This document shows, piece after piece, positions 1-64,000 of a stretch of DNA of 64,000 bases. How positions within the stretch are numbered: the stretch's first letter is position 1; the number at the start of each line of letters is the position of its first letter. The notes under the pieces are model-generated. The model searched no databases. It was not told where the DNA came from and saw nothing but the letters and a program-made list of their open reading frames with translations. Made by a program: the position numbers and the translations under genes. This stretch comes from Eubacteriales bacterium. Its GTDB lineage: Bacteria > Bacillota > Clostridia > Oscillospirales > CAG-272. The stretch is from contig JAZQXT010000080.1 of NCBI GenBank assembly GCA_045633005.1, positions 3,253 through 67,252 on the forward strand, read 5' to 3'.

Positions 1-1
1 T

Positions 2-400
2 ATCAGGGAATTTCAGCGGCTGAACGGACTTAATATAACGGGCGTGGCAGACAAGGAAACGTGGGACAGGATATACGGCGAGTATCTTTTGTCGCTCGAA
101 AAGGCGCTTCCGCCCATTCCCTTTTCGCCTTTTCCGCTCACTCCTATGGACTATTCGGCAAAGATGGGCGACAGCGGCTTTTTGGTGCAAGCCATCCAGC
201 ACATTTTAGCCGAAATATCGCTGATATACAAAATTTTCCCCGAAATCGAGGAAAGCGGCGTGTTTGACGAGGCTACCGAAAACGCCGTTAAGACCTTACA
301 GCGAGGCTATTCGCTTGAAGAAACGGGGGCGGTCGACCGCAGAACGTGGAACGCGCTTGTCCGTCAGTACGAAAAGCGTGGTTTGTATTCTATGGAATAA
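2..400 (+). CDS. Peptidoglycan-binding domain protein, C-terminal part (5' end is outside the window)
   Basis: Frame is open from base 2 (IREFQRLNGLNITGVADKETW). A second PG_binding_1-like motif follows (GVFDEATENAVKTLQRGYSLEETGAVDRRTW). Confidence 0.75.
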   Translation: MREFQRLNGLNITGVADKETWDRIYGEYLLSLEKALPPIPFSPFPLTPMDYSAKMGDSGFLVQAIQHILAEISLIYKIFPEIEESGVFDEATENAVKTLQRGYSLEETGAVDRRTWNALVRQYEKRGLYSME

Positions 401-453
401 AGCCGCTTTTTTCCGTCATAAAATAGCTTGATACTATTTTAGGACGGTAAGAT

Positions 454-2886
454 ATGAAAAGCAAATTCACACAGAAGGCACAAAACACGCTGAACAACGC
501 GCTGACCATCGCAAAGGAGCTGGGGCACGGCTATATAGGCTCGGAACATCTGCTACTTGGGCTTCTCGGCGAGCGGGACAGCGCGGCGTATAAGCTACTT
601 TACGCACGCGGGGCGGATGCGGATAAGCTAAAAAACGCCGTCGCCGAGCTTGGCGGCGGCGAGGCAACGGCTCTTATCCCCTCTGATATGACACCGAGAA
701 CGAAAAAAATAATAGAAGCATCCTCGGATATTTCCGCGCGATATTCGCACGGCTACATCGGCACGGAGCATTTACTCCTTGCTATTATCGAGGAGCGCGA
801 TTGCGTAGCCGTAAGGCTGCTTGAATCCGTCGGCGTGCGTACGCAGGACGTGCGGAGCGATATTGCCGCTTTTCTCGAAAGCGTTTCCGAGCTACCGGGC
901 GTATCGCGTCTGCCCGCCCGCAAGGCGCACAAAAAGCAAGAAAGCGCAACTCCGACGCTCTTAAAATACGGCAGAGACCTTACCGCCGCCGCGGCTCAGG
1001 GGAAGATAGACCCCATTATCGGGCGTGATGCGGAAACCGAGCGCGTGATACAGATAGTTTGCCGTCGGAGAAAGAATAACCCTTGCCTTATAGGTGAGCC
1101 TGGTGTTGGCAAGACCGCAGTCGCGGAGGGGCTTGCGCAAAGGATAAGCGAGGGGAACGTCCCCGATATGCTTGAGGATAAGCGGATAATAAGCCTTGAC
1201 ATCTCCTCTATGATAGCGGGAGCAAAGTACCGCGGTGAATTTGAGGAGCGGATGCGCACGGTCATGGAGGAGATCGAAAAGAACCCCAACGTGATACTTT
1301 TTATCGACGAGATACACACCATAATCGGCGCGGGCGCGGCGGAGGGAGCGGTGGATGCGTCAAACATCCTGAAGCCCGCGCTTGCGCGGGGAGAAATACA
1401 GCTTATCGGCGCAACTACGCTTGAGGAATACCGCAAGCACATCGAAAAGGATGCGGCGCTTGAACGGCGCTTTCAGCCCGTAGCGGTAGGCGAGCCAACC
1501 GAGGATGAAACGCTTGATATCCTTCGCGGACTTCGTGATAAATACGAGGCTCACCACCGCCTTAAGATAAGCGACGAAGCGCTCCGTGCCGCAGTTTCGC
1601 TTTCGGTGCGATACGTTAGCGACAGATTTTTGCCCGACAAGGCGATAGACCTTATTGACGAAGCCGCCGCAGGAAAACGGATACTGAGCGATTACACTCC
1701 GCAGGATATAAGGGAGCTTGAGGGCAGGCTACACGCCGTTATCCACGACAAGGAGGAGGCAATCGGGAATCAGGATTTTGAACGCGCCGCCACGCTCCGA
1801 GATCAGGAAAAGGCAATAAGGAGCGAATACGAAAAGCTCGTCATATCGCACGATAACGAGAGAGGCAAGGAGCTTGACGCGGTGGTCGGCTACGCCGAGA
1901 TAGCCGAGGCGGTGACGCGGTGGACGGGCATTCCCGTTTCCGCGATAACCGAGAAGGAGGGCAAGCGCCTGTCCGAGCTTGCCGCGGACTTAAAAAAGGT
2001 GATAATAGGTCAGGACGGCGCGGTAGATGCACTCGCCGCCGCAATAACCAGGGGTCGCTCGGGGCTTGCTTCCCCGCACCGCCCCATTGGTTCTTTTATT
2101 TTCTGCGGCAACAGCGGTGTTGGAAAGACGGCTCTTTGCCGTGCGCTTGCGCGCGAGCTTTTCGGTGCGGAGAGTGCGCTGTTGCGATTTGATATGTCGG
2201 AATATATGGAAAAGCACAGCGTTTCGCGCCTTATCGGCTCGCCGCCCGGTTACGTTGGCTACGGCGACGGCGGACAGCTTACGGAAAGGGTGCGTCGCAA
2301 GCCGTACTCCGTCGTGCTTTTTGACGAGATAGAAAAGGCACATCCCGAAATTATAAACCTGCTTTTACAGCTTCTTGAGGACGGTCAGCTCACGGACTCG
2401 CAGGGGCGGAGCGTTAGCTTTCGCAACGCCGTGGTGATAATGACCTCAAACGTCGGAAGTAAAAGTAACACCTCAAGCTCGATAGGCTTTATAAACTCAA
2501 AAAGCTCCGCCGAGGACGAGGGGCGCGTGCGGCGTGCACTTAGCGAAGCGTTTCGTCCCGAATTCCTTGACAGAGTTGACGAGATAATTTACTTCCCACC
2601 GCTTTCCGAGGAAAGTCTGATAAAAATATGTTACGGAATGCTTGACGAGCTGATATCACGCGCGGCATCACGCGGAATCACGCTTGATTTTGAAAAAGAA
2701 GCCGTGCGGCACATCTGCTTGCAAGCTGACAACAAGGGCGCACGCAACCTGCGCCGACAGATATCGGTGCTCGTTGAAAACCCGCTTGCCGCCTTACTTC
2801 TTGAAGGTGCGGACGATACTGACGAAAAAATATCAGTTCGTCTTGACGCTGACGAAAAAAAACTCTTTTTTGATAGAAAAAGCTGA
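454..2886 (+). CDS. clpC: ATP-dependent Clp protease ATP-binding subunit, ClpC type
   Basis: Two Clp-N repeats ([15 protein letters not shown]; [12 protein letters not shown]), Walker [21 protein letters not shown] coiled coil, second Walker [18 protein letters not shown]. Confidence 0.93.
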
Positions 2887-2916
2887 AAAAATCAAGCCTT
2901 TGGATGCAATTTTCTA

Positions 2917-4325
<1,409 letters not shown>

Positions 4326-4346
4326 TCCGTAGATCAGCAATAATTT

Positions 4347-4376
4347 AAAAAAGCGGCGATCCTCGCCGCTTTTTTA
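4347..4376 (+). terminator. Rho-independent terminator after gdhA
   Basis: aaaaaagcggcga-tcc-tcgccgctttttt hairpin with T tract. Confidence 0.8.
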
Positions 4377-4379
4377 ATA

Positions 4380-4408
4380 TTGACAAAAAACGCGTTTAAT
4401 GATAAAAT
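4380..4408 (+). promoter_or_regulatory. Sigma-A promoter
   Basis: TTGACA-17 nt-TAAAAT with TG extension; GGAGG ribosome-binding site upstream of ATG 4440. Confidence 0.7.
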
Positions 4409-4439
4409 TAATAAATAAAGTTATTATGGAGGATATATT

Positions 4440-6200
4440 ATGACTCAAGCTACCAAAAGAGAAATAATCTCTAAACTCAGAGTGCTTGTCAGCATCATCA
4501 TGCTTGTCGCACTGCTCTCCTGCTTCTTTACGCCCGTCTTTACCTTTGACGCGTCGAGCGTTACTGACGGCGTTGAAGAGTTCGTTGCCTTTATCGATAT
4601 GGATGACGAGATCAAAAAAGCACCCGATACGTACGAATTTTCACTTACGGATTTTATTCTTATGCTTTTTGAAGCTCCCAACACCTTTAGCCTTTATTCC
4701 GATTATTGCGCTGTAAACGATTATTTCTTCGCGCTTCCCACGGTTCCGTCGGATAAGGCGCCCGCAATGCCCGAGATCACGCCCGAGGACGAGCGCGATC
4801 TTTCAAGCTTTGAGAACGAGGAAAAGCGCGATTACTGCCTCTTTATCATTTCCGTAGCGGAGTCGGTGCTTCCCACCCCCGCAGACGCTGAAAGCTACAA
4901 TGACTACGGCTCTGCCGTTTCAATACTGCTTCAATCCACGCCGCTTATACAGTTCCTTTTTGCCGTTATATTGTTGGTGCTTGCGTTGTTTGCACTGCCG
5001 ATATATTCTATCGTAGTGCTTATAAGAGCTCTCGTCAACGTCGCGCACCTCAGAAAGACCGAATACCCCATCGTTTATTCCGTTATGTCCGCCGCAACGT
5101 ACGCTCTGGCTCTGCCGCTTATGCAGCTTATGTTCCCGCAGTTCGGCGCGGCCGCGGGTTGGAAGATAATGTATGCCGGCTACGCCGCTTGCATCGTTCT
5201 CCTTGCGCTTCTCGCATGGCTCACCCCCACTTCCACCGAAAAGAAGAAGTATCGCCTCGTTGCTCAACTGACCTCGCTGGTTTCCGTAGCAGGCTCGCTG
5301 ATCGTGCTTTTTGCCGTTTTGAAGCTCGGATATCCCGCGCTGATAAGAAAGCCCCTTCTTGCGTTCGTTGAGGCATCGGAGTCCGCAGTCAATTCGTTTA
5401 TTGCGATTTTCGTAGTATACGTTGCAGGACTTGTGGTCGGACTTCTCGGTATCAATTACTTCCCCTTGCTCATCTCCCGAATCGCTTGCGGCGTAAACGA
5501 CAGAAAGGCAAAGATCCCCACGTTTATCCCCACCGCTATTGCGGGCTTGATATTTGCTTGTATTCCCATGCTCCTCTCCCGCGAGGACTTCACGTCTTCC
5601 CTTTCCGTACCCTTTATCGATCTCGGCGACGGAAAAACGTATGCATATATGCTTATTGCGGGAATGCTCGTATTTATCGTCGGTGAAATACTTATGCTCG
5701 TGCTTGGCAAGAAGCTCTGCCCCCAGCTTGAGCCCCTTGAGTGCCTTGAGATACTTACCTGCACCGCGCCCACTCCCGACGAGGAGCTCGAAAAGGCTAA
5801 CCGCATAGTAGAGAGCGCCCAGCAAGCCGCCGAAACTGCCGCCGCCGTTGCATCGACCGTTGCCGCCGCTACCGCAGCCGCCGTCGTAGCCGCAAAGGTG
5901 GCAAGCGAAGCTACTGCTCCCGCTACACCTGTTTTGGAGGTTCCTTTTGAGGAAGTTCCTGCTGAAGAAGTTCCTGCCGAGGAAGCAACTGTTGAAGAAG
6001 CTCCCGCCGAGGAAGTTCCTGCCGAGGAAGTTCCTGCTAAGGAAGTTCCTGCTGAGGAAGTTCCTCGGCAGGAAGTTCCTGCCGAGGAAGCTTCTGTTGA
6101 AGAATCACCTGTTGAGGAAGCACCTGCTGAGGAAGCACCTGCTGAGGAAGCTCCTGTTGAAGAAGCTACCGCCAAGGAAGCGCCTGAAACTGTTGAATAA
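4440..6200 (+). CDS. Multi-pass membrane protein with an acidic C-terminal EEVPA repeat tail, function unknown
   Basis: About 8 hydrophobic segments, an extracytoplasmic-looking N-terminal loop, an Ala-rich linker and a pentapeptide repeat tail. Confidence 0.75.
   Translation: MTQATKREIISKLRVLVSIIMLVALLSCFFTPVFTFDASSVTDGVEEFVAFIDMDDEIKKAPDTYEFSLTDFILMLFEAPNTFSLYSDYCAVNDYFFALPTVPSDKAPAMPEITPEDERDLSSFENEEKRDYCLFIISVAESVLPTPADAESYNDYGSAVSILLQSTPLIQFLFAVILLVLALFALPIYSIVVLIRALVNVAHLRKTEYPIVYSVMSAATYALALPLMQLMFPQFGAAAGWKIMYAGYAACIVLLALLAWLTPTSTEKKKYRLVAQLTSLVSVAGSLIVLFAVLKLGYPALIRKPLLAFVEASESAVNSFIAIFVVYVAGLVVGLLGINYFPLLISRIACGVNDRKAKIPTFIPTAIAGLIFACIPMLLSREDFTSSLSVPFIDLGDGKTYAYMLIAGMLVFIVGEILMLVLGKKLCPQLEPLECLEILTCTAPTPDEELEKANRIVESAQQAAETAAAVASTVAAATAAAVVAAKVASEATAPATPVLEVPFEEVPAEEVPAEEATVEEAPAEEVPAEEVPAKEVPAEEVPRQEVPAEEASVEESPVEEAPAEEAPAEEAPVEEATAKEAPETVE
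5949..6190 (+). repeat. Coding 15-bp tandem repeat (GAGGAAGTTCCTGCN), about 16 degenerate units
   Basis: Directly visible; encodes EEVPA/EEAPA. Confidence 0.9.
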
Positions 6201-6250
6201 TCGACCATACAAAAAACCGTTGGGCCTCGCCCAACGGTTTTGGTATTTAT

Positions 6251-7420
6251 TTAGAGTGTTTCGCAAACGCTCATCAGCCAATCGCCAAACTCGGAGCAAG
6301 ATGCGCCGTCGCTTCTGCCCGTGATCTTGAGCTCTGCATCGGGTGCGGTGCAGATATCAAGTGCGCGGGAGAGCTTGTTTGCCTCGGCGATATAGCCGAT
6401 GTGGCGAAGAAGCATCTCGGTTGCGCGAAGCATACTTGCGGGGTTGGCGTACGCGCCGTCTCCGCGCTCGATCATACGGGGAGCAGAGCCGTGGATCGCC
6501 TCAAACATTGCGTAGTGAGAGCCCGCATTGGAGCTGCCCGCAGTACCTACGCCGCCCTGGATCTGCGCCGCCTCGTCGGTGATGATGTCACCGTAGAGGT
6601 TGGGAAGCAGGAATACTTGGAAGTCCGCGCGGCCTCTTTCGTCAACGAGCTTTGCGGTCATAATGTCGATGTACCAATCCTCAACGGTAAGGGAGGGATA
6701 CTCGGCATCCGCGATAGCGTGAGCTATGCGGGAGAACTTACCGTCGGTCTTTTTCATAATATTAGCCTTGGTGACGCAAGCAACGCGAGTCTTGCCGTTC
6801 TTTACCGCAAAATCGTAAGCGGCGCGGCAGATACGCTCCGTTCCCGCATCGGTAGTTACCTTAAAGTCACAGCAAAGCTCATTGGGGATCTCAACGCCGC
6901 GGCTACCGAGAACGTACTCACCCTCGGTATTCTCGCGGAAGAACGTCCAGTCGATTCCCTGCTCGGGAACGGATACGGGACGGATGTTGGCAAAAAGGTC
7001 AAGCTCGCGGCGCATTGCTACGTTTGCACTTTCAAGCTCCTTTGCGCCCGTGCCGCCCTTGGGCGTGGTGGTCGGGCCCTTGAGGATGACGTTGCACTCC
7101 TTGAGAGCCGCAAGAACGTCATCGGGAATAGCCTTTCCGCAGGCTATTCTGTTTTCAATGGTAAGTCCCTCGATATCACGAAGCTCGATTCTGCCCGATG
7201 CGATAGCATCCTTAAGAAGAAATTCAAGCACACGGCGAGCCTCCGCGGTGATGATCGGGCCTATGCCGTCGCCGCCGCAGCAGCCGATGATGATCTTATC
7301 AAGCTTTGCAAAATCGGTCGCGGGGGGCGCGTTCTTCATCTTTTCGGCTCTTGCCGATTGCTCGCGCAGTATGGTCTCAAACTGCGCAACCGCTTCTTTT
7401 ATATAATCTTCACGATTCAT
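6251..7420 (-). CDS. icd: Isocitrate/isopropylmalate dehydrogenase family protein, probably isocitrate dehydrogenase
   Basis: GDGIGP, LKGPTTTP, RENTEGEY, KANIMK, PNLYGDIITD, FEAIHGSAP; follows aconitase in the operon. Confidence 0.8.
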   Translation of the reverse strand: MNREDYIKEAVAQFETILREQSARAEKMKNAPPATDFAKLDKIIIGCCGGDGIGPIITAEARRVLEFLLKDAIASGRIELRDIEGLTIENRIACGKAIPDDVLAALKECNVILKGPTTTPKGGTGAKELESANVAMRRELDLFANIRPVSVPEQGIDWTFFRENTEGEYVLGSRGVEIPNELCCDFKVTTDAGTERICRAAYDFAVKNGKTRVACVTKANIMKKTDGKFSRIAHAIADAEYPSLTVEDWYIDIMTAKLVDERGRADFQVFLLPNLYGDIITDEAAQIQGGVGTAGSSNAGSHYAMFEAIHGSAPRMIERGDGAYANPASMLRATEMLLRHIGYIAEANKLSRALDICTAPDAELKITGRSDGASCSEFGDWLMSVCETL

Positions 7421-7437
7421 TTTCGTAATTTCCTTTC

Positions 7438-9369
7438 TTATTTAACGTTTTTTCCCGTGAGGGCAAGCAGACCGCCCGCACGCATGATCTCGCGCTGACG
7501 CTCGGAAAGCTCGCATACAAGCTCGATCTTTGCGCCCGTGGTCTTATCGGTGAGAATGACTTTTCCGCTTACGATGCCCGCATCAAGTCCGTCGATGCTG
7601 ATTGCATCGCCCTCGGTGAGCTTATCGTAATCTGCGGCATCGGCAAAGGTGAGAGGAAGGATTCCCGCGTTAACGAGGTTATCGCGGTGAATTCTTGCAA
7701 AGCTCTTGGCAACTACCGCGCGCACGCCGAGGTAAAGAGGAACAAGTGCGGCGTGCTCACGCGACGAGCCCTGACCGTAGTTCGAGCCGCCGACGATGAT
7801 GCTCTTGCCTGCCGCCTTTGCTCTTTCGGGGAACGCGGGATCGCAGACGTTGAAGCAGAACTCGCTCATCTTCGGGATGTTGGAACGGTAAGGCAGAATA
7901 GCCGCGCCCGCAGGCATAATGTGGTCGGTGGTGATGTTATCGCCAACCTTAAGGGTAAGCGTTGCATCTATGGTGTCAGACAGCGGGAAGGTCTCGGGGT
8001 AGCCCTTGATGTTAGGACCGCGAAGAACCTCGGCAGTCTTTGCCTCCTCTGCGGAGAGAGGCTCGATAATGCCGCTGTCGTCGATATCAAAGCTTTCGGG
8101 AAGAGTGATCGCGGGATACTCGCCAAGCGTTCTCGGGTCGGTGATAACACCCGTGATAGCGGATGCGGCGGCTACCTCGGGGGAAACGAGGAATACCTTT
8201 GCATCGCGAGTGCCGCTTCTGCCCTCGAAGTTACGGTTGAAGGTACGAAGGGAAACGCCCTCGCTCTCGGGAGAGAAGCCCATACCGATGCAAGGTCCGC
8301 AAGCGCATTCAAGCAGACGCGCGTCGGCGCTGAGAATATCGGTAAGAGCGCCGCAGGAAGAAAGCATCGTAAGAACCTGCTTGGAGCCGGGGGAGACCGA
8401 CATACCAACGGTGGGAGCTACGGTCTTGCCGCGAAGAATAGCGGCAACCGCAAGCATATCTGCAAGCGAGGAGTTAGTGCAAGAGCCAACGCATACCTGA
8501 CTTACGGGCATACCTGCAAGCTCGCTGATCCTCTTGATATTATCGGGGCTGTGGGGGCAAGCCGCCATAGGCTCAAGCTCCGAAAGATTTATGTCGATAA
8601 CTCTGTCGTAAACTGCATCGGGGTCTGCGCTGATGGGAGTGAAATCGGCCTCTCTGCCCTGCGCGATAAGGAACTGACGGGTAACCTCGTCAGACGGGAA
8701 GATGGACGTGGTCGCGCCAAGCTCGGCACCCATATTGGTAATGGTAGCACGCTGAGGAACGGTAAGAGAAGCTACGCCCTCTCCGCCCCACTCGATGATC
8801 GCGCCGACTCCTCCCTTTACGGAGAGGATGCGAAGTATCTCAAGGCTGACGTCCTTGGCAGTTACCCAAGGAGAGAGCTTGCCCGTGAGATTAACGCGGA
8901 ACATTTTGGGCATGATCATAGAATACGCACCGCCGCCCATTGCAACCGCAACGTCAAGTCCGCCTGCGCCAAACGCGAGCATACCGATACCGCCCGCGGT
9001 GGGGGTATGGCTGTCGGAGCCGATAAGAGTCTTTCCGGGAACGCCAAAGCGTTCAAGGTTTACCTGATGGCAGATGCCGTTGCCGGGGCGAGAATAGCGG
9101 ATTCCGTACTTCGCCGCCGCAGTGCGGATGAAGCGGTGGTCGTCGGCGTTCATAAAGCCCGACTGAAGCGTGTTGTGGTCGATATACGCAACCGAAAGCT
9201 CGGTCCTTACTCTGTCGATACCGATAGCCTCAAACTCTATGTATGCCATGGTTCCCGTGGCATCCTGCGTAAGAGTGCGGTCGATGTGAAGCGATATCTC
9301 ACTTCCCGGTGTCATATCTCCGCTGACAAGATGTGCGGAGATTATTTTTTGTGCAATGGTCTGTCCCAT
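7438..9369 (-). CDS. Aconitate hydratase
   Basis: QDATGT, GNGICHQ, GSDSHT, GSCTN, CGPCIG, FNRNFEGR, TTDHI, NYGQGSSREHA. Confidence 0.92.
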   Translation of the reverse strand: MGQTIAQKIISAHLVSGDMTPGSEISLHIDRTLTQDATGTMAYIEFEAIGIDRVRTELSVAYIDHNTLQSGFMNADDHRFIRTAAAKYGIRYSRPGNGICHQVNLERFGVPGKTLIGSDSHTPTAGGIGMLAFGAGGLDVAVAMGGGAYSMIMPKMFRVNLTGKLSPWVTAKDVSLEILRILSVKGGVGAIIEWGGEGVASLTVPQRATITNMGAELGATTSIFPSDEVTRQFLIAQGREADFTPISADPDAVYDRVIDINLSELEPMAACPHSPDNIKRISELAGMPVSQVCVGSCTNSSLADMLAVAAILRGKTVAPTVGMSVSPGSKQVLTMLSSCGALTDILSADARLLECACGPCIGMGFSPESEGVSLRTFNRNFEGRSGTRDAKVFLVSPEVAAASAITGVITDPRTLGEYPAITLPESFDIDDSGIIEPLSAEEAKTAEVLRGPNIKGYPETFPLSDTIDATLTLKVGDNITTDHIMPAGAAILPYRSNIPKMSEFCFNVCDPAFPERAKAAGKSIIVGGSNYGQGSSREHAALVPLYLGVRAVVAKSFARIHRDNLVNAGILPLTFADAADYDKLTEGDAISIDGLDAGIVSGKVILTDKTTGAKIELVCELSERQREIMRAGGLLALTGKNVK

Positions 9370-9370
9370 A

Positions 9371-10738
9371 TCAGTTATGCTCCTTTTTATATTTCTGAAT
9401 CAAATTTTCAAGCTCACGCGAGGATATAACGGTCTGTCTGCCGTCTGCATATTGCTCGTCTACCCATTCCTTAACGTATGCAACGATGGGGTCCTTTTTG
9501 GTGATCGCATCACTGCCCGAAAGGCGATAGTGCGCGTTTATCCAATACGCGATTCCCGCAAGTCCCGACGTGGAGCTGACGGTTACGCCCGCAGGTCTGC
9601 CGAGTATCTTGCCCGTGTCGAAGATGTTGTATATCTCCTCGTCCTTGAGCATACCGTCCGCGTGGATACCCGCGCGAGTGGTATTGAAGTCCTCGCCGAC
9701 GAAGGGGGTCATGGGCGGGATATTGTAGCCCATCTCGTTCTTGAAGTAATCCGCGATCTCCGTGATAACGGTGGGGTCCATGCCGTCCATCGTACCCTTG
9801 AGAGATGCGTACTCGAATACCATAGCCTCAAGCGGAACGTTACCCGTTCTCTCGCCTATGCCGAGGAGCGAGGTGTTGACCGCGCTTGCGCCGTAGAGCC
9901 AAGCGCAGGATGCATTTGCAACTGCCTTATAAAAATCGTTATGTCCGTGCCATTCAAGCTGTTCGCTCGGCACGTCCGCGTAATGCTGAAGTCCGTAGAT
10001 AATACCCGGAACGCTTCGGGGGAGTGCGACCTCGCTGTATGGTACTCCGTAGCCCATAGTGTCGCAGGCGCGGATCCTTACGGGGATGCCCGCTTCCTTG
10101 GACAGCTTTTGAATAGCGTTTACGAAAGGAACAACGAAGCCGTAGAAATCAGCGCGGGTTATATCCTCGAAGTGACAACGGGGACGGATGCCCATTTCAA
10201 GCGCGGCGGATATGGTCTTAAGATAATGCTCAAGCGCCTGCTTTCTCGTCATTCCGAGCTTTTTGAAGATGTGATAGTCCGAGCAGGATACGAGAATACC
10301 CGTTTCCTTTATGCCGAGGTCTTTTACAAGCTTAAAATCGTTAAGACTTGCTCTTATCCAAGTGGTTATTTCGGGGAACTCAAGTCCGAGCTCCATACAG
10401 GAATTAAGCGCCTTGCGGTCGTTTTCGCTATACACGAAAAATTCAGTAGCTCTGATTATACCCTTGGGTCCGCCAAGGCGTGACATCATTTTATAAAGGT
10501 CAACGATCTGCTTTACCGTATAGGGAGCTTGGGACTGCATACCGTCGCGGAAGGAGGTATCGGTTATCCATATCTCCTCGGGCATATTAAGCGGCACGCG
10601 GCGATGGTTGAAGGGCACCATCGGCACTTCGCTATAGGTGTATATCTCGCGGTAGAGATTAGGCTCTTCAACGTCCTGAAGCGAGTATCTGTATGATTTT
10701 TGCTCTAAAAGATTAGATTTTTTGGAGATTTCTATCAT
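9371..10738 (-). CDS. Re-citrate synthase (DRE-TIM, isopropylmalate/homocitrate synthase family)
   Basis: DTSFRDGMQS, HGHND, GIGERTGN, RAGIHADG; heads an aconitase-IDH operon as in clostridial Re-citrate synthase loci. Confidence 0.8.
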   Translation of the reverse strand: MIEISKKSNLLEQKSYRYSLQDVEEPNLYREIYTYSEVPMVPFNHRRVPLNMPEEIWITDTSFRDGMQSQAPYTVKQIVDLYKMMSRLGGPKGIIRATEFFVYSENDRKALNSCMELGLEFPEITTWIRASLNDFKLVKDLGIKETGILVSCSDYHIFKKLGMTRKQALEHYLKTISAALEMGIRPRCHFEDITRADFYGFVVPFVNAIQKLSKEAGIPVRIRACDTMGYGVPYSEVALPRSVPGIIYGLQHYADVPSEQLEWHGHNDFYKAVANASCAWLYGASAVNTSLLGIGERTGNVPLEAMVFEYASLKGTMDGMDPTVITEIADYFKNEMGYNIPPMTPFVGEDFNTTRAGIHADGMLKDEEIYNIFDTGKILGRPAGVTVSSTSGLAGIAYWINAHYRLSGSDAITKKDPIVAYVKEWVDEQYADGRQTVISSRELENLIQKYKKEHN

Positions 10739-11040
10739 ATTTTTTGCCTCCGTTAATTAATTAAATAACAAATCACAGTTATTATACTACTTTTTCTTTG
10801 ATTTTGCAAGACATATTTGAATATTTTTCATATTTTACTATATTTAATTAAAAAAACACGCGGCGATTGCAAGTTTCGGCGTGCTTTTATTCGTTTTTGG
10901 CTCTTCACGGGCATCAAAATGCGACTTTTTGCCGCGGTGTGCAATTTGCTTTATATATTTTTTCAACTTTTTGGCGCAAAGCACTTGATTTCTTATTTTA
11001 TTTTTGTAATAATATATATAGTATATCTTGGAGGTGCGCC

Positions 11041-11808
11041 ATGCTCGAAAACCATACTGAACAGTATCATCTCAAATGCAAGCCCGACGATATAGGCGGA
11101 TATTGCATACTTCCCGGTGACCCCGCAAGAGTTCCGAAGATATCCGCGTATCTTGACCTTTCGCGCCACGTTGCCGCGAACCGCGAGTACACGATACACA
11201 CGGGATTGCTTTGCGGTGAAAAGGTTACCGTTTGCTCAACGGGCATCGGCGGTCCATCGACCGCTATTGCCGTAGAAGAGCTTGCGGCTTGCGGTGCGCA
11301 CACCTTTATCAGAGTCGGCACTTGTGGCGGTATATCCACGCTCGTGCGCTCGGGTGACGTAGTTATTGCCACGGGTGCGGTACGTCAGGACGGAACGAGC
11401 CGCGAATACGCGCCCATCGAATTCCCCGCAGTACCCGACCCCGACGTGCTTTTCTCGCTTATTGCGGCGGCAAGAGATGAAAAATTCTCATACCACGCGG
11501 GAGTCGTGCAAAGCAAGGACTCGTTCTACGGTCAGCACTCGCCCGAAAGAATGCCGATATATAACGAGCTTTTGGCAAAATGGGAGGCTTACAAGCGCCT
11601 TGGCGTGCTTGCAAGTGAAATGGAGGCTTCCACGCTCTTTACCGTCGGTGCAACGCTCGGCGTGCGCTGTGGCGCGGTATTCCACGTAGTATGGAATCAG
11701 GAGCGCGCAAACCTCGGACTTGACACGGACGAAAACGAAAGTCACGACACAGACCGCGCTATTCGCGTTGCGATAGGCGCAATAAAACAAATGATTACAG
11801 CTCAATAA
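11041..11808 (+). CDS. udp: Uridine phosphorylase
   Basis: [26 protein letters not shown]; GGAGG RBS before ATG 11041. Confidence 0.88.
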
Positions 11809-11816
11809 GGTGAAAC

Positions 11817-12656
11817 ATGGAAAACAAAACTAAAGGAAAATTTGACGGCTGGCTTCTTTATTCCGATTTCGACGGAACGGTATACAGCGAAGCTATAACG
11901 GTAGAGGCTAAGCCGAAATCAAAAATATCGCAGGAAAACATAGACGCTATTCGCTATTTTCAGGAAAACGGCGGTCGCTTTGCCTTTGCAAGCGGACGCT
12001 TCGTTTCGATGATATGCGAGACCGTGCCGGAGATCAAGCTAAACGCCCCCGTCATATCCGTAAACGGCGCGATACTTGCCTCGCCCGACGACTTTTCGGA
12101 GATTCGCCGCGGAACTATCGACTCAGCTTCGATGTTTGAATATATGTATAACCTCTACAAGACCGACAAGGGCGTTGTGGGCGGTCATTTTTACGGCGGA
12201 GACAACGAATCGTACCACTTCTCCGCCCTCTACGGCGACGAACCCGACCGCGATGCGTTTCTCGCTTCAATGCCCGACAAGTGCCTCAAGATGATCATTC
12301 TCGTTACCGACGAGGACAGCGACAGAGTGACAAAGCTTGTGGAGGATCAGCTTAGCGACAGATACCATATCTCGCGTAGCTGGATAAATGGCATCGAGGT
12401 GGTCGATAAGGCGTTTTCAAAGGGTCAGGCGGCAAAATTTGCAAAGGAATACGTGGGTGCTGAACATCTCGTTTGCGTTGGCGACTACGAAAACGATATT
12501 GATATGATAGAAGCCGCCGATATCGGCTACGCCGTGGCTAACGCCATTCCCGCAGTAAAGGCGGTCGCCGACAGAATAACCGTTTCCGTTCACGAGCACG
12601 CGCTTGCCGCGATAGTTCGTGAGCTTGAAGCGGAAATTGACGCAAGCCAAAACTAA
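11817..12656 (+). CDS. Cof-type HAD-IIB hydrolase
   Basis: SDFDGT motif I, ASGR, VGDYENDIDM motif IV. Confidence 0.85.
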   Translation: MENKTKGKFDGWLLYSDFDGTVYSEAITVEAKPKSKISQENIDAIRYFQENGGRFAFASGRFVSMICETVPEIKLNAPVISVNGAILASPDDFSEIRRGTIDSASMFEYMYNLYKTDKGVVGGHFYGGDNESYHFSALYGDEPDRDAFLASMPDKCLKMIILVTDEDSDRVTKLVEDQLSDRYHISRSWINGIEVVDKAFSKGQAAKFAKEYVGAEHLVCVGDYENDIDMIEAADIGYAVANAIPAVKAVADRITVSVHEHALAAIVRELEAEIDASQN

Positions 12657-12672
12657 ATTTCAGGAGCAAGCT

Positions 12673-13500
12673 ATGAAAACAGGAATAATTATCACGTTTG
12701 ACAAAAACGTTGACGAGCATATAAAAAAGACCGCCGAGCTTGGCATTCCCACCGTTCAGCTTCGCTGTTGGAGCAGCGCCGACCTGACCACAGAGATAGC
12801 CGACAAGGCTATTGCCGCTATGAAGCAATACGGCGTTAGCGCGTCTGCATTCTGGTGCGGATGGGACGGACTTTCAAGTTGGAATTTCTACGACGGTCCG
12901 CTCACCCTCGGTTTAGTTCCGCGCGATTACCGCGACGCGAGGGTGAAAATGCTTTTGAAGGGCGCTGAGATCGCGCACTATATGGGAATCGCCGACGTTA
13001 TTACTCACGTCGGATTCATCCCCGAAAACTGCTATACCACGGAATACCACGAGCTTGTCGCCGCGCTCAAATACATAGCGCGTCAGTTAAAGGGGCGCGG
13101 ACAGTATTTTCTCTTTGAAACGGGTCAGGAAACCCCCGTTACGCTCCTTCGCACCATCGAGGACGTTGGCACGGGCAACCTCGGCATTAACATCGACCCC
13201 GCCAACCTGCTTATGTACGGCAAGGCTAACCCCACCGACGCGCTTGACGTTTTCGGAAAATACGTCAGGGGCGTTCACGGCAAGGACGGCGAGTACCCTA
13301 CGGACGGTCGCCACCTCGGCGCCGAAAAGCCGATGGGAAAGGGGCGCGTGAACTTCCCCGTTTTCATAGCAAAGCTCAAAGAAATCGGCTACGACGGCGC
13401 GATAACTATCGAGCGTGAGATCGAGGGCGAGGAGCAGATACGCGATATCATCAACGCAAAAGCTCTGCTTGAAGGCATCTTCGCCGAGCTTAACGTGTGA
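12673..13500 (+). CDS. Sugar phosphate isomerase/epimerase (AP endonuclease 2 / xylose isomerase-like TIM barrel)
   Basis: FETGQE, NIDPANL, VHGKDG, GYDGAITIERE; AGGAG RBS. Confidence 0.82.
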   Translation: MKTGIIITFDKNVDEHIKKTAELGIPTVQLRCWSSADLTTEIADKAIAAMKQYGVSASAFWCGWDGLSSWNFYDGPLTLGLVPRDYRDARVKMLLKGAEIAHYMGIADVITHVGFIPENCYTTEYHELVAALKYIARQLKGRGQYFLFETGQETPVTLLRTIEDVGTGNLGINIDPANLLMYGKANPTDALDVFGKYVRGVHGKDGEYPTDGRHLGAEKPMGKGRVNFPVFIAKLKEIGYDGAITIEREIEGEEQIRDIINAKALLEGIFAELNV

Positions 13501-13607
13501 AAAAAGGGTGCAAACGCACCCTTTTTTCAAATTCTACCATATTTGTTTATTTTCAGTTAAGAAATTGGGTATATAATAATATCAACAAAGCTAAAAGGGG
13601 CAATAAA

Positions 13608-14009
13608 ATGAGATTGACTGAACGCTTATACAGATTTATGGCAGGAAGAAACGGCAACGATTCGCTCGGAAACGCGCTGATCGTGCTTTATTTGGCTTTA
13701 TTCATATTGAATATTTTTATAGGCTCACCCATAATTTCTATTCTGATCTTGGTGATCATGGGATACGAAATATTTCGAATGCTCTCACGAAATATATACG
13801 CGCGCCAGAAGGAAAATCGTGCTTGGCTGAAGGTTTGGGGAAAATTTAAGGGCTTTTTCAAGATGATACGAAATCGCTTCCGCGACAGAAAAACGCACGT
13901 CTATCGCAAATGCCCCGCCTGCAAAAACAACCTTCGCCTTCCGAAGAAAAAGGGCAAGCACACGGTAAACTGCCCCTGCTGTCACAAGAGATTTGAGGTC
14001 AAAATATAA
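13608..14009 (+). CDS. Small membrane protein with C-terminal Zn ribbon (conserved clostridial hypothetical)
   Basis: FMAGRNGND N-terminus, two TM segments, CPAC...CPCC. Confidence 0.75.
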   Translation: MRLTERLYRFMAGRNGNDSLGNALIVLYLALFILNIFIGSPIISILILVIMGYEIFRMLSRNIYARQKENRAWLKVWGKFKGFFKMIRNRFRDRKTHVYRKCPACKNNLRLPKKKGKHTVNCPCCHKRFEVKI

Positions 14010-14037
14010 GAAAAGGCTGCGATCGCAGCCTTTTCTT
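14008..14037. terminator. Bidirectional terminator
   Basis: aagaaaaggctgcgatcgcagccttttctt between convergent genes. Confidence 0.75.
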
Positions 14038-14863
14038 ATTTTCTTCTACCCGTTTTTATAAGGTAATCGTTGCACTGATACGTGTAGTCGGTCTGTATAA
14101 CGTCAAAGCCGTGATCAGCGAGCCATCCCCAACCGAGTGCGGGATCTTCGGAAACTGAAACATCGTCCGTATGTCCTGCGGAAAGGACTGTCTTATAGTT
14201 GAACACGATGGCGTTTCCGAAAGCGATCATACCGTCGGCGTGGAGCATATCGATATACTCCTTTGATGCCGTCATATCGTCCTCGGTCTTAAAAAGTGCC
14301 TCAACTCCCTGATAGTTGATGCTACGCTTTTTCAGCTCCTCGTGGGTGGTGTCAACTCCCGATGCGATAGTGAGATACGGAATTTCGGGGGCGTATCTTT
14401 CAACGTCGTCGATAAATTCGGGGCGGTTTGAGGTCTTGATGAACACCTGATCCTCCATACCGAGTCTGCGGACCGTTGCGGCTATCTCGCGCGGATGCTC
14501 CCAGAATTTATCTATATTCACGATACATTTGCCGCGCAAAAGCTCAAGCGCGTCAGCGAAGCGCAATATGCCGTACTGCGTGGGCGCAAGGTCGGAGTTT
14601 GAGAGCATAAAATGCTCGACTACAGAGGCGGGATAATTTCTTATCGAATCGGCAAAGCGAAGATGCACCCTCTCCATACCGGGATGCTGGATAAACAGCT
14701 CGCCGTCTGAGCTACTGTCTACGTCAAGCTCAACTATATCCGCGCCCGCTTTTACAGCCGCCTTGAACGCGGCTGCCGAGTTACAGGGCACGTTGCCTCC
14801 GCACGCGCCGCGATGGGCGGCAATAAGCACGCCTCTTTCTTTAGCTAACTTTAAAAGTTCCAT
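14036..14863 (-). CDS. Glycerophosphodiester phosphodiesterase family protein
   Basis: IAAHRG, GADIVELDV, C-terminal IQTD. Confidence 0.82.
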   Translation of the reverse strand: MELLKLAKERGVLIAAHRGACGGNVPCNSAAAFKAAVKAGADIVELDVDSSSDGELFIQHPGMERVHLRFADSIRNYPASVVEHFMLSNSDLAPTQYGILRFADALELLRGKCIVNIDKFWEHPREIAATVRRLGMEDQVFIKTSNRPEFIDDVERYAPEIPYLTIASGVDTTHEELKKRSINYQGVEALFKTEDDMTASKEYIDMLHADGMIAFGNAIVFNYKTVLSAGHTDDVSVSEDPALGWGWLADHGFDVIQTDYTYQCNDYLIKTGRRK

Positions 14864-14875
14864 AGTTACCCTCTA

Positions 14876-15829
14876 TCAAAGATATTTTTGAAGTGCCTTT
14901 ATAAGATTCTCGGAATAAATCGAGAAACCGAGATCGTTTGGATGAAGCACCTTATCGGCAAAAAGTGCGGGAACTGGCGGCACGAGCGTCAAGCCGTCGA
15001 TATGTATAAGTTCGCGCTTCTCCGACTCGCTGATAACGACGTCGCGGCAAGCCGCAAAGCGTGCGTAGGACTCTTCATTCTTGAGTCCGCGCCAAATGGG
15101 AGAGATAACGAATATCTTCTTGTCCGAGAAATCCTCGCAAAGCAGATCAAGGAAGCCCGAAACCTGCACGCGCATATCGTCAAGCGTGGGGAAATGATTG
15201 AAATCGTTAGTTCCGAGCGAGATGATAACCGCATCGGGCTCGTAATCTATCTTATCGTAGGCTTTGATGCGGAAATAGATTCCACCGATGCCCTGAATGA
15301 TGCTGTCGGCATTGAAGAACATCGACACGCGCTGAGCGTACGCAAGAGTATCGTACTTTGACTCCCACCCCTGCGTTATCGAGTCACCGATAAAGAGCAT
15401 CTTCATATCAAAATCGTGGGGGCGCACGAATGCGCCGTCGTCGACTTCAACGGAGCTTATCGCGCCGCCCTCGTCGTGATTCGGGAAATAGAGCGTTACT
15501 CTGTATTCGTCAAGCTCCTCGCCGATAACGCCCTTTGCCTCTGCCACTATCGGCTCGCTCTTGTCTCTGTCGGCGGGGTACTGCTCTCGTAGCAAGCCGT
15601 TGATATAAAGCTCGAACTTGCCGCCGTAGGGAGCGTTAAAGACTACCTTTCGGGAATTGGTATGAAAATCAAGGCGCACGCCCGTGCTACCGCTCGAATT
15701 TCCCGCCATGCCCTTCCATACCTCGCGCTGTTTTGCGGTACTGCGGTAAAAATACAAAACTCCGTCGTTTTCGGCAATCTCGACCGTGCCGACGGCTATT
15801 TTTTTGATCTGGTCAAACGTAAGTTTCAT
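14876..15829 (-). CDS. SGNH/GDSL hydrolase (esterase)
   Basis: FIGDSITQG, SLGTND, DKVLHPN. Confidence 0.82.
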   Translation of the reverse strand: MKLTFDQIKKIAVGTVEIAENDGVLYFYRSTAKQREVWKGMAGNSSGSTGVRLDFHTNSRKVVFNAPYGGKFELYINGLLREQYPADRDKSEPIVAEAKGVIGEELDEYRVTLYFPNHDEGGAISSVEVDDGAFVRPHDFDMKMLFIGDSITQGWESKYDTLAYAQRVSMFFNADSIIQGIGGIYFRIKAYDKIDYEPDAVIISLGTNDFNHFPTLDDMRVQVSGFLDLLCEDFSDKKIFVISPIWRGLKNEESYARFAACRDVVISESEKRELIHIDGLTLVPPVPALFADKVLHPNDLGFSIYSENLIKALQKYL

Positions 15830-16539
15830 TTTATCTCCTTGTCTGAATAATCCTTGCCGAGAACGGCAAAGACGGTCTTAAACATAAGTCCGATATCTCC
15901 AAAAAAGCTGAACGCCTTCAGAGCACGAAGATTATATTTCATCTTTTGCGGCAGTATGCTGTTGACGTACACCTCGTCCACGTCGACCGCGCCATCGAGC
16001 AGCTTTGCCTCATCCTTATAATAAATGCTTGCCTCCGAGGTGATGCCTGCGGGAAGCAGGAGCGTTGCGAGCATTTCGGGGGTATATTTATCCACGTATT
16101 TCGTGACCTCGGGGCGCGTTCCTACGAATGTCATAGAGCCGCCGAGAACGTTGAGAAGCTGTGGGATCTCGTCAAGACGGCAATTTCTTATCACGCGACC
16201 GACGCGCGTTATGCGCATATCGCCCTTTACGGTAACGAGACTGCCCGATTTATCGGCATCCGCGCGCATAGTTCTGAACTTGAATATTCTGAACTGCTTA
16301 CCGTACTGCGTAACTCTTACCTGACGGTAGAAAACGCTACCCTTGGAATCGAGCTTTATTGCGATAGCGAGGATCAAAAACACGGGCGAGAGCAAAAGAA
16401 GCATCACGAGCGACACGAAAACGTCAAACATACGCTTAAATGCGAGGGCAACGCTCTTTTTACGAAGGATATCGTAATATTCCCTCACCGTATCGTTTTG
16501 CATCTCCTTGGGGAGTTTATCAAATTTTTTAAGGATCAT
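15826..16539 (-). CDS. Bacterial sugar transferase (priming phosphoglycosyl transferase)
   Basis: KRMFD, FKFRTM, RLDEIPQLLNV, GTRPE. Confidence 0.9.
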   Translation of the reverse strand: MILKKFDKLPKEMQNDTVREYYDILRKKSVALAFKRMFDVFVSLVMLLLLSPVFLILAIAIKLDSKGSVFYRQVRVTQYGKQFRIFKFRTMRADADKSGSLVTVKGDMRITRVGRVIRNCRLDEIPQLLNVLGGSMTFVGTRPEVTKYVDKYTPEMLATLLLPAGITSEASIYYKDEAKLLDGAVDVDEVYVNSILPQKMKYNLRALKAFSFFGDIGLMFKTVFAVLGKDYSDKEIK

Positions 16540-17741
16540 TTCACGTATTCTTTAACGATATCGATATAGTTTTCGATAACGTAGTCTATTTCCTCTTGTG
16601 TCAAAAGTGTGTGCAGGGGGAGTGTTATCTCGTTGGCAAAGAAGCTATACGCATTGGGATAATCGCTTATATCAAAGCCGAGATTTTTATACGCCGTGTG
16701 CATCGGAAGCGGCTTGTAATGCACGTTGCAGGCAATTTCGCGCTCTGCCATTTTCGTAATTATAGCACTTCTCTGCTCCGAGTCTATTCCATTGACTCTC
16801 GTGATATAAAGATGTCCCGACGAGGTGTAAGAGTCGGTATAATGCTCCAGCGTCTGTATTCCGACGGCTTTGAATGCCGCATCGTATTTTTCGATAATGG
16901 CGCGGCGGCGTTCAAGAAGCGCGGGATAGCGTTCAAGCTGAACGAGCCCCATAGCGGCGGCAACGTCGGTCATATTGCATTTATACCAAGTACCGATTAT
17001 ATCGTATTCCCACGCGCCAAGCTGGGTCTTTGCAAGTGCGTCCTTTGATTGACCGTGGAGTGAAAACAGCTGTATCTTTTTGTATATTTCGTCGTTTGCA
17101 ACGCCGTCAATATCGCGCCAAGTGAGTGCGCCGCCCTCTGCGGTGGTAAAGTTTTTTACCGCGTGGAAGGAAAACGCCGTAAAATCAGCGATCGCGCCGA
17201 CCATTTTTCCGTCGCGTGAAGCTCCGAGCGCGTGAGCCGCGTCGGCAACGACGGCAATTCTGCCTATTGCGCTTTGAATATCGTTTTTAGGAGTGAACAA
17301 TGACTTTTTGGCGTTTACTATATCGTATATCCTATCGTAATCGCAGGGGATACCCGCGATATCTACGGGAACTATCGCTTTCGTCGCAGGGGTTATAGCA
17401 TCCGCGAGCTTGTCGTAATCTATAACGGGAGTGTCCTTTATAGTGTCCACAAGCACTATTTTTGCGCCGACGTGGTCTATTACCGACGCTGATGCGGTAT
17501 AGGTATACGCCGTGGTGATGACCTCGTCGCCCTCGCCTATTCCAAGCACGCGCAGAGCCATTTCCGCGCAAGCCGTCTGCGAATTCAGGCACACTGCGCG
17601 GTTGACTCCGACGTATTCGGCTATTTCGGCTTCAAGCTTTTTTACCCTCGGTCCCGTCGTTATCCAACCGGAACGTAACGCCTCGGCTACCTCGTTTATT
17701 TCGGCTTCGGTTATATCGGGAGGTGAAAACTGAACTTTCAT
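16536..17741 (-). CDS. DegT/DnrJ/EryC1/StrS PLP-dependent sugar aminotransferase
   Basis: SGWITTGP, DAAHALG, FSFHAVKNFTTAEGG. Confidence 0.92.
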   Translation of the reverse strand: MKVQFSPPDITEAEINEVAEALRSGWITTGPRVKKLEAEIAEYVGVNRAVCLNSQTACAEMALRVLGIGEGDEVITTAYTYTASASVIDHVGAKIVLVDTIKDTPVIDYDKLADAITPATKAIVPVDIAGIPCDYDRIYDIVNAKKSLFTPKNDIQSAIGRIAVVADAAHALGASRDGKMVGAIADFTAFSFHAVKNFTTAEGGALTWRDIDGVANDEIYKKIQLFSLHGQSKDALAKTQLGAWEYDIIGTWYKCNMTDVAAAMGLVQLERYPALLERRRAIIEKYDAAFKAVGIQTLEHYTDSYTSSGHLYITRVNGIDSEQRSAIITKMAEREIACNVHYKPLPMHTAYKNLGFDISDYPNAYSFFANEITLPLHTLLTQEEIDYVIENYIDIVKEYVK

Positions 17742-17863
17742 ACTTATCCTCTTTAATATCTTTTTGTGAAATTATAAAATTTCATTATATATTATATCAC
17801 AATTTCCCAATAAGGTCAAGCAAAATATCAAAAACGGTGTCGGGTTTTGCGGATATACAAAAA

Positions 17864-18083
17864 GGGGCTGTATCAGTTAGATGCAGAAGACGTGATTTTG
17901 CCGTCGTCGGCGTACGAGGGTACGCCAGAGGGCAAAAGCGCGGCTAAAAAATACGTATAAAAATCGAAATCCGTGAGGATTTCTACCTAAAAGACCGCTT
18001 TCTTCATCCTTTGGGACGAAAAAAACGGTCTTTTTTCTTTACTTATTTTTGTATTTTTGTTCTGCGCTAAATGAGGCAGCCCC
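17864..18083. mobile_element. Candidate MITE, 220 bp, non-coding
   Basis: Imperfect ~23-bp terminal inverted repeats GGGGCTGtaTCAgTTAGatGCAGA / TCTGCgCTAAaTGAggCAGCCCC, with three internal hairpins. Confidence 0.55.
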
Positions 18084-18095
18084 AGTATGGAGTTA

Positions 18096-19328
18096 TTATT
18101 TCTTGCGTTTTACGGTAAGCGCGCACACCGCAAGCGCGGGAATGAGCGCAAGCACAACTGCGGAACCGCAACCGCCCTCCTGCGCCGCAGTGGTTTCGGG
18201 CGCGGTAGTTTCTGGCACGGTAGTTTCAGGAACTGTTGTTCCAGGCTCGGGAACAGTGGTTTCGGGAACCGTCGTGTCGGACAGCTTCATTCCCGTTGCG
18301 GTTATCGTTATATCGCCCGTGACGTTTTCAATAAGAACGGTGCCATCCTTGTAGCAGCTCGACGTGATATCCACGCCGCCCATCGTGATCTTTACGTCTA
18401 TGTATTCTTGCGACGAGGTCAGCTTTTCGGTAAACTTTTCGCCACGGCGTACGGCGCTGTAATATTTCAAGTTTGCTTGGGTATTTTTCAGCTTGTGGGT
18501 TAAAGTAAACGTTTCGCTCTCACCCGCCGTAACGGTGCATTTTTCAAGCATCACCTTCAGCACTTCGTCGGTGATTATATCCATTCCCTCCTCGGCGGGA
18601 TGGATACCGTCTGGCAGGTGAGCAAGAGTGAGCGGACCCGCAAAAAGGTTAACGTACGGTACTCCGTAATGGTCACAGACCGCGGCAAGCAGTTCGTTAC
18701 CGTCACGAAGCTCCGTTACGGAATAGTAGCTTGACGTGCGCGCGGGGAGAACGGCAACGATCTGTGTGGTTGGGAAGAAGTGCTTTATGCGCAGAATGGT
18801 GTGCGCATAAGCCTGCGAGAGCTTGCCCCACTGCACGGTGGTAAGGTCAACCTCGGTGGGCATTTTCGTGCTGTCAAATTTATCCACGATATTAAGCAAG
18901 CCGTAATCGTTGGTTCCTCCAAAAAGCACGATAACGTCAGGTCTGCCCTTTGCGCCGAGGTTCTCGATGCGCTGAAGGTTGCTGATGGCGGTCTTGTCCT
19001 TCTCATCCTTTCCGTCCACCGTAGTTCCGCTCCAGCTATCGTTTATGCCGAGCTTCGCGTCGAGGCGGTCGATGAGCTGCATCCACCAAGTATGCTTAAC
19101 GTCCTCAAAGAGATTGCTTCGCGGATAGTGCGCACTATGGAGAAGATTAAATCTGTCGGATTTGGGCACGTAGCCCTCAAAAGTGGAAATACTGTCGCCG
19201 AGAATGGATATTATTTTTCCGTTATAATCCGTCTCCTTGGAAGCGGCGGCGGCACCTACGGGCATCACGCACGCGATAGCGGCAACGGTGAGAATAAGCG
19301 CGGTGAGCGCAAAAATCAGTTTTTTCAT
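18096..19328 (-). CDS. Secreted, probably membrane-anchored SGNH/GDSL hydrolase
   Basis: Signal peptide, LGDSISTF, GGTND, DGIHP, TTVPE repeat linker, GGCGS plus C-terminal TM and basic tail. Confidence 0.82.
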   Translation of the reverse strand: MKKLIFALTALILTVAAIACVMPVGAAAASKETDYNGKIISILGDSISTFEGYVPKSDRFNLLHSAHYPRSNLFEDVKHTWWMQLIDRLDAKLGINDSWSGTTVDGKDEKDKTAISNLQRIENLGAKGRPDVIVLFGGTNDYGLLNIVDKFDSTKMPTEVDLTTVQWGKLSQAYAHTILRIKHFFPTTQIVAVLPARTSSYYSVTELRDGNELLAAVCDHYGVPYVNLFAGPLTLAHLPDGIHPAEEGMDIITDEVLKVMLEKCTVTAGESETFTLTHKLKNTQANLKYYSAVRRGEKFTEKLTSSQEYIDVKITMGGVDITSSCYKDGTVLIENVTGDITITATGMKLSDTTVPETTVPEPGTTVPETTVPETTAPETTAAQEGGCGSAVVLALIPALAVCALTVKRKK

Positions 19329-19415
19329 AGCTTTTTCCTCATTTTAGTGTATTTAATTCGAAGCTGTTGCAAGGATGCGGCGGATATCGCCAAGCACAAG
19401 CGTCCGCGCGCGTTT

Positions 19416-20624
19416 TTATCCAAACAGAATAGGCGCGCCCGTCAGGTAATTCAGATATTTCTCATCCGCTACCTCCGCGCCCTTTCTCATAACGAGATTG
19501 GAGATAACGCCCTTTCCGCCGTCGTTATCGGTAACGAGAACGGATTTGAACTTCGCCGTGTGCTTAAAATCAACTCTTACGTTGGTTACGACCGAGGCGA
19601 ACTGTCCCTCGGCATCAAAAAGCACCTGATAGTCGCCCGCGGGGGTGTACCAGAAGGACTGGCAGTTATCAAAAATGCTGACCGCGTTTTTTCCAAGCCT
19701 GAACGCCGTTGCGAACTGATCGCTGTAGCAGTAATCGTACCAGTTATTTCCGTTTACGTCCCAGAATCCAACGCTGTCAAGATATATATCTCCAAAGCCC
19801 GAATCAAAGTAAAGCGGATGGATGTTACGGAACATATTCGCGCTTCCCGTGACCTTTACGCCCTTATTGACCTTGCCTATGCGCATATTGGTAAATGTAT
19901 TATCGTGTCCCTCGACAAGCACGCCGATGCAGTCCTTTTTACCCGTTCCGACTATGTTTACGTTCATAATGTCGGCATCGGACGAGCCTGAGTTCGTGCC
20001 GTACTTGATGTGCAGACCGATGGTAACATTTTTCATTGAAACGTCGGATACGTACGTTTCTCTGCCCGCCTCGATATCCACGCCCTTGGCAACGCCGCTA
20101 CCGTCGATTATACCGCCGATGAGGGAATAACAGCTACCAGCCGTGAGGATGTCGTTGACCTCGGTATCCTTTGCACCGAGGCTTATCATTGCGTGCTTCG
20201 AGCTCCAATTTTTAGCCGCCTTTATTATCGCGTAATCGGAAAGCAAAAGGCAAACGCTCTTTTTAGGGTCAGCCGAGGTGCGAATGGGCGTTCTCAAGAC
20301 GTATTCTCCGTCGGGGAAGAATATCGTGCGGTTGGGATTTGCATCTATTACCGCCTGTATCTCGTCCTTAAGGTCCTCGCCCGTATTCGGCTTAACGTAA
20401 TCGGTAATGACCACGTAATTGCTCGTTATATCGCCGTTTATTGCGGGTGACGAGGGGGTGGTAACGTCAGGCGACGACGTGTCGGGCGACGGAGTCGTGT
20501 TGTCGTTCGGGGTGGTGTCAGCGGATGAGTTGCCGCCGTTATTGCACGCGGGAAGACAAACTACTCCAAGGAGCATAAGCATTGCGTACAAAAAGCATAA
20601 AAAGCCAAGCTTGTTCTTTTTCAT
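19416..20624 (-). CDS. Lipoprotein with pectate-lyase-like beta-helix domain (GH28/pectate_lyase_3-like)
   Basis: Lipobox LPAC, Thr/Pro/Ser linker, IQAVID...TIFFPDGEY, Asn-ladder repeats. Confidence 0.7.
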   Translation of the reverse strand: MKKNKLGFLCFLYAMLMLLGVVCLPACNNGGNSSADTTPNDNTTPSPDTSSPDVTTPSSPAINGDITSNYVVITDYVKPNTGEDLKDEIQAVIDANPNRTIFFPDGEYVLRTPIRTSADPKKSVCLLLSDYAIIKAAKNWSSKHAMISLGAKDTEVNDILTAGSCYSLIGGIIDGSGVAKGVDIEAGRETYVSDVSMKNVTIGLHIKYGTNSGSSDADIMNVNIVGTGKKDCIGVLVEGHDNTFTNMRIGKVNKGVKVTGSANMFRNIHPLYFDSGFGDIYLDSVGFWDVNGNNWYDYCYSDQFATAFRLGKNAVSIFDNCQSFWYTPAGDYQVLFDAEGQFASVVTNVRVDFKHTAKFKSVLVTDNDGGKGVISNLVMRKGAEVADEKYLNYLTGAPILFG

Positions 20625-20752
20625 AGGAATATTCCTTTCCTTGTGGTCGTTAATACCATTATAACACAAAAACAGCAAAATTCAAGCCAAAATATGTCAA
20701 AAAAATGCAAAAGCCCCCGATTTTTTCGGGGGCTTTGGATATTCGGCTCGTC

Positions 20753-22183
20753 TTATTCAGCCGACTCTGCCTGCTCGACCTCTTCGGGAGCAGACTTGCT
20801 TTTGCTATTTCTGAAAATAAATCCGAGAAGCATTATTACGGCAAAAATTATGAGGTAGAATATCACAGGGAACGAGAACGTGCCGTTTTCACGGGCGGTA
20901 AGGAACGGAGTGACTCCGTGAGCGTAGACCGCCGCGAATATCATAAAGGCACAAGCGATGATCGAAAGAATGGGAAGAATGAAGCGCTTGAATACGCCTG
21001 CTCCCTTTTCCTTTATCATCCACGCAATGAACATAGGAATATACATTGCGTAGATGGTAACGATGGGAAGCTCGGAGGAGTCAAAGTTGAAAAGTCCAAA
21101 CCAGCCGCCATCGGTAAGGTTTGCCCCGTAGAAGTAAAGAAGCCACACGCCGCAGATGAACAATCCCCAAATGGACGAGTTGGTGGTCATATTGGTCGCC
21201 TTATCTATCTGAGCAAACATACGGGGCGAGGGGCCCTCGCCGCGTGCCGCAATGGCGTACATTCCGCGAGTTGCGCCAACCATAAGTCCGTTAAGCGTTC
21301 CAAGGCAGGAGACAACGACGCAGACGTTAAGGAGAGTTCCTCCGATACCGCCGAAGATGTTGGAGAACGCGGTGGTTGCGCCCTCCTTAATGAGAGTCTC
21401 GTTGGTTGCTCCGCCCGCAACGCCTATGTAATACATAATATAAGAAATAACTACGATGAAAGCGCCGATAACGAGCGCCAAGGGAAGATTTCTCTTGGGA
21501 TTTTCAAGCTCGGCGTTGATAGAAGTAGCAACTATCCAGCCCTCGTAAGCGAATACGGTGGCAACGACGGCGGCAAAAAGTCCGCCGCTGACAGTACCGC
21601 CAACCGCCTCACCGACCACGGTGGCAAAGTTATTCGTAAGAGTGCCGTTGGCAAAGCCTACGACAGTACCGACGACAGCCATAAGTGCGATGGGGATGAG
21701 CTTGATAACGGTTGCACTGACCTGAAATTTACCCGCAAGTCTCGGAGAAAGCGCGTTCATAGTGTAGGACGCAATAAGGAAGAAGCCCGAAAGTGCAAGA
21801 ACCTCGGAGCTTACCATATCCCAGCCGAAAAGAACGCCGAAATATCTTGCGGATACCCAAGCAAGAACGGAGGTCATACCGGGATAGTAAACGTTTACCA
21901 TAAACCACGCAAGGTAGTAGCCGTAGCCCTTGCCGCAGGTAGCCTCGGCGTAGCCAACGACTCCGCTTACCTTTTCGTACTTGGTTGCCATTACCGCGAA
22001 TTGCGCCGAGCAAAGTATCATCAGAAGTCCCGTAATAGCCCACGCCGCTATACCGATGGGCATATTTCCGCCCGTTGCGACAAGCACGTTCTGTGCCTTA
22101 AAGAACACGCCCGAGCCTATTACGGTACCCACGACCATACAAATAGCCGTAAGAAGACCGTACTTTCTTGTAAGTTTTTCCAT
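20753..22183 (-). CDS. APC-family amino acid permease
   Basis: VGTVIGSGVFF, FAYEGW, ENPKRNLP; about 12 TM segments. Confidence 0.9.
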   Translation of the reverse strand: MEKLTRKYGLLTAICMVVGTVIGSGVFFKAQNVLVATGGNMPIGIAAWAITGLLMILCSAQFAVMATKYEKVSGVVGYAEATCGKGYGYYLAWFMVNVYYPGMTSVLAWVSARYFGVLFGWDMVSSEVLALSGFFLIASYTMNALSPRLAGKFQVSATVIKLIPIALMAVVGTVVGFANGTLTNNFATVVGEAVGGTVSGGLFAAVVATVFAYEGWIVATSINAELENPKRNLPLALVIGAFIVVISYIMYYIGVAGGATNETLIKEGATTAFSNIFGGIGGTLLNVCVVVSCLGTLNGLMVGATRGMYAIAARGEGPSPRMFAQIDKATNMTTNSSIWGLFICGVWLLYFYGANLTDGGWFGLFNFDSSELPIVTIYAMYIPMFIAWMIKEKGAGVFKRFILPILSIIACAFMIFAAVYAHGVTPFLTARENGTFSFPVIFYLIIFAVIMLLGFIFRNSKSKSAPEEVEQAESAE

Positions 22184-22381
22184 AATTTTGCTCCTGAATA
22201 TAGAGTTTTTGCAGAGAAAGCTCTCCGATTAGTCACATTAAATCATATTTTAGCACATTTTTGGCGATTTGTAAATAAAAAACTTCATTTTTTTGCAACG
22301 TCAGTTCTGTTTTATGCATTTTACCAAAAACACGAACCCGCCGTGCTTCGCGCCTTTCGGCGCGAAGCACAGCGGTGTGCA

Positions 22382-22999
22382 TTACTTCCGTTCGCGGCTT
22401 ATGACTTTTTTCTGCCACGAATAGCGCTTGCAATTGGGGCAGCGCATATATCGCGTTCTGCCTGAATGCATCGCAAAAAACACGCTACTGTATTGAGGAA
22501 TATGTCTATGTCCGCACTTTTGGCATTCATAATATCCCGCCTTTTGCTCGATTTTCAACGCAAACGGAGTTGCGATCAAAAGCGGCAACAGACAGAGTCC
22601 GACGAGCAAGCCCGCCTTCCATTCCTCCATTGGTACGATGCTCACGATTATCGCCGCCGCAACAAGCGGCAAGACGGCGATTATACCCATGACGATTTCC
22701 GCTCTGAGCAATCTTTTGTCCGCTTCTTCTTTTTGCTTGACCATTTCAAGCAGATTTTTTTCCAATTCTTTGTTGTAATTATCCATTGTAACTACCTCCC
22801 CACTTAGTAGATCGTTTACGCTGATACCGAGAACGGCGCAAAGCTCAAGCATTATCGACGAGTCGGGCAGAGACTTGCCCGTTTCCCATTTCGATACCGC
22901 TCTGTCGGTGATGTTCAGCCTTTCGGCGAGCTGTGCTTGCGTAAGCCCCGCCTTTTTTCTGCATTCCGATATGAATTTTCCTATCTTCGCCTGATCCAT
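22382..22999 (-). CDS. XRE-family HTH regulator with two TM segments and a C-terminal Zn ribbon
   Basis: LTQAQLAERLNITDRAVSKWETG, TM pair, CQKC...CPNC; GGAGG RBS. Confidence 0.85.
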   Translation of the reverse strand: MDQAKIGKFISECRKKAGLTQAQLAERLNITDRAVSKWETGKSLPDSSIMLELCAVLGISVNDLLSGEVVTMDNYNKELEKNLLEMVKQKEEADKRLLRAEIVMGIIAVLPLVAAAIIVSIVPMEEWKAGLLVGLCLLPLLIATPFALKIEQKAGYYECQKCGHRHIPQYSSVFFAMHSGRTRYMRCPNCKRYSWQKKVISRERK

Positions 23000-23046
23000 C
23001 GGCGCACCTCCTTTCGATATCAGCATAACCGTTTTTACGGTAAATA

Positions 23047-23096
23047 TCAACATACCGTCGGTTGAGTGTGGGGAATTCTACCGACGGTGGAGTTGA
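23047..23096. promoter_or_regulatory. Paired inverted operator-like sites upstream of the XRE gene
   Basis: tcaacataccgtcggttga and tctaccgacggtggagttga are near reverse complements. Confidence 0.5.
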
Positions 23097-23103
23097 AATT
23101 CGG

Positions 23104-23625
23104 TTATTTTTGCGATTTTTCTACCTTTTTAATGTATTCGTCAAGCTGTTTTTGGTTTTTGATAACTACTACCTTTTCGCCGTATTTTGACATCAGGCTC
23201 TTGTTTCTGTCCTTCGTCTTTTTCGACCTTCCGCGCCACAGTATCCACGTGGCAAAATCAAAGTCGAACTTTTCGTTGCACCCCTTCGCCATATCGGGGC
23301 GCGTGGTGTTTTTGTATTTACGGTATCTGCGAAGTGCGCGGAAAAAGCAGGAAAATCTGTTAAAAAGAAGCATAATTATCTCGTCAGCTTCCTCCATACG
23401 GCGATCGTAACAGAGCTTTGAGTACGTGCCGTCGATGACCCACGAATCGTGGGAATCCAAAAAATCCTTGGTTATTCTAAGCTTTTCTTCCTCGCTTCGA
23501 ATTTTCCAATTCGGCAAGAACTGAACCGTGTCGAAGTGTAAAACGTCGGTTTGGTAGATATCAGCCAGTTTTTTAGCCAGCGTGGACTTCCCCGAACCGC
23601 TGTATCCGATAATTGCAATTTTCAT
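23104..23625 (-). CDS. DNA topology modulation protein FlaR-like (adenylate kinase-like P-loop)
   Basis: IIGYSGSGKSTLA, WVIDGTY, RPDMAKGCNEK. Confidence 0.82.
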   Translation of the reverse strand: MKIAIIGYSGSGKSTLAKKLADIYQTDVLHFDTVQFLPNWKIRSEEEKLRITKDFLDSHDSWVIDGTYSKLCYDRRMEEADEIIMLLFNRFSCFFRALRRYRKYKNTTRPDMAKGCNEKFDFDFATWILWRGRSKKTKDRNKSLMSKYGEKVVVIKNQKQLDEYIKKVEKSQK

Positions 23626-23670
23626 TTTTGACCTTTACGATTTGATATATGAAACAATTTACCATTTTTA

Positions 23671-23738
23671 CAAGAAAACTTGGCAAAAGCTATTGACAAG
23701 TAAACTTGTCAGGTGTATAATATAGCCAACAAAACTTG
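23671..23738 (+). promoter_or_regulatory. Sigma-A promoter overlapped by three CAAG-N4-CTTG-type operators
   Basis: TTGACA 23693-17 nt-TATAAT 23716; sites CAAGAAAACTTG 23671, CAAGTAAACTTG 23697, CAACAAAACTTG 23727. Confidence 0.7.
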
Positions 23739-23753
23739 GCAAAGGGGTTCATT

Positions 23754-24083
23754 ATGAACAAAGACGAAATTTTGGCAAAAAGCAGAAAAGAAAACGAAGG
23801 CAAGTCTGACGAGCGCGAATTACAAATATTCGCCAACGCTTCCAAAATAGGGATGGCTGTTGGCGGAATTATATCTGTAATAATCGTTATTTTCTCAAAA
23901 ATTGCAGACCAGCCCTTGCTTGGTCTTTCCGCGTGGGCGGTATATTTTGGTATGTTTGGAAGCCGTCATCTTTACCATTTCCTGAAGTCAAAAGAAAAAA
24001 TCAAATTGATCCAAGCACTGATAGGCATTTCGTTTGGTGCCGCCTGCTTTATCGGAATGATAGTTTTGGGGTTGCAGAAATGA
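23754..24083 (+). CDS. Small 3-TM membrane protein (DUF6442-like)
   Basis: MNKDEILAKSRKEN...DERE N-terminus typical of this family; coupled to the downstream XRE gene by ATGA overlap. Confidence 0.72.
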   Translation: MNKDEILAKSRKENEGKSDERELQIFANASKIGMAVGGIISVIIVIFSKIADQPLLGLSAWAVYFGMFGSRHLYHFLKSKEKIKLIQALIGISFGAACFIGMIVLGLQK

Positions 24084-24292
24084 AAGATGATTCCTTATTG
24101 GTTCTAAAAAACAATCTGAAAGAAGCTCGCACTATGGCAGGATTGTCCCAAGCACAGCTTGCGGAGATGGTTGGAGTATCAAGAAACACGATAAGTTCCA
24201 TAGAAACGGGGCAATTTAACCCGACGGCGAAGCTGGCACTTATTTTATGTATCGCATTGGATAAAAAATTCGAGGAGCTTTTTTATTTTTGA
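24080..24292 (+). CDS. Small XRE-family HTH regulator
   Basis: LSQAQLAEMVGVSRNTISSIETGQFNPTAKLAL. Confidence 0.9.
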   Translation: MKDDSLLVLKNNLKEARTMAGLSQAQLAEMVGVSRNTISSIETGQFNPTAKLALILCIALDKKFEELFYF

Positions 24293-24360
24293 GCCCAAGT
24301 TAAAAATACGATAAAACAAAAGTTTAGCGAGGTTTTTGTTGGTGCTCATTGTATTTTGAA

Positions 24361-24534
24361 ATCATCAAGGCGAAGCCTTGTATATCATCAATTCTGAAGG
24401 AATTGTATATCATCAACACGGAGTGTTGTATATCATCATTGCGAAAGAAATACAGCCTACGGCTGATGATATACGCCTGCGGCGATGATATACACGCTAT
24501 CGCGTGATGATATGCCATTGCTTTCGCAATGGAT
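24361..24534. repeat. Repeat-hairpin ladder element A (GTATATCATC / GATGATATAC)
   Basis: Repeats at 24361 (partial), 24380, 24405, 24428; inverted copies at 24465, 24484, 24506; a mini-hairpin lies between every pair. Confidence 0.9.
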
Positions 24535-24565
24535 AAAAAATCGACAGGCATAGCCTGTCGATTTT
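24535..24565 (-). terminator. Terminator immediately 3' of tRNA-Leu
   Basis: aaaaaatcgacaggc-ata-gcctgtcgatttt. Confidence 0.75.
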
Positions 24566-24652
24566 TGGTGCCGGTGGCGGGGGTCGAACCCGCACGGTGT
24601 CGCCACCGCGGGATTTTGAGTCCCGTACGTCTGCCAGTTCCATCACACCGGC
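24566..24652 (-). tRNA. tRNA-Leu, anticodon CAA
   Basis: Minus strand GCCGGTG...TGGCAGAC...CGGGA CTCAAAA TCCCG, long variable arm, GGTTCGACCCC, CACCGGC-ACCA. Confidence 0.96.
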
Positions 24653-24983
24653 TTACCACTTATTGAATTATAGCACAAAGCTTTTGCAAAATCAACTGTT
24701 TTTTCATTTATTTTTAATTTTTAAGCAAAAAACTTTTCCACTCTTCTCTGCCTCGCCCCGAGACAAGCATATATCGCGCGTGCGTGCGCATATTATACTT
24801 AATAAGATTTTTCGGCTTTTGCGGCTGATTTGTATGAAAAAACGCATGATCAAGGCGAATTTTGGCGCAGCGCACCTTGCGGTTGCGCAAAAATTCAACT
24901 CAAAGTTGGTGGCAACGAGCGGGTGCGTTTGTTATAATACAATCACAGTAAAGCCGTAACGGCTATTTTTAAGGAGAATTTCT

Positions 24984-26816
24984 ATGTGTGGAATAATTGG
25001 TTATACAGGCAGCCGTAAGGCAAAGAAAATACTGCTTGACGGTCTTGCATCCCTTGAATACAGAGGCTACGACTCTGCGGGAATTGCGCTGTGCGACGCT
25101 GACGGTACGCTTCGCACCATCAAGTGCGGCGGCAGAGTAAGCGAGCTTGCAAGCAAAGCAAACGCCGTTGATTTTGATGCAAACCGCGGAATCGGTCACA
25201 CCCGTTGGGCAACCCACGGCGGCCCTACCGAGGCAAACGCGCATCCCCACGCCTCCAAGCGTTGCGTGATAGTACACAACGGTATTATCGACAACTGCCT
25301 TGAGCTTCGCGACGAGCTTTCGGCGCAGGGCTACACCTTCGTAAGCGACACCGACACCGAGGCTGCGGCGCACCTCATCGACCGCGAGTACGCGGCTCTT
25401 GGTGACCCCGCAAAGGCTCTTTACTCGGCTGCAAAATATCTTTGCGGTTCTTATGCTATCGCTGTTATTTTCCCCGAAAGAAGCGGCGAGATCTGGGCTA
25501 TCAGACGCGACAATCCCCTGATTGCCGCAACGTCCCCCGACGGTGCATTCCTTGCATCCGACATCCCCGCACTTCTCTCTCACACCCGTATGATCTACCG
25601 TCCCAAGGAAAACGAGGTAATTTGCATTACCGAGGCGGGCATCACGAAGCACAACACCGACGGAACGGTTGAAGCGATCGTTCCCGAGGAGACCGAGCTT
25701 GGCATTTCCGCCGCTGACAAGGATGGCTACGACCACTTTATGCTCAAGGAGATCCACGAACAGCCCGACGCTATTCGCCGTGCGGCTTCTCACCGCATAA
25801 ACTCCGATATGCTTCCCGATTTCTCGACCGACGGCATTTCCGAGGAATTCTGGCACTCCTTTGACAGCATTTCCATTATCGCCTGCGGCTCTGCTACACA
25901 CGCAGGTCTCGTTGGAAGATACGTTATCGAAAAGCTCGCGGGCGTTCCCGTTACTGTAAACACCGCGTCGGAATACCGCTACGATCCCCCCGCAATAGTA
26001 GGTAAGACTCTTGCTCTTGCTATTTCACAGTCGGGCGAGACCGCTGACACGCTTGCAGGACTTCGTCTTGCAAAGAGTCAGGGACACCCCACCGCCGCTA
26101 TTATAAACGCTGTGGGCTCTGCTATCGCGCGCGAGGCTGATTGCGTTATCTACACGGGCGCAGGTCCTGAGATCGCCGTTGCTACCACCAAGGGCTACGC
26201 TACTCAGGTAGCCGTGCTTTGTATGATGGCTATCAAGCTCGGCGTTGCACGCGGAAATCTTGCCGCTACCGAGGCAGCACGCCTTTGCCGCTCGCTTTCC
26301 CGCGATATTCCCGCATACGTCAGCGAGATCATCGGCAGACGTGACGAGATCCGCAAGCTCGCAGTTGCCGTCAAGGATGCAGACGACCTCTACTTTATCG
26401 GACGAGGTCCTGACTTCCCCGCCGCAACCGAATGCTCGCTCAAGCTCAAGGAGATCTCCTACGTTCACAGCGAGGCGTACGCCGCAGGTGAGCTGAAGCA
26501 CGGAACGCTCTCTCTCGTTGAGGAGGGTACTCCCGTAGTTGCGCTTGCAAACGATTCAAGATATTTCGATAAGATGGCAGGAAACATTCGCGAGGTTCGC
26601 GCAAGAGGCGGTTACGTTACGCTGATATGCACCGACGATTTCCCGCATCCCACCGAATACGGCGACAGCATTTTCGTTCTTCCCAAGACCGAGCCGCTGT
26701 TCTCTCCCCTCGTCAGCGTTGCCGCTTGTCAGATACTCTCTTACGAGATCGCTCTGCTTCGCGGTTGCGACGTTGACCACCCCCGCAATCTTGCAAAATC
26801 CGTAACTGTTGAATAA
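24984..26816 (+). CDS. glmS: Glutamine-fructose-6-phosphate transaminase
   Basis: MCGIIG, EYRGYDSAG, GHTRWATHG, SQSGETADT, ELKHG, PRNLAKSVTVE. Confidence 0.97.
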   Translation: MCGIIGYTGSRKAKKILLDGLASLEYRGYDSAGIALCDADGTLRTIKCGGRVSELASKANAVDFDANRGIGHTRWATHGGPTEANAHPHASKRCVIVHNGIIDNCLELRDELSAQGYTFVSDTDTEAAAHLIDREYAALGDPAKALYSAAKYLCGSYAIAVIFPERSGEIWAIRRDNPLIAATSPDGAFLASDIPALLSHTRMIYRPKENEVICITEAGITKHNTDGTVEAIVPEETELGISAADKDGYDHFMLKEIHEQPDAIRRAASHRINSDMLPDFSTDGISEEFWHSFDSISIIACGSATHAGLVGRYVIEKLAGVPVTVNTASEYRYDPPAIVGKTLALAISQSGETADTLAGLRLAKSQGHPTAAIINAVGSAIAREADCVIYTGAGPEIAVATTKGYATQVAVLCMMAIKLGVARGNLAATEAARLCRSLSRDIPAYVSEIIGRRDEIRKLAVAVKDADDLYFIGRGPDFPAATECSLKLKEISYVHSEAYAAGELKHGTLSLVEEGTPVVALANDSRYFDKMAGNIREVRARGGYVTLICTDDFPHPTEYGDSIFVLPKTEPLFSPLVSVAACQILSYEIALLRGCDVDHPRNLAKSVTVE

Positions 26817-26849
26817 AAAAATCGGGAGCGTTAGCTCCCGATTTTTTTA
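26814..26849. terminator. Bidirectional terminator
   Basis: aaaaaaatcgggagc-gtta-gctcccgattttttt. Confidence 0.78.
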
Positions 26850-28421
26850 TACTATCAAAAATCCGACGTTGGCAAGGCTTTCCGCGCTATCGGGCGCGTC
26901 TGCCTCGATGCCGTTGTCCGTAGCTACCCGCACGGGATCGACTCCGTAACGCTTGGAAACAGACCACAGGCTCTCCCCTGCACACGGGTAACAAACGGTT
27001 ATCCGCGCGGCATGGCGCGGACTTCCGTCGGGTGCGCGGCGCATACTGCCGAAACGCACCTCGGTGATCGCGTCAACGCTGCTCTTTGCCGCAACTGCCG
27101 CCGCAACGTAAAGCTCGGCGTCAACCGCAAGCTCCTCGCCGTCGATGCGTCCGCGGCACGCGCCAACGCTCACAACGGCGTGCGGGCAAAGCTCCGCATC
27201 GGTCGGAATCTCACCGATATCTGTGCTGTACTTGTACGGTATTTCAAGCTCGTGCGAGGCAAGCTCGCTTCCGTTGTCCGTGATAACGGTACAACGCACC
27301 TTGCCCGAAAGCTCCATACGGTTTCCGACGAAATCAAAACTCACGTCGGGGGAGGCTACGCCCCTTACGTCGCATATCTTCATTCCGCCGTCGAGCCTTA
27401 CGCCGTCCACGCCGATTGAACCGTTTATGCTGACGTTTCCGTTAATACAGCCTATCGGGCGGCGCGTTTGTATACGGCGCGAGGAGGTTTCGGATGCGTT
27501 TGAAAGAGCGTACACGTCGCGCAGATAAGTAAACGGGTATTTCGCCTGCGACTCGCCGCACAGCACCACCTCCGCCTCGCACACAAGGTGTCCGTCGGCG
27601 ACCGTTGCGCCGCACGAGGCAAGCTCACCCCAGCCGCACGCGCCCACAAGCTCCGCGCCGTCGCGCACGTCTTTCAGATACGCCGCCTCACCGCTTACGG
27701 GAATCTTTCGGGTAACGGCGTAAGGTCGCTCCCCCTCGCCCTCTCGGCAAAGCAGAATTTTAAGCTGTAATTCGCCGCTACACGCAACGCCCGTGCGCCT
27801 TGCCTCGGCGGACGTTATCATTACCTCGCCGCGACAGCAGACGACGCGAAGCTCTTCCGTTTCGCCCACCTCAAAGCTATCGCTCAGCGCAATAGCGTCG
27901 CTTCTGCCGCAAAGCGTTTGCATAGCGCTTGCAACTCCCTCAAGGCATCTTACGTCGCTTTCCAAAACGCTCTCGCCACGACACGCGCACTCAAACTCCG
28001 CGTTACATCCGACGGCGGCGCGGACTCGCACACGCGAGCGAATATTCACGCGGCGCGGCGCTATGACGCGCACGGCGGGCGTTTCCGCTACCGCGGTAGC
28101 GCGGCAGTGGCATTTTTCATTATCGGGTGCTTCGCCCTCAAGGCTCATCGCCGTTTCGTACTCTGCGGGTAGCTCGATGCACCACGCGCCGCCGTCCTCC
28201 CCGCCCTCGTATAGCAAGCGATACCGCATATTGCCGCCAAGCTCACAGCCCGACGGGCTTACGTAGCTTTCGGGCGCTGACACGGTTGCATCCACCGATA
28301 TCACGCGCTTTATCGGTGGCATATAATCGGGTAAGGTGTAGTCGTCCGACATTTCGCAAAGCACGTTTTTTTCCGCAAGCGGCACTTCAAGCTCAAAGCG
28401 TGCCGCTGTTATCTCATTCAT
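26847..28421 (-). CDS. SPOCS (DUF3794) repeat plus C-terminal LysM spore coat morphogenetic protein, SipL-like
   Basis: DYTLPDYMPPIKRV start, three ~150-aa beta-rich repeats, LysM-like GESLWSVSKRYGV. Confidence 0.75.
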   Translation of the reverse strand: MNEITAARFELEVPLAEKNVLCEMSDDYTLPDYMPPIKRVISVDATVSAPESYVSPSGCELGGNMRYRLLYEGGEDGGAWCIELPAEYETAMSLEGEAPDNEKCHCRATAVAETPAVRVIAPRRVNIRSRVRVRAAVGCNAEFECACRGESVLESDVRCLEGVASAMQTLCGRSDAIALSDSFEVGETEELRVVCCRGEVMITSAEARRTGVACSGELQLKILLCREGEGERPYAVTRKIPVSGEAAYLKDVRDGAELVGACGWGELASCGATVADGHLVCEAEVVLCGESQAKYPFTYLRDVYALSNASETSSRRIQTRRPIGCINGNVSINGSIGVDGVRLDGGMKICDVRGVASPDVSFDFVGNRMELSGKVRCTVITDNGSELASHELEIPYKYSTDIGEIPTDAELCPHAVVSVGACRGRIDGEELAVDAELYVAAAVAAKSSVDAITEVRFGSMRRAPDGSPRHAARITVCYPCAGESLWSVSKRYGVDPVRVATDNGIEADAPDSAESLANVGFLIV

Positions 28422-28674
28422 ATCTTTTCCTCCGTAGTGATATTTTACTGTATTTTATTCTAAAGCACGGGGATATATGCAAAAAAACCGCACATACGTC
28501 CTACCAACTAAAATAGGACGGAGATTTTTAATTCTCCGTCCCGTTTTCTTGATAAGTACAACACCGTGGATACAAATGCAAATATTAAATTTGTCGATAT
28601 ATCGACAATCCCACGAGGGATTGATATCGATGCGCACCTGCACGATGGCAGGTGCGCTAAGGCGGTTTTTTTGA

Positions 28675-29223
28675 TCAGCTTTCGAGCTGTTTGGCGAGAA
28701 AGGCGGCGGCGGTCTGCACAAGCTTCGCTTCAACGCTTCCGTTTTCGGTGCGTATCGCGCCGTCGGCGCAAAGCGCCGCAACGCATCCGAGAACGTCGCC
28801 CTCCGATATGATTGGCATCGCGCAGGTGATATAATGCGAGCCGCCGTCAACTATCGGGGAGAACTTCGCCTCGCCCGCTCTGTAAACGTAGATCCCACGG
28901 CTCTCGATGACCGCTTCAAGCTCGGCGGAAATATGCTTGTCGGCGTACTCCTTGCGAGGCACGCCCGCGGATGCTATAACCGCGTCGCGGTCACAGATGA
29001 CCACGGACAGCTCACCCGTTTTGTGGAGAGCCTCGGCGTACTGCGCCGCGAAGGAGTTAAGCTCGCCTATGGGCGAGTACTTTTTGAAAATGACCTCGCC
29101 CTCGCGGTCGGTGTAAATTTCAAGTGGGTCGCCCTCGCGGATGCGCATTGTACGGCGAATCTCTTTGGGTATCACCACACGACCGAGATCGTCAATGCGG
29201 CGTACGATTCCTGTTGCTTTCAT
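28675..29223 (-). CDS. spoVT: Stage V sporulation protein T
   Basis: MKATGIVRRIDDLGRVVIPKEIRRT AbrB domain followed by a GAF-like domain. Confidence 0.95.
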   Translation of the reverse strand: MKATGIVRRIDDLGRVVIPKEIRRTMRIREGDPLEIYTDREGEVIFKKYSPIGELNSFAAQYAEALHKTGELSVVICDRDAVIASAGVPRKEYADKHISAELEAVIESRGIYVYRAGEAKFSPIVDGGSHYITCAMPIISEGDVLGCVAALCADGAIRTENGSVEAKLVQTAAAFLAKQLES

Positions 29224-29260
29224 TTATATAAATCTCCTTGTTTTCACAGATTTGTAATGT

Positions 29261-29289
29261 TAGTATCTGCAAAACAAGGGGATTTATAC
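29261..29289 (-). promoter_or_regulatory. Forespore sigma (SigG/SigF)-like promoter of spoVT
   Basis: Minus strand GTATA-17 nt-GATACTA; spoVT is SigG-dependent in Bacillus subtilis. Confidence 0.5.
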
Positions 29290-29410
29290 TGCACAAATTG
29301 ACATTTAATCGGATATATAATAAAACGAAACCGTGGCATTAAATATCTGCTTGCAAGCTCAACCGCAAGCCGTTTTAAAAACAATATCGCGATAAATCAA
29401 CAAAACAAAG

Positions 29411-30061
29411 CTAATTTTTTATTTCATCATCCAAAGACTTAACTTTTTGGTGCTTGATTCTCCACACAACGAATGGGATATAGGTTGCAATAGGTAACAG
29501 CGCGCCTATTATACTGAACTTTGATTGAATAAGTATATTGTAGATCCCGTGGTAAACTATTGCGGTCGAGAGCAAGCCGAACGTGCCTACGGCAAAAAGC
29601 TTTCTTTTCTTTTTCACAAAGGATATGCCCACTCCGACAAGCAAGGTGCACATACCGTGCATCAATCCCGCACCAAAGGCGCGGATAACGGCGCTTACGA
29701 TACTAAAGTTAGGATAATTAAGGAGATGAAAAGCATTTTCAAGAACGGCAAATCCGATGCCGACTGCCATTGATGCAGTAAAAAGCTTCTCCTTTTTATC
29801 GGATATAACGAGCGCGTAATACAAGATCGGCAACGCCTTCAAAAGCTCTTCGCTTACCGGAGTTACGGTTACCGTGATGCTGTACCTATCCATCGGCAAA
29901 ACCCGCAAAAGAAAGCCGTTGACCTCCGACGCAAATATCGAAACAAAGATTCCGACAAGCATAAATATTATCGGAAAACGCGCTTTCTTTTCCACAAGTA
30001 CAGCCATCAGCATGATCGGGATAAAAATAGACACGAACAAGATATAGATCATATCGTCCAT
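29411..30061 (-). CDS. PrsW-family glutamic-type intramembrane protease
   Basis: PVSEELLKA, GIGFAVLEN, GLMHG, YHGIYN motifs in a multi-TM protein. Confidence 0.82.
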   Translation of the reverse strand: MDDMIYILFVSIFIPIMLMAVLVEKKARFPIIFMLVGIFVSIFASEVNGFLLRVLPMDRYSITVTVTPVSEELLKALPILYYALVISDKKEKLFTASMAVGIGFAVLENAFHLLNYPNFSIVSAVIRAFGAGLMHGMCTLLVGVGISFVKKKRKLFAVGTFGLLSTAIVYHGIYNILIQSKFSIIGALLPIATYIPFVVWRIKHQKVKSLDDEIKN

Positions 30062-30732
30062 TTTTCCACCCCTTTCCTTGCGAAGATCATCGTGCAAATA
30101 CAAAGCGTAGCAAACGCTATCGCCGCAATAGCCGACGGCACGGGGCGGTCGTAGGCGCCCGACGCAGTTAAACGCAAAAGCTCGGAAAAGCTAAGCAACA
30201 ACACAAAAACGTTATACGGCTTTATCGCTTTTATAAAACCGAAATCAAGATCGGGAATAATGGCGTGCTTCAAATTAAAATACACGCAGAAAACGGCGGG
30301 GATCCAAACGAGAGCATACATGACCTTCGTCGCCGTTGCCACATCCCCCGCTACGGCATTGGGAATATACAAAAGCGCAGCTGCCACGGGCGCTAACAGA
30401 GAAACGCGCCTCGCTCGTCGAGTTTTTGGCGATCCGTCATCAACGATCCCATCAAGCTGTGCGTAGCTTGCCGTAAGGATAAAGAGAAAAAAGCCGATAC
30501 GACCAAGATACGCCGGAGTAAAGCCCTCCGCAACGTCTTTGCCGCTGAGTGTTTGACACAAGTGATAAATACTTCCAAGCGCGTGGCTCGCCATTGCCAT
30601 AGTAATACTTTGCACGCAAAGCGGCTTCCCTTTTTTAAAAAAATGCTTCAGCCCATAAATCAAAGAAATCAGCGTTGCAATTAAGGGAACAAGCTCCGCG
30701 ATCCACAGGCATACAAGTTCAACGTATTCGAT
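30049..30732 (-). CDS. Multi-TM hypothetical membrane protein (start uncertain: ATC 30732 or TTG 30663)
   Basis: Hydrophobic ORF overlapping the PrsW start; the frame is open 23 codons upstream of the ORF-track start, up to an ATC behind GGAGG. Confidence 0.65.
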   Translation of the reverse strand: MEYVELVCLWIAELVPLIATLISLIYGLKHFFKKGKPLCVQSITMAMASHALGSIYHLCQTLSGKDVAEGFTPAYLGRIGFFLFILTASYAQLDGIVDDGSPKTRRARRVSLLAPVAAALLYIPNAVAGDVATATKVMYALVWIPAVFCVYFNLKHAIIPDLDFGFIKAIKPYNVFVLLLSFSELLRLTASGAYDRPVPSAIAAIAFATLCICTMIFARKGVEKWTI

Positions 30733-30773
30733 TTTACCGCACCTCCCATCATACGACGCTGTAGAAATGCTTT

Positions 30774-30809
30774 ATTATATCAAAGACAGGGTTACAAAAG
30801 TGTTACAAA
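30774..30809 (-). promoter_or_regulatory. Promoter with TTTGTAAC direct repeat (11-bp period) in place of a -35 box
   Basis: Minus strand TTTGTAACactTTTGTAAC-11 nt-TATAAT. Confidence 0.65.
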
Positions 30810-30869
30810 TCCCACGAAAAAGCAAAAATTAAAAAAGGTGCAGATTTTTCTGCACCTTTTTGTGGGGAA

Positions 30870-32390
30870 TTATTCTTCGTCTTTGTTTTCCGATACAGCG
30901 TTTACTGCCACGGGAACTGCTTTTTTCTTATTGTAAGCAATAGTCATGCAGATCGAAACGGCAGAAGCAACGAGTGCGAGGATCGCAACGATCATAGTCA
31001 GCGAGCCTTCACCGAAGATGGAGCCTACGCCGCTTGATGCATCGGTGTCAACAAACTGCGCCGCGCCCTTGTTATTAAAGGTTGCGTCGCCGAACTCGCA
31101 ATCAATGAAGCTCAGACCCGCATTGGAAATATTGAAAAAGAAAGTATCCTTAAGGTTCAGCATAGGCTCGCTGTAGCTAAACTTACAGTTCGTAAACGCG
31201 CTAGTAACCCCACCTGCGCAGTTTCCATAAAAAGCAAAGGATCTATTTTTGGAAAAGTCCGAGTCGCTTGCGCTCAATATCGTAGCTTCAGACTCTATCA
31301 AATATACCTGATCATTATCGGCAAAGGTGCACTTTTCCATAGTAAGGTGTCCGGCTTTGGAATTGATCACACAAGTATATTTAAGCGTATTATGACTGAC
31401 GTAGGTTTCTTGTGCATAGCCATTCTCCAAGAAACTTGTATTTTTCATGGTGACTTCACTACCGTTCGAGGCATCAATGATAGAAAAGGCAGCCCAGCGC
31501 GTCTCGCCGTCATTCGCACTCGTCAAGCCATTGCCGATAACCTTACAGCCGTCCATCAACAAAGTGCCGTCATCAACGAAAACAGCCGCTCCGTGCGTGC
31601 TCCGTTCGAATCCCTGATTATTCTCAAACGTTACGTACGTAAAAGCGGCGCTCGCATCCTCTATATAAACGCCTCCGCCATACACGTCGTCGTGCGATGC
31701 GTTATTGGAAACACAGCCGCCATTCATAGTAAGGCTAGCTCCATTATATACCGCAATACCTGCGCCATCGTCGTCATCAACGTTGTTTCCGACAATATTT
31801 ACGTTGTTGAGAGTCAGCTCTGAGCCGTCCTGCATATGAATTCCGCCTGCTCCGTTACAGCTCCAACCGCCGGTAATCGTGCCAATTTTCACCTCACCCG
31901 CATCCTCGTCGGGCTTGATGATCGGATCGCCGCTCTTGCCACCGTTGATGATCACATCGGCGTTATCGTTGATACAGATAACCTCGCCGTCATATTCCCA
32001 CTTTTTGAGTCCGCGATTGATGGTATGACCGTTAAGGTTGATGGTCATTTTTACGTCGCTGGGGACGTAGATAGTGCTGTACTGAAATCCGTCGCCGCTA
32101 CTGCTTCCAAACTCACCTTTTTCGTTGGCGTTCCAATCAGCAAGCAGATCGACCGCGATGCGTTCATAGCCATTCTCATCCATATAATCGTGATCCATCG
32201 CATAATCGACAGCCTTTTCCCAGCCATCTTCGAAAGACTTGGAGCCGTCGAGAATGATAGGTGAACCGCCCTTTTTAAGCCCATAGATGCGAATAACGTC
32301 ATCCGTTGAGATGGTCAAGGCTGATGCGCCTATGCAAAGCGCGGTTCCAAAAACGCAAAGGATCATAATGAATGCAACAATTTTTTTCAT
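30870..32390 (-). CDS. Secreted, C-terminally anchored right-handed beta-helix repeat protein
   Basis: Signal peptide, INLNGHTINRG, GAGGI/GAGI/GGGV/HGAAV repeats, GSIFGEGS plus TM and KKK tail. Confidence 0.75.
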   Translation of the reverse strand: MKKIVAFIMILCVFGTALCIGASALTISTDDVIRIYGLKKGGSPIILDGSKSFEDGWEKAVDYAMDHDYMDENGYERIAVDLLADWNANEKGEFGSSSGDGFQYSTIYVPSDVKMTINLNGHTINRGLKKWEYDGEVICINDNADVIINGGKSGDPIIKPDEDAGEVKIGTITGGWSCNGAGGIHMQDGSELTLNNVNIVGNNVDDDDGAGIAVYNGASLTMNGGCVSNNASHDDVYGGGVYIEDASAAFTYVTFENNQGFERSTHGAAVFVDDGTLLMDGCKVIGNGLTSANDGETRWAAFSIIDASNGSEVTMKNTSFLENGYAQETYVSHNTLKYTCVINSKAGHLTMEKCTFADNDQVYLIESEATILSASDSDFSKNRSFAFYGNCAGGVTSAFTNCKFSYSEPMLNLKDTFFFNISNAGLSFIDCEFGDATFNNKGAAQFVDTDASSGVGSIFGEGSLTMIVAILALVASAVSICMTIAYNKKKAVPVAVNAVSENKDEE

Positions 32391-32436
32391 GTCGTTGTCC
32401 TTTCTTATTTTAATTATATTTTATCGTTTCGCACTT

Positions 32437-32472
32437 ATTTTAACATAGCGGGCGTTACAAAGGCGTTACAAA
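32437..32472 (-). promoter_or_regulatory. Promoter with a perfect 11-bp tandem repeat TTTGTAACGCC x2
   Basis: Same motif and same 11-nt spacing to the -10 box (TAAAAT) as at 30774-30809. Confidence 0.65.
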
Positions 32473-32547
32473 CTAAAAAACAAGGGAATCTATACTGCAA
32501 TATTTACTTTTTTAAGAAGATGTGATATAATAAACGAAGGGGGTGAG

Positions 32548-33246
32548 ATGATGAAGAAATTTGTTGGTTTTGCGACTAACGGTGAATATTCAGTCGGTTG
32601 CACGGGACAAACGGTTTATTTATACGACAAAAGCAATAATGATATCGGAAAATTTAAAGATATTATTTACGCCTATGCTCCAATAATTTCTCCCGACGGA
32701 AAAATATTCGTCGTTAAATCGACTGTCGGTCGACTTGCGGTCTATTCGCTTGAAACGTTTTCTCTAATCAAAAAATTTCGTTTTTCAAAGGTCGACGGTG
32801 CACAGGACGACGGTTTTTGTTTTTCGCCCGACGGACGTTTTTTCATAAATATTGAAAGACATCAAGATAGTTTGCATTCCGCCATATCCATCTATAACAC
32901 ATCCGATTTTTCATTGGTAAATCAACTTCTTATCGGCGAGGATATGGTGCTTAACTGTATCGAATATGACAAAACAACAAGCTCGTATTACGTTTTGGGC
33001 TTTGTTCGAGGCTATGACCGTGTTATAGATCACGGCTTTGTAGGTAAATTTGAAAACGGTCAAATTAAGAACGTAACTGCCATTTCTAAAAATGAATATG
33101 AATTTTACAGATCATATAAGAGCTTGGAAAAATTCGGATTCACAGAAAAGAAATATGACTGTACGCATATAGATTGTGAGCTTGAAAAGCTCAAGGCAAT
33201 GAACCATACTCTGGCAAAATTGTATGCATATAAAACAGCCGAGTGA
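32548..33246 (+). CDS. Hypothetical protein with beta-propeller-like repeats, AT-rich
   Basis: ISPDGK and FSPDGR repeats; visibly lower GC than neighbours; TGnTATAAT upstream. Confidence 0.65.
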   Translation: MMKKFVGFATNGEYSVGCTGQTVYLYDKSNNDIGKFKDIIYAYAPIISPDGKIFVVKSTVGRLAVYSLETFSLIKKFRFSKVDGAQDDGFCFSPDGRFFINIERHQDSLHSAISIYNTSDFSLVNQLLIGEDMVLNCIEYDKTTSSYYVLGFVRGYDRVIDHGFVGKFENGQIKNVTAISKNEYEFYRSYKSLEKFGFTEKKYDCTHIDCELEKLKAMNHTLAKLYAYKTAE

Positions 33247-33309
33247 AGCTCGGTTTGCCGTTGGTATGCAAAAACAAAAAACGGAGCGGGTGCTCCGTTT
33301 TTTACAGTT

Positions 33310-34185
33310 TTATTGTAAGTTGCGTGCGGCGAGGGTGGTATAATACTCGACGGAGACGCGAAGCTCGCCCAAGCCTATGCCGAGGGCGATATTCGGCTTA
33401 TTCGCTCCGTGAAAATCGCTTCCGCCGCTTTTCAAAAGTCCAAATTCTTCGGCAAGGGCGTGAGCCGCCGCCGTCTGCTCGGCGGTGAACGTCGAGTAAT
33501 CCGTTTCGATAGCCGCAAGTCCGTGCGCTTTTGCTTTCGGAAGGAAAGCACGAAGCTCGTCATAAGTGAGATTCAAAAACGGATGTGCGAGTATCGGCGC
33601 GATACCAAAGCTACAGAAATACTCAATAACGGCAAAGGCGTCGGGGCGCGGCGCGGGCTTATAAAAGCCGTGCTTCTCCGAGAGCACACCGTCAAACCCT
33701 TCGGCAATGGTAGATATATATCCGCACCTTATAAGCTCCTTGGCGAAATGAACTCGGTTTACCGAGCCTTTCTTTCCTGCGCTGACTATGCGCTCGTAGT
33801 TTATATCGTACCCCGCCGCCTTGAGCGCTTTATAAAGCTCAAAGCTCGCTATATCTTTTTTAAGTTGGATATTCTCCAAGTATTCGTTGATCTGTCCGTA
33901 TTTTTCCTCGGGAACGAAAAGTCCGACCATATGTATCTCTTTTCCTTCGTACCCCACCGACATCTCAACGCCGACTACCGCCTCAACACCGTATTCACTT
34001 GCCGCCTGTGCGAATTCCCGCGCGCCGCCTATCGTATTGTGGTCGGTGAGCGCAACGGCGGAAAGTGACAGCGCCTTTGCTTGCTTGATGATCTCGGTCG
34101 GCGTACAGCTTCCGTCGGAATACGTGGAATGCGTATGCAGATCGCAACAGCGTGACAGCGTAATATTGCTTGTAATTTTCATCAT
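33310..34185 (-). CDS. PHP-domain metal-dependent phosphoesterase
   Basis: DLHTHSTYSDG, ALTDHN, LAHP, GGSDFHG. Confidence 0.9.
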   Translation of the reverse strand: MMKITSNITLSRCCDLHTHSTYSDGSCTPTEIIKQAKALSLSAVALTDHNTIGGAREFAQAASEYGVEAVVGVEMSVGYEGKEIHMVGLFVPEEKYGQINEYLENIQLKKDIASFELYKALKAAGYDINYERIVSAGKKGSVNRVHFAKELIRCGYISTIAEGFDGVLSEKHGFYKPAPRPDAFAVIEYFCSFGIAPILAHPFLNLTYDELRAFLPKAKAHGLAAIETDYSTFTAEQTAAAHALAEEFGLLKSGGSDFHGANKPNIALGIGLGELRVSVEYYTTLAARNLQ

Positions 34186-34372
34186 CTCCGTTTGCTATTT
34201 TATGATATTAGTATACAACTAATCGCGTTTTTTGTCAACTGCTATGTAAAAAACGAAAAATGAATGCTTAAATGGAAAAATAATTTCAAAAAGTCCTTGA
34301 CTTTGGGGGAAATAGGTATTATAATATGTATTGTCGCTTTTTGTGCCGTCTTATTTTTTGGGAGGTTTTGTA

Positions 34373-34906
34373 ATGCTTATTGACCTGTCAGCATTATTGC
34401 GTGGCGAAGTCACGGATATAGCCCTTGACTTTGACATAACTCCCAATGAAGCGCCGTACGGCATCGAATTTACCGAGGGTGCGCATCTTACGGGGCGTAT
34501 CGAGGACACGGGCGGATATATTCGCCTTAGTGCAATTGCCAAGGTTCCTTACCGCGGCGAATGCGCAAGATGCCTTGATCCCGTCACGGGCGTGCTTGAA
34601 GTGAATTTTGAACGAACCCTTGTCCCCGAAGGCGTTATGAGTGAAGAACGTCTTGAGGAGGAGGCTGACGAGTATCTCGCCATCAGGCGCGGTATGCTCG
34701 ACATTGACGAGGCGCTTTGCGAATCCGTATTTCTTGAATTTCCCCAGCGACTTCTCTGCTCACCCGATTGCGGCGGACTTTGCTCCGTTTGCGGTCGAAA
34801 GCTTGCCGCCAACGAAACGTGCGATTGCTCCCCGAAGGAGATCGATCCGCGCTGGGCAAAGCTTCGTGAGCTGCTACGGGATGACGAGAGCACGGACGAG
34901 GAATAA
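34373..34906 (+). CDS. DUF177/YceD family protein
   Basis: CARC, LCSPDCGGLCSVCG, IDPRWAKL; directly upstream of rpmF. Confidence 0.9.
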   Translation: MLIDLSALLRGEVTDIALDFDITPNEAPYGIEFTEGAHLTGRIEDTGGYIRLSAIAKVPYRGECARCLDPVTGVLEVNFERTLVPEGVMSEERLEEEADEYLAIRRGMLDIDEALCESVFLEFPQRLLCSPDCGGLCSVCGRKLAANETCDCSPKEIDPRWAKLRELLRDDESTDEE

Positions 34907-34963
34907 GACCACAGCGTAAATAATTTTGTTATCAAATGATGTAAATACAGGAGGATTGGTAAA

Positions 34964-35146
34964 ATGGCAGTACCGAAGAGAAAAACATCCAAAGCTCGCA
35001 GAGACAAGAGACGCGCAAACTGGAAGCTTGCAGTTCCCGGTCTTGTAAAGTGCCCCAACTGTTCGGCTCTCATTAAGGCTCACCACGTATGCCCCGAGTG
35101 CGGCATGTACGACGGCAAGGAAGTAGTCGCTAAGAAGGAAGCATAA
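34964..35146 (+). CDS. rpmF: 50S ribosomal protein L32
   Basis: MAVPKRKTSKARRDKRR, CPNC/CPEC. Confidence 0.97.
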   Translation: MAVPKRKTSKARRDKRRANWKLAVPGLVKCPNCSALIKAHHVCPECGMYDGKEVVAKKEA

Positions 35147-35225
35147 GCTTTTCGGATGGAATACCGCACGTCGGCGACGCCGAGGTGCGGTATTCGTTTA
35201 TTTTTATTTATTAGGAAGTGTTATA

Positions 35226-36416
35226 ATGAAAGAAAGATTTATTCGCTCGGCGGCGGTTATTGCAGTAGCTTGCCTTTGCATCTTCTCCCTCGCATCCTGC
35301 AGTCTTACGGACATTTTCGGCAAGGACTACCCCGACACTACGCTTGCAACGCAAGCCTCCGACACAACAACAGCCGCACCCGAGACCACGGTAGCAAGAC
35401 CCGAAAAGCCGAGCCTTATTGAGCTTGATATGGAAAAATATCTGAGCCTTGATTACAAGGGACTTTCACTCAGCGTAAAGAAGCTCCCTAAAGTCGTAAC
35501 GGATGATGACGTGAATGCCGAGATCGAGGGATTGATCAAACAACTCGGCAAATACACTCTCATTACCGACCGCGCTCCCGTAGAGGGCGACACGCTTGAG
35601 ATAAGCTACGTTGGCACGATAAACGGCGAGGAATTTCAGGGCGGAAAATCCGACAAGGCAACCATACTTCTTGACAAAAAGAACAGCGGCTACATCGAAG
35701 GCTTTGCCGACGCGCTTTACGGCGCGGCGTGCGGAGACACGGTAACGGCAGAGCTTACTTTCCCCACGGATTATTACGAGCATCTCGCAGGCAAGGCGGT
35801 CACGTTTAAGATAACCATCAAGGGAATCTGCAACTTGGAGCTGACCGACGATATCGCCAAGGAAATAAGCAAGGGCGACATAACCACCGCCGCCGATTAC
35901 AGAACGCACGTAAAGGAATATCTGGAGCTTGAGATAAAGCACGCCACCATCGACGAGGTTTACGAGGAGATGTGGGATCTTTTGATAGAAAGAGCCACCG
36001 TCACCGAGCTTTACGCACCGCTTTACGACTTCTACCACGCTGATTTTATAAATTCCATAGTCGAGTATGCCAATTACTACGGCATCAGCTACAACGAATG
36101 CCTGAAAACGCTTGGATTTGATGAAACCAAGATAGACGAAATGGCGAAGGAAAGCGCGATCGGGGATATGATAATCTACTACATCGCCGCCAAGGAAGGA
36201 ATCACCGTTACCGACGAGGATTGCAAGGAATACCTTGAGGACTACGTTGAATACTACAAGGAACAAGGTATGAACTACACCGTCGAGTCGCTTGAAAAGG
36301 AGCTTGAGGACTACTACGGCGAGGGCTACGTTTACACGCAGCTTTTGTCGGGAGACGTCATCTTTGCCGTTTTTGACAGCGCAACGCTTGTGGAAAAACC
36401 TGCGGAAACCGAATAA
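35226..36416 (+). CDS. Trigger-factor-like lipoprotein (FKBP PPIase plus TF C-terminal domain)
   Basis: Lipobox LASC, Thr-rich linker, DYKGL, EFQGG, YIEGF, TFPTDY, LAGKAVTFKITI. Confidence 0.8.
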   Translation: MKERFIRSAAVIAVACLCIFSLASCSLTDIFGKDYPDTTLATQASDTTTAAPETTVARPEKPSLIELDMEKYLSLDYKGLSLSVKKLPKVVTDDDVNAEIEGLIKQLGKYTLITDRAPVEGDTLEISYVGTINGEEFQGGKSDKATILLDKKNSGYIEGFADALYGAACGDTVTAELTFPTDYYEHLAGKAVTFKITIKGICNLELTDDIAKEISKGDITTAADYRTHVKEYLELEIKHATIDEVYEEMWDLLIERATVTELYAPLYDFYHADFINSIVEYANYYGISYNECLKTLGFDETKIDEMAKESAIGDMIIYYIAAKEGITVTDEDCKEYLEDYVEYYKEQGMNYTVESLEKELEDYYGEGYVYTQLLSGDVIFAVFDSATLVEKPAETE

Positions 36417-36457
36417 AAGAAAACGCTTGGCGCATCGCGCCAAGCGTTTTCTTTTAT
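36414..36457. terminator. Bidirectional terminator
   Basis: aaaagaaaacgcttggcgc-atc-gcgccaagcgttttctttt. Confidence 0.8.
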
Positions 36458-36463
36458 CTTTAC

Positions 36464-37495
36464 TTATGCAAGCTCTGCAAAGTACTTGATGGTGCGAACC
36501 ATCTGGCTGGTGTAGGAGTTCTCGTTGTCGTACCAAGAAACTACCTGTACCTGATAGGTGTCGTCATCGATCTTAGCTACCATGGTCTGAGTAGCATCGA
36601 AGAGGGAGCCGTATCTCATACCGATAACGTCGGAGGATACGATATCCTCGGTATTGTAACCGAAGGAAGCGGAGGAAGCAGCCTTCATAGCAGCGTTGAT
36701 GCCCTCCTTGGTAACGTCAGCGCCCTTAACTACTGCAACGAGGATAGTGGTAGAACCGGTGCAGGTAGGAACTCTCTGAGCAGAGCCGATGAGCTTGCCG
36801 TTGAGCTCGGGGATAACGAGACCGATTGCCTTAGCAGCGCCGGTGGAGTTAGGAACGATGTTCTGTGCGCCTGCGCGAGCACGTCTGAGGTCGCCCTTTC
36901 TGTGAGGACCGTCAAGGATCATTTGGTCACCGGTGTAAGCGTGTACGGTGGTCATGATACCGCTCTGGATAGGAGCGTAATCGTTGAGAGCCTTAGCCAT
37001 GGGAGCGAGGCAGTTGGTGGTGCAGGATGCAGCGGAAATGATCTGGTCATCAGCGGTAAGGGTGTTCTCGTTTACAGAGTAAACGATGGTCTTAAGATCG
37101 TTGCCTGCGGGAGCAGAGATAACGACCTTCTTTGCGCCTGCGTTGATGTGAGCCATGGACTTCTCCTTAGAGGTGTAGAAGCCGGTGCACTCGAGAACAA
37201 CGTCAACGTCAAGAGCGCCCCAAGGGCAGTTAGCAGCGTCCTTCTCAGCGTAGATCTTGATCTCCTTGCCATCAACAATGATGGAGTCCTCGGTAGCCTC
37301 AACGGTGTGAGTGTTCTCACCGATAGCGCCGCAGTAAGCACCCTGAGCGGTGTCGTACTTCAGAAGGTGAGCAAGCATCTTGGGGCTGGTGAGGTCGTTG
37401 ATAGCAACAACTTCGTAACCCTCTGCGCCAAACATCTGGCGGAATGCGAGACGGCCGATACGGCCAAAACCGTTAATAGCAACTTTTACTGACAT
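36464..37495 (-). CDS. gap: Type I glyceraldehyde-3-phosphate dehydrogenase
   Basis: [26 protein letters not shown]. Confidence 0.97.
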
Positions 37496-37670
37496 TTTTG
37501 GAATTCCTCCGTAAATATGATTTTTTTGGTCGGACTTTTTTAAGTCCAATTATTGCCACCATATATTTTATCCTATTTTGATGAAATATACAAGGGGTTT
37601 TTGAAAAAAATATTATTTTTATTGAAATTTTCAAATATAAATATGCTTTTTGGGGGCTTATTGTTCATTT

Positions 37671-38396
37671 TTACCGCAAAAATCGGCGGCGCGTCAGAAA
37701 ACGATAGCGAAAAAGCCGCCCGATACTCCCAAAACGCTTTGGCTGACGCAGCATACGCCATAGCCATTCGAGGCGCAGTTTAACAAAAAACGAAGGCGCG
37801 CGGCGTAGCTTACCCGCCCACACGTCGAGCGCTCCGCCGACTCCAATCGCCGCGCCGACGGATAATTTTTCTTTATTACGCGATATGAAAAGCTCCTGCT
37901 TGGGGAAACCCATACCAACGAGCAGAAGGTCGGGAGAGAGGGCGGCGATTTTCCTAACGAGTGCTTCCTCGTCATCAAAAAAACCATCGGACACGCCAAG
38001 AACTTGCAGCCCCTTATACCTCTCGCAAAGGGCAAGTGCGGCGCTGTCTGCTATTCCCCGCTCTCCGCCGACGAGGTACACGCTGCCGCCCACGGCGGCA
38101 AGGCGCGACATCACCGCCTCGGCGGTGTCGATGCCCGTGACTCTTTCGGGGAGCGGAGTGCCCTGCCTTTTTGCCGCGCCGATAACGCCCGTGCCGTCGG
38201 CTAAAACGAGGCTTGCGGAATTTATCACGTCGCGCAAGGAAGCATCGTCATAACAGAAGGTAGAAATAAGGGCGTTGGGGGTAAATACGGTATACGCGGA
38301 CTCACGTTTTCGCGTGGCGCGAAATATCGCATCCGCCGCCTCGGTCGCCGTGACCGCGTCAAAGCCTATACCGAGCACGTTTATCTTTTTGCTCAT
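37671..38396 (-). CDS. WecB/TagA/CpsF glycosyltransferase
   Basis: FTPN, LADGTG, ERVTGID, VGMGFPKQE, GVGGALD, LEWLWR. Confidence 0.9.
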   Translation of the reverse strand: MSKKINVLGIGFDAVTATEAADAIFRATRKRESAYTVFTPNALISTFCYDDASLRDVINSASLVLADGTGVIGAAKRQGTPLPERVTGIDTAEAVMSRLAAVGGSVYLVGGERGIADSAALALCERYKGLQVLGVSDGFFDDEEALVRKIAALSPDLLLVGMGFPKQELFISRNKEKLSVGAAIGVGGALDVWAGKLRRAPSFFVKLRLEWLWRMLRQPKRFGSIGRLFRYRFLTRRRFLR

Positions 38397-38551
38397 ATCG
38401 CCCTCTCCCTTCCGAATTTTTAATAAGTATATCATATTTTTAAAAAATAGGCAAGTTTTTTGCCTCAAAAGTTACGCTTTATCTTGACACGGGCGATTTG
38501 TTGATTTATAATATAATGTGATTTATTATGTTCTGAAAGGACGAAATTTTC

Positions 38552-39991
38552 ATGGCTGACAATAAGAAAATGGTTGATGCTATAACATCAATGGAAACAG
38601 ACTTTGCCCAGTGGTACACCGACGTTGTAAAGAAGGCAGAGCTTGTAGATTATTCTGGCGTTAAGGGATGTATGATCATCCGTCCCTACGGATACGCCAT
38701 CTGGGAAAACATCCAGCACATTCTTGACGCGGAGTTCAAGAAGCTCGGACACGAGAACGTGTATATGCCTATGTTCATTCCCGAATCTCTGCTCCAGAAG
38801 GAAGCGGATCACGTTGCGGGCTTTGCTCCCGAATGCGCTATCGTGACCATCGGCGGTCAGAACAGACTTTCCGAGCGTCTTATCGTGCGCCCCACGTCCG
38901 AAACGCTTTTCTGCGAGCATTACCGCAATATCATCCACTCCTACCGCGACCTTCCCAAGCTCTACAACCAATGGTGTAACGTAGTTCGTTGGGAAAAGAC
39001 CACCCGTCCCTTCCTTCGCACCTCCGAGTTCCTCTGGCAAGAGGGACACACCATGCACGAGACCGAGGAGGAGGCACGCGAGGAAACTCTGCGTATGCTT
39101 GACGTTTACGCTGATTATTACGAAAAACCTCTCGCTATCCCCGTAGTTCGCGGTCGAAAGACCGACAAGGAAAAGTTTGCGGGTGCTGAGGAGACCTATA
39201 CCGTTGAGCCTATGATGCACAACGGCGTTGCGCTTCAGGGCGGAACTACGCACTACTTCGGCGACGGATTTGCTCGCGCGTTTGACATTACCTACACCGC
39301 GCGTGACAACACCGTAAAGCATCCCCACCAGACCTCTTGGGGCGTTTCTACCCGTATGATAGGCGCTATCATTATGGCTCACGGCGACGATAACGGGCTT
39401 ATCCTCCCCCCCGCCGTTGCGCCCATTCAGGTAGTTATCGTTCCCGTTGCACAGCACAAGGAAGGCGTGCTTGAAGCCGCAAAGGCACTCAAGGACAAGC
39501 TCTCCGCGCGCTTCCGCGTAAAGCTTGACGACAGCGACAACTCCGCGGGCTGGAAGTATTCCCAGTATGAGATGAAGGGTGTTCCCCTCCGTCTTGAGAT
39601 AGGTCCGCGTGATATCGAAAACAATTCCTGCGTGCTCGTTTCCCGCGTAAGCCGCGAAAAGACCTTCGTTTCCCTTGACGGCATCGAGGATTCCGTTGCG
39701 GCGGCACTCGAGTCCGTACACAACGAGCTTTACCGCCGTGCATCCGAAAACCTCAAGAACCGCACCTCCAACGCCGTAACGTACGAGGAGCTGCTTGAGA
39801 TCGCGTCCACGAAGTCGGGCTTCATCCGCGCCATGTGGTGCGGCGACAGCGAGTGCGAGGACAAGATAAAGGAGGACACGGGCGGAGTGAAGTCCCGTTG
39901 CATCCCCTTTGACGAGGAGCACCTTTCCGACGTTTGCGTATGCTGCGGAAAACCTGCAAAGCATATGGTCGTTTGGGGACGTCAATATTAA
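38552..39991 (+). CDS. proS: Proline-tRNA ligase (archaeal/eukaryote-like type)
   Basis: [35 protein letters not shown]-terminal Zn-binding domain. Confidence 0.96.
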
Positions 39992-40055
39992 AATCTTCGA
40001 CGGTTGCGACAGCAAATGTCGCAACCGTTTTTAAAATAATGAAAGGAGGCAGGAT

Positions 40056-41186
40056 ATGAAGGAGTTTAATACGACGTTTCTTGAAAAACTGAAAAAAGTA
40101 GACCCTTGTTTGCTTATATGCACCACTATCCTGTCTCTTATAAGCATTCTTTTGATGATCGGAGTGAGTGATGCAAGCGAGATAGGCAACAGCACGCGAG
40201 TTATCACCATGCAAAGCGCGACAACCGTGGTAGGAATAATCTTTGCTTTTTTCATTTCCACGCTCGACTATCAGGAGATAGTCAACAAGCTGTTTATTCC
40301 GTTTTTCATAGCGCAGATAGGACTTCTCGGCATTACGCTTTTGTACGGCACCGCCGAGGGAAGCAACCAAAGCTGGCTATACATAGGCCCTATAGGAATA
40401 CAGCCGTCAGAGTTCGTCAAGGCGACGTTTATCGTGACGTTTTCAAAGCACATAGATATAGTAAAAAAGAAGATAAACCATCCGCTCTCCATTCTCGGAC
40501 TTCTTATACACGCGGGGCTCGTTATCGGACTCATACTGCTTTCGGGCGACCTTGGAGTTGCGCTCGTTTACTGCGGACTCGTGCTTATTATGCTGTTTTG
40601 CTCTGGGCTAAGCCTTTTTTATCTGCTTGGCGGTTTTGCCTTTGTCTTCGTTTCAATTCCGTACATTTGGCCGCACCTCAACAGTTATCAGCAGGACCGT
40701 ATAATATTCGGCTTTACACCCGAGGCTGACCCGCAAGGCTACGGCTTTCAGGCACTTCTTGGGCAAAAATGCGTTGCAAACGGCGGATTTTTCGGTCAAG
40801 GACTTAACGGCGGTCAGTATTACAAAAATCTTTTCGCTTGTGAAAACGATTTCGCTTTTTCCTCGCTTTGCGAAAAATTCGGAATGCTTGGCGGACTTAT
40901 CGTCATCGCCACGCTTGCGGTGCTTGTGGTCAGGATATTTATGATAGCAAAATCCGCCCGTAAGGATTCGGGTGCGTTTTTGTGCATCGGCGTTGCCGCT
41001 GTCATTACCGTTCAGGCTATAGAAAACCTCGGAATGAGCCTTGCCATGCTCCCCGTCGTCGGTATCACCCTCCCCTTCGTGAGCTACGGCGGCTCGTCGA
41101 CGCTCGCTATGTATATTATGATAGGAATGGTCCACAGCGTACACGCACACAAGGTCAAATACTTCTTTGAACGGGAAGAAATGTAA
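40056..41186 (+). CDS. FtsW/RodA/SpoVE SEDS family protein
   Basis: IQPSEFVK, GDLG, YQQDRI, GITLPFVSYGGSS. Confidence 0.9.
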   Translation: MKEFNTTFLEKLKKVDPCLLICTTILSLISILLMIGVSDASEIGNSTRVITMQSATTVVGIIFAFFISTLDYQEIVNKLFIPFFIAQIGLLGITLLYGTAEGSNQSWLYIGPIGIQPSEFVKATFIVTFSKHIDIVKKKINHPLSILGLLIHAGLVIGLILLSGDLGVALVYCGLVLIMLFCSGLSLFYLLGGFAFVFVSIPYIWPHLNSYQQDRIIFGFTPEADPQGYGFQALLGQKCVANGGFFGQGLNGGQYYKNLFACENDFAFSSLCEKFGMLGGLIVIATLAVLVVRIFMIAKSARKDSGAFLCIGVAAVITVQAIENLGMSLAMLPVVGITLPFVSYGGSSTLAMYIMIGMVHSVHAHKVKYFFEREEM

Positions 41187-41253
41187 ATTTAAGAATATAA
41201 TAACCTCCGCGCAAATATTATTCATTGAGTAATATTTTTGCGGAGGTTTTTTC

Positions 41254-41733
41254 ATGTTTATTTATTCGTTTCGCGCAAGCACGCTTCGTTTTTTTGCCGT
41301 GCTTTTGCTTGCCGCCACGGCGCTCGTCGCGCTGATAGTTTTCGTACCCGCCTACGACGTTGCCGCCGAGGCGGGAGTGCAGGTCAATTACGACAACGTA
41401 AAGACTAACGAGGACAGAGTGAAGTTTCTCGGTCAGTTCGGTTACACCGTGTCGGGTGAGCCCGTTGAGAGCGTTGAGGTAACGCTGCCGTCGGAATTTG
41501 ACAGAGTTTTTTCAGGCTACAACGAGCTTCAAAAGGCGCAGGGGCTTGACCTTTCCAAGTACAAAAACAAGGCTGTAATGCGCTACACCTACGAGATAAC
41601 GAACTATCCGACCGACAGCGGTGCGAAGGTCTGGGCAAACGTTATCGTGTGGCGCGGGCGTGTTATAGGCGGCGACGTTTGCTCGGCTGACCCGTCGGGC
41701 TTCATTCACGGCTTTGAGCGTGCTTCGGAGTAA
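41254..41733 (+). CDS. DUF4830-like membrane-anchored protein
   Basis: N-terminal TM, YNELQKAQGLDLSKY, VIGGDV. Confidence 0.7.
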   Translation: MFIYSFRASTLRFFAVLLLAATALVALIVFVPAYDVAAEAGVQVNYDNVKTNEDRVKFLGQFGYTVSGEPVESVEVTLPSEFDRVFSGYNELQKAQGLDLSKYKNKAVMRYTYEITNYPTDSGAKVWANVIVWRGRVIGGDVCSADPSGFIHGFERASE

Positions 41734-43162
41734 TTGCCACGTCCTTCTTTTTGACGCGGAAGAAAACGCTGACAAACGCGCGGGCGTTGAATGGTATTAG
41801 CGGATATAGATACGAGCATTCGCCGTTCACCGTGCGATTGGTGGCTATGAGGGCGATTATGAGCACAACGCCGCCGATAAAGCCCCAAAGACCGAACAGA
41901 GCTACGCCGATAAGCAAAAGTATACGCATAAACTTGAAGGCGTAGCCAAGCTCGTATGAGCGTTGCGAGAAATTTGCGATAGCGACGAACGCCATAAGGA
42001 TTATCACCTCGGGGATGAGCCAGCCCACGCCGACGGCGAAATCACCGAGGATGAGTCCGCCTACCACGGATAGCGAGTTTGATAGCATATCGGGGGTATT
42101 CATTGACGCCATTTTGAGTCCGTCGACCACGAACTCCACGATAAGAAGCTGAGCGAGAACGGGAAGCCTTCCCGTTTCGCTCGGCAATACGAAGGCGAAC
42201 CAATCGGGAACGAGCGTGGGATTTGCGTAACACAGATACCACACGGGAACAGCAAAAAGCGTGAGCGCGAATATAAGATACCGTACTATTCTTATATAAG
42301 TTCCCGTGAGCGGCGGCGAATAGAAATCGTTGCTCTCCTGCATAAAATCGAAGATCGACGTAGGAAGTATCATCGCCTCGGGTGAATTATCCATCAATAT
42401 CAGCACGCTTCCTTCGAAAAGCTGTGCCGCCGCCACGTCGGGACGTTCGGTGGTTCTTATTTTTGGGAATGGGTTATACCACCTTGTCCTGATAAGGCAT
42501 TCTGCGAGAGATTGATGCCCCATCGTAAGGCTTTCGGTCTTTATTTCCTTTAGCCTTTCGGAAACGCGCTTAACGTACTGCGCGTCGGCGCGGTCAGCCA
42601 TAAAGCACAGTACCACGTCGGTCTTTGAGCTTTTGCCTACGGTAAAATAGCTCATAGTCAGCGCCGTGTTTCTGACTCGGCGGCGGATAAGCGCGGTGTT
42701 GGAAATAAGCGTTTCCACAAAGCCGTCGCGCGGCCCGCGCATTACTCTGTCATTTTGCGGCTCGGTGGTCTCACGCGCGGGATATGACCTTGAATCTATA
42801 AGGATGCCGTACTCGCCAAAGCGGCTTCCTATCATCAGCGTCGCGCCCGAAAGCACCATTTGTATCATCGTATCAAGCGAATCCGTAAGCTCGCTCTCGA
42901 CGTATACCACACGCTTGCAAAGGAAGTCGTTTGCGCACGCAAAGCCCTGCAAATGCTTGTCTCCGAGATCCTTAAGACTTGTAAAGGACAGCATAAGCTT
43001 TTGCATAACGCCGTCCTTAACGAAGCCGTCAATATAATAAAACGTTACCTCGTCGCTGCCTACCTGCAGCGGCTTTTTTATTATGTCAAAGCTTTCACGA
43101 ACACGCAAAAGCCTATCAAGCGTTGATACGTTTTCGCTGTATGAGGATGAAAGATGAGGCAT
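41702..43162 (-). CDS. Spore germination protein, GerA/SpoVAF family
   Basis: RGPRDGFVETLISNTALIRRR, TERPD, LSVVGGLILGD. Confidence 0.88.
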   Translation of the reverse strand: MPHLSSSYSENVSTLDRLLRVRESFDIIKKPLQVGSDEVTFYYIDGFVKDGVMQKLMLSFTSLKDLGDKHLQGFACANDFLCKRVVYVESELTDSLDTMIQMVLSGATLMIGSRFGEYGILIDSRSYPARETTEPQNDRVMRGPRDGFVETLISNTALIRRRVRNTALTMSYFTVGKSSKTDVVLCFMADRADAQYVKRVSERLKEIKTESLTMGHQSLAECLIRTRWYNPFPKIRTTERPDVAAAQLFEGSVLILMDNSPEAMILPTSIFDFMQESNDFYSPPLTGTYIRIVRYLIFALTLFAVPVWYLCYANPTLVPDWFAFVLPSETGRLPVLAQLLIVEFVVDGLKMASMNTPDMLSNSLSVVGGLILGDFAVGVGWLIPEVIILMAFVAIANFSQRSYELGYAFKFMRILLLIGVALFGLWGFIGGVVLIIALIATNRTVNGECSYLYPLIPFNARAFVSVFFRVKKKDVAITPKHAQSRE

Positions 43163-43288
43163 TGTGTCCTCCCGTTTGATTTTTTAATATTCTTCCCTTT
43201 TGGGTGAAAAATATTCTCCGTTTTCCTTTACAGTCGGCTTTTTTTGTGATATAATTATACTGTATGAAATTTTGGAAGATCGGTTGAT

Positions 43289-43747
43289 ATGGAAAAAATT
43301 ATTTTTGAGAAGGTCACCTCCACTACCGAGGAGACCGAGGAATGCGGAGCGCATCTCGCCTCACTCATCAGCGAGGACTCCTCCCTTCCGCAATTCGTTT
43401 CGCTCGTTGGGGATCTCGGCACGGGAAAGACTGCGTTTACGCGCGGCTTTGCCTCACTTGCCGCCGCAGGTGCGGCTGTGCGTTCTCCTACGTACACGCT
43501 TGTAAACGAATACCGCGGAAACGGCCGCCCCGTATTTCATTTTGACGTTTATAGAATAAACGATGAGGACGACCTTTACTCTATCGGCTTTTACGATTAT
43601 CTTGACGAGGGCATATGCCTCGTTGAGTGGTGCGACCTCATTCCCTACGCTCTGCCCGACCGCTATATCTCGGTAACGCTCGAAAAGCTTCCCGATGACG
43701 TATCGCTTCGCAGAGTGCGGATATCACTTGTTACGAAAGGAGAATAG
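43289..43747 (+). CDS. tsaE: tRNA t6A biosynthesis ATPase
   Basis: GDLGTGKT, SPTYTLVNEY, HFDVYR, VEW. Confidence 0.93.
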   Translation: MEKIIFEKVTSTTEETEECGAHLASLISEDSSLPQFVSLVGDLGTGKTAFTRGFASLAAAGAAVRSPTYTLVNEYRGNGRPVFHFDVYRINDEDDLYSIGFYDYLDEGICLVEWCDLIPYALPDRYISVTLEKLPDDVSLRRVRISLVTKGE

Positions 43748-43749
43748 CC

Positions 43750-44460
43750 GTGAAGATATTTGCTTGCGACAGCACGGCGCATACCGCCTCCGTGGCTATA
43801 TGCGACGATGAAAAGCTCATTGGGCTTTACACGCAAAACGGCGGAAACACGCACAGCGAAACACTCCTGCCGCTTGCCGAGACTATGTTCAAGGCACTTA
43901 AAATGAGCGTTGATGACATTGATATATTCTCCTGCTCTGCGGGCCCAGGCTCGTTTACGGGAGTTCGCATCGGCGCGGCGACGGTAAAGGGACTTGCTTT
44001 CGGCAGAGGAAAGCCGTGCATTGGAGTTTCCACGCTTGAAGCTCTTGCGCTGAATCTCGTGTCCGACGAGGAAAGAATAATCTGTCCCGTTATGGATGCG
44101 CGACGAGGTCAGCTGTATACGGCTACTTTTCTATCCAAAAACGGCGAGCTTGAAAGGATCACTCCCGACCGCGCGATAGCGTACTCGGAGTTCGAGGCAG
44201 AAACTCTCGCGTATAATAAAGAAGGAAAAAAGATATATCTTTGCGGCGACGGCTACGAGCTTGTCAAGGGACTTCTCCCCGCCGATGCCGCGCACAACAC
44301 GTCCGAAATGCTGAGATATCAATCGGCATACTCGGTCGCCCAAGTGGCGCTCACGCTGTTCCGTCAGGGTGTAAGAACTACGGACGGCGAGCTTCGCCCC
44401 ACTTATTTACGTCTACCGCAGGCAGAGCGTGACCGCCTTGCCGCTCAAAATAAAAATTGA
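43750..44460 (+). CDS. tsaB: tRNA t6A biosynthesis protein
   Basis: HSETL, GPGSFTGVRIG, DARR, PTYLR; GTG start. Confidence 0.93.
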   Translation: MKIFACDSTAHTASVAICDDEKLIGLYTQNGGNTHSETLLPLAETMFKALKMSVDDIDIFSCSAGPGSFTGVRIGAATVKGLAFGRGKPCIGVSTLEALALNLVSDEERIICPVMDARRGQLYTATFLSKNGELERITPDRAIAYSEFEAETLAYNKEGKKIYLCGDGYELVKGLLPADAAHNTSEMLRYQSAYSVAQVALTLFRQGVRTTDGELRPTYLRLPQAERDRLAAQNKN

Positions 44461-44474
44461 AAGGTTTAATTCAC

Positions 44475-44948
44475 ATGAACAACAAGAAACTCGTTATCGG
44501 CTCTGACCACGCAGGATTTGAATATAAGGCAAAGCTTATTGATTACCTTACCGCCAAGGGCTATGAAATGATAGACGCGGGAACTTATTCCGCCGACAGC
44601 TGTGACTACCCCGTACCCGTACACGCGCTGTGCAAGGTCATCCAGAGCGGCGAATGCGCCGAGGGTATCCTCATTTGCGGCACGGGAATCGGCGTTTCCA
44701 TGGCGGCTAACAAGCACCACGGCATACGCGCCGCAGTTTGCTCCGACAAATACTCCACCGAAATGACAAGACTCCACAACGATGCAAACGTGCTTTGCAT
44801 GGGCGCAAGAGTCATCGACTTCGACCTCGTTTGCGAGCTTACCGACATCTTCCTTTCCACCGACGCGCTCACCGAGGAGCGTCACCTGCGCCGTCAGCAG
44901 ATGATAAGCGACCTTGAGGACGGCACGTTCGAGGAAAAGTATGAGTAA
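44475..44948 (+). CDS. rpiB: Ribose-5-phosphate isomerase B
   Basis: GSDHAG, CGTGIG, HNDANVL, RHLRR. Confidence 0.93.
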   Translation: MNNKKLVIGSDHAGFEYKAKLIDYLTAKGYEMIDAGTYSADSCDYPVPVHALCKVIQSGECAEGILICGTGIGVSMAANKHHGIRAAVCSDKYSTEMTRLHNDANVLCMGARVIDFDLVCELTDIFLSTDALTEERHLRRQQMISDLEDGTFEEKYE

Positions 44949-45690
44949 GCTATACGCTATAGCCGATACGCTTCGCGCTATTGCGGGAGTCGCAAAAAAC
45001 CGAAGGACCGCCGCCATTATCGTTGCGGCCGGCTCGTCGGCGCGAATGGGCAAGCCCAAGCAATTCATTCCGCTTTGCGGCATCCCCGCCGTCGTGCGCA
45101 CGCTTAAGGCGTATCAAGCCTCGTCTCTTATCACCTCCATCGTGGTAGTGGCAAGGGAATGCGATATCGAAAGATACGAAAAATACAAAAAAGCATACTC
45201 TATAACCAAGCTTTGCGCCATCGTAAAGGGTGGCTCGACAAGGCAGGAGTCCGTGCTTCGCGGCGTTGAAGCCGTGCCGAAAAAGACCGCCTACGTTGCT
45301 ATTGCGGACGGCGCAAGACCGCTGACTACTACCGAAACGATAGACCAAGTTTGCCTTGCGGCGTACCGCTTTGATGCGGCAACTGCGGCTTTCCCCGCGT
45401 ACGACACTATAAAAACCGCCGACAAAAAGGGCTTTATCACCTCTACCGTTGAGCGTTCTACGGTATGGCACGCCGCCACGCCGCAGGTATTCAGCCTTGC
45501 GCTGTACCGCGCCGCCGCATATTCGGCAAAGGACGAGGGCTTCGTCGCGACCGACGACAACTCGCTCGTTGAGCACATCGGACACAGGATAAAGCTCGTC
45601 GATTGCGGCAGAGAGAACATTAAGCTGACGGAGCGCCACGACGTAACGATGTGCGAGGCTATCATCAAGCAAAGGGAGGCTGACAAATGA
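44941..45690 (+). CDS. ispD: 2-C-methyl-D-erythritol 4-phosphate cytidylyltransferase
   Basis: [36 protein letters not shown]. Confidence 0.92.
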
Positions 45691-46154
45691 GAATAGGTCA
45701 CGGATACGACGTCCACCGCCTCGTTGAAGGCAGAGAGCTGATACTTGGCGGCGTGAAGATAGATTATCACCTTGGGCTTCTCGGTCATTCCGATGCCGAC
45801 GTGCTTGTCCACGCGATAATGGACGCGCTTCTCGGCGCGGCGGCGCTTGGAGATATCGGAAAGCACTTTCCCGACAGCGACGCGGCGTTTTGCGGCGCAG
45901 ACAGCCTTGCTCTTGCACGTCAGGTAGCCGCAATGCTGCGAGTGCGCTCTTACAAAACAGTAAACGTTGACGCGACCGTTATTGCACAGCGTCCGAAGCT
46001 TGCCCCACACATAGACGAAATGAGGCGAAATATCGCCGCGGCGCTCGGCGTTGAGCTTTCCGCGATAAATATAAAGGCGACGACCGAGGAAGGTCTCGGG
46101 TTTACGGGAAACGGCGCGGGCATTGCCGCGCACGCGGTCTGCCTTATTGATTGA
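45687..46154 (+). CDS. ispF: 2-C-methyl-D-erythritol 2,4-cyclodiphosphate synthase
   Basis: [28 protein letters not shown]. Confidence 0.96.
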
Positions 46155-46319
46155 CCAAGCAGAGCCGCCGCAAGCGGCGGCCCTAAGCGTAAAACGTGCA
46201 ACACGCATCTCTCGCACTTCCCGTGCTTTTTGACTTCCCTTGTTGCCATCTTACGCATACCTTCTATACAGAATATGGCGAAACGGTCTTTTTTGACCGC
46301 GCCTGAAAGGATAACTTTT

Positions 46320-46982
46320 ATGATCTACATAGCTCCCTCCCTGCTCGCCGCAGATTTTACAAGACTCGGCGAGGACACCGCGCGAGTTGAAGCCGCGGGC
46401 GCTGATTTTCTGCATCTTGACGTTATGGACGGCGTTTTCGTTCCGAATATCTCATTCGGTCCTGCCGTCATTGGTGCGCTTCGTCCGCAATCCAAGCTCG
46501 TTTTTGACGTTCACCTTATGATAACCGCCCCCGAACGTTACGTTGACCGCTTTATCAAGGCGGGCGCGGATATGATATCCTTCCACCTTGAAGCGTGCGA
46601 GGACCCCGCCGCCCTTATAAAGACCATAAAAGCGGCAGGCGTTAAGGCGGCAGTTGCCATCTCGCCCGACACGCCCGCAGAGGCTATCATTCCCTACCTT
46701 GCCGACGTGGATATGGCGCTTATTATGACCGTATACCCAGGCTTTGGCGGACAGAAATTTATGGCGGATATGCTCCCGAAGATCAGGGCGGTAAGAGAGT
46801 ACGTAGATAAGAATTCGCTCGACTGCCTTATCCAAGTTGACGGCGGCATTGACGTTGCCACCGCTCCCCTTGTCAGCGCCGCGGGTGCAAACGTGCTTGT
46901 CGCAGGCTCTGCCGTATTCCACGCGGAGGATGCAAAGAAAAAGATCGCAGACATAAGAAGTGCGGCGGCAAATAATCAATAA
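46320..46982 (+). CDS. rpe: Ribulose-phosphate 3-epimerase
   Basis: IAPSLL, HLDVMDG, DVHLM, PGFGGQ, VDGG. Confidence 0.95.
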   Translation: MIYIAPSLLAADFTRLGEDTARVEAAGADFLHLDVMDGVFVPNISFGPAVIGALRPQSKLVFDVHLMITAPERYVDRFIKAGADMISFHLEACEDPAALIKTIKAAGVKAAVAISPDTPAEAIIPYLADVDMALIMTVYPGFGGQKFMADMLPKIRAVREYVDKNSLDCLIQVDGGIDVATAPLVSAAGANVLVAGSAVFHAEDAKKKIADIRSAAANNQ

Positions 46983-47068
46983 TTTTTCGACTTTTTTCAA
47001 AAAAAGTATTGACAGACGCATTTTTTTGTAGTAAAATCTATAACAACAAATTGAATAGCGGTTATAAA

Positions 47069-47320
47069 GGCTATGACGAAGACGGTCAGGCGATGCTTGT
47101 GCACAGAGAGCCGATGGTTGGTGTAAATCGGTAACGGCGCGTTAAGTACCCATCACTTCCGAGCCGAAGATTCGAAGCTTGAGAGTCTTCCGTTTGCGCT
47201 ACGTCATTGCGCAGGGCTTGTTTGAGTCCGTTAAGTGGCATCGAAAGATGCAATTTGAGTGGTACCGCGGGAAAATGCTTTTTATCCCGTCTCAAAGAAA
47301 TTCTTTGAGACGGTTTTTTT
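47069..47320 (+). ncRNA. T-box leader with Ile (ATC) specifier
   Basis: Stem I GGCTATGA...AGAGA...GGTG...CCC-ATC-A-CTTCCGAGCC; T-box AATTTGAGTGGTACCGCG at 47252; terminator CCGTCTCAAAGAA-A-TTCTTTGAGACGG plus T tract. Confidence 0.88.
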
Positions 47321-47340
47321 ATTGAAAGGAGATACTCAAA

Positions 47341-49620
47341 ATGATGAACAAAGAGATCCGCGACGTTGCTTCACGCGTAAGAATGTTGCGCGAGATCGCA
47401 GGAATGAGCGAGGCTGAAGCCGCCGCAAACACCGAGGTTTCCATTGAGGAATACCGTGCGCTTGAAAGAGGCGAGCGCGACTTCGCTTTCACGTTTATTT
47501 ATAAAGCCGCCGCTACCTTCGGCGTTGAGATGAGGGATATCCTTGAGGGAACGAGCCCCAATCTTTCGCTCTACACCGTCACTCGCCACGGCGAGGGCGT
47601 GCCGATCGCGCGTAACACGGGTTTTGCATACAACAACCTTGCCCCCTCGTTCAAGAACAAGATCGCCGAGCCCTTCCGCGTTCTTATTCCCTGCGGTGAC
47701 GACGACGTTCCCTCCTACAACCGCCACAAGGGTCAGGAGATAGACATCGTTATCAGCGGTACTCTTGAAATTCGTATAAACGAGCGCATAGAGCTTCTCG
47801 GCCCAGGTGACACCATTTACTACAACAGCTCCGCTCCCCACGCGCTTCGCGCTCTCGGCGGTGATTGCGAGATATACGCAATCGTACTCAAATCCACCGA
47901 GGACGAGGACGAGGCTGAATTCGTACACGGAAATCCCCGTCTTGCAAACGCCGCCGCAAAGGGTGAGCGCACGGTGGCTGACGATTTCATTACCACCACG
48001 CTTGACGAAAAGGGCGTGCTTTCCTCCATCAGCTTTACTAACGAGGACAAGTTCAATTTCGCATACGACGTAGTGGACAAGATAGCCGAAAAGACACCCG
48101 ACAAGCGCGCTATGCTTTGGGTTTCCTCCGACAAGCGTGAGCATACGTTCACCTTTGGCGATATGGCTAAATACTCCAATATGACGGCAAACTACTTCCT
48201 CTCCCTCGGCATTAAGAAGGGCGACACGGTAATGCTCGTTCTTAAGCGTCACTATCAGTTCTGGTTTGCAATGCTTGCGCTCCACAAGATAGGCGCGGTG
48301 GCAATTCCCGCTACCAACCAGCTTGTTGAGCACGATTTCTCCTATCGCTACAAGGCGGCGGGTGTCAAGGCTATCGTCTGCACCGCAGACGGCGAGACGC
48401 ACCTGCACGCAGAGCGCGCCGCCGCTGAATTCCCCGACATCGTAAAGATACTCGTCGGTGCAAAGCGCGACGGCTGGTACGACTACAACAGCGAGATGAT
48501 GCTGTGCTCCGATTCTTTCCCGAGAACCGAGGACACTCCCTGCGGCGACGACACTATGCTTATGCTCTTTACGTCGGGAACTACGGGATACCCCCGCGTT
48601 GCGGCGCACTCCTACAAGTACGCGCTCGGTCACTACATAACCGCGCGTTATTGGCACAACGTACGTCCTAACGGACTTCACTTCACCATTTCCGACACGG
48701 GCTGGGGCAAGGCTCTTTGGGGTAAGCTCTACGGTCAGTGGCTTTGCGAAGCGGCTGTGTTCACTTATGATTTTGACCGCTTCACGCCCGAAGATATTCT
48801 CCCCATGTTTGCTAAATACGGCATAACCACCTTCTGCGCTCCCCCGACGATGTACCGTTTCTTCATTCGTGAGGATCTGTCAAAGTACGACCTTTCCTCC
48901 ATCGAATACGCTACGACTGCGGGCGAGGCTCTCAACCCTGAGGTCTACAACCGCTTCTACGCAGAGACGGGACTTAAGATAATGGAGGGCTTCGGTCAGA
49001 CCGAGACCACGCTCAGCATAGGAAACCTCGTGGGAAGCGAGCCGAAGATCGGCTCGATGGGTCGCCCTTCTCCCCTTTACAACGTCAAGCTTCTTGATGC
49101 CGACGGCAACGAGTGCGACGCGGGCGAGACGGGAGAGATCTGTATCGACCTTTCGGCAGGAAATCCCTGCGGACTTTTCAAGGGATACTATCTCGACGAG
49201 GAGCACACCTCGGAGGTAATTTACGACGGATATTATCACACGGGCGACACCGCAACCGTTGACGAGGACGGATATTTCTGGTACGTCGGACGTATCGACG
49301 ACGTTATCAAGTCCTCGGGCTACCGCATAGGTCCGTTTGAGATAGAAAGCGTTATTATGGAGCTTCCTTACGTGCTTGAATGCGCTATCACTCCCGTTCC
49401 CGACGAGATACGCGGTCAGATAGTTAAGGCGACCGTGGTTCTTACCAAGGGCACGAAGGCAAGTGACACGCTGAAAAAGGAGATCCAGACCTATGTAAAG
49501 ACGCGCACCGCTCCCTACAAATACCCCCGTATCGTGGAATTTGTAGACGAGCTTCCCAAGACCATAAGCGGCAAGGTTCGCCGCGTTGCCATCCGCAAAA
49601 AGGACAGCGGAGAGGCGTAA
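47341..49620 (+). CDS. XRE-HTH + cupin + AMP-forming acyl-CoA synthetase fusion
   Basis: N-terminal HTH and cupin (HKGQE; GDTIYYNS...H); FTSGTTGYP, EGFGQTE, YHTGD, GYRIGPFEIE, PKTISGK. Confidence 0.9.
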   Translation: MMNKEIRDVASRVRMLREIAGMSEAEAAANTEVSIEEYRALERGERDFAFTFIYKAAATFGVEMRDILEGTSPNLSLYTVTRHGEGVPIARNTGFAYNNLAPSFKNKIAEPFRVLIPCGDDDVPSYNRHKGQEIDIVISGTLEIRINERIELLGPGDTIYYNSSAPHALRALGGDCEIYAIVLKSTEDEDEAEFVHGNPRLANAAAKGERTVADDFITTTLDEKGVLSSISFTNEDKFNFAYDVVDKIAEKTPDKRAMLWVSSDKREHTFTFGDMAKYSNMTANYFLSLGIKKGDTVMLVLKRHYQFWFAMLALHKIGAVAIPATNQLVEHDFSYRYKAAGVKAIVCTADGETHLHAERAAAEFPDIVKILVGAKRDGWYDYNSEMMLCSDSFPRTEDTPCGDDTMLMLFTSGTTGYPRVAAHSYKYALGHYITARYWHNVRPNGLHFTISDTGWGKALWGKLYGQWLCEAAVFTYDFDRFTPEDILPMFAKYGITTFCAPPTMYRFFIREDLSKYDLSSIEYATTAGEALNPEVYNRFYAETGLKIMEGFGQTETTLSIGNLVGSEPKIGSMGRPSPLYNVKLLDADGNECDAGETGEICIDLSAGNPCGLFKGYYLDEEHTSEVIYDGYYHTGDTATVDEDGYFWYVGRIDDVIKSSGYRIGPFEIESVIMELPYVLECAITPVPDEIRGQIVKATVVLTKGTKASDTLKKEIQTYVKTRTAPYKYPRIVEFVDELPKTISGKVRRVAIRKKDSGEA

Positions 49621-49627
49621 ATAAAAA

Positions 49628-49666
49628 GTGTGTGAGTCAAATGCTAAAAGCATTTGACTCACACAC
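49628..49666. repeat. Perfect 18-bp stem-loop abutting element B
   Basis: GTGTGTGAGTCAAATGCT-AAA-AGCATTTGACTCACACAC; no T tract on the + strand. Confidence 0.8.
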
Positions 49667-49667
49667 A

Positions 49668-49832
49668 ATGAATTGCCCTGCGGGCGTGAATTGGCTTACG
49701 CCATGAATTGCACCTGCGGTGCATGAATTGCCTTCGGCATTGTGAGAAAGGGCAATTCAAATCATGAAATCGTAAGATTTCAAATCATGAAGCCGTAAGG
49801 CTTCAATTCATGACGGCTTGCCGTCAATTCAT
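49668..49832. repeat. Repeat-hairpin ladder element B (ATGAATT / AATTCAT)
   Basis: Repeats at 49668, 49686, 49703, 49723; inverted copies at 49759, 49782, 49805, 49826; a hairpin lies between each pair. Confidence 0.9.
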
Positions 49833-49904
49833 TATACCAAAGCAACAAAAAACCAAGATCAATCATTTGATTTGACCTTGGTTTTTTGTTATGGTTGTAC
49901 ATTA

Positions 49905-51188
49905 TTAAAACACTATAGTGAGATTTATGATCTCGCCGTTTCTGTAAACGGAAAATACTGCGCTTTCGCCGACCTTGTGCTTATAAAGCTCCGTGCGAAG
50001 CTCGTCGGCGGTGGTTACTACTACGCCGTCAACGGAGATAATTATATCCTCAAGAAGCAATATGCCGTGAGAGCTGTAGCCCTCCTCTGCCGCCTTGCTT
50101 ACGATAACGCCCGTTGCGCCCGCTATCTTTACCGTCGTTCCGTCGATGGTGTAACGTCCGCCCTCCACTACCGAGCCGCAGGTAATGCCAAGCTTTACTC
50201 CCTCGGCGGCGATGCTTCCGCCGCTTGACTCCTTGCCCTCGATAATTCCGCGCAGTATATCAAGCGCGCCGTTGATGGGAAGCGCGAAGGATATCCCCTC
50301 GTACTTGCCTGCAAGCTTCAAGGTATTAACGCCGATGACCTTACCGTACATATCAATAAGCGGCCCACCGGAGTTACCCGGATTAAGCGTTGTATCGGTC
50401 TGAATATACGTCGTAGTCTTGACGAGCATTCCCGATTCATCATACGTCTTGACGTTTCTGTTGATTCCCGAAACTATACCCTGCGTAAGAGAACCTGCGT
50501 ACTCTATATTGGCGGGATTGCCTATCGCGCAAACGTCCTCGCCGACCACGAGAGCGTCGGAATTGCCGAACTCGACGGGTACAAGGTCACTTCTCTGCTC
50601 TATTTTTAATACCGCAAGGTCTGCAAGCGCATCCTTACCGACTATCTCTGCCTTTACGGTTATTCCGTTTATAAATATTATATTTACCGACGAGGCGTTT
50701 TCGACAACGTGGTAATTCGTTGCTATATGCCCCTCGCTATCCATAACGAAGCCCGTTCCGATGGACGTGCCGCCCGCAAGTCTTGACTCAACGCTGACTA
50801 CCGACGGGCTGACCTTATCGTATATTTCGGGAAGTGTGAGATATCCGCTCTCGCTATCGTATTCGCGCACATATATAACCTTTTCAAGATATTTTCCGTC
50901 GCCGAAAACGAAATATCCGTTGCGATACCCCAAAAGCAGAATGAACGAGAGCGCCGCAAAGCTAAGTGTAAAAAGTGCCGTCATCACTATTGCGTATACG
51001 TACGAGGCACTTATACCCTTGCGCTCTTTTTCCTTTGGAGTCTCCGCCTCGACGGGCTCGGCGGAATCCGCGCTATCGGCGTCACTCTCAGGCTCGGTAC
51101 TCTCCTCTGTCAGCTCTTCGGTCGGTGCATCCTGCGGCTCGCCGCATTCTTCCTCGGAAACGTCCGAGACGATTTTATTTTCTTCCAT
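49905..51188 (-). CDS. HtrA/DegP-like membrane serine protease with PDZ domain
   Basis: Acidic N-terminal tail, TM, TNYHVV, DLAVL, NPGNSGGPL, C-terminal PDZ-like region. Confidence 0.92.
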   Translation of the reverse strand: MEENKIVSDVSEEECGEPQDAPTEELTEESTEPESDADSADSAEPVEAETPKEKERKGISASYVYAIVMTALFTLSFAALSFILLLGYRNGYFVFGDGKYLEKVIYVREYDSESGYLTLPEIYDKVSPSVVSVESRLAGGTSIGTGFVMDSEGHIATNYHVVENASSVNIIFINGITVKAEIVGKDALADLAVLKIEQRSDLVPVEFGNSDALVVGEDVCAIGNPANIEYAGSLTQGIVSGINRNVKTYDESGMLVKTTTYIQTDTTLNPGNSGGPLIDMYGKVIGVNTLKLAGKYEGISFALPINGALDILRGIIEGKESSGGSIAAEGVKLGITCGSVVEGGRYTIDGTTVKIAGATGVIVSKAAEEGYSSHGILLLEDIIISVDGVVVTTADELRTELYKHKVGESAVFSVYRNGEIINLTIVF

Positions 51189-51214
51189 AGCTTATTCCCT
51201 TTTATTGTGATATT

Positions 51215-52675
51215 TTATTTCCGCACGGGCGGCAGAGTGAAGGTAAATTCGCAGAACTCCCCAGGCTCACTTCTGAGGCTGATATCCTCGTTATGAGCGT
51301 TGATTATAGTCTTTGAGATAAACATTCCGAGTCCTACGCCGCTTTTATCCTTTCCGCGGCTCTTGTCGCTCTTGTAGAATCGCTCAAAGATATACGGCTG
51401 GTCGGCGTAAGGAATTCCCTCTCCCTCGTTATATACGCTTACTGCTATCTTTTTATCCTTGTTTTTTATCGACAAACGCAAAAGTCCGCGTTCACGCGAG
51501 AATTTTACGGCGTTATCACAGATATTGTAAAGTATCTGATATATCGCATCGTGGTCGCCGTTTACAAGGATATTATCCCCGTCGGCATCAAATTCCACGT
51601 CGAGCCCCTTTGCTTCTATCTTTTGCTCAAACGAAATTATTATCTGACGAGCCATCTCGCAGATATCAAAGGGCTTCATTACGAATTTGCGGTCTCCCGC
51701 CTGTATTCTTGAAATATCAAGCAGAGTGGCAACGAGCCTTGAAAGCCTTTGCACCTCGTCTCTTATGACGCGCAGATAATGCTCGTGCTTTTCGGGCGGT
51801 ATCGCGCCGTCAAGAATGCAGTCGATAAAGCCCGATATCGTGGTCATCGGCGTGCGCATATCGTGCGAAACGCTTGACATAAAGTTATTTCACATCTCGT
51901 CAAGGGATGCAAGCGAGGACGCCATGTTGTTAAATGCTATAGCAAGCTCTGCAACCTCGTCCTTACCGACGACGGGAACTCGCACGTCGAAATCCCCCGC
52001 CGCAAAGCTCTTTGCCGCCTGCCGCATTTCCTTAAGCGGCGCGCTTATGCGGTCGCTTATAAAATAAATCGCGATAAGCGCCGCAAGCATTACCCAAAGA
52101 CTGCAAAGCACTACGGTCTTGATAAGGACCTCCATAAAATCGTTCAGTGAGCTTTCGGACGAGCATACGAAAACCATACCGCAAACGTAGCTGTTGCGCA
52201 TATATATCGGCATTGCGTTTATGATGTGCGGCGTATCAAAGATGCCCTCAAGGCTGTCAAGCCTTGACAGCTCAACTCCGTTATTGACCTCGTTCATCAC
52301 AGTGGGGGAAATATTACCCTCGGAGCATACGTCATCCTTTTCCGAAACGCTTGAGAGTATTATCTCTCCGCGCCTATTGGCGATAAGCACCGAAATATCC
52401 TCGCCGCCCGTTTTTCTGACCACCTCAAGCAATGCCGCAAGGTCACCCGAATTATGGCGCACGAAATACTCGAAATCGCGCATATCCTCGTCACGTTCAA
52501 GCTTATCTTCAAAAAAATTAGCAACGGAGCTTGCCGCCGTACCGACGGTGTCGAACTTTGCTTGAACCGAATAGTTGCCGACCATAGAGCCTACTATGGC
52601 TACAAGGAGAGTAAGGCTTATGGTTATTATAACAACAAAGGTTACGATGTATTTTACGTAAAGACTTCTGAACAT
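51215..52675 (-). pseudogene. HAMP-domain sensor histidine kinase interrupted by one in-frame TGA at 51890-51892
   Basis: ORFs 51890..52675 (TM-sensor-TM-HAMP) and 51215..51880 (H-box SHDMRTP, N, G1, F, G2 boxes) share a frame: LDEM*NNFMSSVSHD. Confidence 0.8.
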
Positions 52676-52757
52676 TCGCCCTTCCCTCCTTCAAAAATTT
52701 AAGGATGTCGCAAATGCGCAAAAATGCATTTGCAACATCCTGCATAGTCTACTTGAT

Positions 52758-53450
52758 TCAGTTGCCTGAAACCTCAAATTTATAGCCTACGCCCCAAACC
52801 GTTTTGAGCATCCATTTATCCGAAACGCCCTCAAGCTTTTCGCGCAGACGCTTTACGTGTACGTCAACGGTACGGGAGTCACCAAGATAGTCAAAGCCCC
52901 AGACCTTATCAAGAAGCTGGTCGCGGGTGAACACACGATTGTAGTTAGATGCCAAGAAGTAAAGCAATTCAAGCTCCTTCGGGGGAATATCAACGCTCTT
53001 ATCGTTGAGCTTAAGCTCATACTTCTGCTTGCTTATCTCTATGTTTTCAAACTTGATTACCTCGCCGCTACCGGGCTCTTCGTGCGAATTGCATCTGCGC
53101 AGAACTGCCTTGATGCGTGCAAAAAGCTCATTCATATCAAAGGGCTTGACTACAAAATCATCAGCGCCAAGCTCAAGGCAGACGACCTTGTCCACGACCT
53201 CGCCCTTAGCGGTGATCATAATGATGGGCTTGTTTGAAAACTTTCTTATCTCGGAGCATACGTCCTTGCCGCTCTTGCCGGGGAGCATAATGTCAAGCAA
53301 AACGAGATCGGGATCGTATTTTTTGAAGGTGTCGATCGCCTCGTAGCCGTCGTTTGCGGTGCGCACGTCATATCCCTCGTTAGTAAGGTATTTATTCAAA
53401 ATGTCGCAAATGTTGACGTCATCGTCAACAACAAGTATTTTCGTATACAT
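52758..53450 (-). CDS. OmpR/PhoB-family response regulator
   Basis: VVDDD, LDIMLP, GADDFVVKPF, SRTVDVHVKRLR, TVWGVGY. Confidence 0.95.
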   Translation of the reverse strand: MYTKILVVDDDVNICDILNKYLTNEGYDVRTANDGYEAIDTFKKYDPDLVLLDIMLPGKSGKDVCSEIRKFSNKPIIMITAKGEVVDKVVCLELGADDFVVKPFDMNELFARIKAVLRRCNSHEEPGSGEVIKFENIEISKQKYELKLNDKSVDIPPKELELLYFLASNYNRVFTRDQLLDKVWGFDYLGDSRTVDVHVKRLREKLEGVSDKWMLKTVWGVGYKFEVSGN

Positions 53451-53647
53451 TTCATCCTCCTAAAGCATTTTATTTCTGTTAACATCGTTCAAATGATGAT
53501 ATTTTCCCATTCTTTTACTTATTATAACACACTTTTCCTTTTTTGCAAAGGGTTTTTTGAAATATTTGTTCATATTTTTGTTTCTCTCTTGCTTTTTTTC
53601 GAATTTAGGTATATAATAAAGCGATTATATTTATTATGGAGTTAAAA

Positions 53648-54742
53648 ATGAAACTTGGTATCGTTGGTTTGCCTAACGTTGGCAAAAGCACACTTTTCAA
53701 TGCTTTAACAGGCGCGGGAGCTGATTCCGCAAACTACCCCTTCTGCACTATCGAGCCGAACGTGGGAGTGGTAGCAGTACCCGACCCCAGACTTGATGCT
53801 CTTGCAGAAATGTATTCGCCCGAAAAATACACGCCCGCTACGGTTGAATTCTTTGACATTGCGGGACTCGTCAAGGGTGCGGCGCAGGGTGAAGGACTTG
53901 GAAACAAATTCCTTTCCCACATACGCGAGTGCGACGCTATACTGCACGTTGTACGTTGCTTCGAGAACGGAAACATCATTCACGTTGACGGAAACGTAAA
54001 CTCCGTGCGCGACGTTGAGACCATAAACATAGAGCTTATCCTCTCCGACATTGAAATCGTCGACCGCCGCATCGACCGCACGCAGAAGGCGATGAAGTCT
54101 GACAAGACGCTTGGCGCAGAGCTTGCTTTCCTTGAAAAGCTCAAGGCGCATCTTGAGGAGGGGGCTTGCGCTCGCGCAATGGAGACGACCGACGACGAGG
54201 CGGCTATCCTTGCCGATATGCCCCTGCTTACCGCAAAGCCCGTAATTTACGTTGCAAACGTGGGCGAGGACGAGGCAGGCTCGGAGCCGCAGGGAAACGC
54301 GCAGTACGACGGACTTAAGGCTTTTGCCGAGAGCGAGCATTCGGGAATTATCGCTATCTGCGCAGGACTTGAGGCTGAAATTGCAGAGCTTGACGCAGAG
54401 GAAAAGGCTGTATTCCTTGAGGACCTCGGTATTGCCGAGTCAGGTCTTGACAGACTTATCCGCGCAAGCTATGAGCTTCTCGGTCTTATAAGCTTTTTGA
54501 CCGCAGGCCCGAAGGAAGTCCGCGCGTGGACGATAAAGAGGGGCACGAAGGCACCCGGAGCCGCAGGAAAGATACACAGCGATTTTGAGCGCGGCTTCAT
54601 TCGCGCCGAGATAGTGGCTTTTGACGACCTTATGAAGCACGGAAGTATGACCGCAGCTAAGGAAGCGGGACTTGTCAGAAGCGAGGGCAAGGAATACGTT
54701 ATGAAGGACGGCGACGTCACCCTCTTCCGCTTTAACGTATAA
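53648..54742 (+). CDS. ychF: Redox-regulated ATPase YchF
   Basis: GLPNVGKST, NYPFCTIEPN, DIAGLV, GLGNKFL, FRFNV. Confidence 0.96.
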   Translation: MKLGIVGLPNVGKSTLFNALTGAGADSANYPFCTIEPNVGVVAVPDPRLDALAEMYSPEKYTPATVEFFDIAGLVKGAAQGEGLGNKFLSHIRECDAILHVVRCFENGNIIHVDGNVNSVRDVETINIELILSDIEIVDRRIDRTQKAMKSDKTLGAELAFLEKLKAHLEEGACARAMETTDDEAAILADMPLLTAKPVIYVANVGEDEAGSEPQGNAQYDGLKAFAESEHSGIIAICAGLEAEIAELDAEEKAVFLEDLGIAESGLDRLIRASYELLGLISFLTAGPKEVRAWTIKRGTKAPGAAGKIHSDFERGFIRAEIVAFDDLMKHGSMTAAKEAGLVRSEGKEYVMKDGDVTLFRFNV

Positions 54743-54784
54743 TTATATAAAGAAAAACCGTTGCGGTGCAACGGTTTTTCTTTA

Positions 54785-55810
54785 TTAATAAATCTTGATA
54801 TTTCCTTCGTTGACGGTAACGGTGATGGAATTAAGCTCCTCCTTGGGGGATTCCTCCTCGGTCTCCGCGCCCGTCGTTTCGTCACCGGCGTTGTTGTCGG
54901 GAGAGTCACCGTTGTGGTCATCACCGCCCGGGAGCGGGGGCACTATCGGTTCGGGAAGCTCGATCACGTTTATCTCGGAGAAATACGAGTTGTACTCCGT
55001 ATCCCAAACGCGCAACGCGCCGTTGGGGGCAGACAGCTCAACGTTAAAGCCAGCAAAATCTGCCTCTACCCTGTCATACTCGAACGATCCGCTTGCTATA
55101 TTGGCAAAGAGCTTGTGCGAAAAGCTGGAGTCCTTCATGGTAGCGTATGCGCTGACGGCGTTTATCTCAAAGGAACGAGCCTTGACGTTTTTAAGCTCCA
55201 TTGACGACTCCTTGGTGGATTCAAGCGCGACGTTGGAGTCGGTGGTAACGTTTTCAAGGGTAAGGATGCCCGTCGCCGTTGTGATCTTGTAGTCGCAACC
55301 GAGAGAAAGGTCCTTAACGGTGATATTTCCGCTTTGAGTGGTTATATCAAACTTGATGATATCAGCCTCATTTTTGAGATAGAGGTTAACGGACCTCTGC
55401 TTATCGCGGTATTTATAATGATGCAGATAATCACGGAAGCCGTTAAAATATATCTTGAAATTATCAAGGTCAATAAAGCTTGTGATTCCGCTGTTCTCAT
55501 ATATCTGCATAGTGGATTTACTAAGGGAGTAAACGTACGTGCCGTCGGTAAAGTTTACAAGCTCTACCTTCTCCTCCTCTGCCCCACCGTAAACGTTAAC
55601 GTTAACGTCGGTGAAATTGAGAACTATCTTTTTTAGCTCCTCTGACTCAAAGGTCTCGGTCGTAGAAAAATTGTTTTCCGCATCTCCCGTCTGCGCAAAG
55701 ATAGAGATGCCCATATCCGTAGCCATACTGTTTCCCGTTATGCAAAGGAGCACTCCGAGACAAATAATAAGAACGGCAACTATAAGAAATATTACTGACG
55801 TCGGCTTCAT
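54785..55810 (-). CDS. DUF4097-like beta-strand repeat protein with N-terminal TM
   Basis: TM, then repeats like ITTQSGNITV, NIASGSF, VNEGNI; ATGA overlap with the upstream gene. Confidence 0.65.
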   Translation of the reverse strand: MKPTSVIFLIVAVLIICLGVLLCITGNSMATDMGISIFAQTGDAENNFSTTETFESEELKKIVLNFTDVNVNVYGGAEEEKVELVNFTDGTYVYSLSKSTMQIYENSGITSFIDLDNFKIYFNGFRDYLHHYKYRDKQRSVNLYLKNEADIIKFDITTQSGNITVKDLSLGCDYKITTATGILTLENVTTDSNVALESTKESSMELKNVKARSFEINAVSAYATMKDSSFSHKLFANIASGSFEYDRVEADFAGFNVELSAPNGALRVWDTEYNSYFSEINVIELPEPIVPPLPGGDDHNGDSPDNNAGDETTGAETEEESPKEELNSITVTVNEGNIKIY

Positions 55811-56823
55811 AATTTCTCGCATACTCCTTTCACAGTTATATAAGCATCACGGCCCTTGCTGAACGCAAACTTGAAAAGTCTTGCAAGCTGCTTCATTGCA
55901 AAGGGAACGAGGCGCATGGCGAAATTGTAAACAAGAACGCCTATGAGCAGCACAGAGCCGCTGACGATAACGCCAAGACCGATCTCAAAAAGTCCTATCG
56001 GCGTTTGTCCCGCTACGAGCTGTATGACTCCGTAAACTATTCCGATCAGCGAAATACAGCATCCCGCCGCAACGAACACGATAAGCCCCGCGATGCTGAA
56101 GATCAGCATAAGAGCAAGTGCTACCCAGAAAAAGATGTAAAGCCCAACCGTAATAAGTGCAAGCGCGAGGACGAAGGGCGCGGCAATACAAGCGAGAACG
56201 ATAAAGAGCGTTTTGTTGTTGCGAAGCTTTTGGAGATCCTCCTCGCTAAGCTCTCTGCGCTGTTCCTCTCTCTGTTCCTTTTGCTCCTCAACGTACTCCT
56301 TGCGATTATGCTTGTGCATAAGCTTTTTATCCCGTTCGTTCCTTGCGGGACGGTAGGGGCGCACGTCGTCAATGCTATCGTCGGGGGCGTCGTTCTGAAC
56401 GTCCTCGGGCGCCATTATTCTGACAAAATGAGGATCAAGGTCCTCGTCTCCCGCTTGTGCGACAGACGACGGTTGCGGCTCAGACTCAACTTCGGCTTCG
56501 GGGTCGCCGACTGCTTGTTCTTCCTTGGGTTCTTCACCGATGTACTTAAGTGACGCGTTGATCTCGTCCTCCACCGAGGGCGCTTCTTCAACGGAGATAG
56601 CAGACTCTACGGTTTCCGTTTCTTCAGACATAATAACGTCGGACACGCCGAGCGCCTTAACTATGCCGTCAGCCATTTCGGCAGGATCCGCCTCTACGTC
56701 TTCCATTCCCGTCTGCTTGATGTAGTTGCCGATGCGTTCAAGCTGCGCCTTGATCGAATCCTCGTCAAGACCGCGAGCGCATAGCTGCTCCTCGAGCTGT
56801 TTCAAAAATTCCTTTTTTTCCAT
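55807..56823 (-). CDS. DUF1700/HAAS-like membrane protein with a long acidic insert
   Basis: MEKKEFLKQLEEQL N-terminus, acidic region, 3 C-terminal TM segments; adjacent to a DUF4097-like gene. Confidence 0.6.
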   Translation of the reverse strand: MEKKEFLKQLEEQLCARGLDEDSIKAQLERIGNYIKQTGMEDVEADPAEMADGIVKALGVSDVIMSEETETVESAISVEEAPSVEDEINASLKYIGEEPKEEQAVGDPEAEVESEPQPSSVAQAGDEDLDPHFVRIMAPEDVQNDAPDDSIDDVRPYRPARNERDKKLMHKHNRKEYVEEQKEQREEQRRELSEEDLQKLRNNKTLFIVLACIAAPFVLALALITVGLYIFFWVALALMLIFSIAGLIVFVAAGCCISLIGIVYGVIQLVAGQTPIGLFEIGLGVIVSGSVLLIGVLVYNFAMRLVPFAMKQLARLFKFAFSKGRDAYITVKGVCEKL

Positions 56824-57008
56824 TTTGACTCCAAAATGATTTTTTATTAATTAAATCGTATCGAGATTTTTTCAAAAAAGCTATACAAATCGATGCGATT
56901 TATGCTATAATATATACATTACTTGGATTTTTTGCTCCAAAAGGCGAAAAATCACAAAAATAATATAATTCACACTATATTATAACAGATTTAAAGAGAG
57001 AATGCAAG

Positions 57009-57680
57009 ATGAGAATGAGAAAAAAAAAGCATTCGGGCGAAAGAATCGAAGCCTGCGCCCGTTTTCTTATCAAAGAACCCCTTTCCTGCTTTGAAAATTT
57101 GAGCGAGCCCTTTGGCGTGAGCCGCCCCACTCTGCTTGAGATCGGCTGTGGCAAGGGAGATTTTGCGCGTCAGCTTAGTGCAAAATTCACCGACCACAAC
57201 ATAATCGCCATCGAAAGAGTGCCCGACGTTGCCATGACCGCGCTCGAAAAGGCGGCGGCAAGCGAGGACGAGCGCCCCGATAACCTGCGCTTTATTATCG
57301 GTCACGCGCAATATCTTTCCGATTGGTTTGCGCCGAACAGCTTTGAGCGCATCTACGTAAACTTCTGCGACCCTTGGCCCAAGACGGGCTATCACAAGCG
57401 CAGACTCACCGCGCCCTCTTTCCTTCGCGTTTACCGCTCGTTGCTCGTCAGCGGCGGCGAGCTTCACTTCAAGACGGACAACCAGCCGCTCTTTGATTGG
57501 TCGCTTGAGCAATTTGAAGCCGAGGGACTTGAGATAGTTTTCGTAACGCGCGACCTTCATTCAAGTGAAAAAGCATCAGAAAACCTTATAACCGAGTACG
57601 AGCATCATTTCTCTTCTATGGGAATGAATATTTACTCGGCTCACGTCCGCTTCCCAAAAAAAGACGGCGAGAATGAATAA
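57009..57680 (+). CDS. trmB: tRNA (guanine-N7)-methyltransferase
   Basis: MRMRKK, LEIGCGKG, NFCDPWPK, FKTDN, TEYE. Confidence 0.95.
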   Translation: MRMRKKKHSGERIEACARFLIKEPLSCFENLSEPFGVSRPTLLEIGCGKGDFARQLSAKFTDHNIIAIERVPDVAMTALEKAAASEDERPDNLRFIIGHAQYLSDWFAPNSFERIYVNFCDPWPKTGYHKRRLTAPSFLRVYRSLLVSGGELHFKTDNQPLFDWSLEQFEAEGLEIVFVTRDLHSSEKASENLITEYEHHFSSMGMNIYSAHVRFPKKDGENE

Positions 57681-58593
57681 TACCGTAAGAATCGAGCCTG
57701 ACGGCATTCTTGTTATCAACAAGCCGTCGGGTATGACCTCGCACGACGTTGTAAACCGCGTACGCCGTCTTTTCGGCACGCGTGCCGTTGGACACACGGG
57801 CACGCTTGACCCGATGGCTACGGGCGTTCTCGTGCTTCTGCTTGGCAGAGCCGCCAAGGCGTGCGAGTATGCCGTGGCGGGCAAAAAACGCTACACCGCG
57901 CGGCTCAGGCTCGGAATTGAAACGGACACCGAGGACACGACGGGCGAAATAATACGCTCCCGCGAGGTCAACGTAAGCCGCGAGGAATTTGATGCGGTGC
58001 TTCCCTCCTTCATCGGTGATATTATGCAGATACCGCCGATGTACAGCGCACTTAAGCGCGATGGCAAGAAGCTGTGCGACCTTGCACGCGAGGGCAAGGT
58101 CATCGAGCGCGAGGCGCGCCCGATAACCGTTTTTTCGATCGATGCAGAGCAGATAGACGGCACGGACTACACGCTTTACGTAGCTTGCTCGGCGGGCACT
58201 TATATACGCACGCTCTGTGCGGACATCGGCGCGTCTCTCGGATGCGGCGGTGCCATGGCGGCACTTGAAAGGACCGAGGCGTGCGGATATTCGCTTGCCG
58301 ACGCACATACGCTTGATAAGCTTAACGAAATGACGCTTGACGAAAGACTATCGCTCCTTTTGCCGACGGAAACGCTGTTTTCGTCGCTCCCTGCGATAAG
58401 GCTTGAAGCGTTTTATGAAAAGCTGTTCCGCTCGGGCTGTGAGATATATTTCAAAAAGCTGAGGCTATCTGCACCCGAAATAGGAGCGCGGCTTCGCGTA
58501 TGCGATAGCAAGGGCGATTTTTTCGCACTTGGCGAGGTCAGAGACTATCCCGACGGAATTGCAATAAAATCGCTAAAGCTATTTAAATTATAA
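57673..58593 (+). CDS. truB: tRNA pseudouridine(55) synthase
   Basis: KPSGMTSHD, GHTGTLDP, PPMYSALK, GTYIRTL. Confidence 0.96.
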   Translation: MNNTVRIEPDGILVINKPSGMTSHDVVNRVRRLFGTRAVGHTGTLDPMATGVLVLLLGRAAKACEYAVAGKKRYTARLRLGIETDTEDTTGEIIRSREVNVSREEFDAVLPSFIGDIMQIPPMYSALKRDGKKLCDLAREGKVIEREARPITVFSIDAEQIDGTDYTLYVACSAGTYIRTLCADIGASLGCGGAMAALERTEACGYSLADAHTLDKLNEMTLDERLSLLLPTETLFSSLPAIRLEAFYEKLFRSGCEIYFKKLRLSAPEIGARLRVCDSKGDFFALGEVRDYPDGIAIKSLKLFKL

Positions 58594-58712
58594 CGAAAAG
58601 CGATAAGAGTTTTTATATATTTTTGATCTACCACCCAATTTCGACGCGTTTTGCGCCGCAGGGGTGGTAGAATTTTTTTATAAGGAATAAAAAAAGGAAG
58701 GAATATCGTAAT

Positions 58713-59075
58713 ATGATCAAAAATACATGCGATATATTGTGCGAGCTATGCGCCGATTGCCTCGTTATTACGGTCAGCGGAGAGATAGACCATCACGGCG
58801 CGGTATATATGCGGCAAAAAGCAGACGAGGCGATAAGAAGTGCGTCCCCCCAGCGCCTCGTGCTTGATATGTCCGCCGTCAGCTTTATGGACAGCTCGGG
58901 GCTCGGATTTATAATGGGGCGTTTTGCGCTTATGCGTGAGCTTGGCGGAGCAACGCTCGTAAGAGACCCTGCGCCGTGCGTTGAGCGCGTGCTAAAGCTT
59001 ACGGGCTTTGACAAGAAGGTAAAAATTATAAAAAATCACAAAACGGAGAAGGAATATGAACGTCAAAGAATATAA
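58713..59075 (+). CDS. spoIIAA: Anti-sigma F factor antagonist
   Basis: GEIDHH, FMDSSGLG STAS motif; operon context. Confidence 0.92.
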   Translation: MIKNTCDILCELCADCLVITVSGEIDHHGAVYMRQKADEAIRSASPQRLVLDMSAVSFMDSSGLGFIMGRFALMRELGGATLVRDPAPCVERVLKLTGFDKKVKIIKNHKTEKEYERQRI

Positions 59076-59553
59076 AAAAAGAAGCGGCAGACCGCCGCTT
59101 GCAACCATAACGAACGAACTAAAGCTATCTTTCCCCTCCCTTTCGGCCAACGAGTCCTTTGCCCGTGCCGCCGTAGCCGCATTTATTTCACAGCTTGACC
59201 CGACGCCTACGGAGCTTGCGGACATCAAATGCGTGCTTTCAGAGGCGGTAACGAACTGCATCGTCCACGCCTACAGGGACTGCATCGGCGACGTTAAAAT
59301 AACCGTGCGACTACGTGCAGACAGAAGCGTCAGCATCGAGGTCAAGGACAACGGCGTGGGAATTGAAAACGTCGAGGAGGCGCGGCAACCGCTGTTCACC
59401 ACGGGTGCCGCCGAGGAGCGAAGCGGAATGGGATTTACCGTAATGGAGAGCTTTTGCGATAAAGTAAAAATACGCTCAAAGCTCTGCCGCGGTACTACGG
59501 TGATCATGACGAAAAGACTTACCTCCAAACCCAAAGCAAGCTCTCATACATAA
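59056..59553 (+). CDS. spoIIAB: Anti-sigma F factor
   Basis: NESFAR, SEAVTNCIVHAY, DNGVGI, ERSGMGFTVME. Confidence 0.95.
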   Translation: MNVKEYKKRSGRPPLATITNELKLSFPSLSANESFARAAVAAFISQLDPTPTELADIKCVLSEAVTNCIVHAYRDCIGDVKITVRLRADRSVSIEVKDNGVGIENVEEARQPLFTTGAAEERSGMGFTVMESFCDKVKIRSKLCRGTTVIMTKRLTSKPKASSHT

Positions 59554-59570
59554 CTGTTTCGGAGGAGCTA

Positions 59571-60317
59571 ATGAATCTATATTCGACCGACAGCAACCGC
59601 GCTCTGCTTGAGACGGCGCAACGCGGCTCGGCGCAAGAGGCGGATGCGGCGACGGAAAGGCTGATAATCGCCAACGCGGGACTTGTGCGGAGCATCGCGT
59701 TGAAATTCTGCGGTCGCGGCTGTGAATTCGAGGATCTCGTTCAGATCGGCACTATCGGTATGATAAAGGCTATTCGCTCGTTTGACCTTGAGCGCGGAAC
59801 GGCGTTTTCGACCTATGCCGTCCCGCTTATTCTCGGCGAGATAAGGCGGCATCTGCGCGACGACGGACCTATAAAGGTCGGGCGTGCGGTAAAGCGGCTC
59901 GGTGCGGAGCTTATGCGCGAGCAGACGCGCATCATCAGCGAAACGGGCGTAGAGCCGCAGATATCGGAGCTTGCCGCCGCTTGCGGTGTCAGCGTAGAGG
60001 AAGCGGCTTGCGCCCTTGACGCGATAAGCCCCGTAGCCTCACTTTCCGAGGGATCGGACAGCGAGAGTGGCTTTGAGCTTTTCGACCGTATCCCCGATGA
60101 GTCGGGTATGCTTGACATCGAGCGTGCCTGCGATAGAATTGCGATTTCGCAAGCAATAGGCAGGCTTCCCGCGCTATGGCGGCAGATAGTGGTTTTGCGG
60201 TACTTCAAGAACCTAACGCAACAAAAGACCGCAGACGCGCTCGGTCTTACGCAGGTAAAGATATCGCGCGAAGAAAAAAAGATAGTGGAATATTTAAGAG
60301 AAGAGCTCAGCGGTTAG
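59571..60317 (+). CDS. sigF: Sporulation sigma factor F
   Basis: EDLVQIGTIG, FSTYAVP, RDDGPIKV, TQVKISREEK; third gene of the spoIIA operon. Confidence 0.9.
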   Translation: MNLYSTDSNRALLETAQRGSAQEADAATERLIIANAGLVRSIALKFCGRGCEFEDLVQIGTIGMIKAIRSFDLERGTAFSTYAVPLILGEIRRHLRDDGPIKVGRAVKRLGAELMREQTRIISETGVEPQISELAAACGVSVEEAACALDAISPVASLSEGSDSESGFELFDRIPDESGMLDIERACDRIAISQAIGRLPALWRQIVVLRYFKNLTQQKTADALGLTQVKISREEKKIVEYLREELSG

Positions 60318-60342
60318 CGTTGTGCCCTTAAGGGCACAACGC

Positions 60343-60500
60343 AGTTATGATTGCCCTGACGGGCAAGTTATGAGTTATAATATGCTTCGCATAGTTATGA
60401 TTGGCTTCGCCAAGTTATAGATTAGATGGGCAATCATATCATAACGTTTGCGAAGCAAACTCATAACGGTGAGCGCAAGCGAGCCTTATCACTTATAACT
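60343..60500. repeat. Repeat-hairpin ladder element C (GTTATGA / TCATAAC), preceded by the palindrome GCGTTGTGCCCTTAAGGGCACAACGC at 60317-60342
   Basis: Repeats at 60344, 60367, 60374, 60394, 60414; inverted copies at 60439, 60461, 60486, 60493; interspersed hairpins. Confidence 0.85.
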
Positions 60501-60598
60501 AAAAACGCATCTGTACCTATAAATTCAGTGCTTGCGAAGAAAAAAGACGAGGAGTTTAACTCTTCGTCTTTTTCCGTACACACCTTTAATCCGAGCTC

Positions 60599-61093
60599 TT
60601 ATTTTAGCATTCTTTTGATTTTTCTGCGCTTATTAAAATAGCTTACCGCCTCGGGAACGAAGCAAAGCGCGAGATAGAGCACGAATGCGGCTATCATAAC
60701 GCCGAGCGTGCTGCCGCCGAAGATATAAAAACCGTACATCGGCGCGGCAAATACGGTAACGAAAAACGAGGCTATATACGCCGCCGCGCCCGAAAGTGTA
60801 AGTGAGGCGAGCGTTGCCGCGGCGTTGAAGACGCAGCAAAGCATACCAAGCACGAACCAAGTGCGGCACAAGATAATGAAGCCTTTTTTGCCCTTAAGAC
60901 TCGCGCGCACCTCAAACGCCGCCCAACCGACGATATACGCGAGAGTAAGGAAAAGCGTGGAAACACCGACCTTTTCAAGCGTAAAAAGGGTGGCGTGATT
61001 TATTACCGAAACGATGAGCGATGCCGACAGCACGATCGATACCGTGACGTTGCGCACCAAGGTGGTTTTGTTTAACTTAAAAAATTTATCCAT
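60599..61093 (-). CDS. Hypothetical multi-TM membrane protein
   Basis: About 5 hydrophobic segments and a basic tail; terminator-like hairpin near 60540-60573. Confidence 0.6.
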   Translation of the reverse strand: MDKFFKLNKTTLVRNVTVSIVLSASLIVSVINHATLFTLEKVGVSTLFLTLAYIVGWAAFEVRASLKGKKGFIILCRTWFVLGMLCCVFNAAATLASLTLSGAAAYIASFFVTVFAAPMYGFYIFGGSTLGVMIAAFVLYLALCFVPEAVSYFNKRRKIKRMLK

Positions 61094-61143
61094 TTCGCTT
61101 CAAGAACGGGAAGACTTATAAGTCTTCCCGTTCTCCCTTTATA

Positions 61144-63198
61144 TTATTCCTGAGATTTCTTGTAATTCTCTACGATCTTCTGCGCGATGTTCGAGGGAAC
61201 AACGGCGTAGTCGTTTACGCTGAACGCAAACGAGCCTCTGCCCTGCGACATAGCACGAAGAGCGATGGGATAGTCAACAAGCTCTGCCTTGGGGCAGGTT
61301 GCGTGAACGACGGTATAGCCCTTCTTTGCGGCGGGATCCATACCCATAATGCTTCCGCGGCGCTTGTTAAGGTCGCCCATAATATCACCAACAAGAGATT
61401 CGGGAACGGTAATGTCAAGGTCTCCAACGGGCTCGAGAAGCACGGGAGCCGCCTGTTCAAGACACTGCTTGTAAGCCATGATAGCGGCGGTCTTGAAGGA
61501 CATTTCATCCGAGTCAACGGGGTGATAAGAGCCGTCGTGAAGGTCAGCCGCAAGGTGAGTCATGGGGAAGCCTGCAATACCCTTGGTCATACCCTCAAGA
61601 ATACCCTTTTCAACTGCGGGGTTGAAGTTCTTGGGAACAACGCCGCCGACAACGGATACCGTGAAGGTAAGTCCGGGGTCTTCACCGGGGCCGAACTTGA
61701 TCCAAACGTCACCGAACTGACCCGAACCGCCGTTCTGCTTCTTATGTCTTGCGTGAATATCAACGGTCTTGGTGATCTTCTCGCGGTAAGCAAGGCGGGG
61801 AGTTTCAAGATTGATGGTAACACCGTAGCGAGCCTTGAGCTTTGCGCAAAGAACGGTAAGGTGCATATCGCCAATACCCGAAAGAACCATCTGCTTGGTC
61901 TCGGGATCGGTCTCGTACTTAATGGTAAGATCCTCCTCTGCCATACGAGCCATGCTCTGCGAGATCTTGCCCTCGTCCTTGGCGGTCGCGGGTATCATAG
62001 CCTGAGTCATATAGGGAGTGGGATAGGAGATCGTCGAGTAAGCGACGGAGCCGCTCTCGGCAAGGGTGTCGTTGGTGTTGGTATTGGAAAGCTTTGCGAT
62101 CATACCGATATCGCCACAGCAAAGCTCGTCGACCTCGGTCTGCGTTTTGCCCTTTACGGTGTAGATATGCGCCATCTTCTCGGACGTGCCGTTGGTAAGA
62201 TTCTTAAGCACCATATCGCGCTTTACCTTACCGTTCATAACCTTAAAGAAGGACATCTTTCCTACGAAGGGATCGGCAACGGTCTTGAATACGAAGACGG
62301 AAGCCGCGCCGCTTGCGTCGATGGCAACGTCATTGCCCTCGGTATCCTTCTCCACCTTCTTTGCGTGGGGATTGGGGAATGAGTCGGCAATAGCGTCAAG
62401 AATTGCTACAACGCCCCACATATTTACCGCAGAGCCGCAGTAAACGGGAGTGATTGTACCCTTGATGATACCGTGGTGCAGAGCAAGGGAAGCCTCCTCC
62501 TTGGTGATCTCCTCACCGTCGAAATACTTCATCATAAGCTCGTCGGACGTGCCCGCGATAGCCTCACTGAACGCTTCCTTGTAGTTTGCGGCAACAGCCT
62601 CAAGCTCTGCGGTCATAGCGGTTTCAGTTCTCTTACCCTTTGCATCGTAGACGAAAGCCTTCATCTCGACAAGGTCGATCATGGTAACGTTCTTGCCGTC
62701 CTTAATAGGAACGAAAACGGGGCATACGCTGGTACCGAAGGTATCGTGGAGCTGTTTGAAAACGGTATCGAAATGCGCATCGTTATCGTCGCACTTGTTT
62801 ATAAAGAACGCTTTGGGGACACCCATTGCGGTAGCGTGATCCCATGCAAGCTCGGTTCCTACCTCAACACCCGACTTTGCATCAACGCAGATAAGTGCGT
62901 TATCAGCAACGCGAAGGGACTGAAGAACCTCACCGACGAAATCAAGATAACCGGGGGTGTCTATGATATTTATCTTTTTTTCCTTCCAAGAAATAGGAGC
63001 CATTGATGCGGAGATGGAGAAGCCTCTCTTTATCTCCTCGGGATCGTAGTCACAAACGGTATTACCGTCAGCGGTCTTACCCATACGGTCGGTTCCGCCT
63101 GTGAGATAAAGCATAGCTTCAGCAAGGGAGGTCTTTCCACAGCCGCCGTGGCCGAGAAGGGCTATGTTACGAATGGATTTGCTATCGATAGTTGCCAT
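61144..63198 (-). CDS. Elongation factor G paralogue (EF-G2/FusA2-like)
   Basis: IRNIALLGHGGCGKTSL, DTPGYLDF, KKQNGGSGQFG, DGSYHPVDS, LLEP; lies outside an rpsL-rpsG-tuf context. Confidence 0.9.
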   Translation of the reverse strand: MATIDSKSIRNIALLGHGGCGKTSLAEAMLYLTGGTDRMGKTADGNTVCDYDPEEIKRGFSISASMAPISWKEKKINIIDTPGYLDFVGEVLQSLRVADNALICVDAKSGVEVGTELAWDHATAMGVPKAFFINKCDDNDAHFDTVFKQLHDTFGTSVCPVFVPIKDGKNVTMIDLVEMKAFVYDAKGKRTETAMTAELEAVAANYKEAFSEAIAGTSDELMMKYFDGEEITKEEASLALHHGIIKGTITPVYCGSAVNMWGVVAILDAIADSFPNPHAKKVEKDTEGNDVAIDASGAASVFVFKTVADPFVGKMSFFKVMNGKVKRDMVLKNLTNGTSEKMAHIYTVKGKTQTEVDELCCGDIGMIAKLSNTNTNDTLAESGSVAYSTISYPTPYMTQAMIPATAKDEGKISQSMARMAEEDLTIKYETDPETKQMVLSGIGDMHLTVLCAKLKARYGVTINLETPRLAYREKITKTVDIHARHKKQNGGSGQFGDVWIKFGPGEDPGLTFTVSVVGGVVPKNFNPAVEKGILEGMTKGIAGFPMTHLAADLHDGSYHPVDSDEMSFKTAAIMAYKQCLEQAAPVLLEPVGDLDITVPESLVGDIMGDLNKRRGSIMGMDPAAKKGYTVVHATCPKAELVDYPIALRAMSQGRGSFAFSVNDYAVVPSNIAQKIVENYKKSQE

Positions 63199-63343
63199 TG
63201 GTGTTCCTTTCCGACTCTGCAAGGAGCAGAGCTTTATATAATATTTTTATCAATTTGCAAATGTGTTTTACTACATTACAAGATTAATTATACAATATTA
63301 TTTTGAACATTGCAATAGTTTTTTGGGCATTTTCACCCTAAAT

Positions 63344-64000
63344 TTAATTATTTTTTTGATTTTTTTGTTGAATTTGGAATAATTTTAGAGCATTTTGGTA
63401 CGTTTGCTCCTGCATTTGAAGTGCAGTCATACCGTGAAGCCCTCCGAGAACCTCCGAGGTATATGCAATATAGTCGGAACGATTGAGCTTACCTCTGCAA
63501 GGAACGGGTGCGAGGTAGGGGCAATCGGTCTCAAGAAGCAATCTGTCTACGGGAACGGACTGTGCGACCGAGCGCACGCGCTCAGCGTTTTTGAAGGTTA
63601 TAACTCCCGAAAACGAGATATACCAGCCGCGGCGGACAAGCTCGCGTGCCATCTCTGCACTTCCCGAATAGCTGTGAAGGACGCCGCGCACGTTAGGATG
63701 CTTTAGTATCATCTCAAAAACGTCACCGTGCGCCTCCCTATCGTGTATAATAACGGGCAGATCGTATCGCTCGGCAAGCTCAAGCTGAGCTTCAAAAAAG
63801 GCGGCTTGCGCCGCCTTATCATACGGCTCCCAATAATAATCGAGCCCTATCTCGCCTATGGCGACTATCTTATTTTCAGCCCTGCGTTCAAGCATCGCCG
63901 AAAGCTTGGCAATAGCATCATCGAGCGACGTTTCCTTGTCGATATCGGACGGATGTATGCCGATTGCGGCATACATACCGTCGTAACGCGACGCTTGCTC
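63344..64000 (-). CDS. TatD-family hydrolase (5' end is outside the window)
   Basis: GIHP, AIGEIGLDY, IHDREAH, HSYSG, ETDCPYL; frame is open to 64000. Confidence 0.93.
   Translation of the reverse strand, partial: EQASRYDGMYAAIGIHPSDIDKETSLDDAIAKLSAMLERRAENKIVAIGEIGLDYYWEPYDKAAQAAFFEAQLELAERYDLPVIIHDREAHGDVFEMILKHPNVRGVLHSYSGSAEMARELVRRGWYISFSGVITFKNAERVRSVAQSVPVDRLLLETDCPYLAPVPCRGKLNRSDYIAYTSEVLGGLHGMTALQMQEQTYQNALKLFQIQQKNQKNN

Follow-up and report, generated by a model that had tools for sequence, protein, structure and literature searches.

Word-and-hairpin repeat arrays of gut and rumen Clostridia and their link to four-helix-bundle protein genes

What are the three non-coding ladders, built of short words alternating with small hairpins, that lie between genes in one 64,000-nucleotide stretch of Clostridia DNA (the window, meaning the whole of the DNA analysed), and what is conserved in them when their words differ? 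These elements, A, B and C, carry no gene and belong to a modular intergenic repeat superfamily of uncultured gut and rumen Clostridia. In each unit, an AT-rich word of ~7 nt precedes a GC-rich mini-palindrome whose pairing is perfect and whose sequence is free. The units form polar arrays of about 3–6, often two of them opposed, and on either side of the arrays stand long-hairpin and terminator modules that can be interchanged. We further infer that the words serve as sites for a four-helix-bundle protein on a folded strand, and we give this whole reading, superfamily and mechanism together, a probability of roughly 0.55. The interpretation offered by the first-pass annotation is partly supported.

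The three elements and their sites

Tandem Repeats Finder returned A, B and C as the only arrays of the word-hairpin kind within the window. All three fold as single strands far better than shuffled sequence (z = -6.8 for A, -5.9 for B and -7.9 for C, with 0/200 shuffles folding as well) and, as first annotated, lie between convergent units and abut a perfect palindrome each; the arrays described as 4–5 word copies followed by 3–4 were also found, with numbers at the low end of that range. Element A sits between an HTH gene (+) and tRNA-Leu (-), B between an AMP-binding gene (+) and an HtrA-like protease (-), and C between a sigma-70 factor (+) and a 164-aa ORF (-). Their parts are as follows.

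24359-24532: element A, two opposed arms with hairpins
24359..24436 (+): arm 1 of A, a partial word and then TATATCAT three times (24381-88, 24406-13, 24429-36)
24366-80, 24389-24405, 24414-28: hairpins alternating with these words (loops GAA, TGAAG, GGA)
24437..24452: centre of A, between the two arms
24453..24532 (+): arm 2 of A, ATGATAT(A/G) three times (24466, 24485, 24507), a hairpin with each, in the order ATGATATA, ATGATATA, ATGATATG
24453-65, 24474-84, 24493-24506, 24515-32: hairpins of arm 2 of A (loops TAC, TGC, TATC, TTTC)
24536-24566: perfect palindrome beside A, 14-nt arms, A-run and T-run
24566..24652 (-): tRNA-Leu gene, followed by its terminator and then the ladder A module
49628..49901: whole polymorphic block of site B, 274 bp
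49628..49666: long hairpin module of B, 18-nt perfect arms, terminator-like on the - strand
49667-49833: element B, four (A/G/C)TGAAT(T) words and four hairpins, then four AWTCA words and three hairpins
49667..49739 (+): arm 1 of B, words AATGAATT, GTGAAT, TGAAT, TGAAT, alternating with hairpins of loops TGC, TTAC, TGC, TTC
49740..49764: centre of B
49765..49833 (+): arm 2 of B, loops GTAA, GTAA, CTTG alternating with AATCA, ATTCA, ATTCATT
49844..49890: right module of B, 19-nt inverted repeat
60317..60342: long palindrome module of C, GCGTTGTGCCC[TTAA]GGGCACAACGC, overlapping the stop codon of the sigma-factor gene
60318..60586: polymorphic block of site C
60343-60500: element C, GTTATGA three times and GTTATAG, then TCATAAC twice and two degenerate copies
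60343..60413 (+): arm 1 of C, GTTATGA three times alternating with hairpins 60351-66, 60381-93 (TTC) and 60401-13 (TTC)
60414..60500 (+): centre and arm 2 of C, TCATAAC at 60439-45 and 60461-67, hairpin 60446-60 (GAA)
60541..60573: right terminator-like inverted repeat of C, 16-nt arms

In element A, the words of arm 1 are separated by hairpins of the type CAAGGC[GAA]GCCTTG, and the strand carrying GNA loops is + in arm 1 and - in arm 2. The palindrome at 24536-24566 forms a bidirectional terminator-like hairpin between tRNA-Leu and the ladder; it recurs in a near-identical copy of A behind a different tRNA-Leu on contig C1, besides which this genome holds about eight diverged copies. In three relatives, the same tRNA-Leu is followed by three other terminator-plus-ladder modules, with a different ladder class at the same place, and two of the three include a four-helix-bundle gene where this genome has the ladder alone.

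Element B has four copies in this genome. Its right module looks like a bidirectional terminator because the inverted repeat has an A-run and a T-run, and it is common to copies G000:C30 and G024:C4, while other B-class copies keep the long hairpin module with compensatory changes. Across 13 aligned B copies, loops are ~6 times more variable per column than stems or words. In relative G014 the element is absent, the flanks being 94-95% identical with their matches 29 nt apart, and a plain A-run/hairpin/T-run terminator occupies the gap between the genes.

Element C has decayed furthest, its arm 2 ending in the degenerate units TTATCAC and TTATAAC; no further copies were found in this genome, and relative G007 has four matches. 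Its palindrome module type also ends TCGATAT-class elements and one B-class copy, and the type of its right inverted repeat recurs on G024:C67 and in the allele that G014 and G024 have at this site. Element C is absent from G007, where the two gene ends form a hairpin, GAGCTCAGC-GGCTAA-GCTGAGCTC, and in G014 and G024 a longer insert (316 nt between flank matches) places a ladder of another class, TCGATAT/ATATCGA, in the loop of this gene-end hairpin.

Since close relatives have empty sites (B and C) or another ladder class (A and C), the elements have been gained, lost and swapped, so that the orthologous-site comparison called for at the outset yielded both presence/absence and replacement. 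Flank modules are shuffled among ladder classes, and neither a target-site duplication nor a fixed insertion rule was found at these sites. We suggest that the elements may spread when they insert into or beside hairpins of the terminator type and when shared modules recombine, without any recognised transposase. Among 47 elements with both flanks known, 22 lie between convergent, 23 between tandem and 2 between divergent genes; elements also sit behind tRNA genes, and a preference for gene 3' ends, as in REP elements, is supported.

A REPIN-like class had been proposed, moved in trans by a Y1 HUH transposase of the RAYT/IS200 type, which would recognise word plus hairpin, and the dispersed, multi-copy, non-autonomous part of this proposal holds. 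The elements are extragenic, palindromic, in inverted pairs and biased to 3' ends, and a conserved short word beside a hairpin recalls the REP tetranucleotide GTAG. The enzyme itself, however, has no match (PF01797) in this 84% complete genome and is present in 9/38 genomes of the genus, where five strong matches are IS200-like and have end hairpins of their own, and four weak matches are RAYT-like, again with separate and different REP hairpins; 0/9 of these genes are flanked by ladders, one merely lying beside an array. In addition, hairpin sequence is free here but conserved within a REP family, and we regard such mobilisation as very improbable.

Words, hairpins and the strand that folds

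The 1.87-Mb genome contains ~94 filtered arrays with 389 hairpins, each unit being an AT-rich word plus a GC-rich perfect mini-hairpin. On the strand with GNA loops the words are ATTTCAC, ACTTCAC, ATATCAC, ATATCAT, ATATCGA, ATATCGC, CATCAT, AATTCAT and ATGGAAT, all of which vary a single theme, ATnTCAY, as read where the loops are GNA/GNRA; the words of A, B and C do differ, as first reported, but they are not unrelated. Loop type tracks word orientation, with ATTTCAC-type words going with GAA, GCA, GTA, GCAA or GTAA loops and the reverse-complement words with TTC, TGC, TAC, TTGC or TTAC loops. Stems are perfect in 194/225 inter-word segments, and stem changes among B-family copies are compensatory. 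Stem length ranges from 4 to 18 bp and, therefore, the words become evenly spaced only once the hairpins have folded. There are also arrays of mixed type, in which plain heptamers and hairpin units stand together.

The closing pair is C-G in 364/389 hairpins, GNA triloops (n=203; GAA 126, GCA 39, GTA 28, GGA 10) stand against about 67 GNRA tetraloops, and tandem G·A/A·G occupies 41 cells, besides four G·T and three A·C among 1329 Watson-Crick pairs. Mini-hairpins of the type d(GCGNAGC) are reported to be extraordinarily stable in a closing-pair-dependent manner (PMC13037366, PMC3201870). This hairpin chemistry (C-G-closed GNA triloops, tandem G·A, few wobbles) suggests folded single-stranded DNA more than RNA, although templated DNA repair could keep the palindromes perfect with no selection for folding.

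Rfam already lists one of the word classes, GUGAAAU, as the orphan motif Gut-1 (RF01706); the family is only partly catalogued, but to call it undescribed is not supported. This genome has 38 matches over the cut-off, and the Gut-1 seed alignment consists of hairpins set apart by GUGAAAU. Elements A (24443-24518, +, 29.7 bits) and B (49666-49734, +, 27.0 bits) give sub-threshold matches, below the 50-bit gathering score, and C gives no match to RF01706.

The arrays could instead act as RNA, either as small RNAs of the Gut-1 type or as structured modules in 3' UTRs, where they would stabilise the upstream transcript or terminate it; in a variant, they would titrate an RNA-binding protein, possibly the same four-helix-bundle protein. 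Rfam and Weinberg et al. 2010 (PMC2864571) regard Gut-1 as a likely ncRNA; the elements lie at gene 3' ends beside terminators, in expected 3' UTRs; as single strands they fold into very stable structures; and GNRA loops and tandem G·A pairs occur in RNA too. Relative to the nearest upstream gene's sense strand, 41 arrays have the Gut-1 (UNC-loop) orientation and 20 the GNA orientation, a count resting on crude gene calls. This same bias, however, makes the signature strand (GNA/GNRA loops, tandem G·A), which is opposite to the Gut-1 orientation, antisense to incoming transcription in about two thirds of cases. Variable stems are nearly without G·U pairs (4 vs 1329), triloops outnumber tetraloops about 3:1, the terminator comes before the ladder behind tRNAs, and several cassettes have the ladder ahead of the gene's own promoter. 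RNA-library contigs cover spots inside C (depth 9-54 at 60387) and B, but these are contigs without strand information and with possible DNA carry-over. We consider an RNA role possible, although rather unlikely.

The two-arm rod is not the conserved feature. In that proposal, each word of one arm pairs with a word of the other arm on the same strand, and four-way junctions in series connect the short helices that result. The minimum-free-energy folds of A, B and C do pair the arms; among B-family copies, pairing per helix reaches 85-97% over 22 word-word pairs, and position 42-119 forms a standard pair of two types (UA 2, AU 1) in 3/13 copies. The same position is unpaired in the other 10/13, mismatches reach ~7% of cells in rod pairs vs ~1% in mini-hairpins, several two-armed elements have non-complementary words (for instance GTGAAAT with CATCAT or ATATCGC), and complementarity comes free from inverted duplication. 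Moreover, 63/78 elements are single-armed under a strict detector, and the arms of many Gut-1-type elements look like two separate arrays because a central terminator module divides them; 31 of the 78 lie at contig ends, and because MAG contigs break at these repeats, some contig joins may be wrong. As a selected structure the rod is not supported, and we consider it improbable.

Arrays and four-helix-bundle genes

A hint that four-helix-bundle proteins might be involved was borne out: 5/5 PF05635 genes in this genome adjoin arrays, and genus-wide a word array lies upstream of 30/30 fetched PF05635 loci. The proteins are TIGR02436 and match PDB 2RLD (5 chains), and the array directly upstream of their genes is either a ladder or plain tandem heptamers. 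Since the same kind of array heads these cassettes, each ladder of the window is the cassettes' non-coding head standing alone. Sister proteins share words, as expected from co-inheritance alone when gene and upstream array are linked. Across 101 genomes of the order, Gut-1 and PF05635 occur together in 39, Gut-1 alone in 5, PF05635 alone in 11 and neither in 46, a table in which kin are not independent and the cassettes' own arrays can score as Gut-1. One genome, G118 (75% complete), has 29 Gut-1 matches and no PF05635 match, and among the five PF05635 genes of our 84% complete assembly there is no cognate for the largest word class (GTGAAAT) or for the words of B or C.

The arrays might also be double-stranded operators through which the protein regulates its own promoter, the solitary copies being decayed, functionless cassettes. 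At several loci a -35-like hexamer, accompanied by an extended -10, directly adjoins the last word, and at site A relatives carry the gene, as described above. Against this, duplex word spacing is irregular (starts 18-25 bp apart), the strong strand bias of the loops is unexplained by duplex binding, and solitary arrays (~94) far outnumber genes (5) and include fresh, near-identical copies; we consider the operator reading improbable.

In the reading that we prefer, specificity would reside in the words, as the sites, and the hairpins would be structural spacers whose sequence does not matter. On an unpaired strand, the hairpins would fold out and bring the words side by side, as in the plain heptamer repeat, and the folded array would present a row of about 4-5 identical sites to its cognate oligomeric four-helix-bundle protein, which has a pentameric homologue. 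The folding strand would be the one with GNA/GNRA loops, more likely as DNA than as RNA.

Comparison with known systems

Gut-1 (RF01706) shares with this family free-sequence hairpins split by a constant heptamer, with the same polarity, and arm 2 of A and arm 1 of B match it weakly on the same relative strand; its model describes one arm and one word class, whereas the words of A, B and C are different ones. Gut-1 is entered as an sRNA whose function is unknown, "in human gut only", and the portions of its description seen (Weinberg et al. 2010, PMC2864571) do not mention a two-arm layout, flank modules, site polymorphism or a four-helix-bundle gene link.

The REP, BIME and REPIN elements of proteobacteria resemble the family: they too are short, palindromic and extragenic, occur as arrays and as inverted pairs, form mosaics with linker motifs, lie at 3' ends or between convergent genes, exist in many copies and are polymorphic between strains. 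They are mobilised by RAYT Y1 transposases, and the family here is their reverse in that conservation lies in the linker word and the hairpins vary freely in sequence, besides having direct units within an arm, no linked RAYT and a four-helix-bundle protein as partner. In CRISPR a constant short repeat alternates with variable inserts, pneumococcal BOX is modular (boxA-boxB(n)-boxC) and cyanobacterial STRR are tandem heptamers in intergenic DNA; compared with these, the words here are only 5-10 nt and, in contrast to CRISPR, the "spacers" are self-complementary palindromes of 11-40 nt, not foreign sequence, with no adjacent cas genes.

Diversity-generating retroelements (DGR) have a hairpin beside the variable region, a strand-specific cis element with a G..A-type loop, and their accessory protein Avd is a pentameric four-helix bundle of the same type as the partner protein here, whereas the loci inspected here showed no reverse transcriptase or template/variable repeat pair. 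PF05635 is said to resemble Avd (PMC10053308). The protein family is shared with the 23S rRNA IVS and other TIGR02436/PF05635 ("23S_rRNA_IVP", Avd-like) cassettes, which encode it in a small gene with flanking inverted repeats, inserted at unrelated loci, for example 18 such genes inside cas loci (PMC3936711); the literature passages seen do not mention a word-plus-hairpin ladder ahead of the gene. Unlike these cassettes, A, B and C lack a gene, and no rRNA is involved here. IVSs sit at the tips of rRNA helices and, in the same manner, the insert at site C lies in a hairpin loop.

Three ladders of the window and their relatives in the genome

The three non-coding ladders that the first-pass annotation had seen in the window, in which short AT-rich words alternate with mini-hairpins, are present where it had placed them, and after re-mapping they are composed as follows.

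Element A, 24359-24532: TATATCAT in three copies plus a partial copy, with a 5-6-bp hairpin after each word, then ATGATAT(A/G) in three copies with hairpins.
Element B, 49667-49833: four TGAAT-type words with four hairpins, then four AWTCA words with three hairpins.
Element C, 60343-60500: GTTATGA in three copies and TCATAAC in two, plus decayed units.

All three are flanked by convergent units and have a perfect palindrome adjoining them, as had also been described, and each has a strongly negative single-strand folding score (z = -6.8 for A, -5.9 for B and -7.9 for C) that 0 of 200 shuffles equalled. Tandem Repeats Finder reported arrays of the ladder kind in the window at A, B and C and nowhere else, and a candidate from a loose scan (36413-36503) proved to be an ordinary terminator. 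In the neighborhood of B, whose position is at the 3' end of the HTH-cupin-AMP-binding gene 47341-49620, a T-box leader match (47064-47297, plus strand) was found upstream of that gene, its 89.6 bits being just below the Rfam gathering score of 93; near A, the tRNA-Leu gene is preceded by a sequence resembling a promoter, its -10 being extended (24667-24695, minus strand; TTGATT-17-TATAAT, 10/12).

The source genome, G000, in which the window is C80:3253-67252, is a 1.87-Mb MAG in 99 contigs, 84% complete; judged by EF-G, it is related to uncultured Eubacteriales/Clostridia MAGs from the guts of ruminants and other animals. Scanning it for words and reverse words gave 30 regions of the ladder kind, at least two of which (hits of the first k-mer scan, C8:10532 and C42:38774) were rejected as coding-sequence repeats. 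A search that ignored the words and looked for successive mini-hairpins whose spacers resemble one another gave 135 runs, and the 94 arrays with 389 hairpins that remained after filtering bear out the earlier suggestion of a dispersed, multi-copy, non-autonomous class. A has one copy at 97.7% identity behind a different tRNA-Leu and about eight diverged ones, B has four copies, and C is single in this genome, with four matches of the same layout in the relative G007. Among 47 elements, 22 have convergent, 23 tandem and 2 divergent flanking genes, and the flank modules, comprising four long-hairpin and four terminator types, combine freely with the ladder classes. The whole is a modular, polar, multi-class repeat family, turning over at gene 3' ends.

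Other repeats were observed alongside. Plain tandem heptamers, TGCAGAG and TGCAAAG in up to 8 copies, occur at C1:9863-10150 and C97:1863-1991, together with hybrid arrays in which heptamers are mixed with word-plus-hairpin units and which look like intermediates between the array types. In the type I elements behind tRNAs (contigs C1, C8, C21, C64 and C80, and C48 of another genome, G001), TATCC and then a hairpin follow directly after the tRNA terminator, and TATCC may mark the actual left end of the module. A second dispersed family consists of GCTCCCTC[..]GAGGGAGC hairpins followed by ...ACTGA(A/G)GGA...

The ladder family is partly catalogued already. The Gut-1 motif (RF01706), whose seed alignment has hairpins with GUGAAAU between them, was classed as likely ncRNA of the "human gut only" in its description (Weinberg et al. 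2010, PMC2864571). In the source genome, RF01706 matches 89 places at E<=1, 38 of them above the 50-bit gathering score, and the best are all GTGAAAT arrays. The window elements are built in the same way, with consecutive hairpins of variable sequence and a constant word between them, but their words are other than GUGAAAU: the second arm of A (24443-24518, plus strand; 29.7 bits) and the first arm of B (49666-49734, plus strand; 27.0 bits) stay below the gathering score, and C remains unmatched at E<=1. The question of whether the class was already described, raised with the first-pass annotation, is answered in part by Rfam. Gut-1 and REP-like repeats are known kinds; for the multi-word family with its two architectures, its turnover and its protein partner we found no published account, nor one of word-plus-hairpin ladders or of their link to PF05635, in the literature searched, which did not extend to the PDF supplements of Weinberg et al. 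2010 or to subscription papers.

Polarity, hairpin chemistry and the strand that folds

The words ATTTCAC, ATATCAT, CATCAT, ATATCGA, ATATCGC, ATGGAAT and AATTCAT go together with GAA, GCA, GTA, GCAA or GTAA loops, and the reverse-complement words with TTC, TGC, TAC, TTGC or TTAC loops. Given that word orientation tracks loop type, the "different words" belong to a single theme, of which they are variants; the claim that the elements differ in their words holds, while the notion that these words are unrelated does not. On the strand with GNA/GNRA loops, the GNA strand, the 389 hairpins have mostly GAA (126), GCAA (41), GCA (39), GTA (28), AAA (20) and GTAA (17) loops, and 364 of them are closed by a C-G pair. 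Stems are perfect in 194 of 225 inter-word segments, and a symmetric-pairing count over these segments gave 1329 Watson-Crick pairs, with G·T in 4 cells and A·C in 3, besides 41 tandem G·A/A·G cells in the hairpin type GTTT-GA-GC-GAA-GC-GA-AAAC, whose flanking pairs covary. Two other wobble counts were set aside: a first one with 20 C·A cells, all of which came from the conserved GTGAAAT/GTTAAGG flanks, and an MFE-based one (205 G·U on the UNC strand vs. 24) that was caused by conserved word ends and is uninformative. Among 13 copies of B, loops vary about six times as much per column as stems or words.

C-G-closed GNA triloops are described as "extraordinarily stable" DNA mini-hairpins in two abstracts (PMC13037366, PMC3201870). 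These stable triloops, together with the near absence of wobble pairs, point to the GNA strand as the one that folds, and to DNA rather than RNA, which falls short of proof. Two proxies for the replication strand of single arms disagree (GC skew 18:27, gene-strand bias 23:11; mutual r = 0.23). That the arrays function as RNA is a live alternative: RNA-library contigs overlie parts of C and B, these being Logan contigs from four metatranscriptomes of one study, devoid of strand, ends or usable depth and with their uncovered parts left uninterpreted, and on the sense strand of the upstream gene the Gut-1 orientation outnumbers the GNA orientation by 41 to 20 on crude gene calls. However, the structural signatures, that is, the loops and the tandem G·A, are on the strand opposite to the Gut-1 orientation.

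A, B and C can all form the rod proposed with the first-pass annotation, in which the two arms would pair word to word into short helices joined by serial four-way junctions, but the family as a whole does not conserve it: most elements are single-armed (63 of 78 by a strict detector). Moreover, several two-armed elements have non-complementary words, and the arms of Gut-1-type elements are often parted by a terminator module. In the B alignment, the mini-hairpin helices are 98-100% paired and the word-word helices 85-97%, with one rod pair unpaired in 10 of the 13 copies. As for the selection on structure that had been suggested, two pairs do change on both sides in the B family, which is about the shuffle expectation, and informative changes are few because the copies are 93% identical.

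Gain, loss and exchange at orthologous sites

Comparison with relatives shows empty or swapped sites at B and C and module exchange at A. At site B, the flanks are 94-95% identical in the relative G014, where their matches are 29 nt apart with a plain terminator between them vs. 274 bp (49628-49901) in the source genome; another genome, G024, has a 1255-nt insert there. At site C, the gene ends of G007 pair into GAGCTCAGC-GGCTAA-GCTGAGCTC, a hairpin that holds no insert, and G014 and G024 have a longer insert in the loop of such a hairpin, with 316 nt between the flank matches; this insert holds the same long palindrome as in the source genome, a related right module and a TCGATAT/ATATCGA ladder with unrelated hairpins, where the source genome has its GTTATGA ladder. 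At site A, what follows the same tRNA-Leu differs among the relatives: in G024 it is another terminator together with a GTGAAAT ladder and a four-helix-bundle gene, in G014 a third terminator and ladder but no such gene, and in G007 a pair of cassettes with a four-helix-bundle gene and a cargo gene.

An additional 1-kb block and inversion breakpoints, seen when the source genome is compared with G024 and G007, likewise coincide with ladder copies. The 1-kb non-coding block (C39:4940-5997), absent in G024, is full of the second repeat type and lies between two direct GTGAAAT arrays. Segment 11822-15972 of contig C21 is inverted relative to G024:C40 and G007:C9, and its breakpoint, at about 11790-11821, falls at a repeated ladder-type element. 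Synteny of contigs C39 and C21 with G014 gave no clean empty sites, because the G014 contigs end at ladders. No target-site duplication was found. Integrase-type elements that target tRNAs duplicate the tRNA 3' end, a direct copy of which then lies beyond the insert; 0 of 11 tRNA-adjacent cases in the source genome has such a repeat of at least 7 nt beside the ladder, and the lone 8-mer lies 523 nt off, within a gene.

A four-helix-bundle partner and comparison with known systems

The ladder family is associated with a gene for a four-helix-bundle protein (PF05635/TIGR02436, Avd-like and of the 23S-IVS type), a large family with solved structures whose function is, to our knowledge, known only in DGRs. 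All five such genes of the source genome adjoin arrays, usually in the order tRNA, terminator, ladder, gene; four-helix-bundle proteins were among the candidate partners named with the first-pass annotation. PF05635 has no match in the window, and A, B and C stand without the gene, which is present at the orthologous A site in G024 and G007. Over the genus, the family is found in 26 of 38 genomes. In each of the 30 loci fetched, as in the source genome's own, the gene is immediately preceded by a word array, which is either a word-plus-hairpin ladder or a plain tandem run of heptamers in 4-5 copies (GTGGACA, TGCAGAG, GGGCAGA, TATTCAT and others); sister proteins have words in common, and the A-class word and a B-like ATTCAT word are both among those upstream. 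Across 101 genomes of the order, apparently the same ones in both searches judging by their handles, Gut-1, which is patchy with many copies and present in 44, occurs together with PF05635 in 39 and alone in 5, PF05635 alone in 11 and neither in 46, with kin that are non-independent and cassettes that bear their own arrays. In the source genome, a cassette at C62:1-1000, made of a four-helix-bundle gene and a 72-aa two-TM-like ORF, is bounded at both ends by a direct repeat of the terminator and first words.

The mobilization by a Y1/RAYT transposase that had been proposed finds no such footing, given that PF01797 has 0 matches in the source genome and that, in the 9 of 38 genus genomes with matches, none is flanked by ladders, these genes being IS200-like or RAYT-like and each having its own, different hairpins. 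One IS200-like gene with its own end hairpins (G014:C155:1058-1414) lies directly beside an ATATCAC/ATATCGC array but is not flanked by ladders.

The PF05635 proteins match PDB 2RLD, with five chains, and a title in the reference list of PMC10053308 presents one member as built of five four-helix bundles; the family is also reported within cas loci (PMC3936711). We suggest that the words are specific sites and the hairpins structural spacers, which fold out of a single strand and so bring the words side by side, as in the arrays of plain heptamers; an oligomeric four-helix-bundle protein would then read the aligned words, and spread would proceed by insertion at hairpins and recombination of modules. 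With a probability of roughly one in four, the ladders would be docking arrays for pentameric Avd-like proteins on folded ssDNA, about five words being aligned by looped-out hairpins, and protein plus array would form a transposase-less mobile cassette homing to hairpin loops and terminators (tRNA ends and convergent gene ends here, and elsewhere rRNA helix tips and cas loci). If so, three orphans would acquire a function together: Gut-1, TIGR02436 and the 23S IVS proteins. Gut-1, an orphan Rfam motif since 2010, is here a single word class within a far larger hairpin-array family with interchangeable words. It and the four-helix-bundle gene, equally unexplained, thereby come down to a single testable question, whether the protein binds the word array of its own locus and on which nucleic acid. 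The arrays are a visible share of intergenic DNA in many uncultured gut Clostridia, where they mark the places at which cassettes turn over and inversions occur, and break MAG assemblies (31 of 78 elements of the source genome are at contig ends); Rfam-based annotation overlooks most word classes, and repeat-aware assembly and annotation would help such genomes.

Like REP/REPIN sequences, the elements of the source genome are extragenic and multi-copy and favor 3' ends and convergent spaces. In contrast to the conserved imperfect palindrome and 5' tetranucleotide of REP, they have free, mostly perfect palindromes (194/225) and a conserved linker word, and a cognate Y1 HUH (RAYT) gene flanked by ladders is absent in the source genome and the 38 genus genomes. 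From CRISPR they differ in that its repeats of about 23-50 nt, for the most part accompanied by cas genes, are separated by unique, non-palindromic spacers, whereas the ladders have words of 5-10 nt and palindromic spacers.
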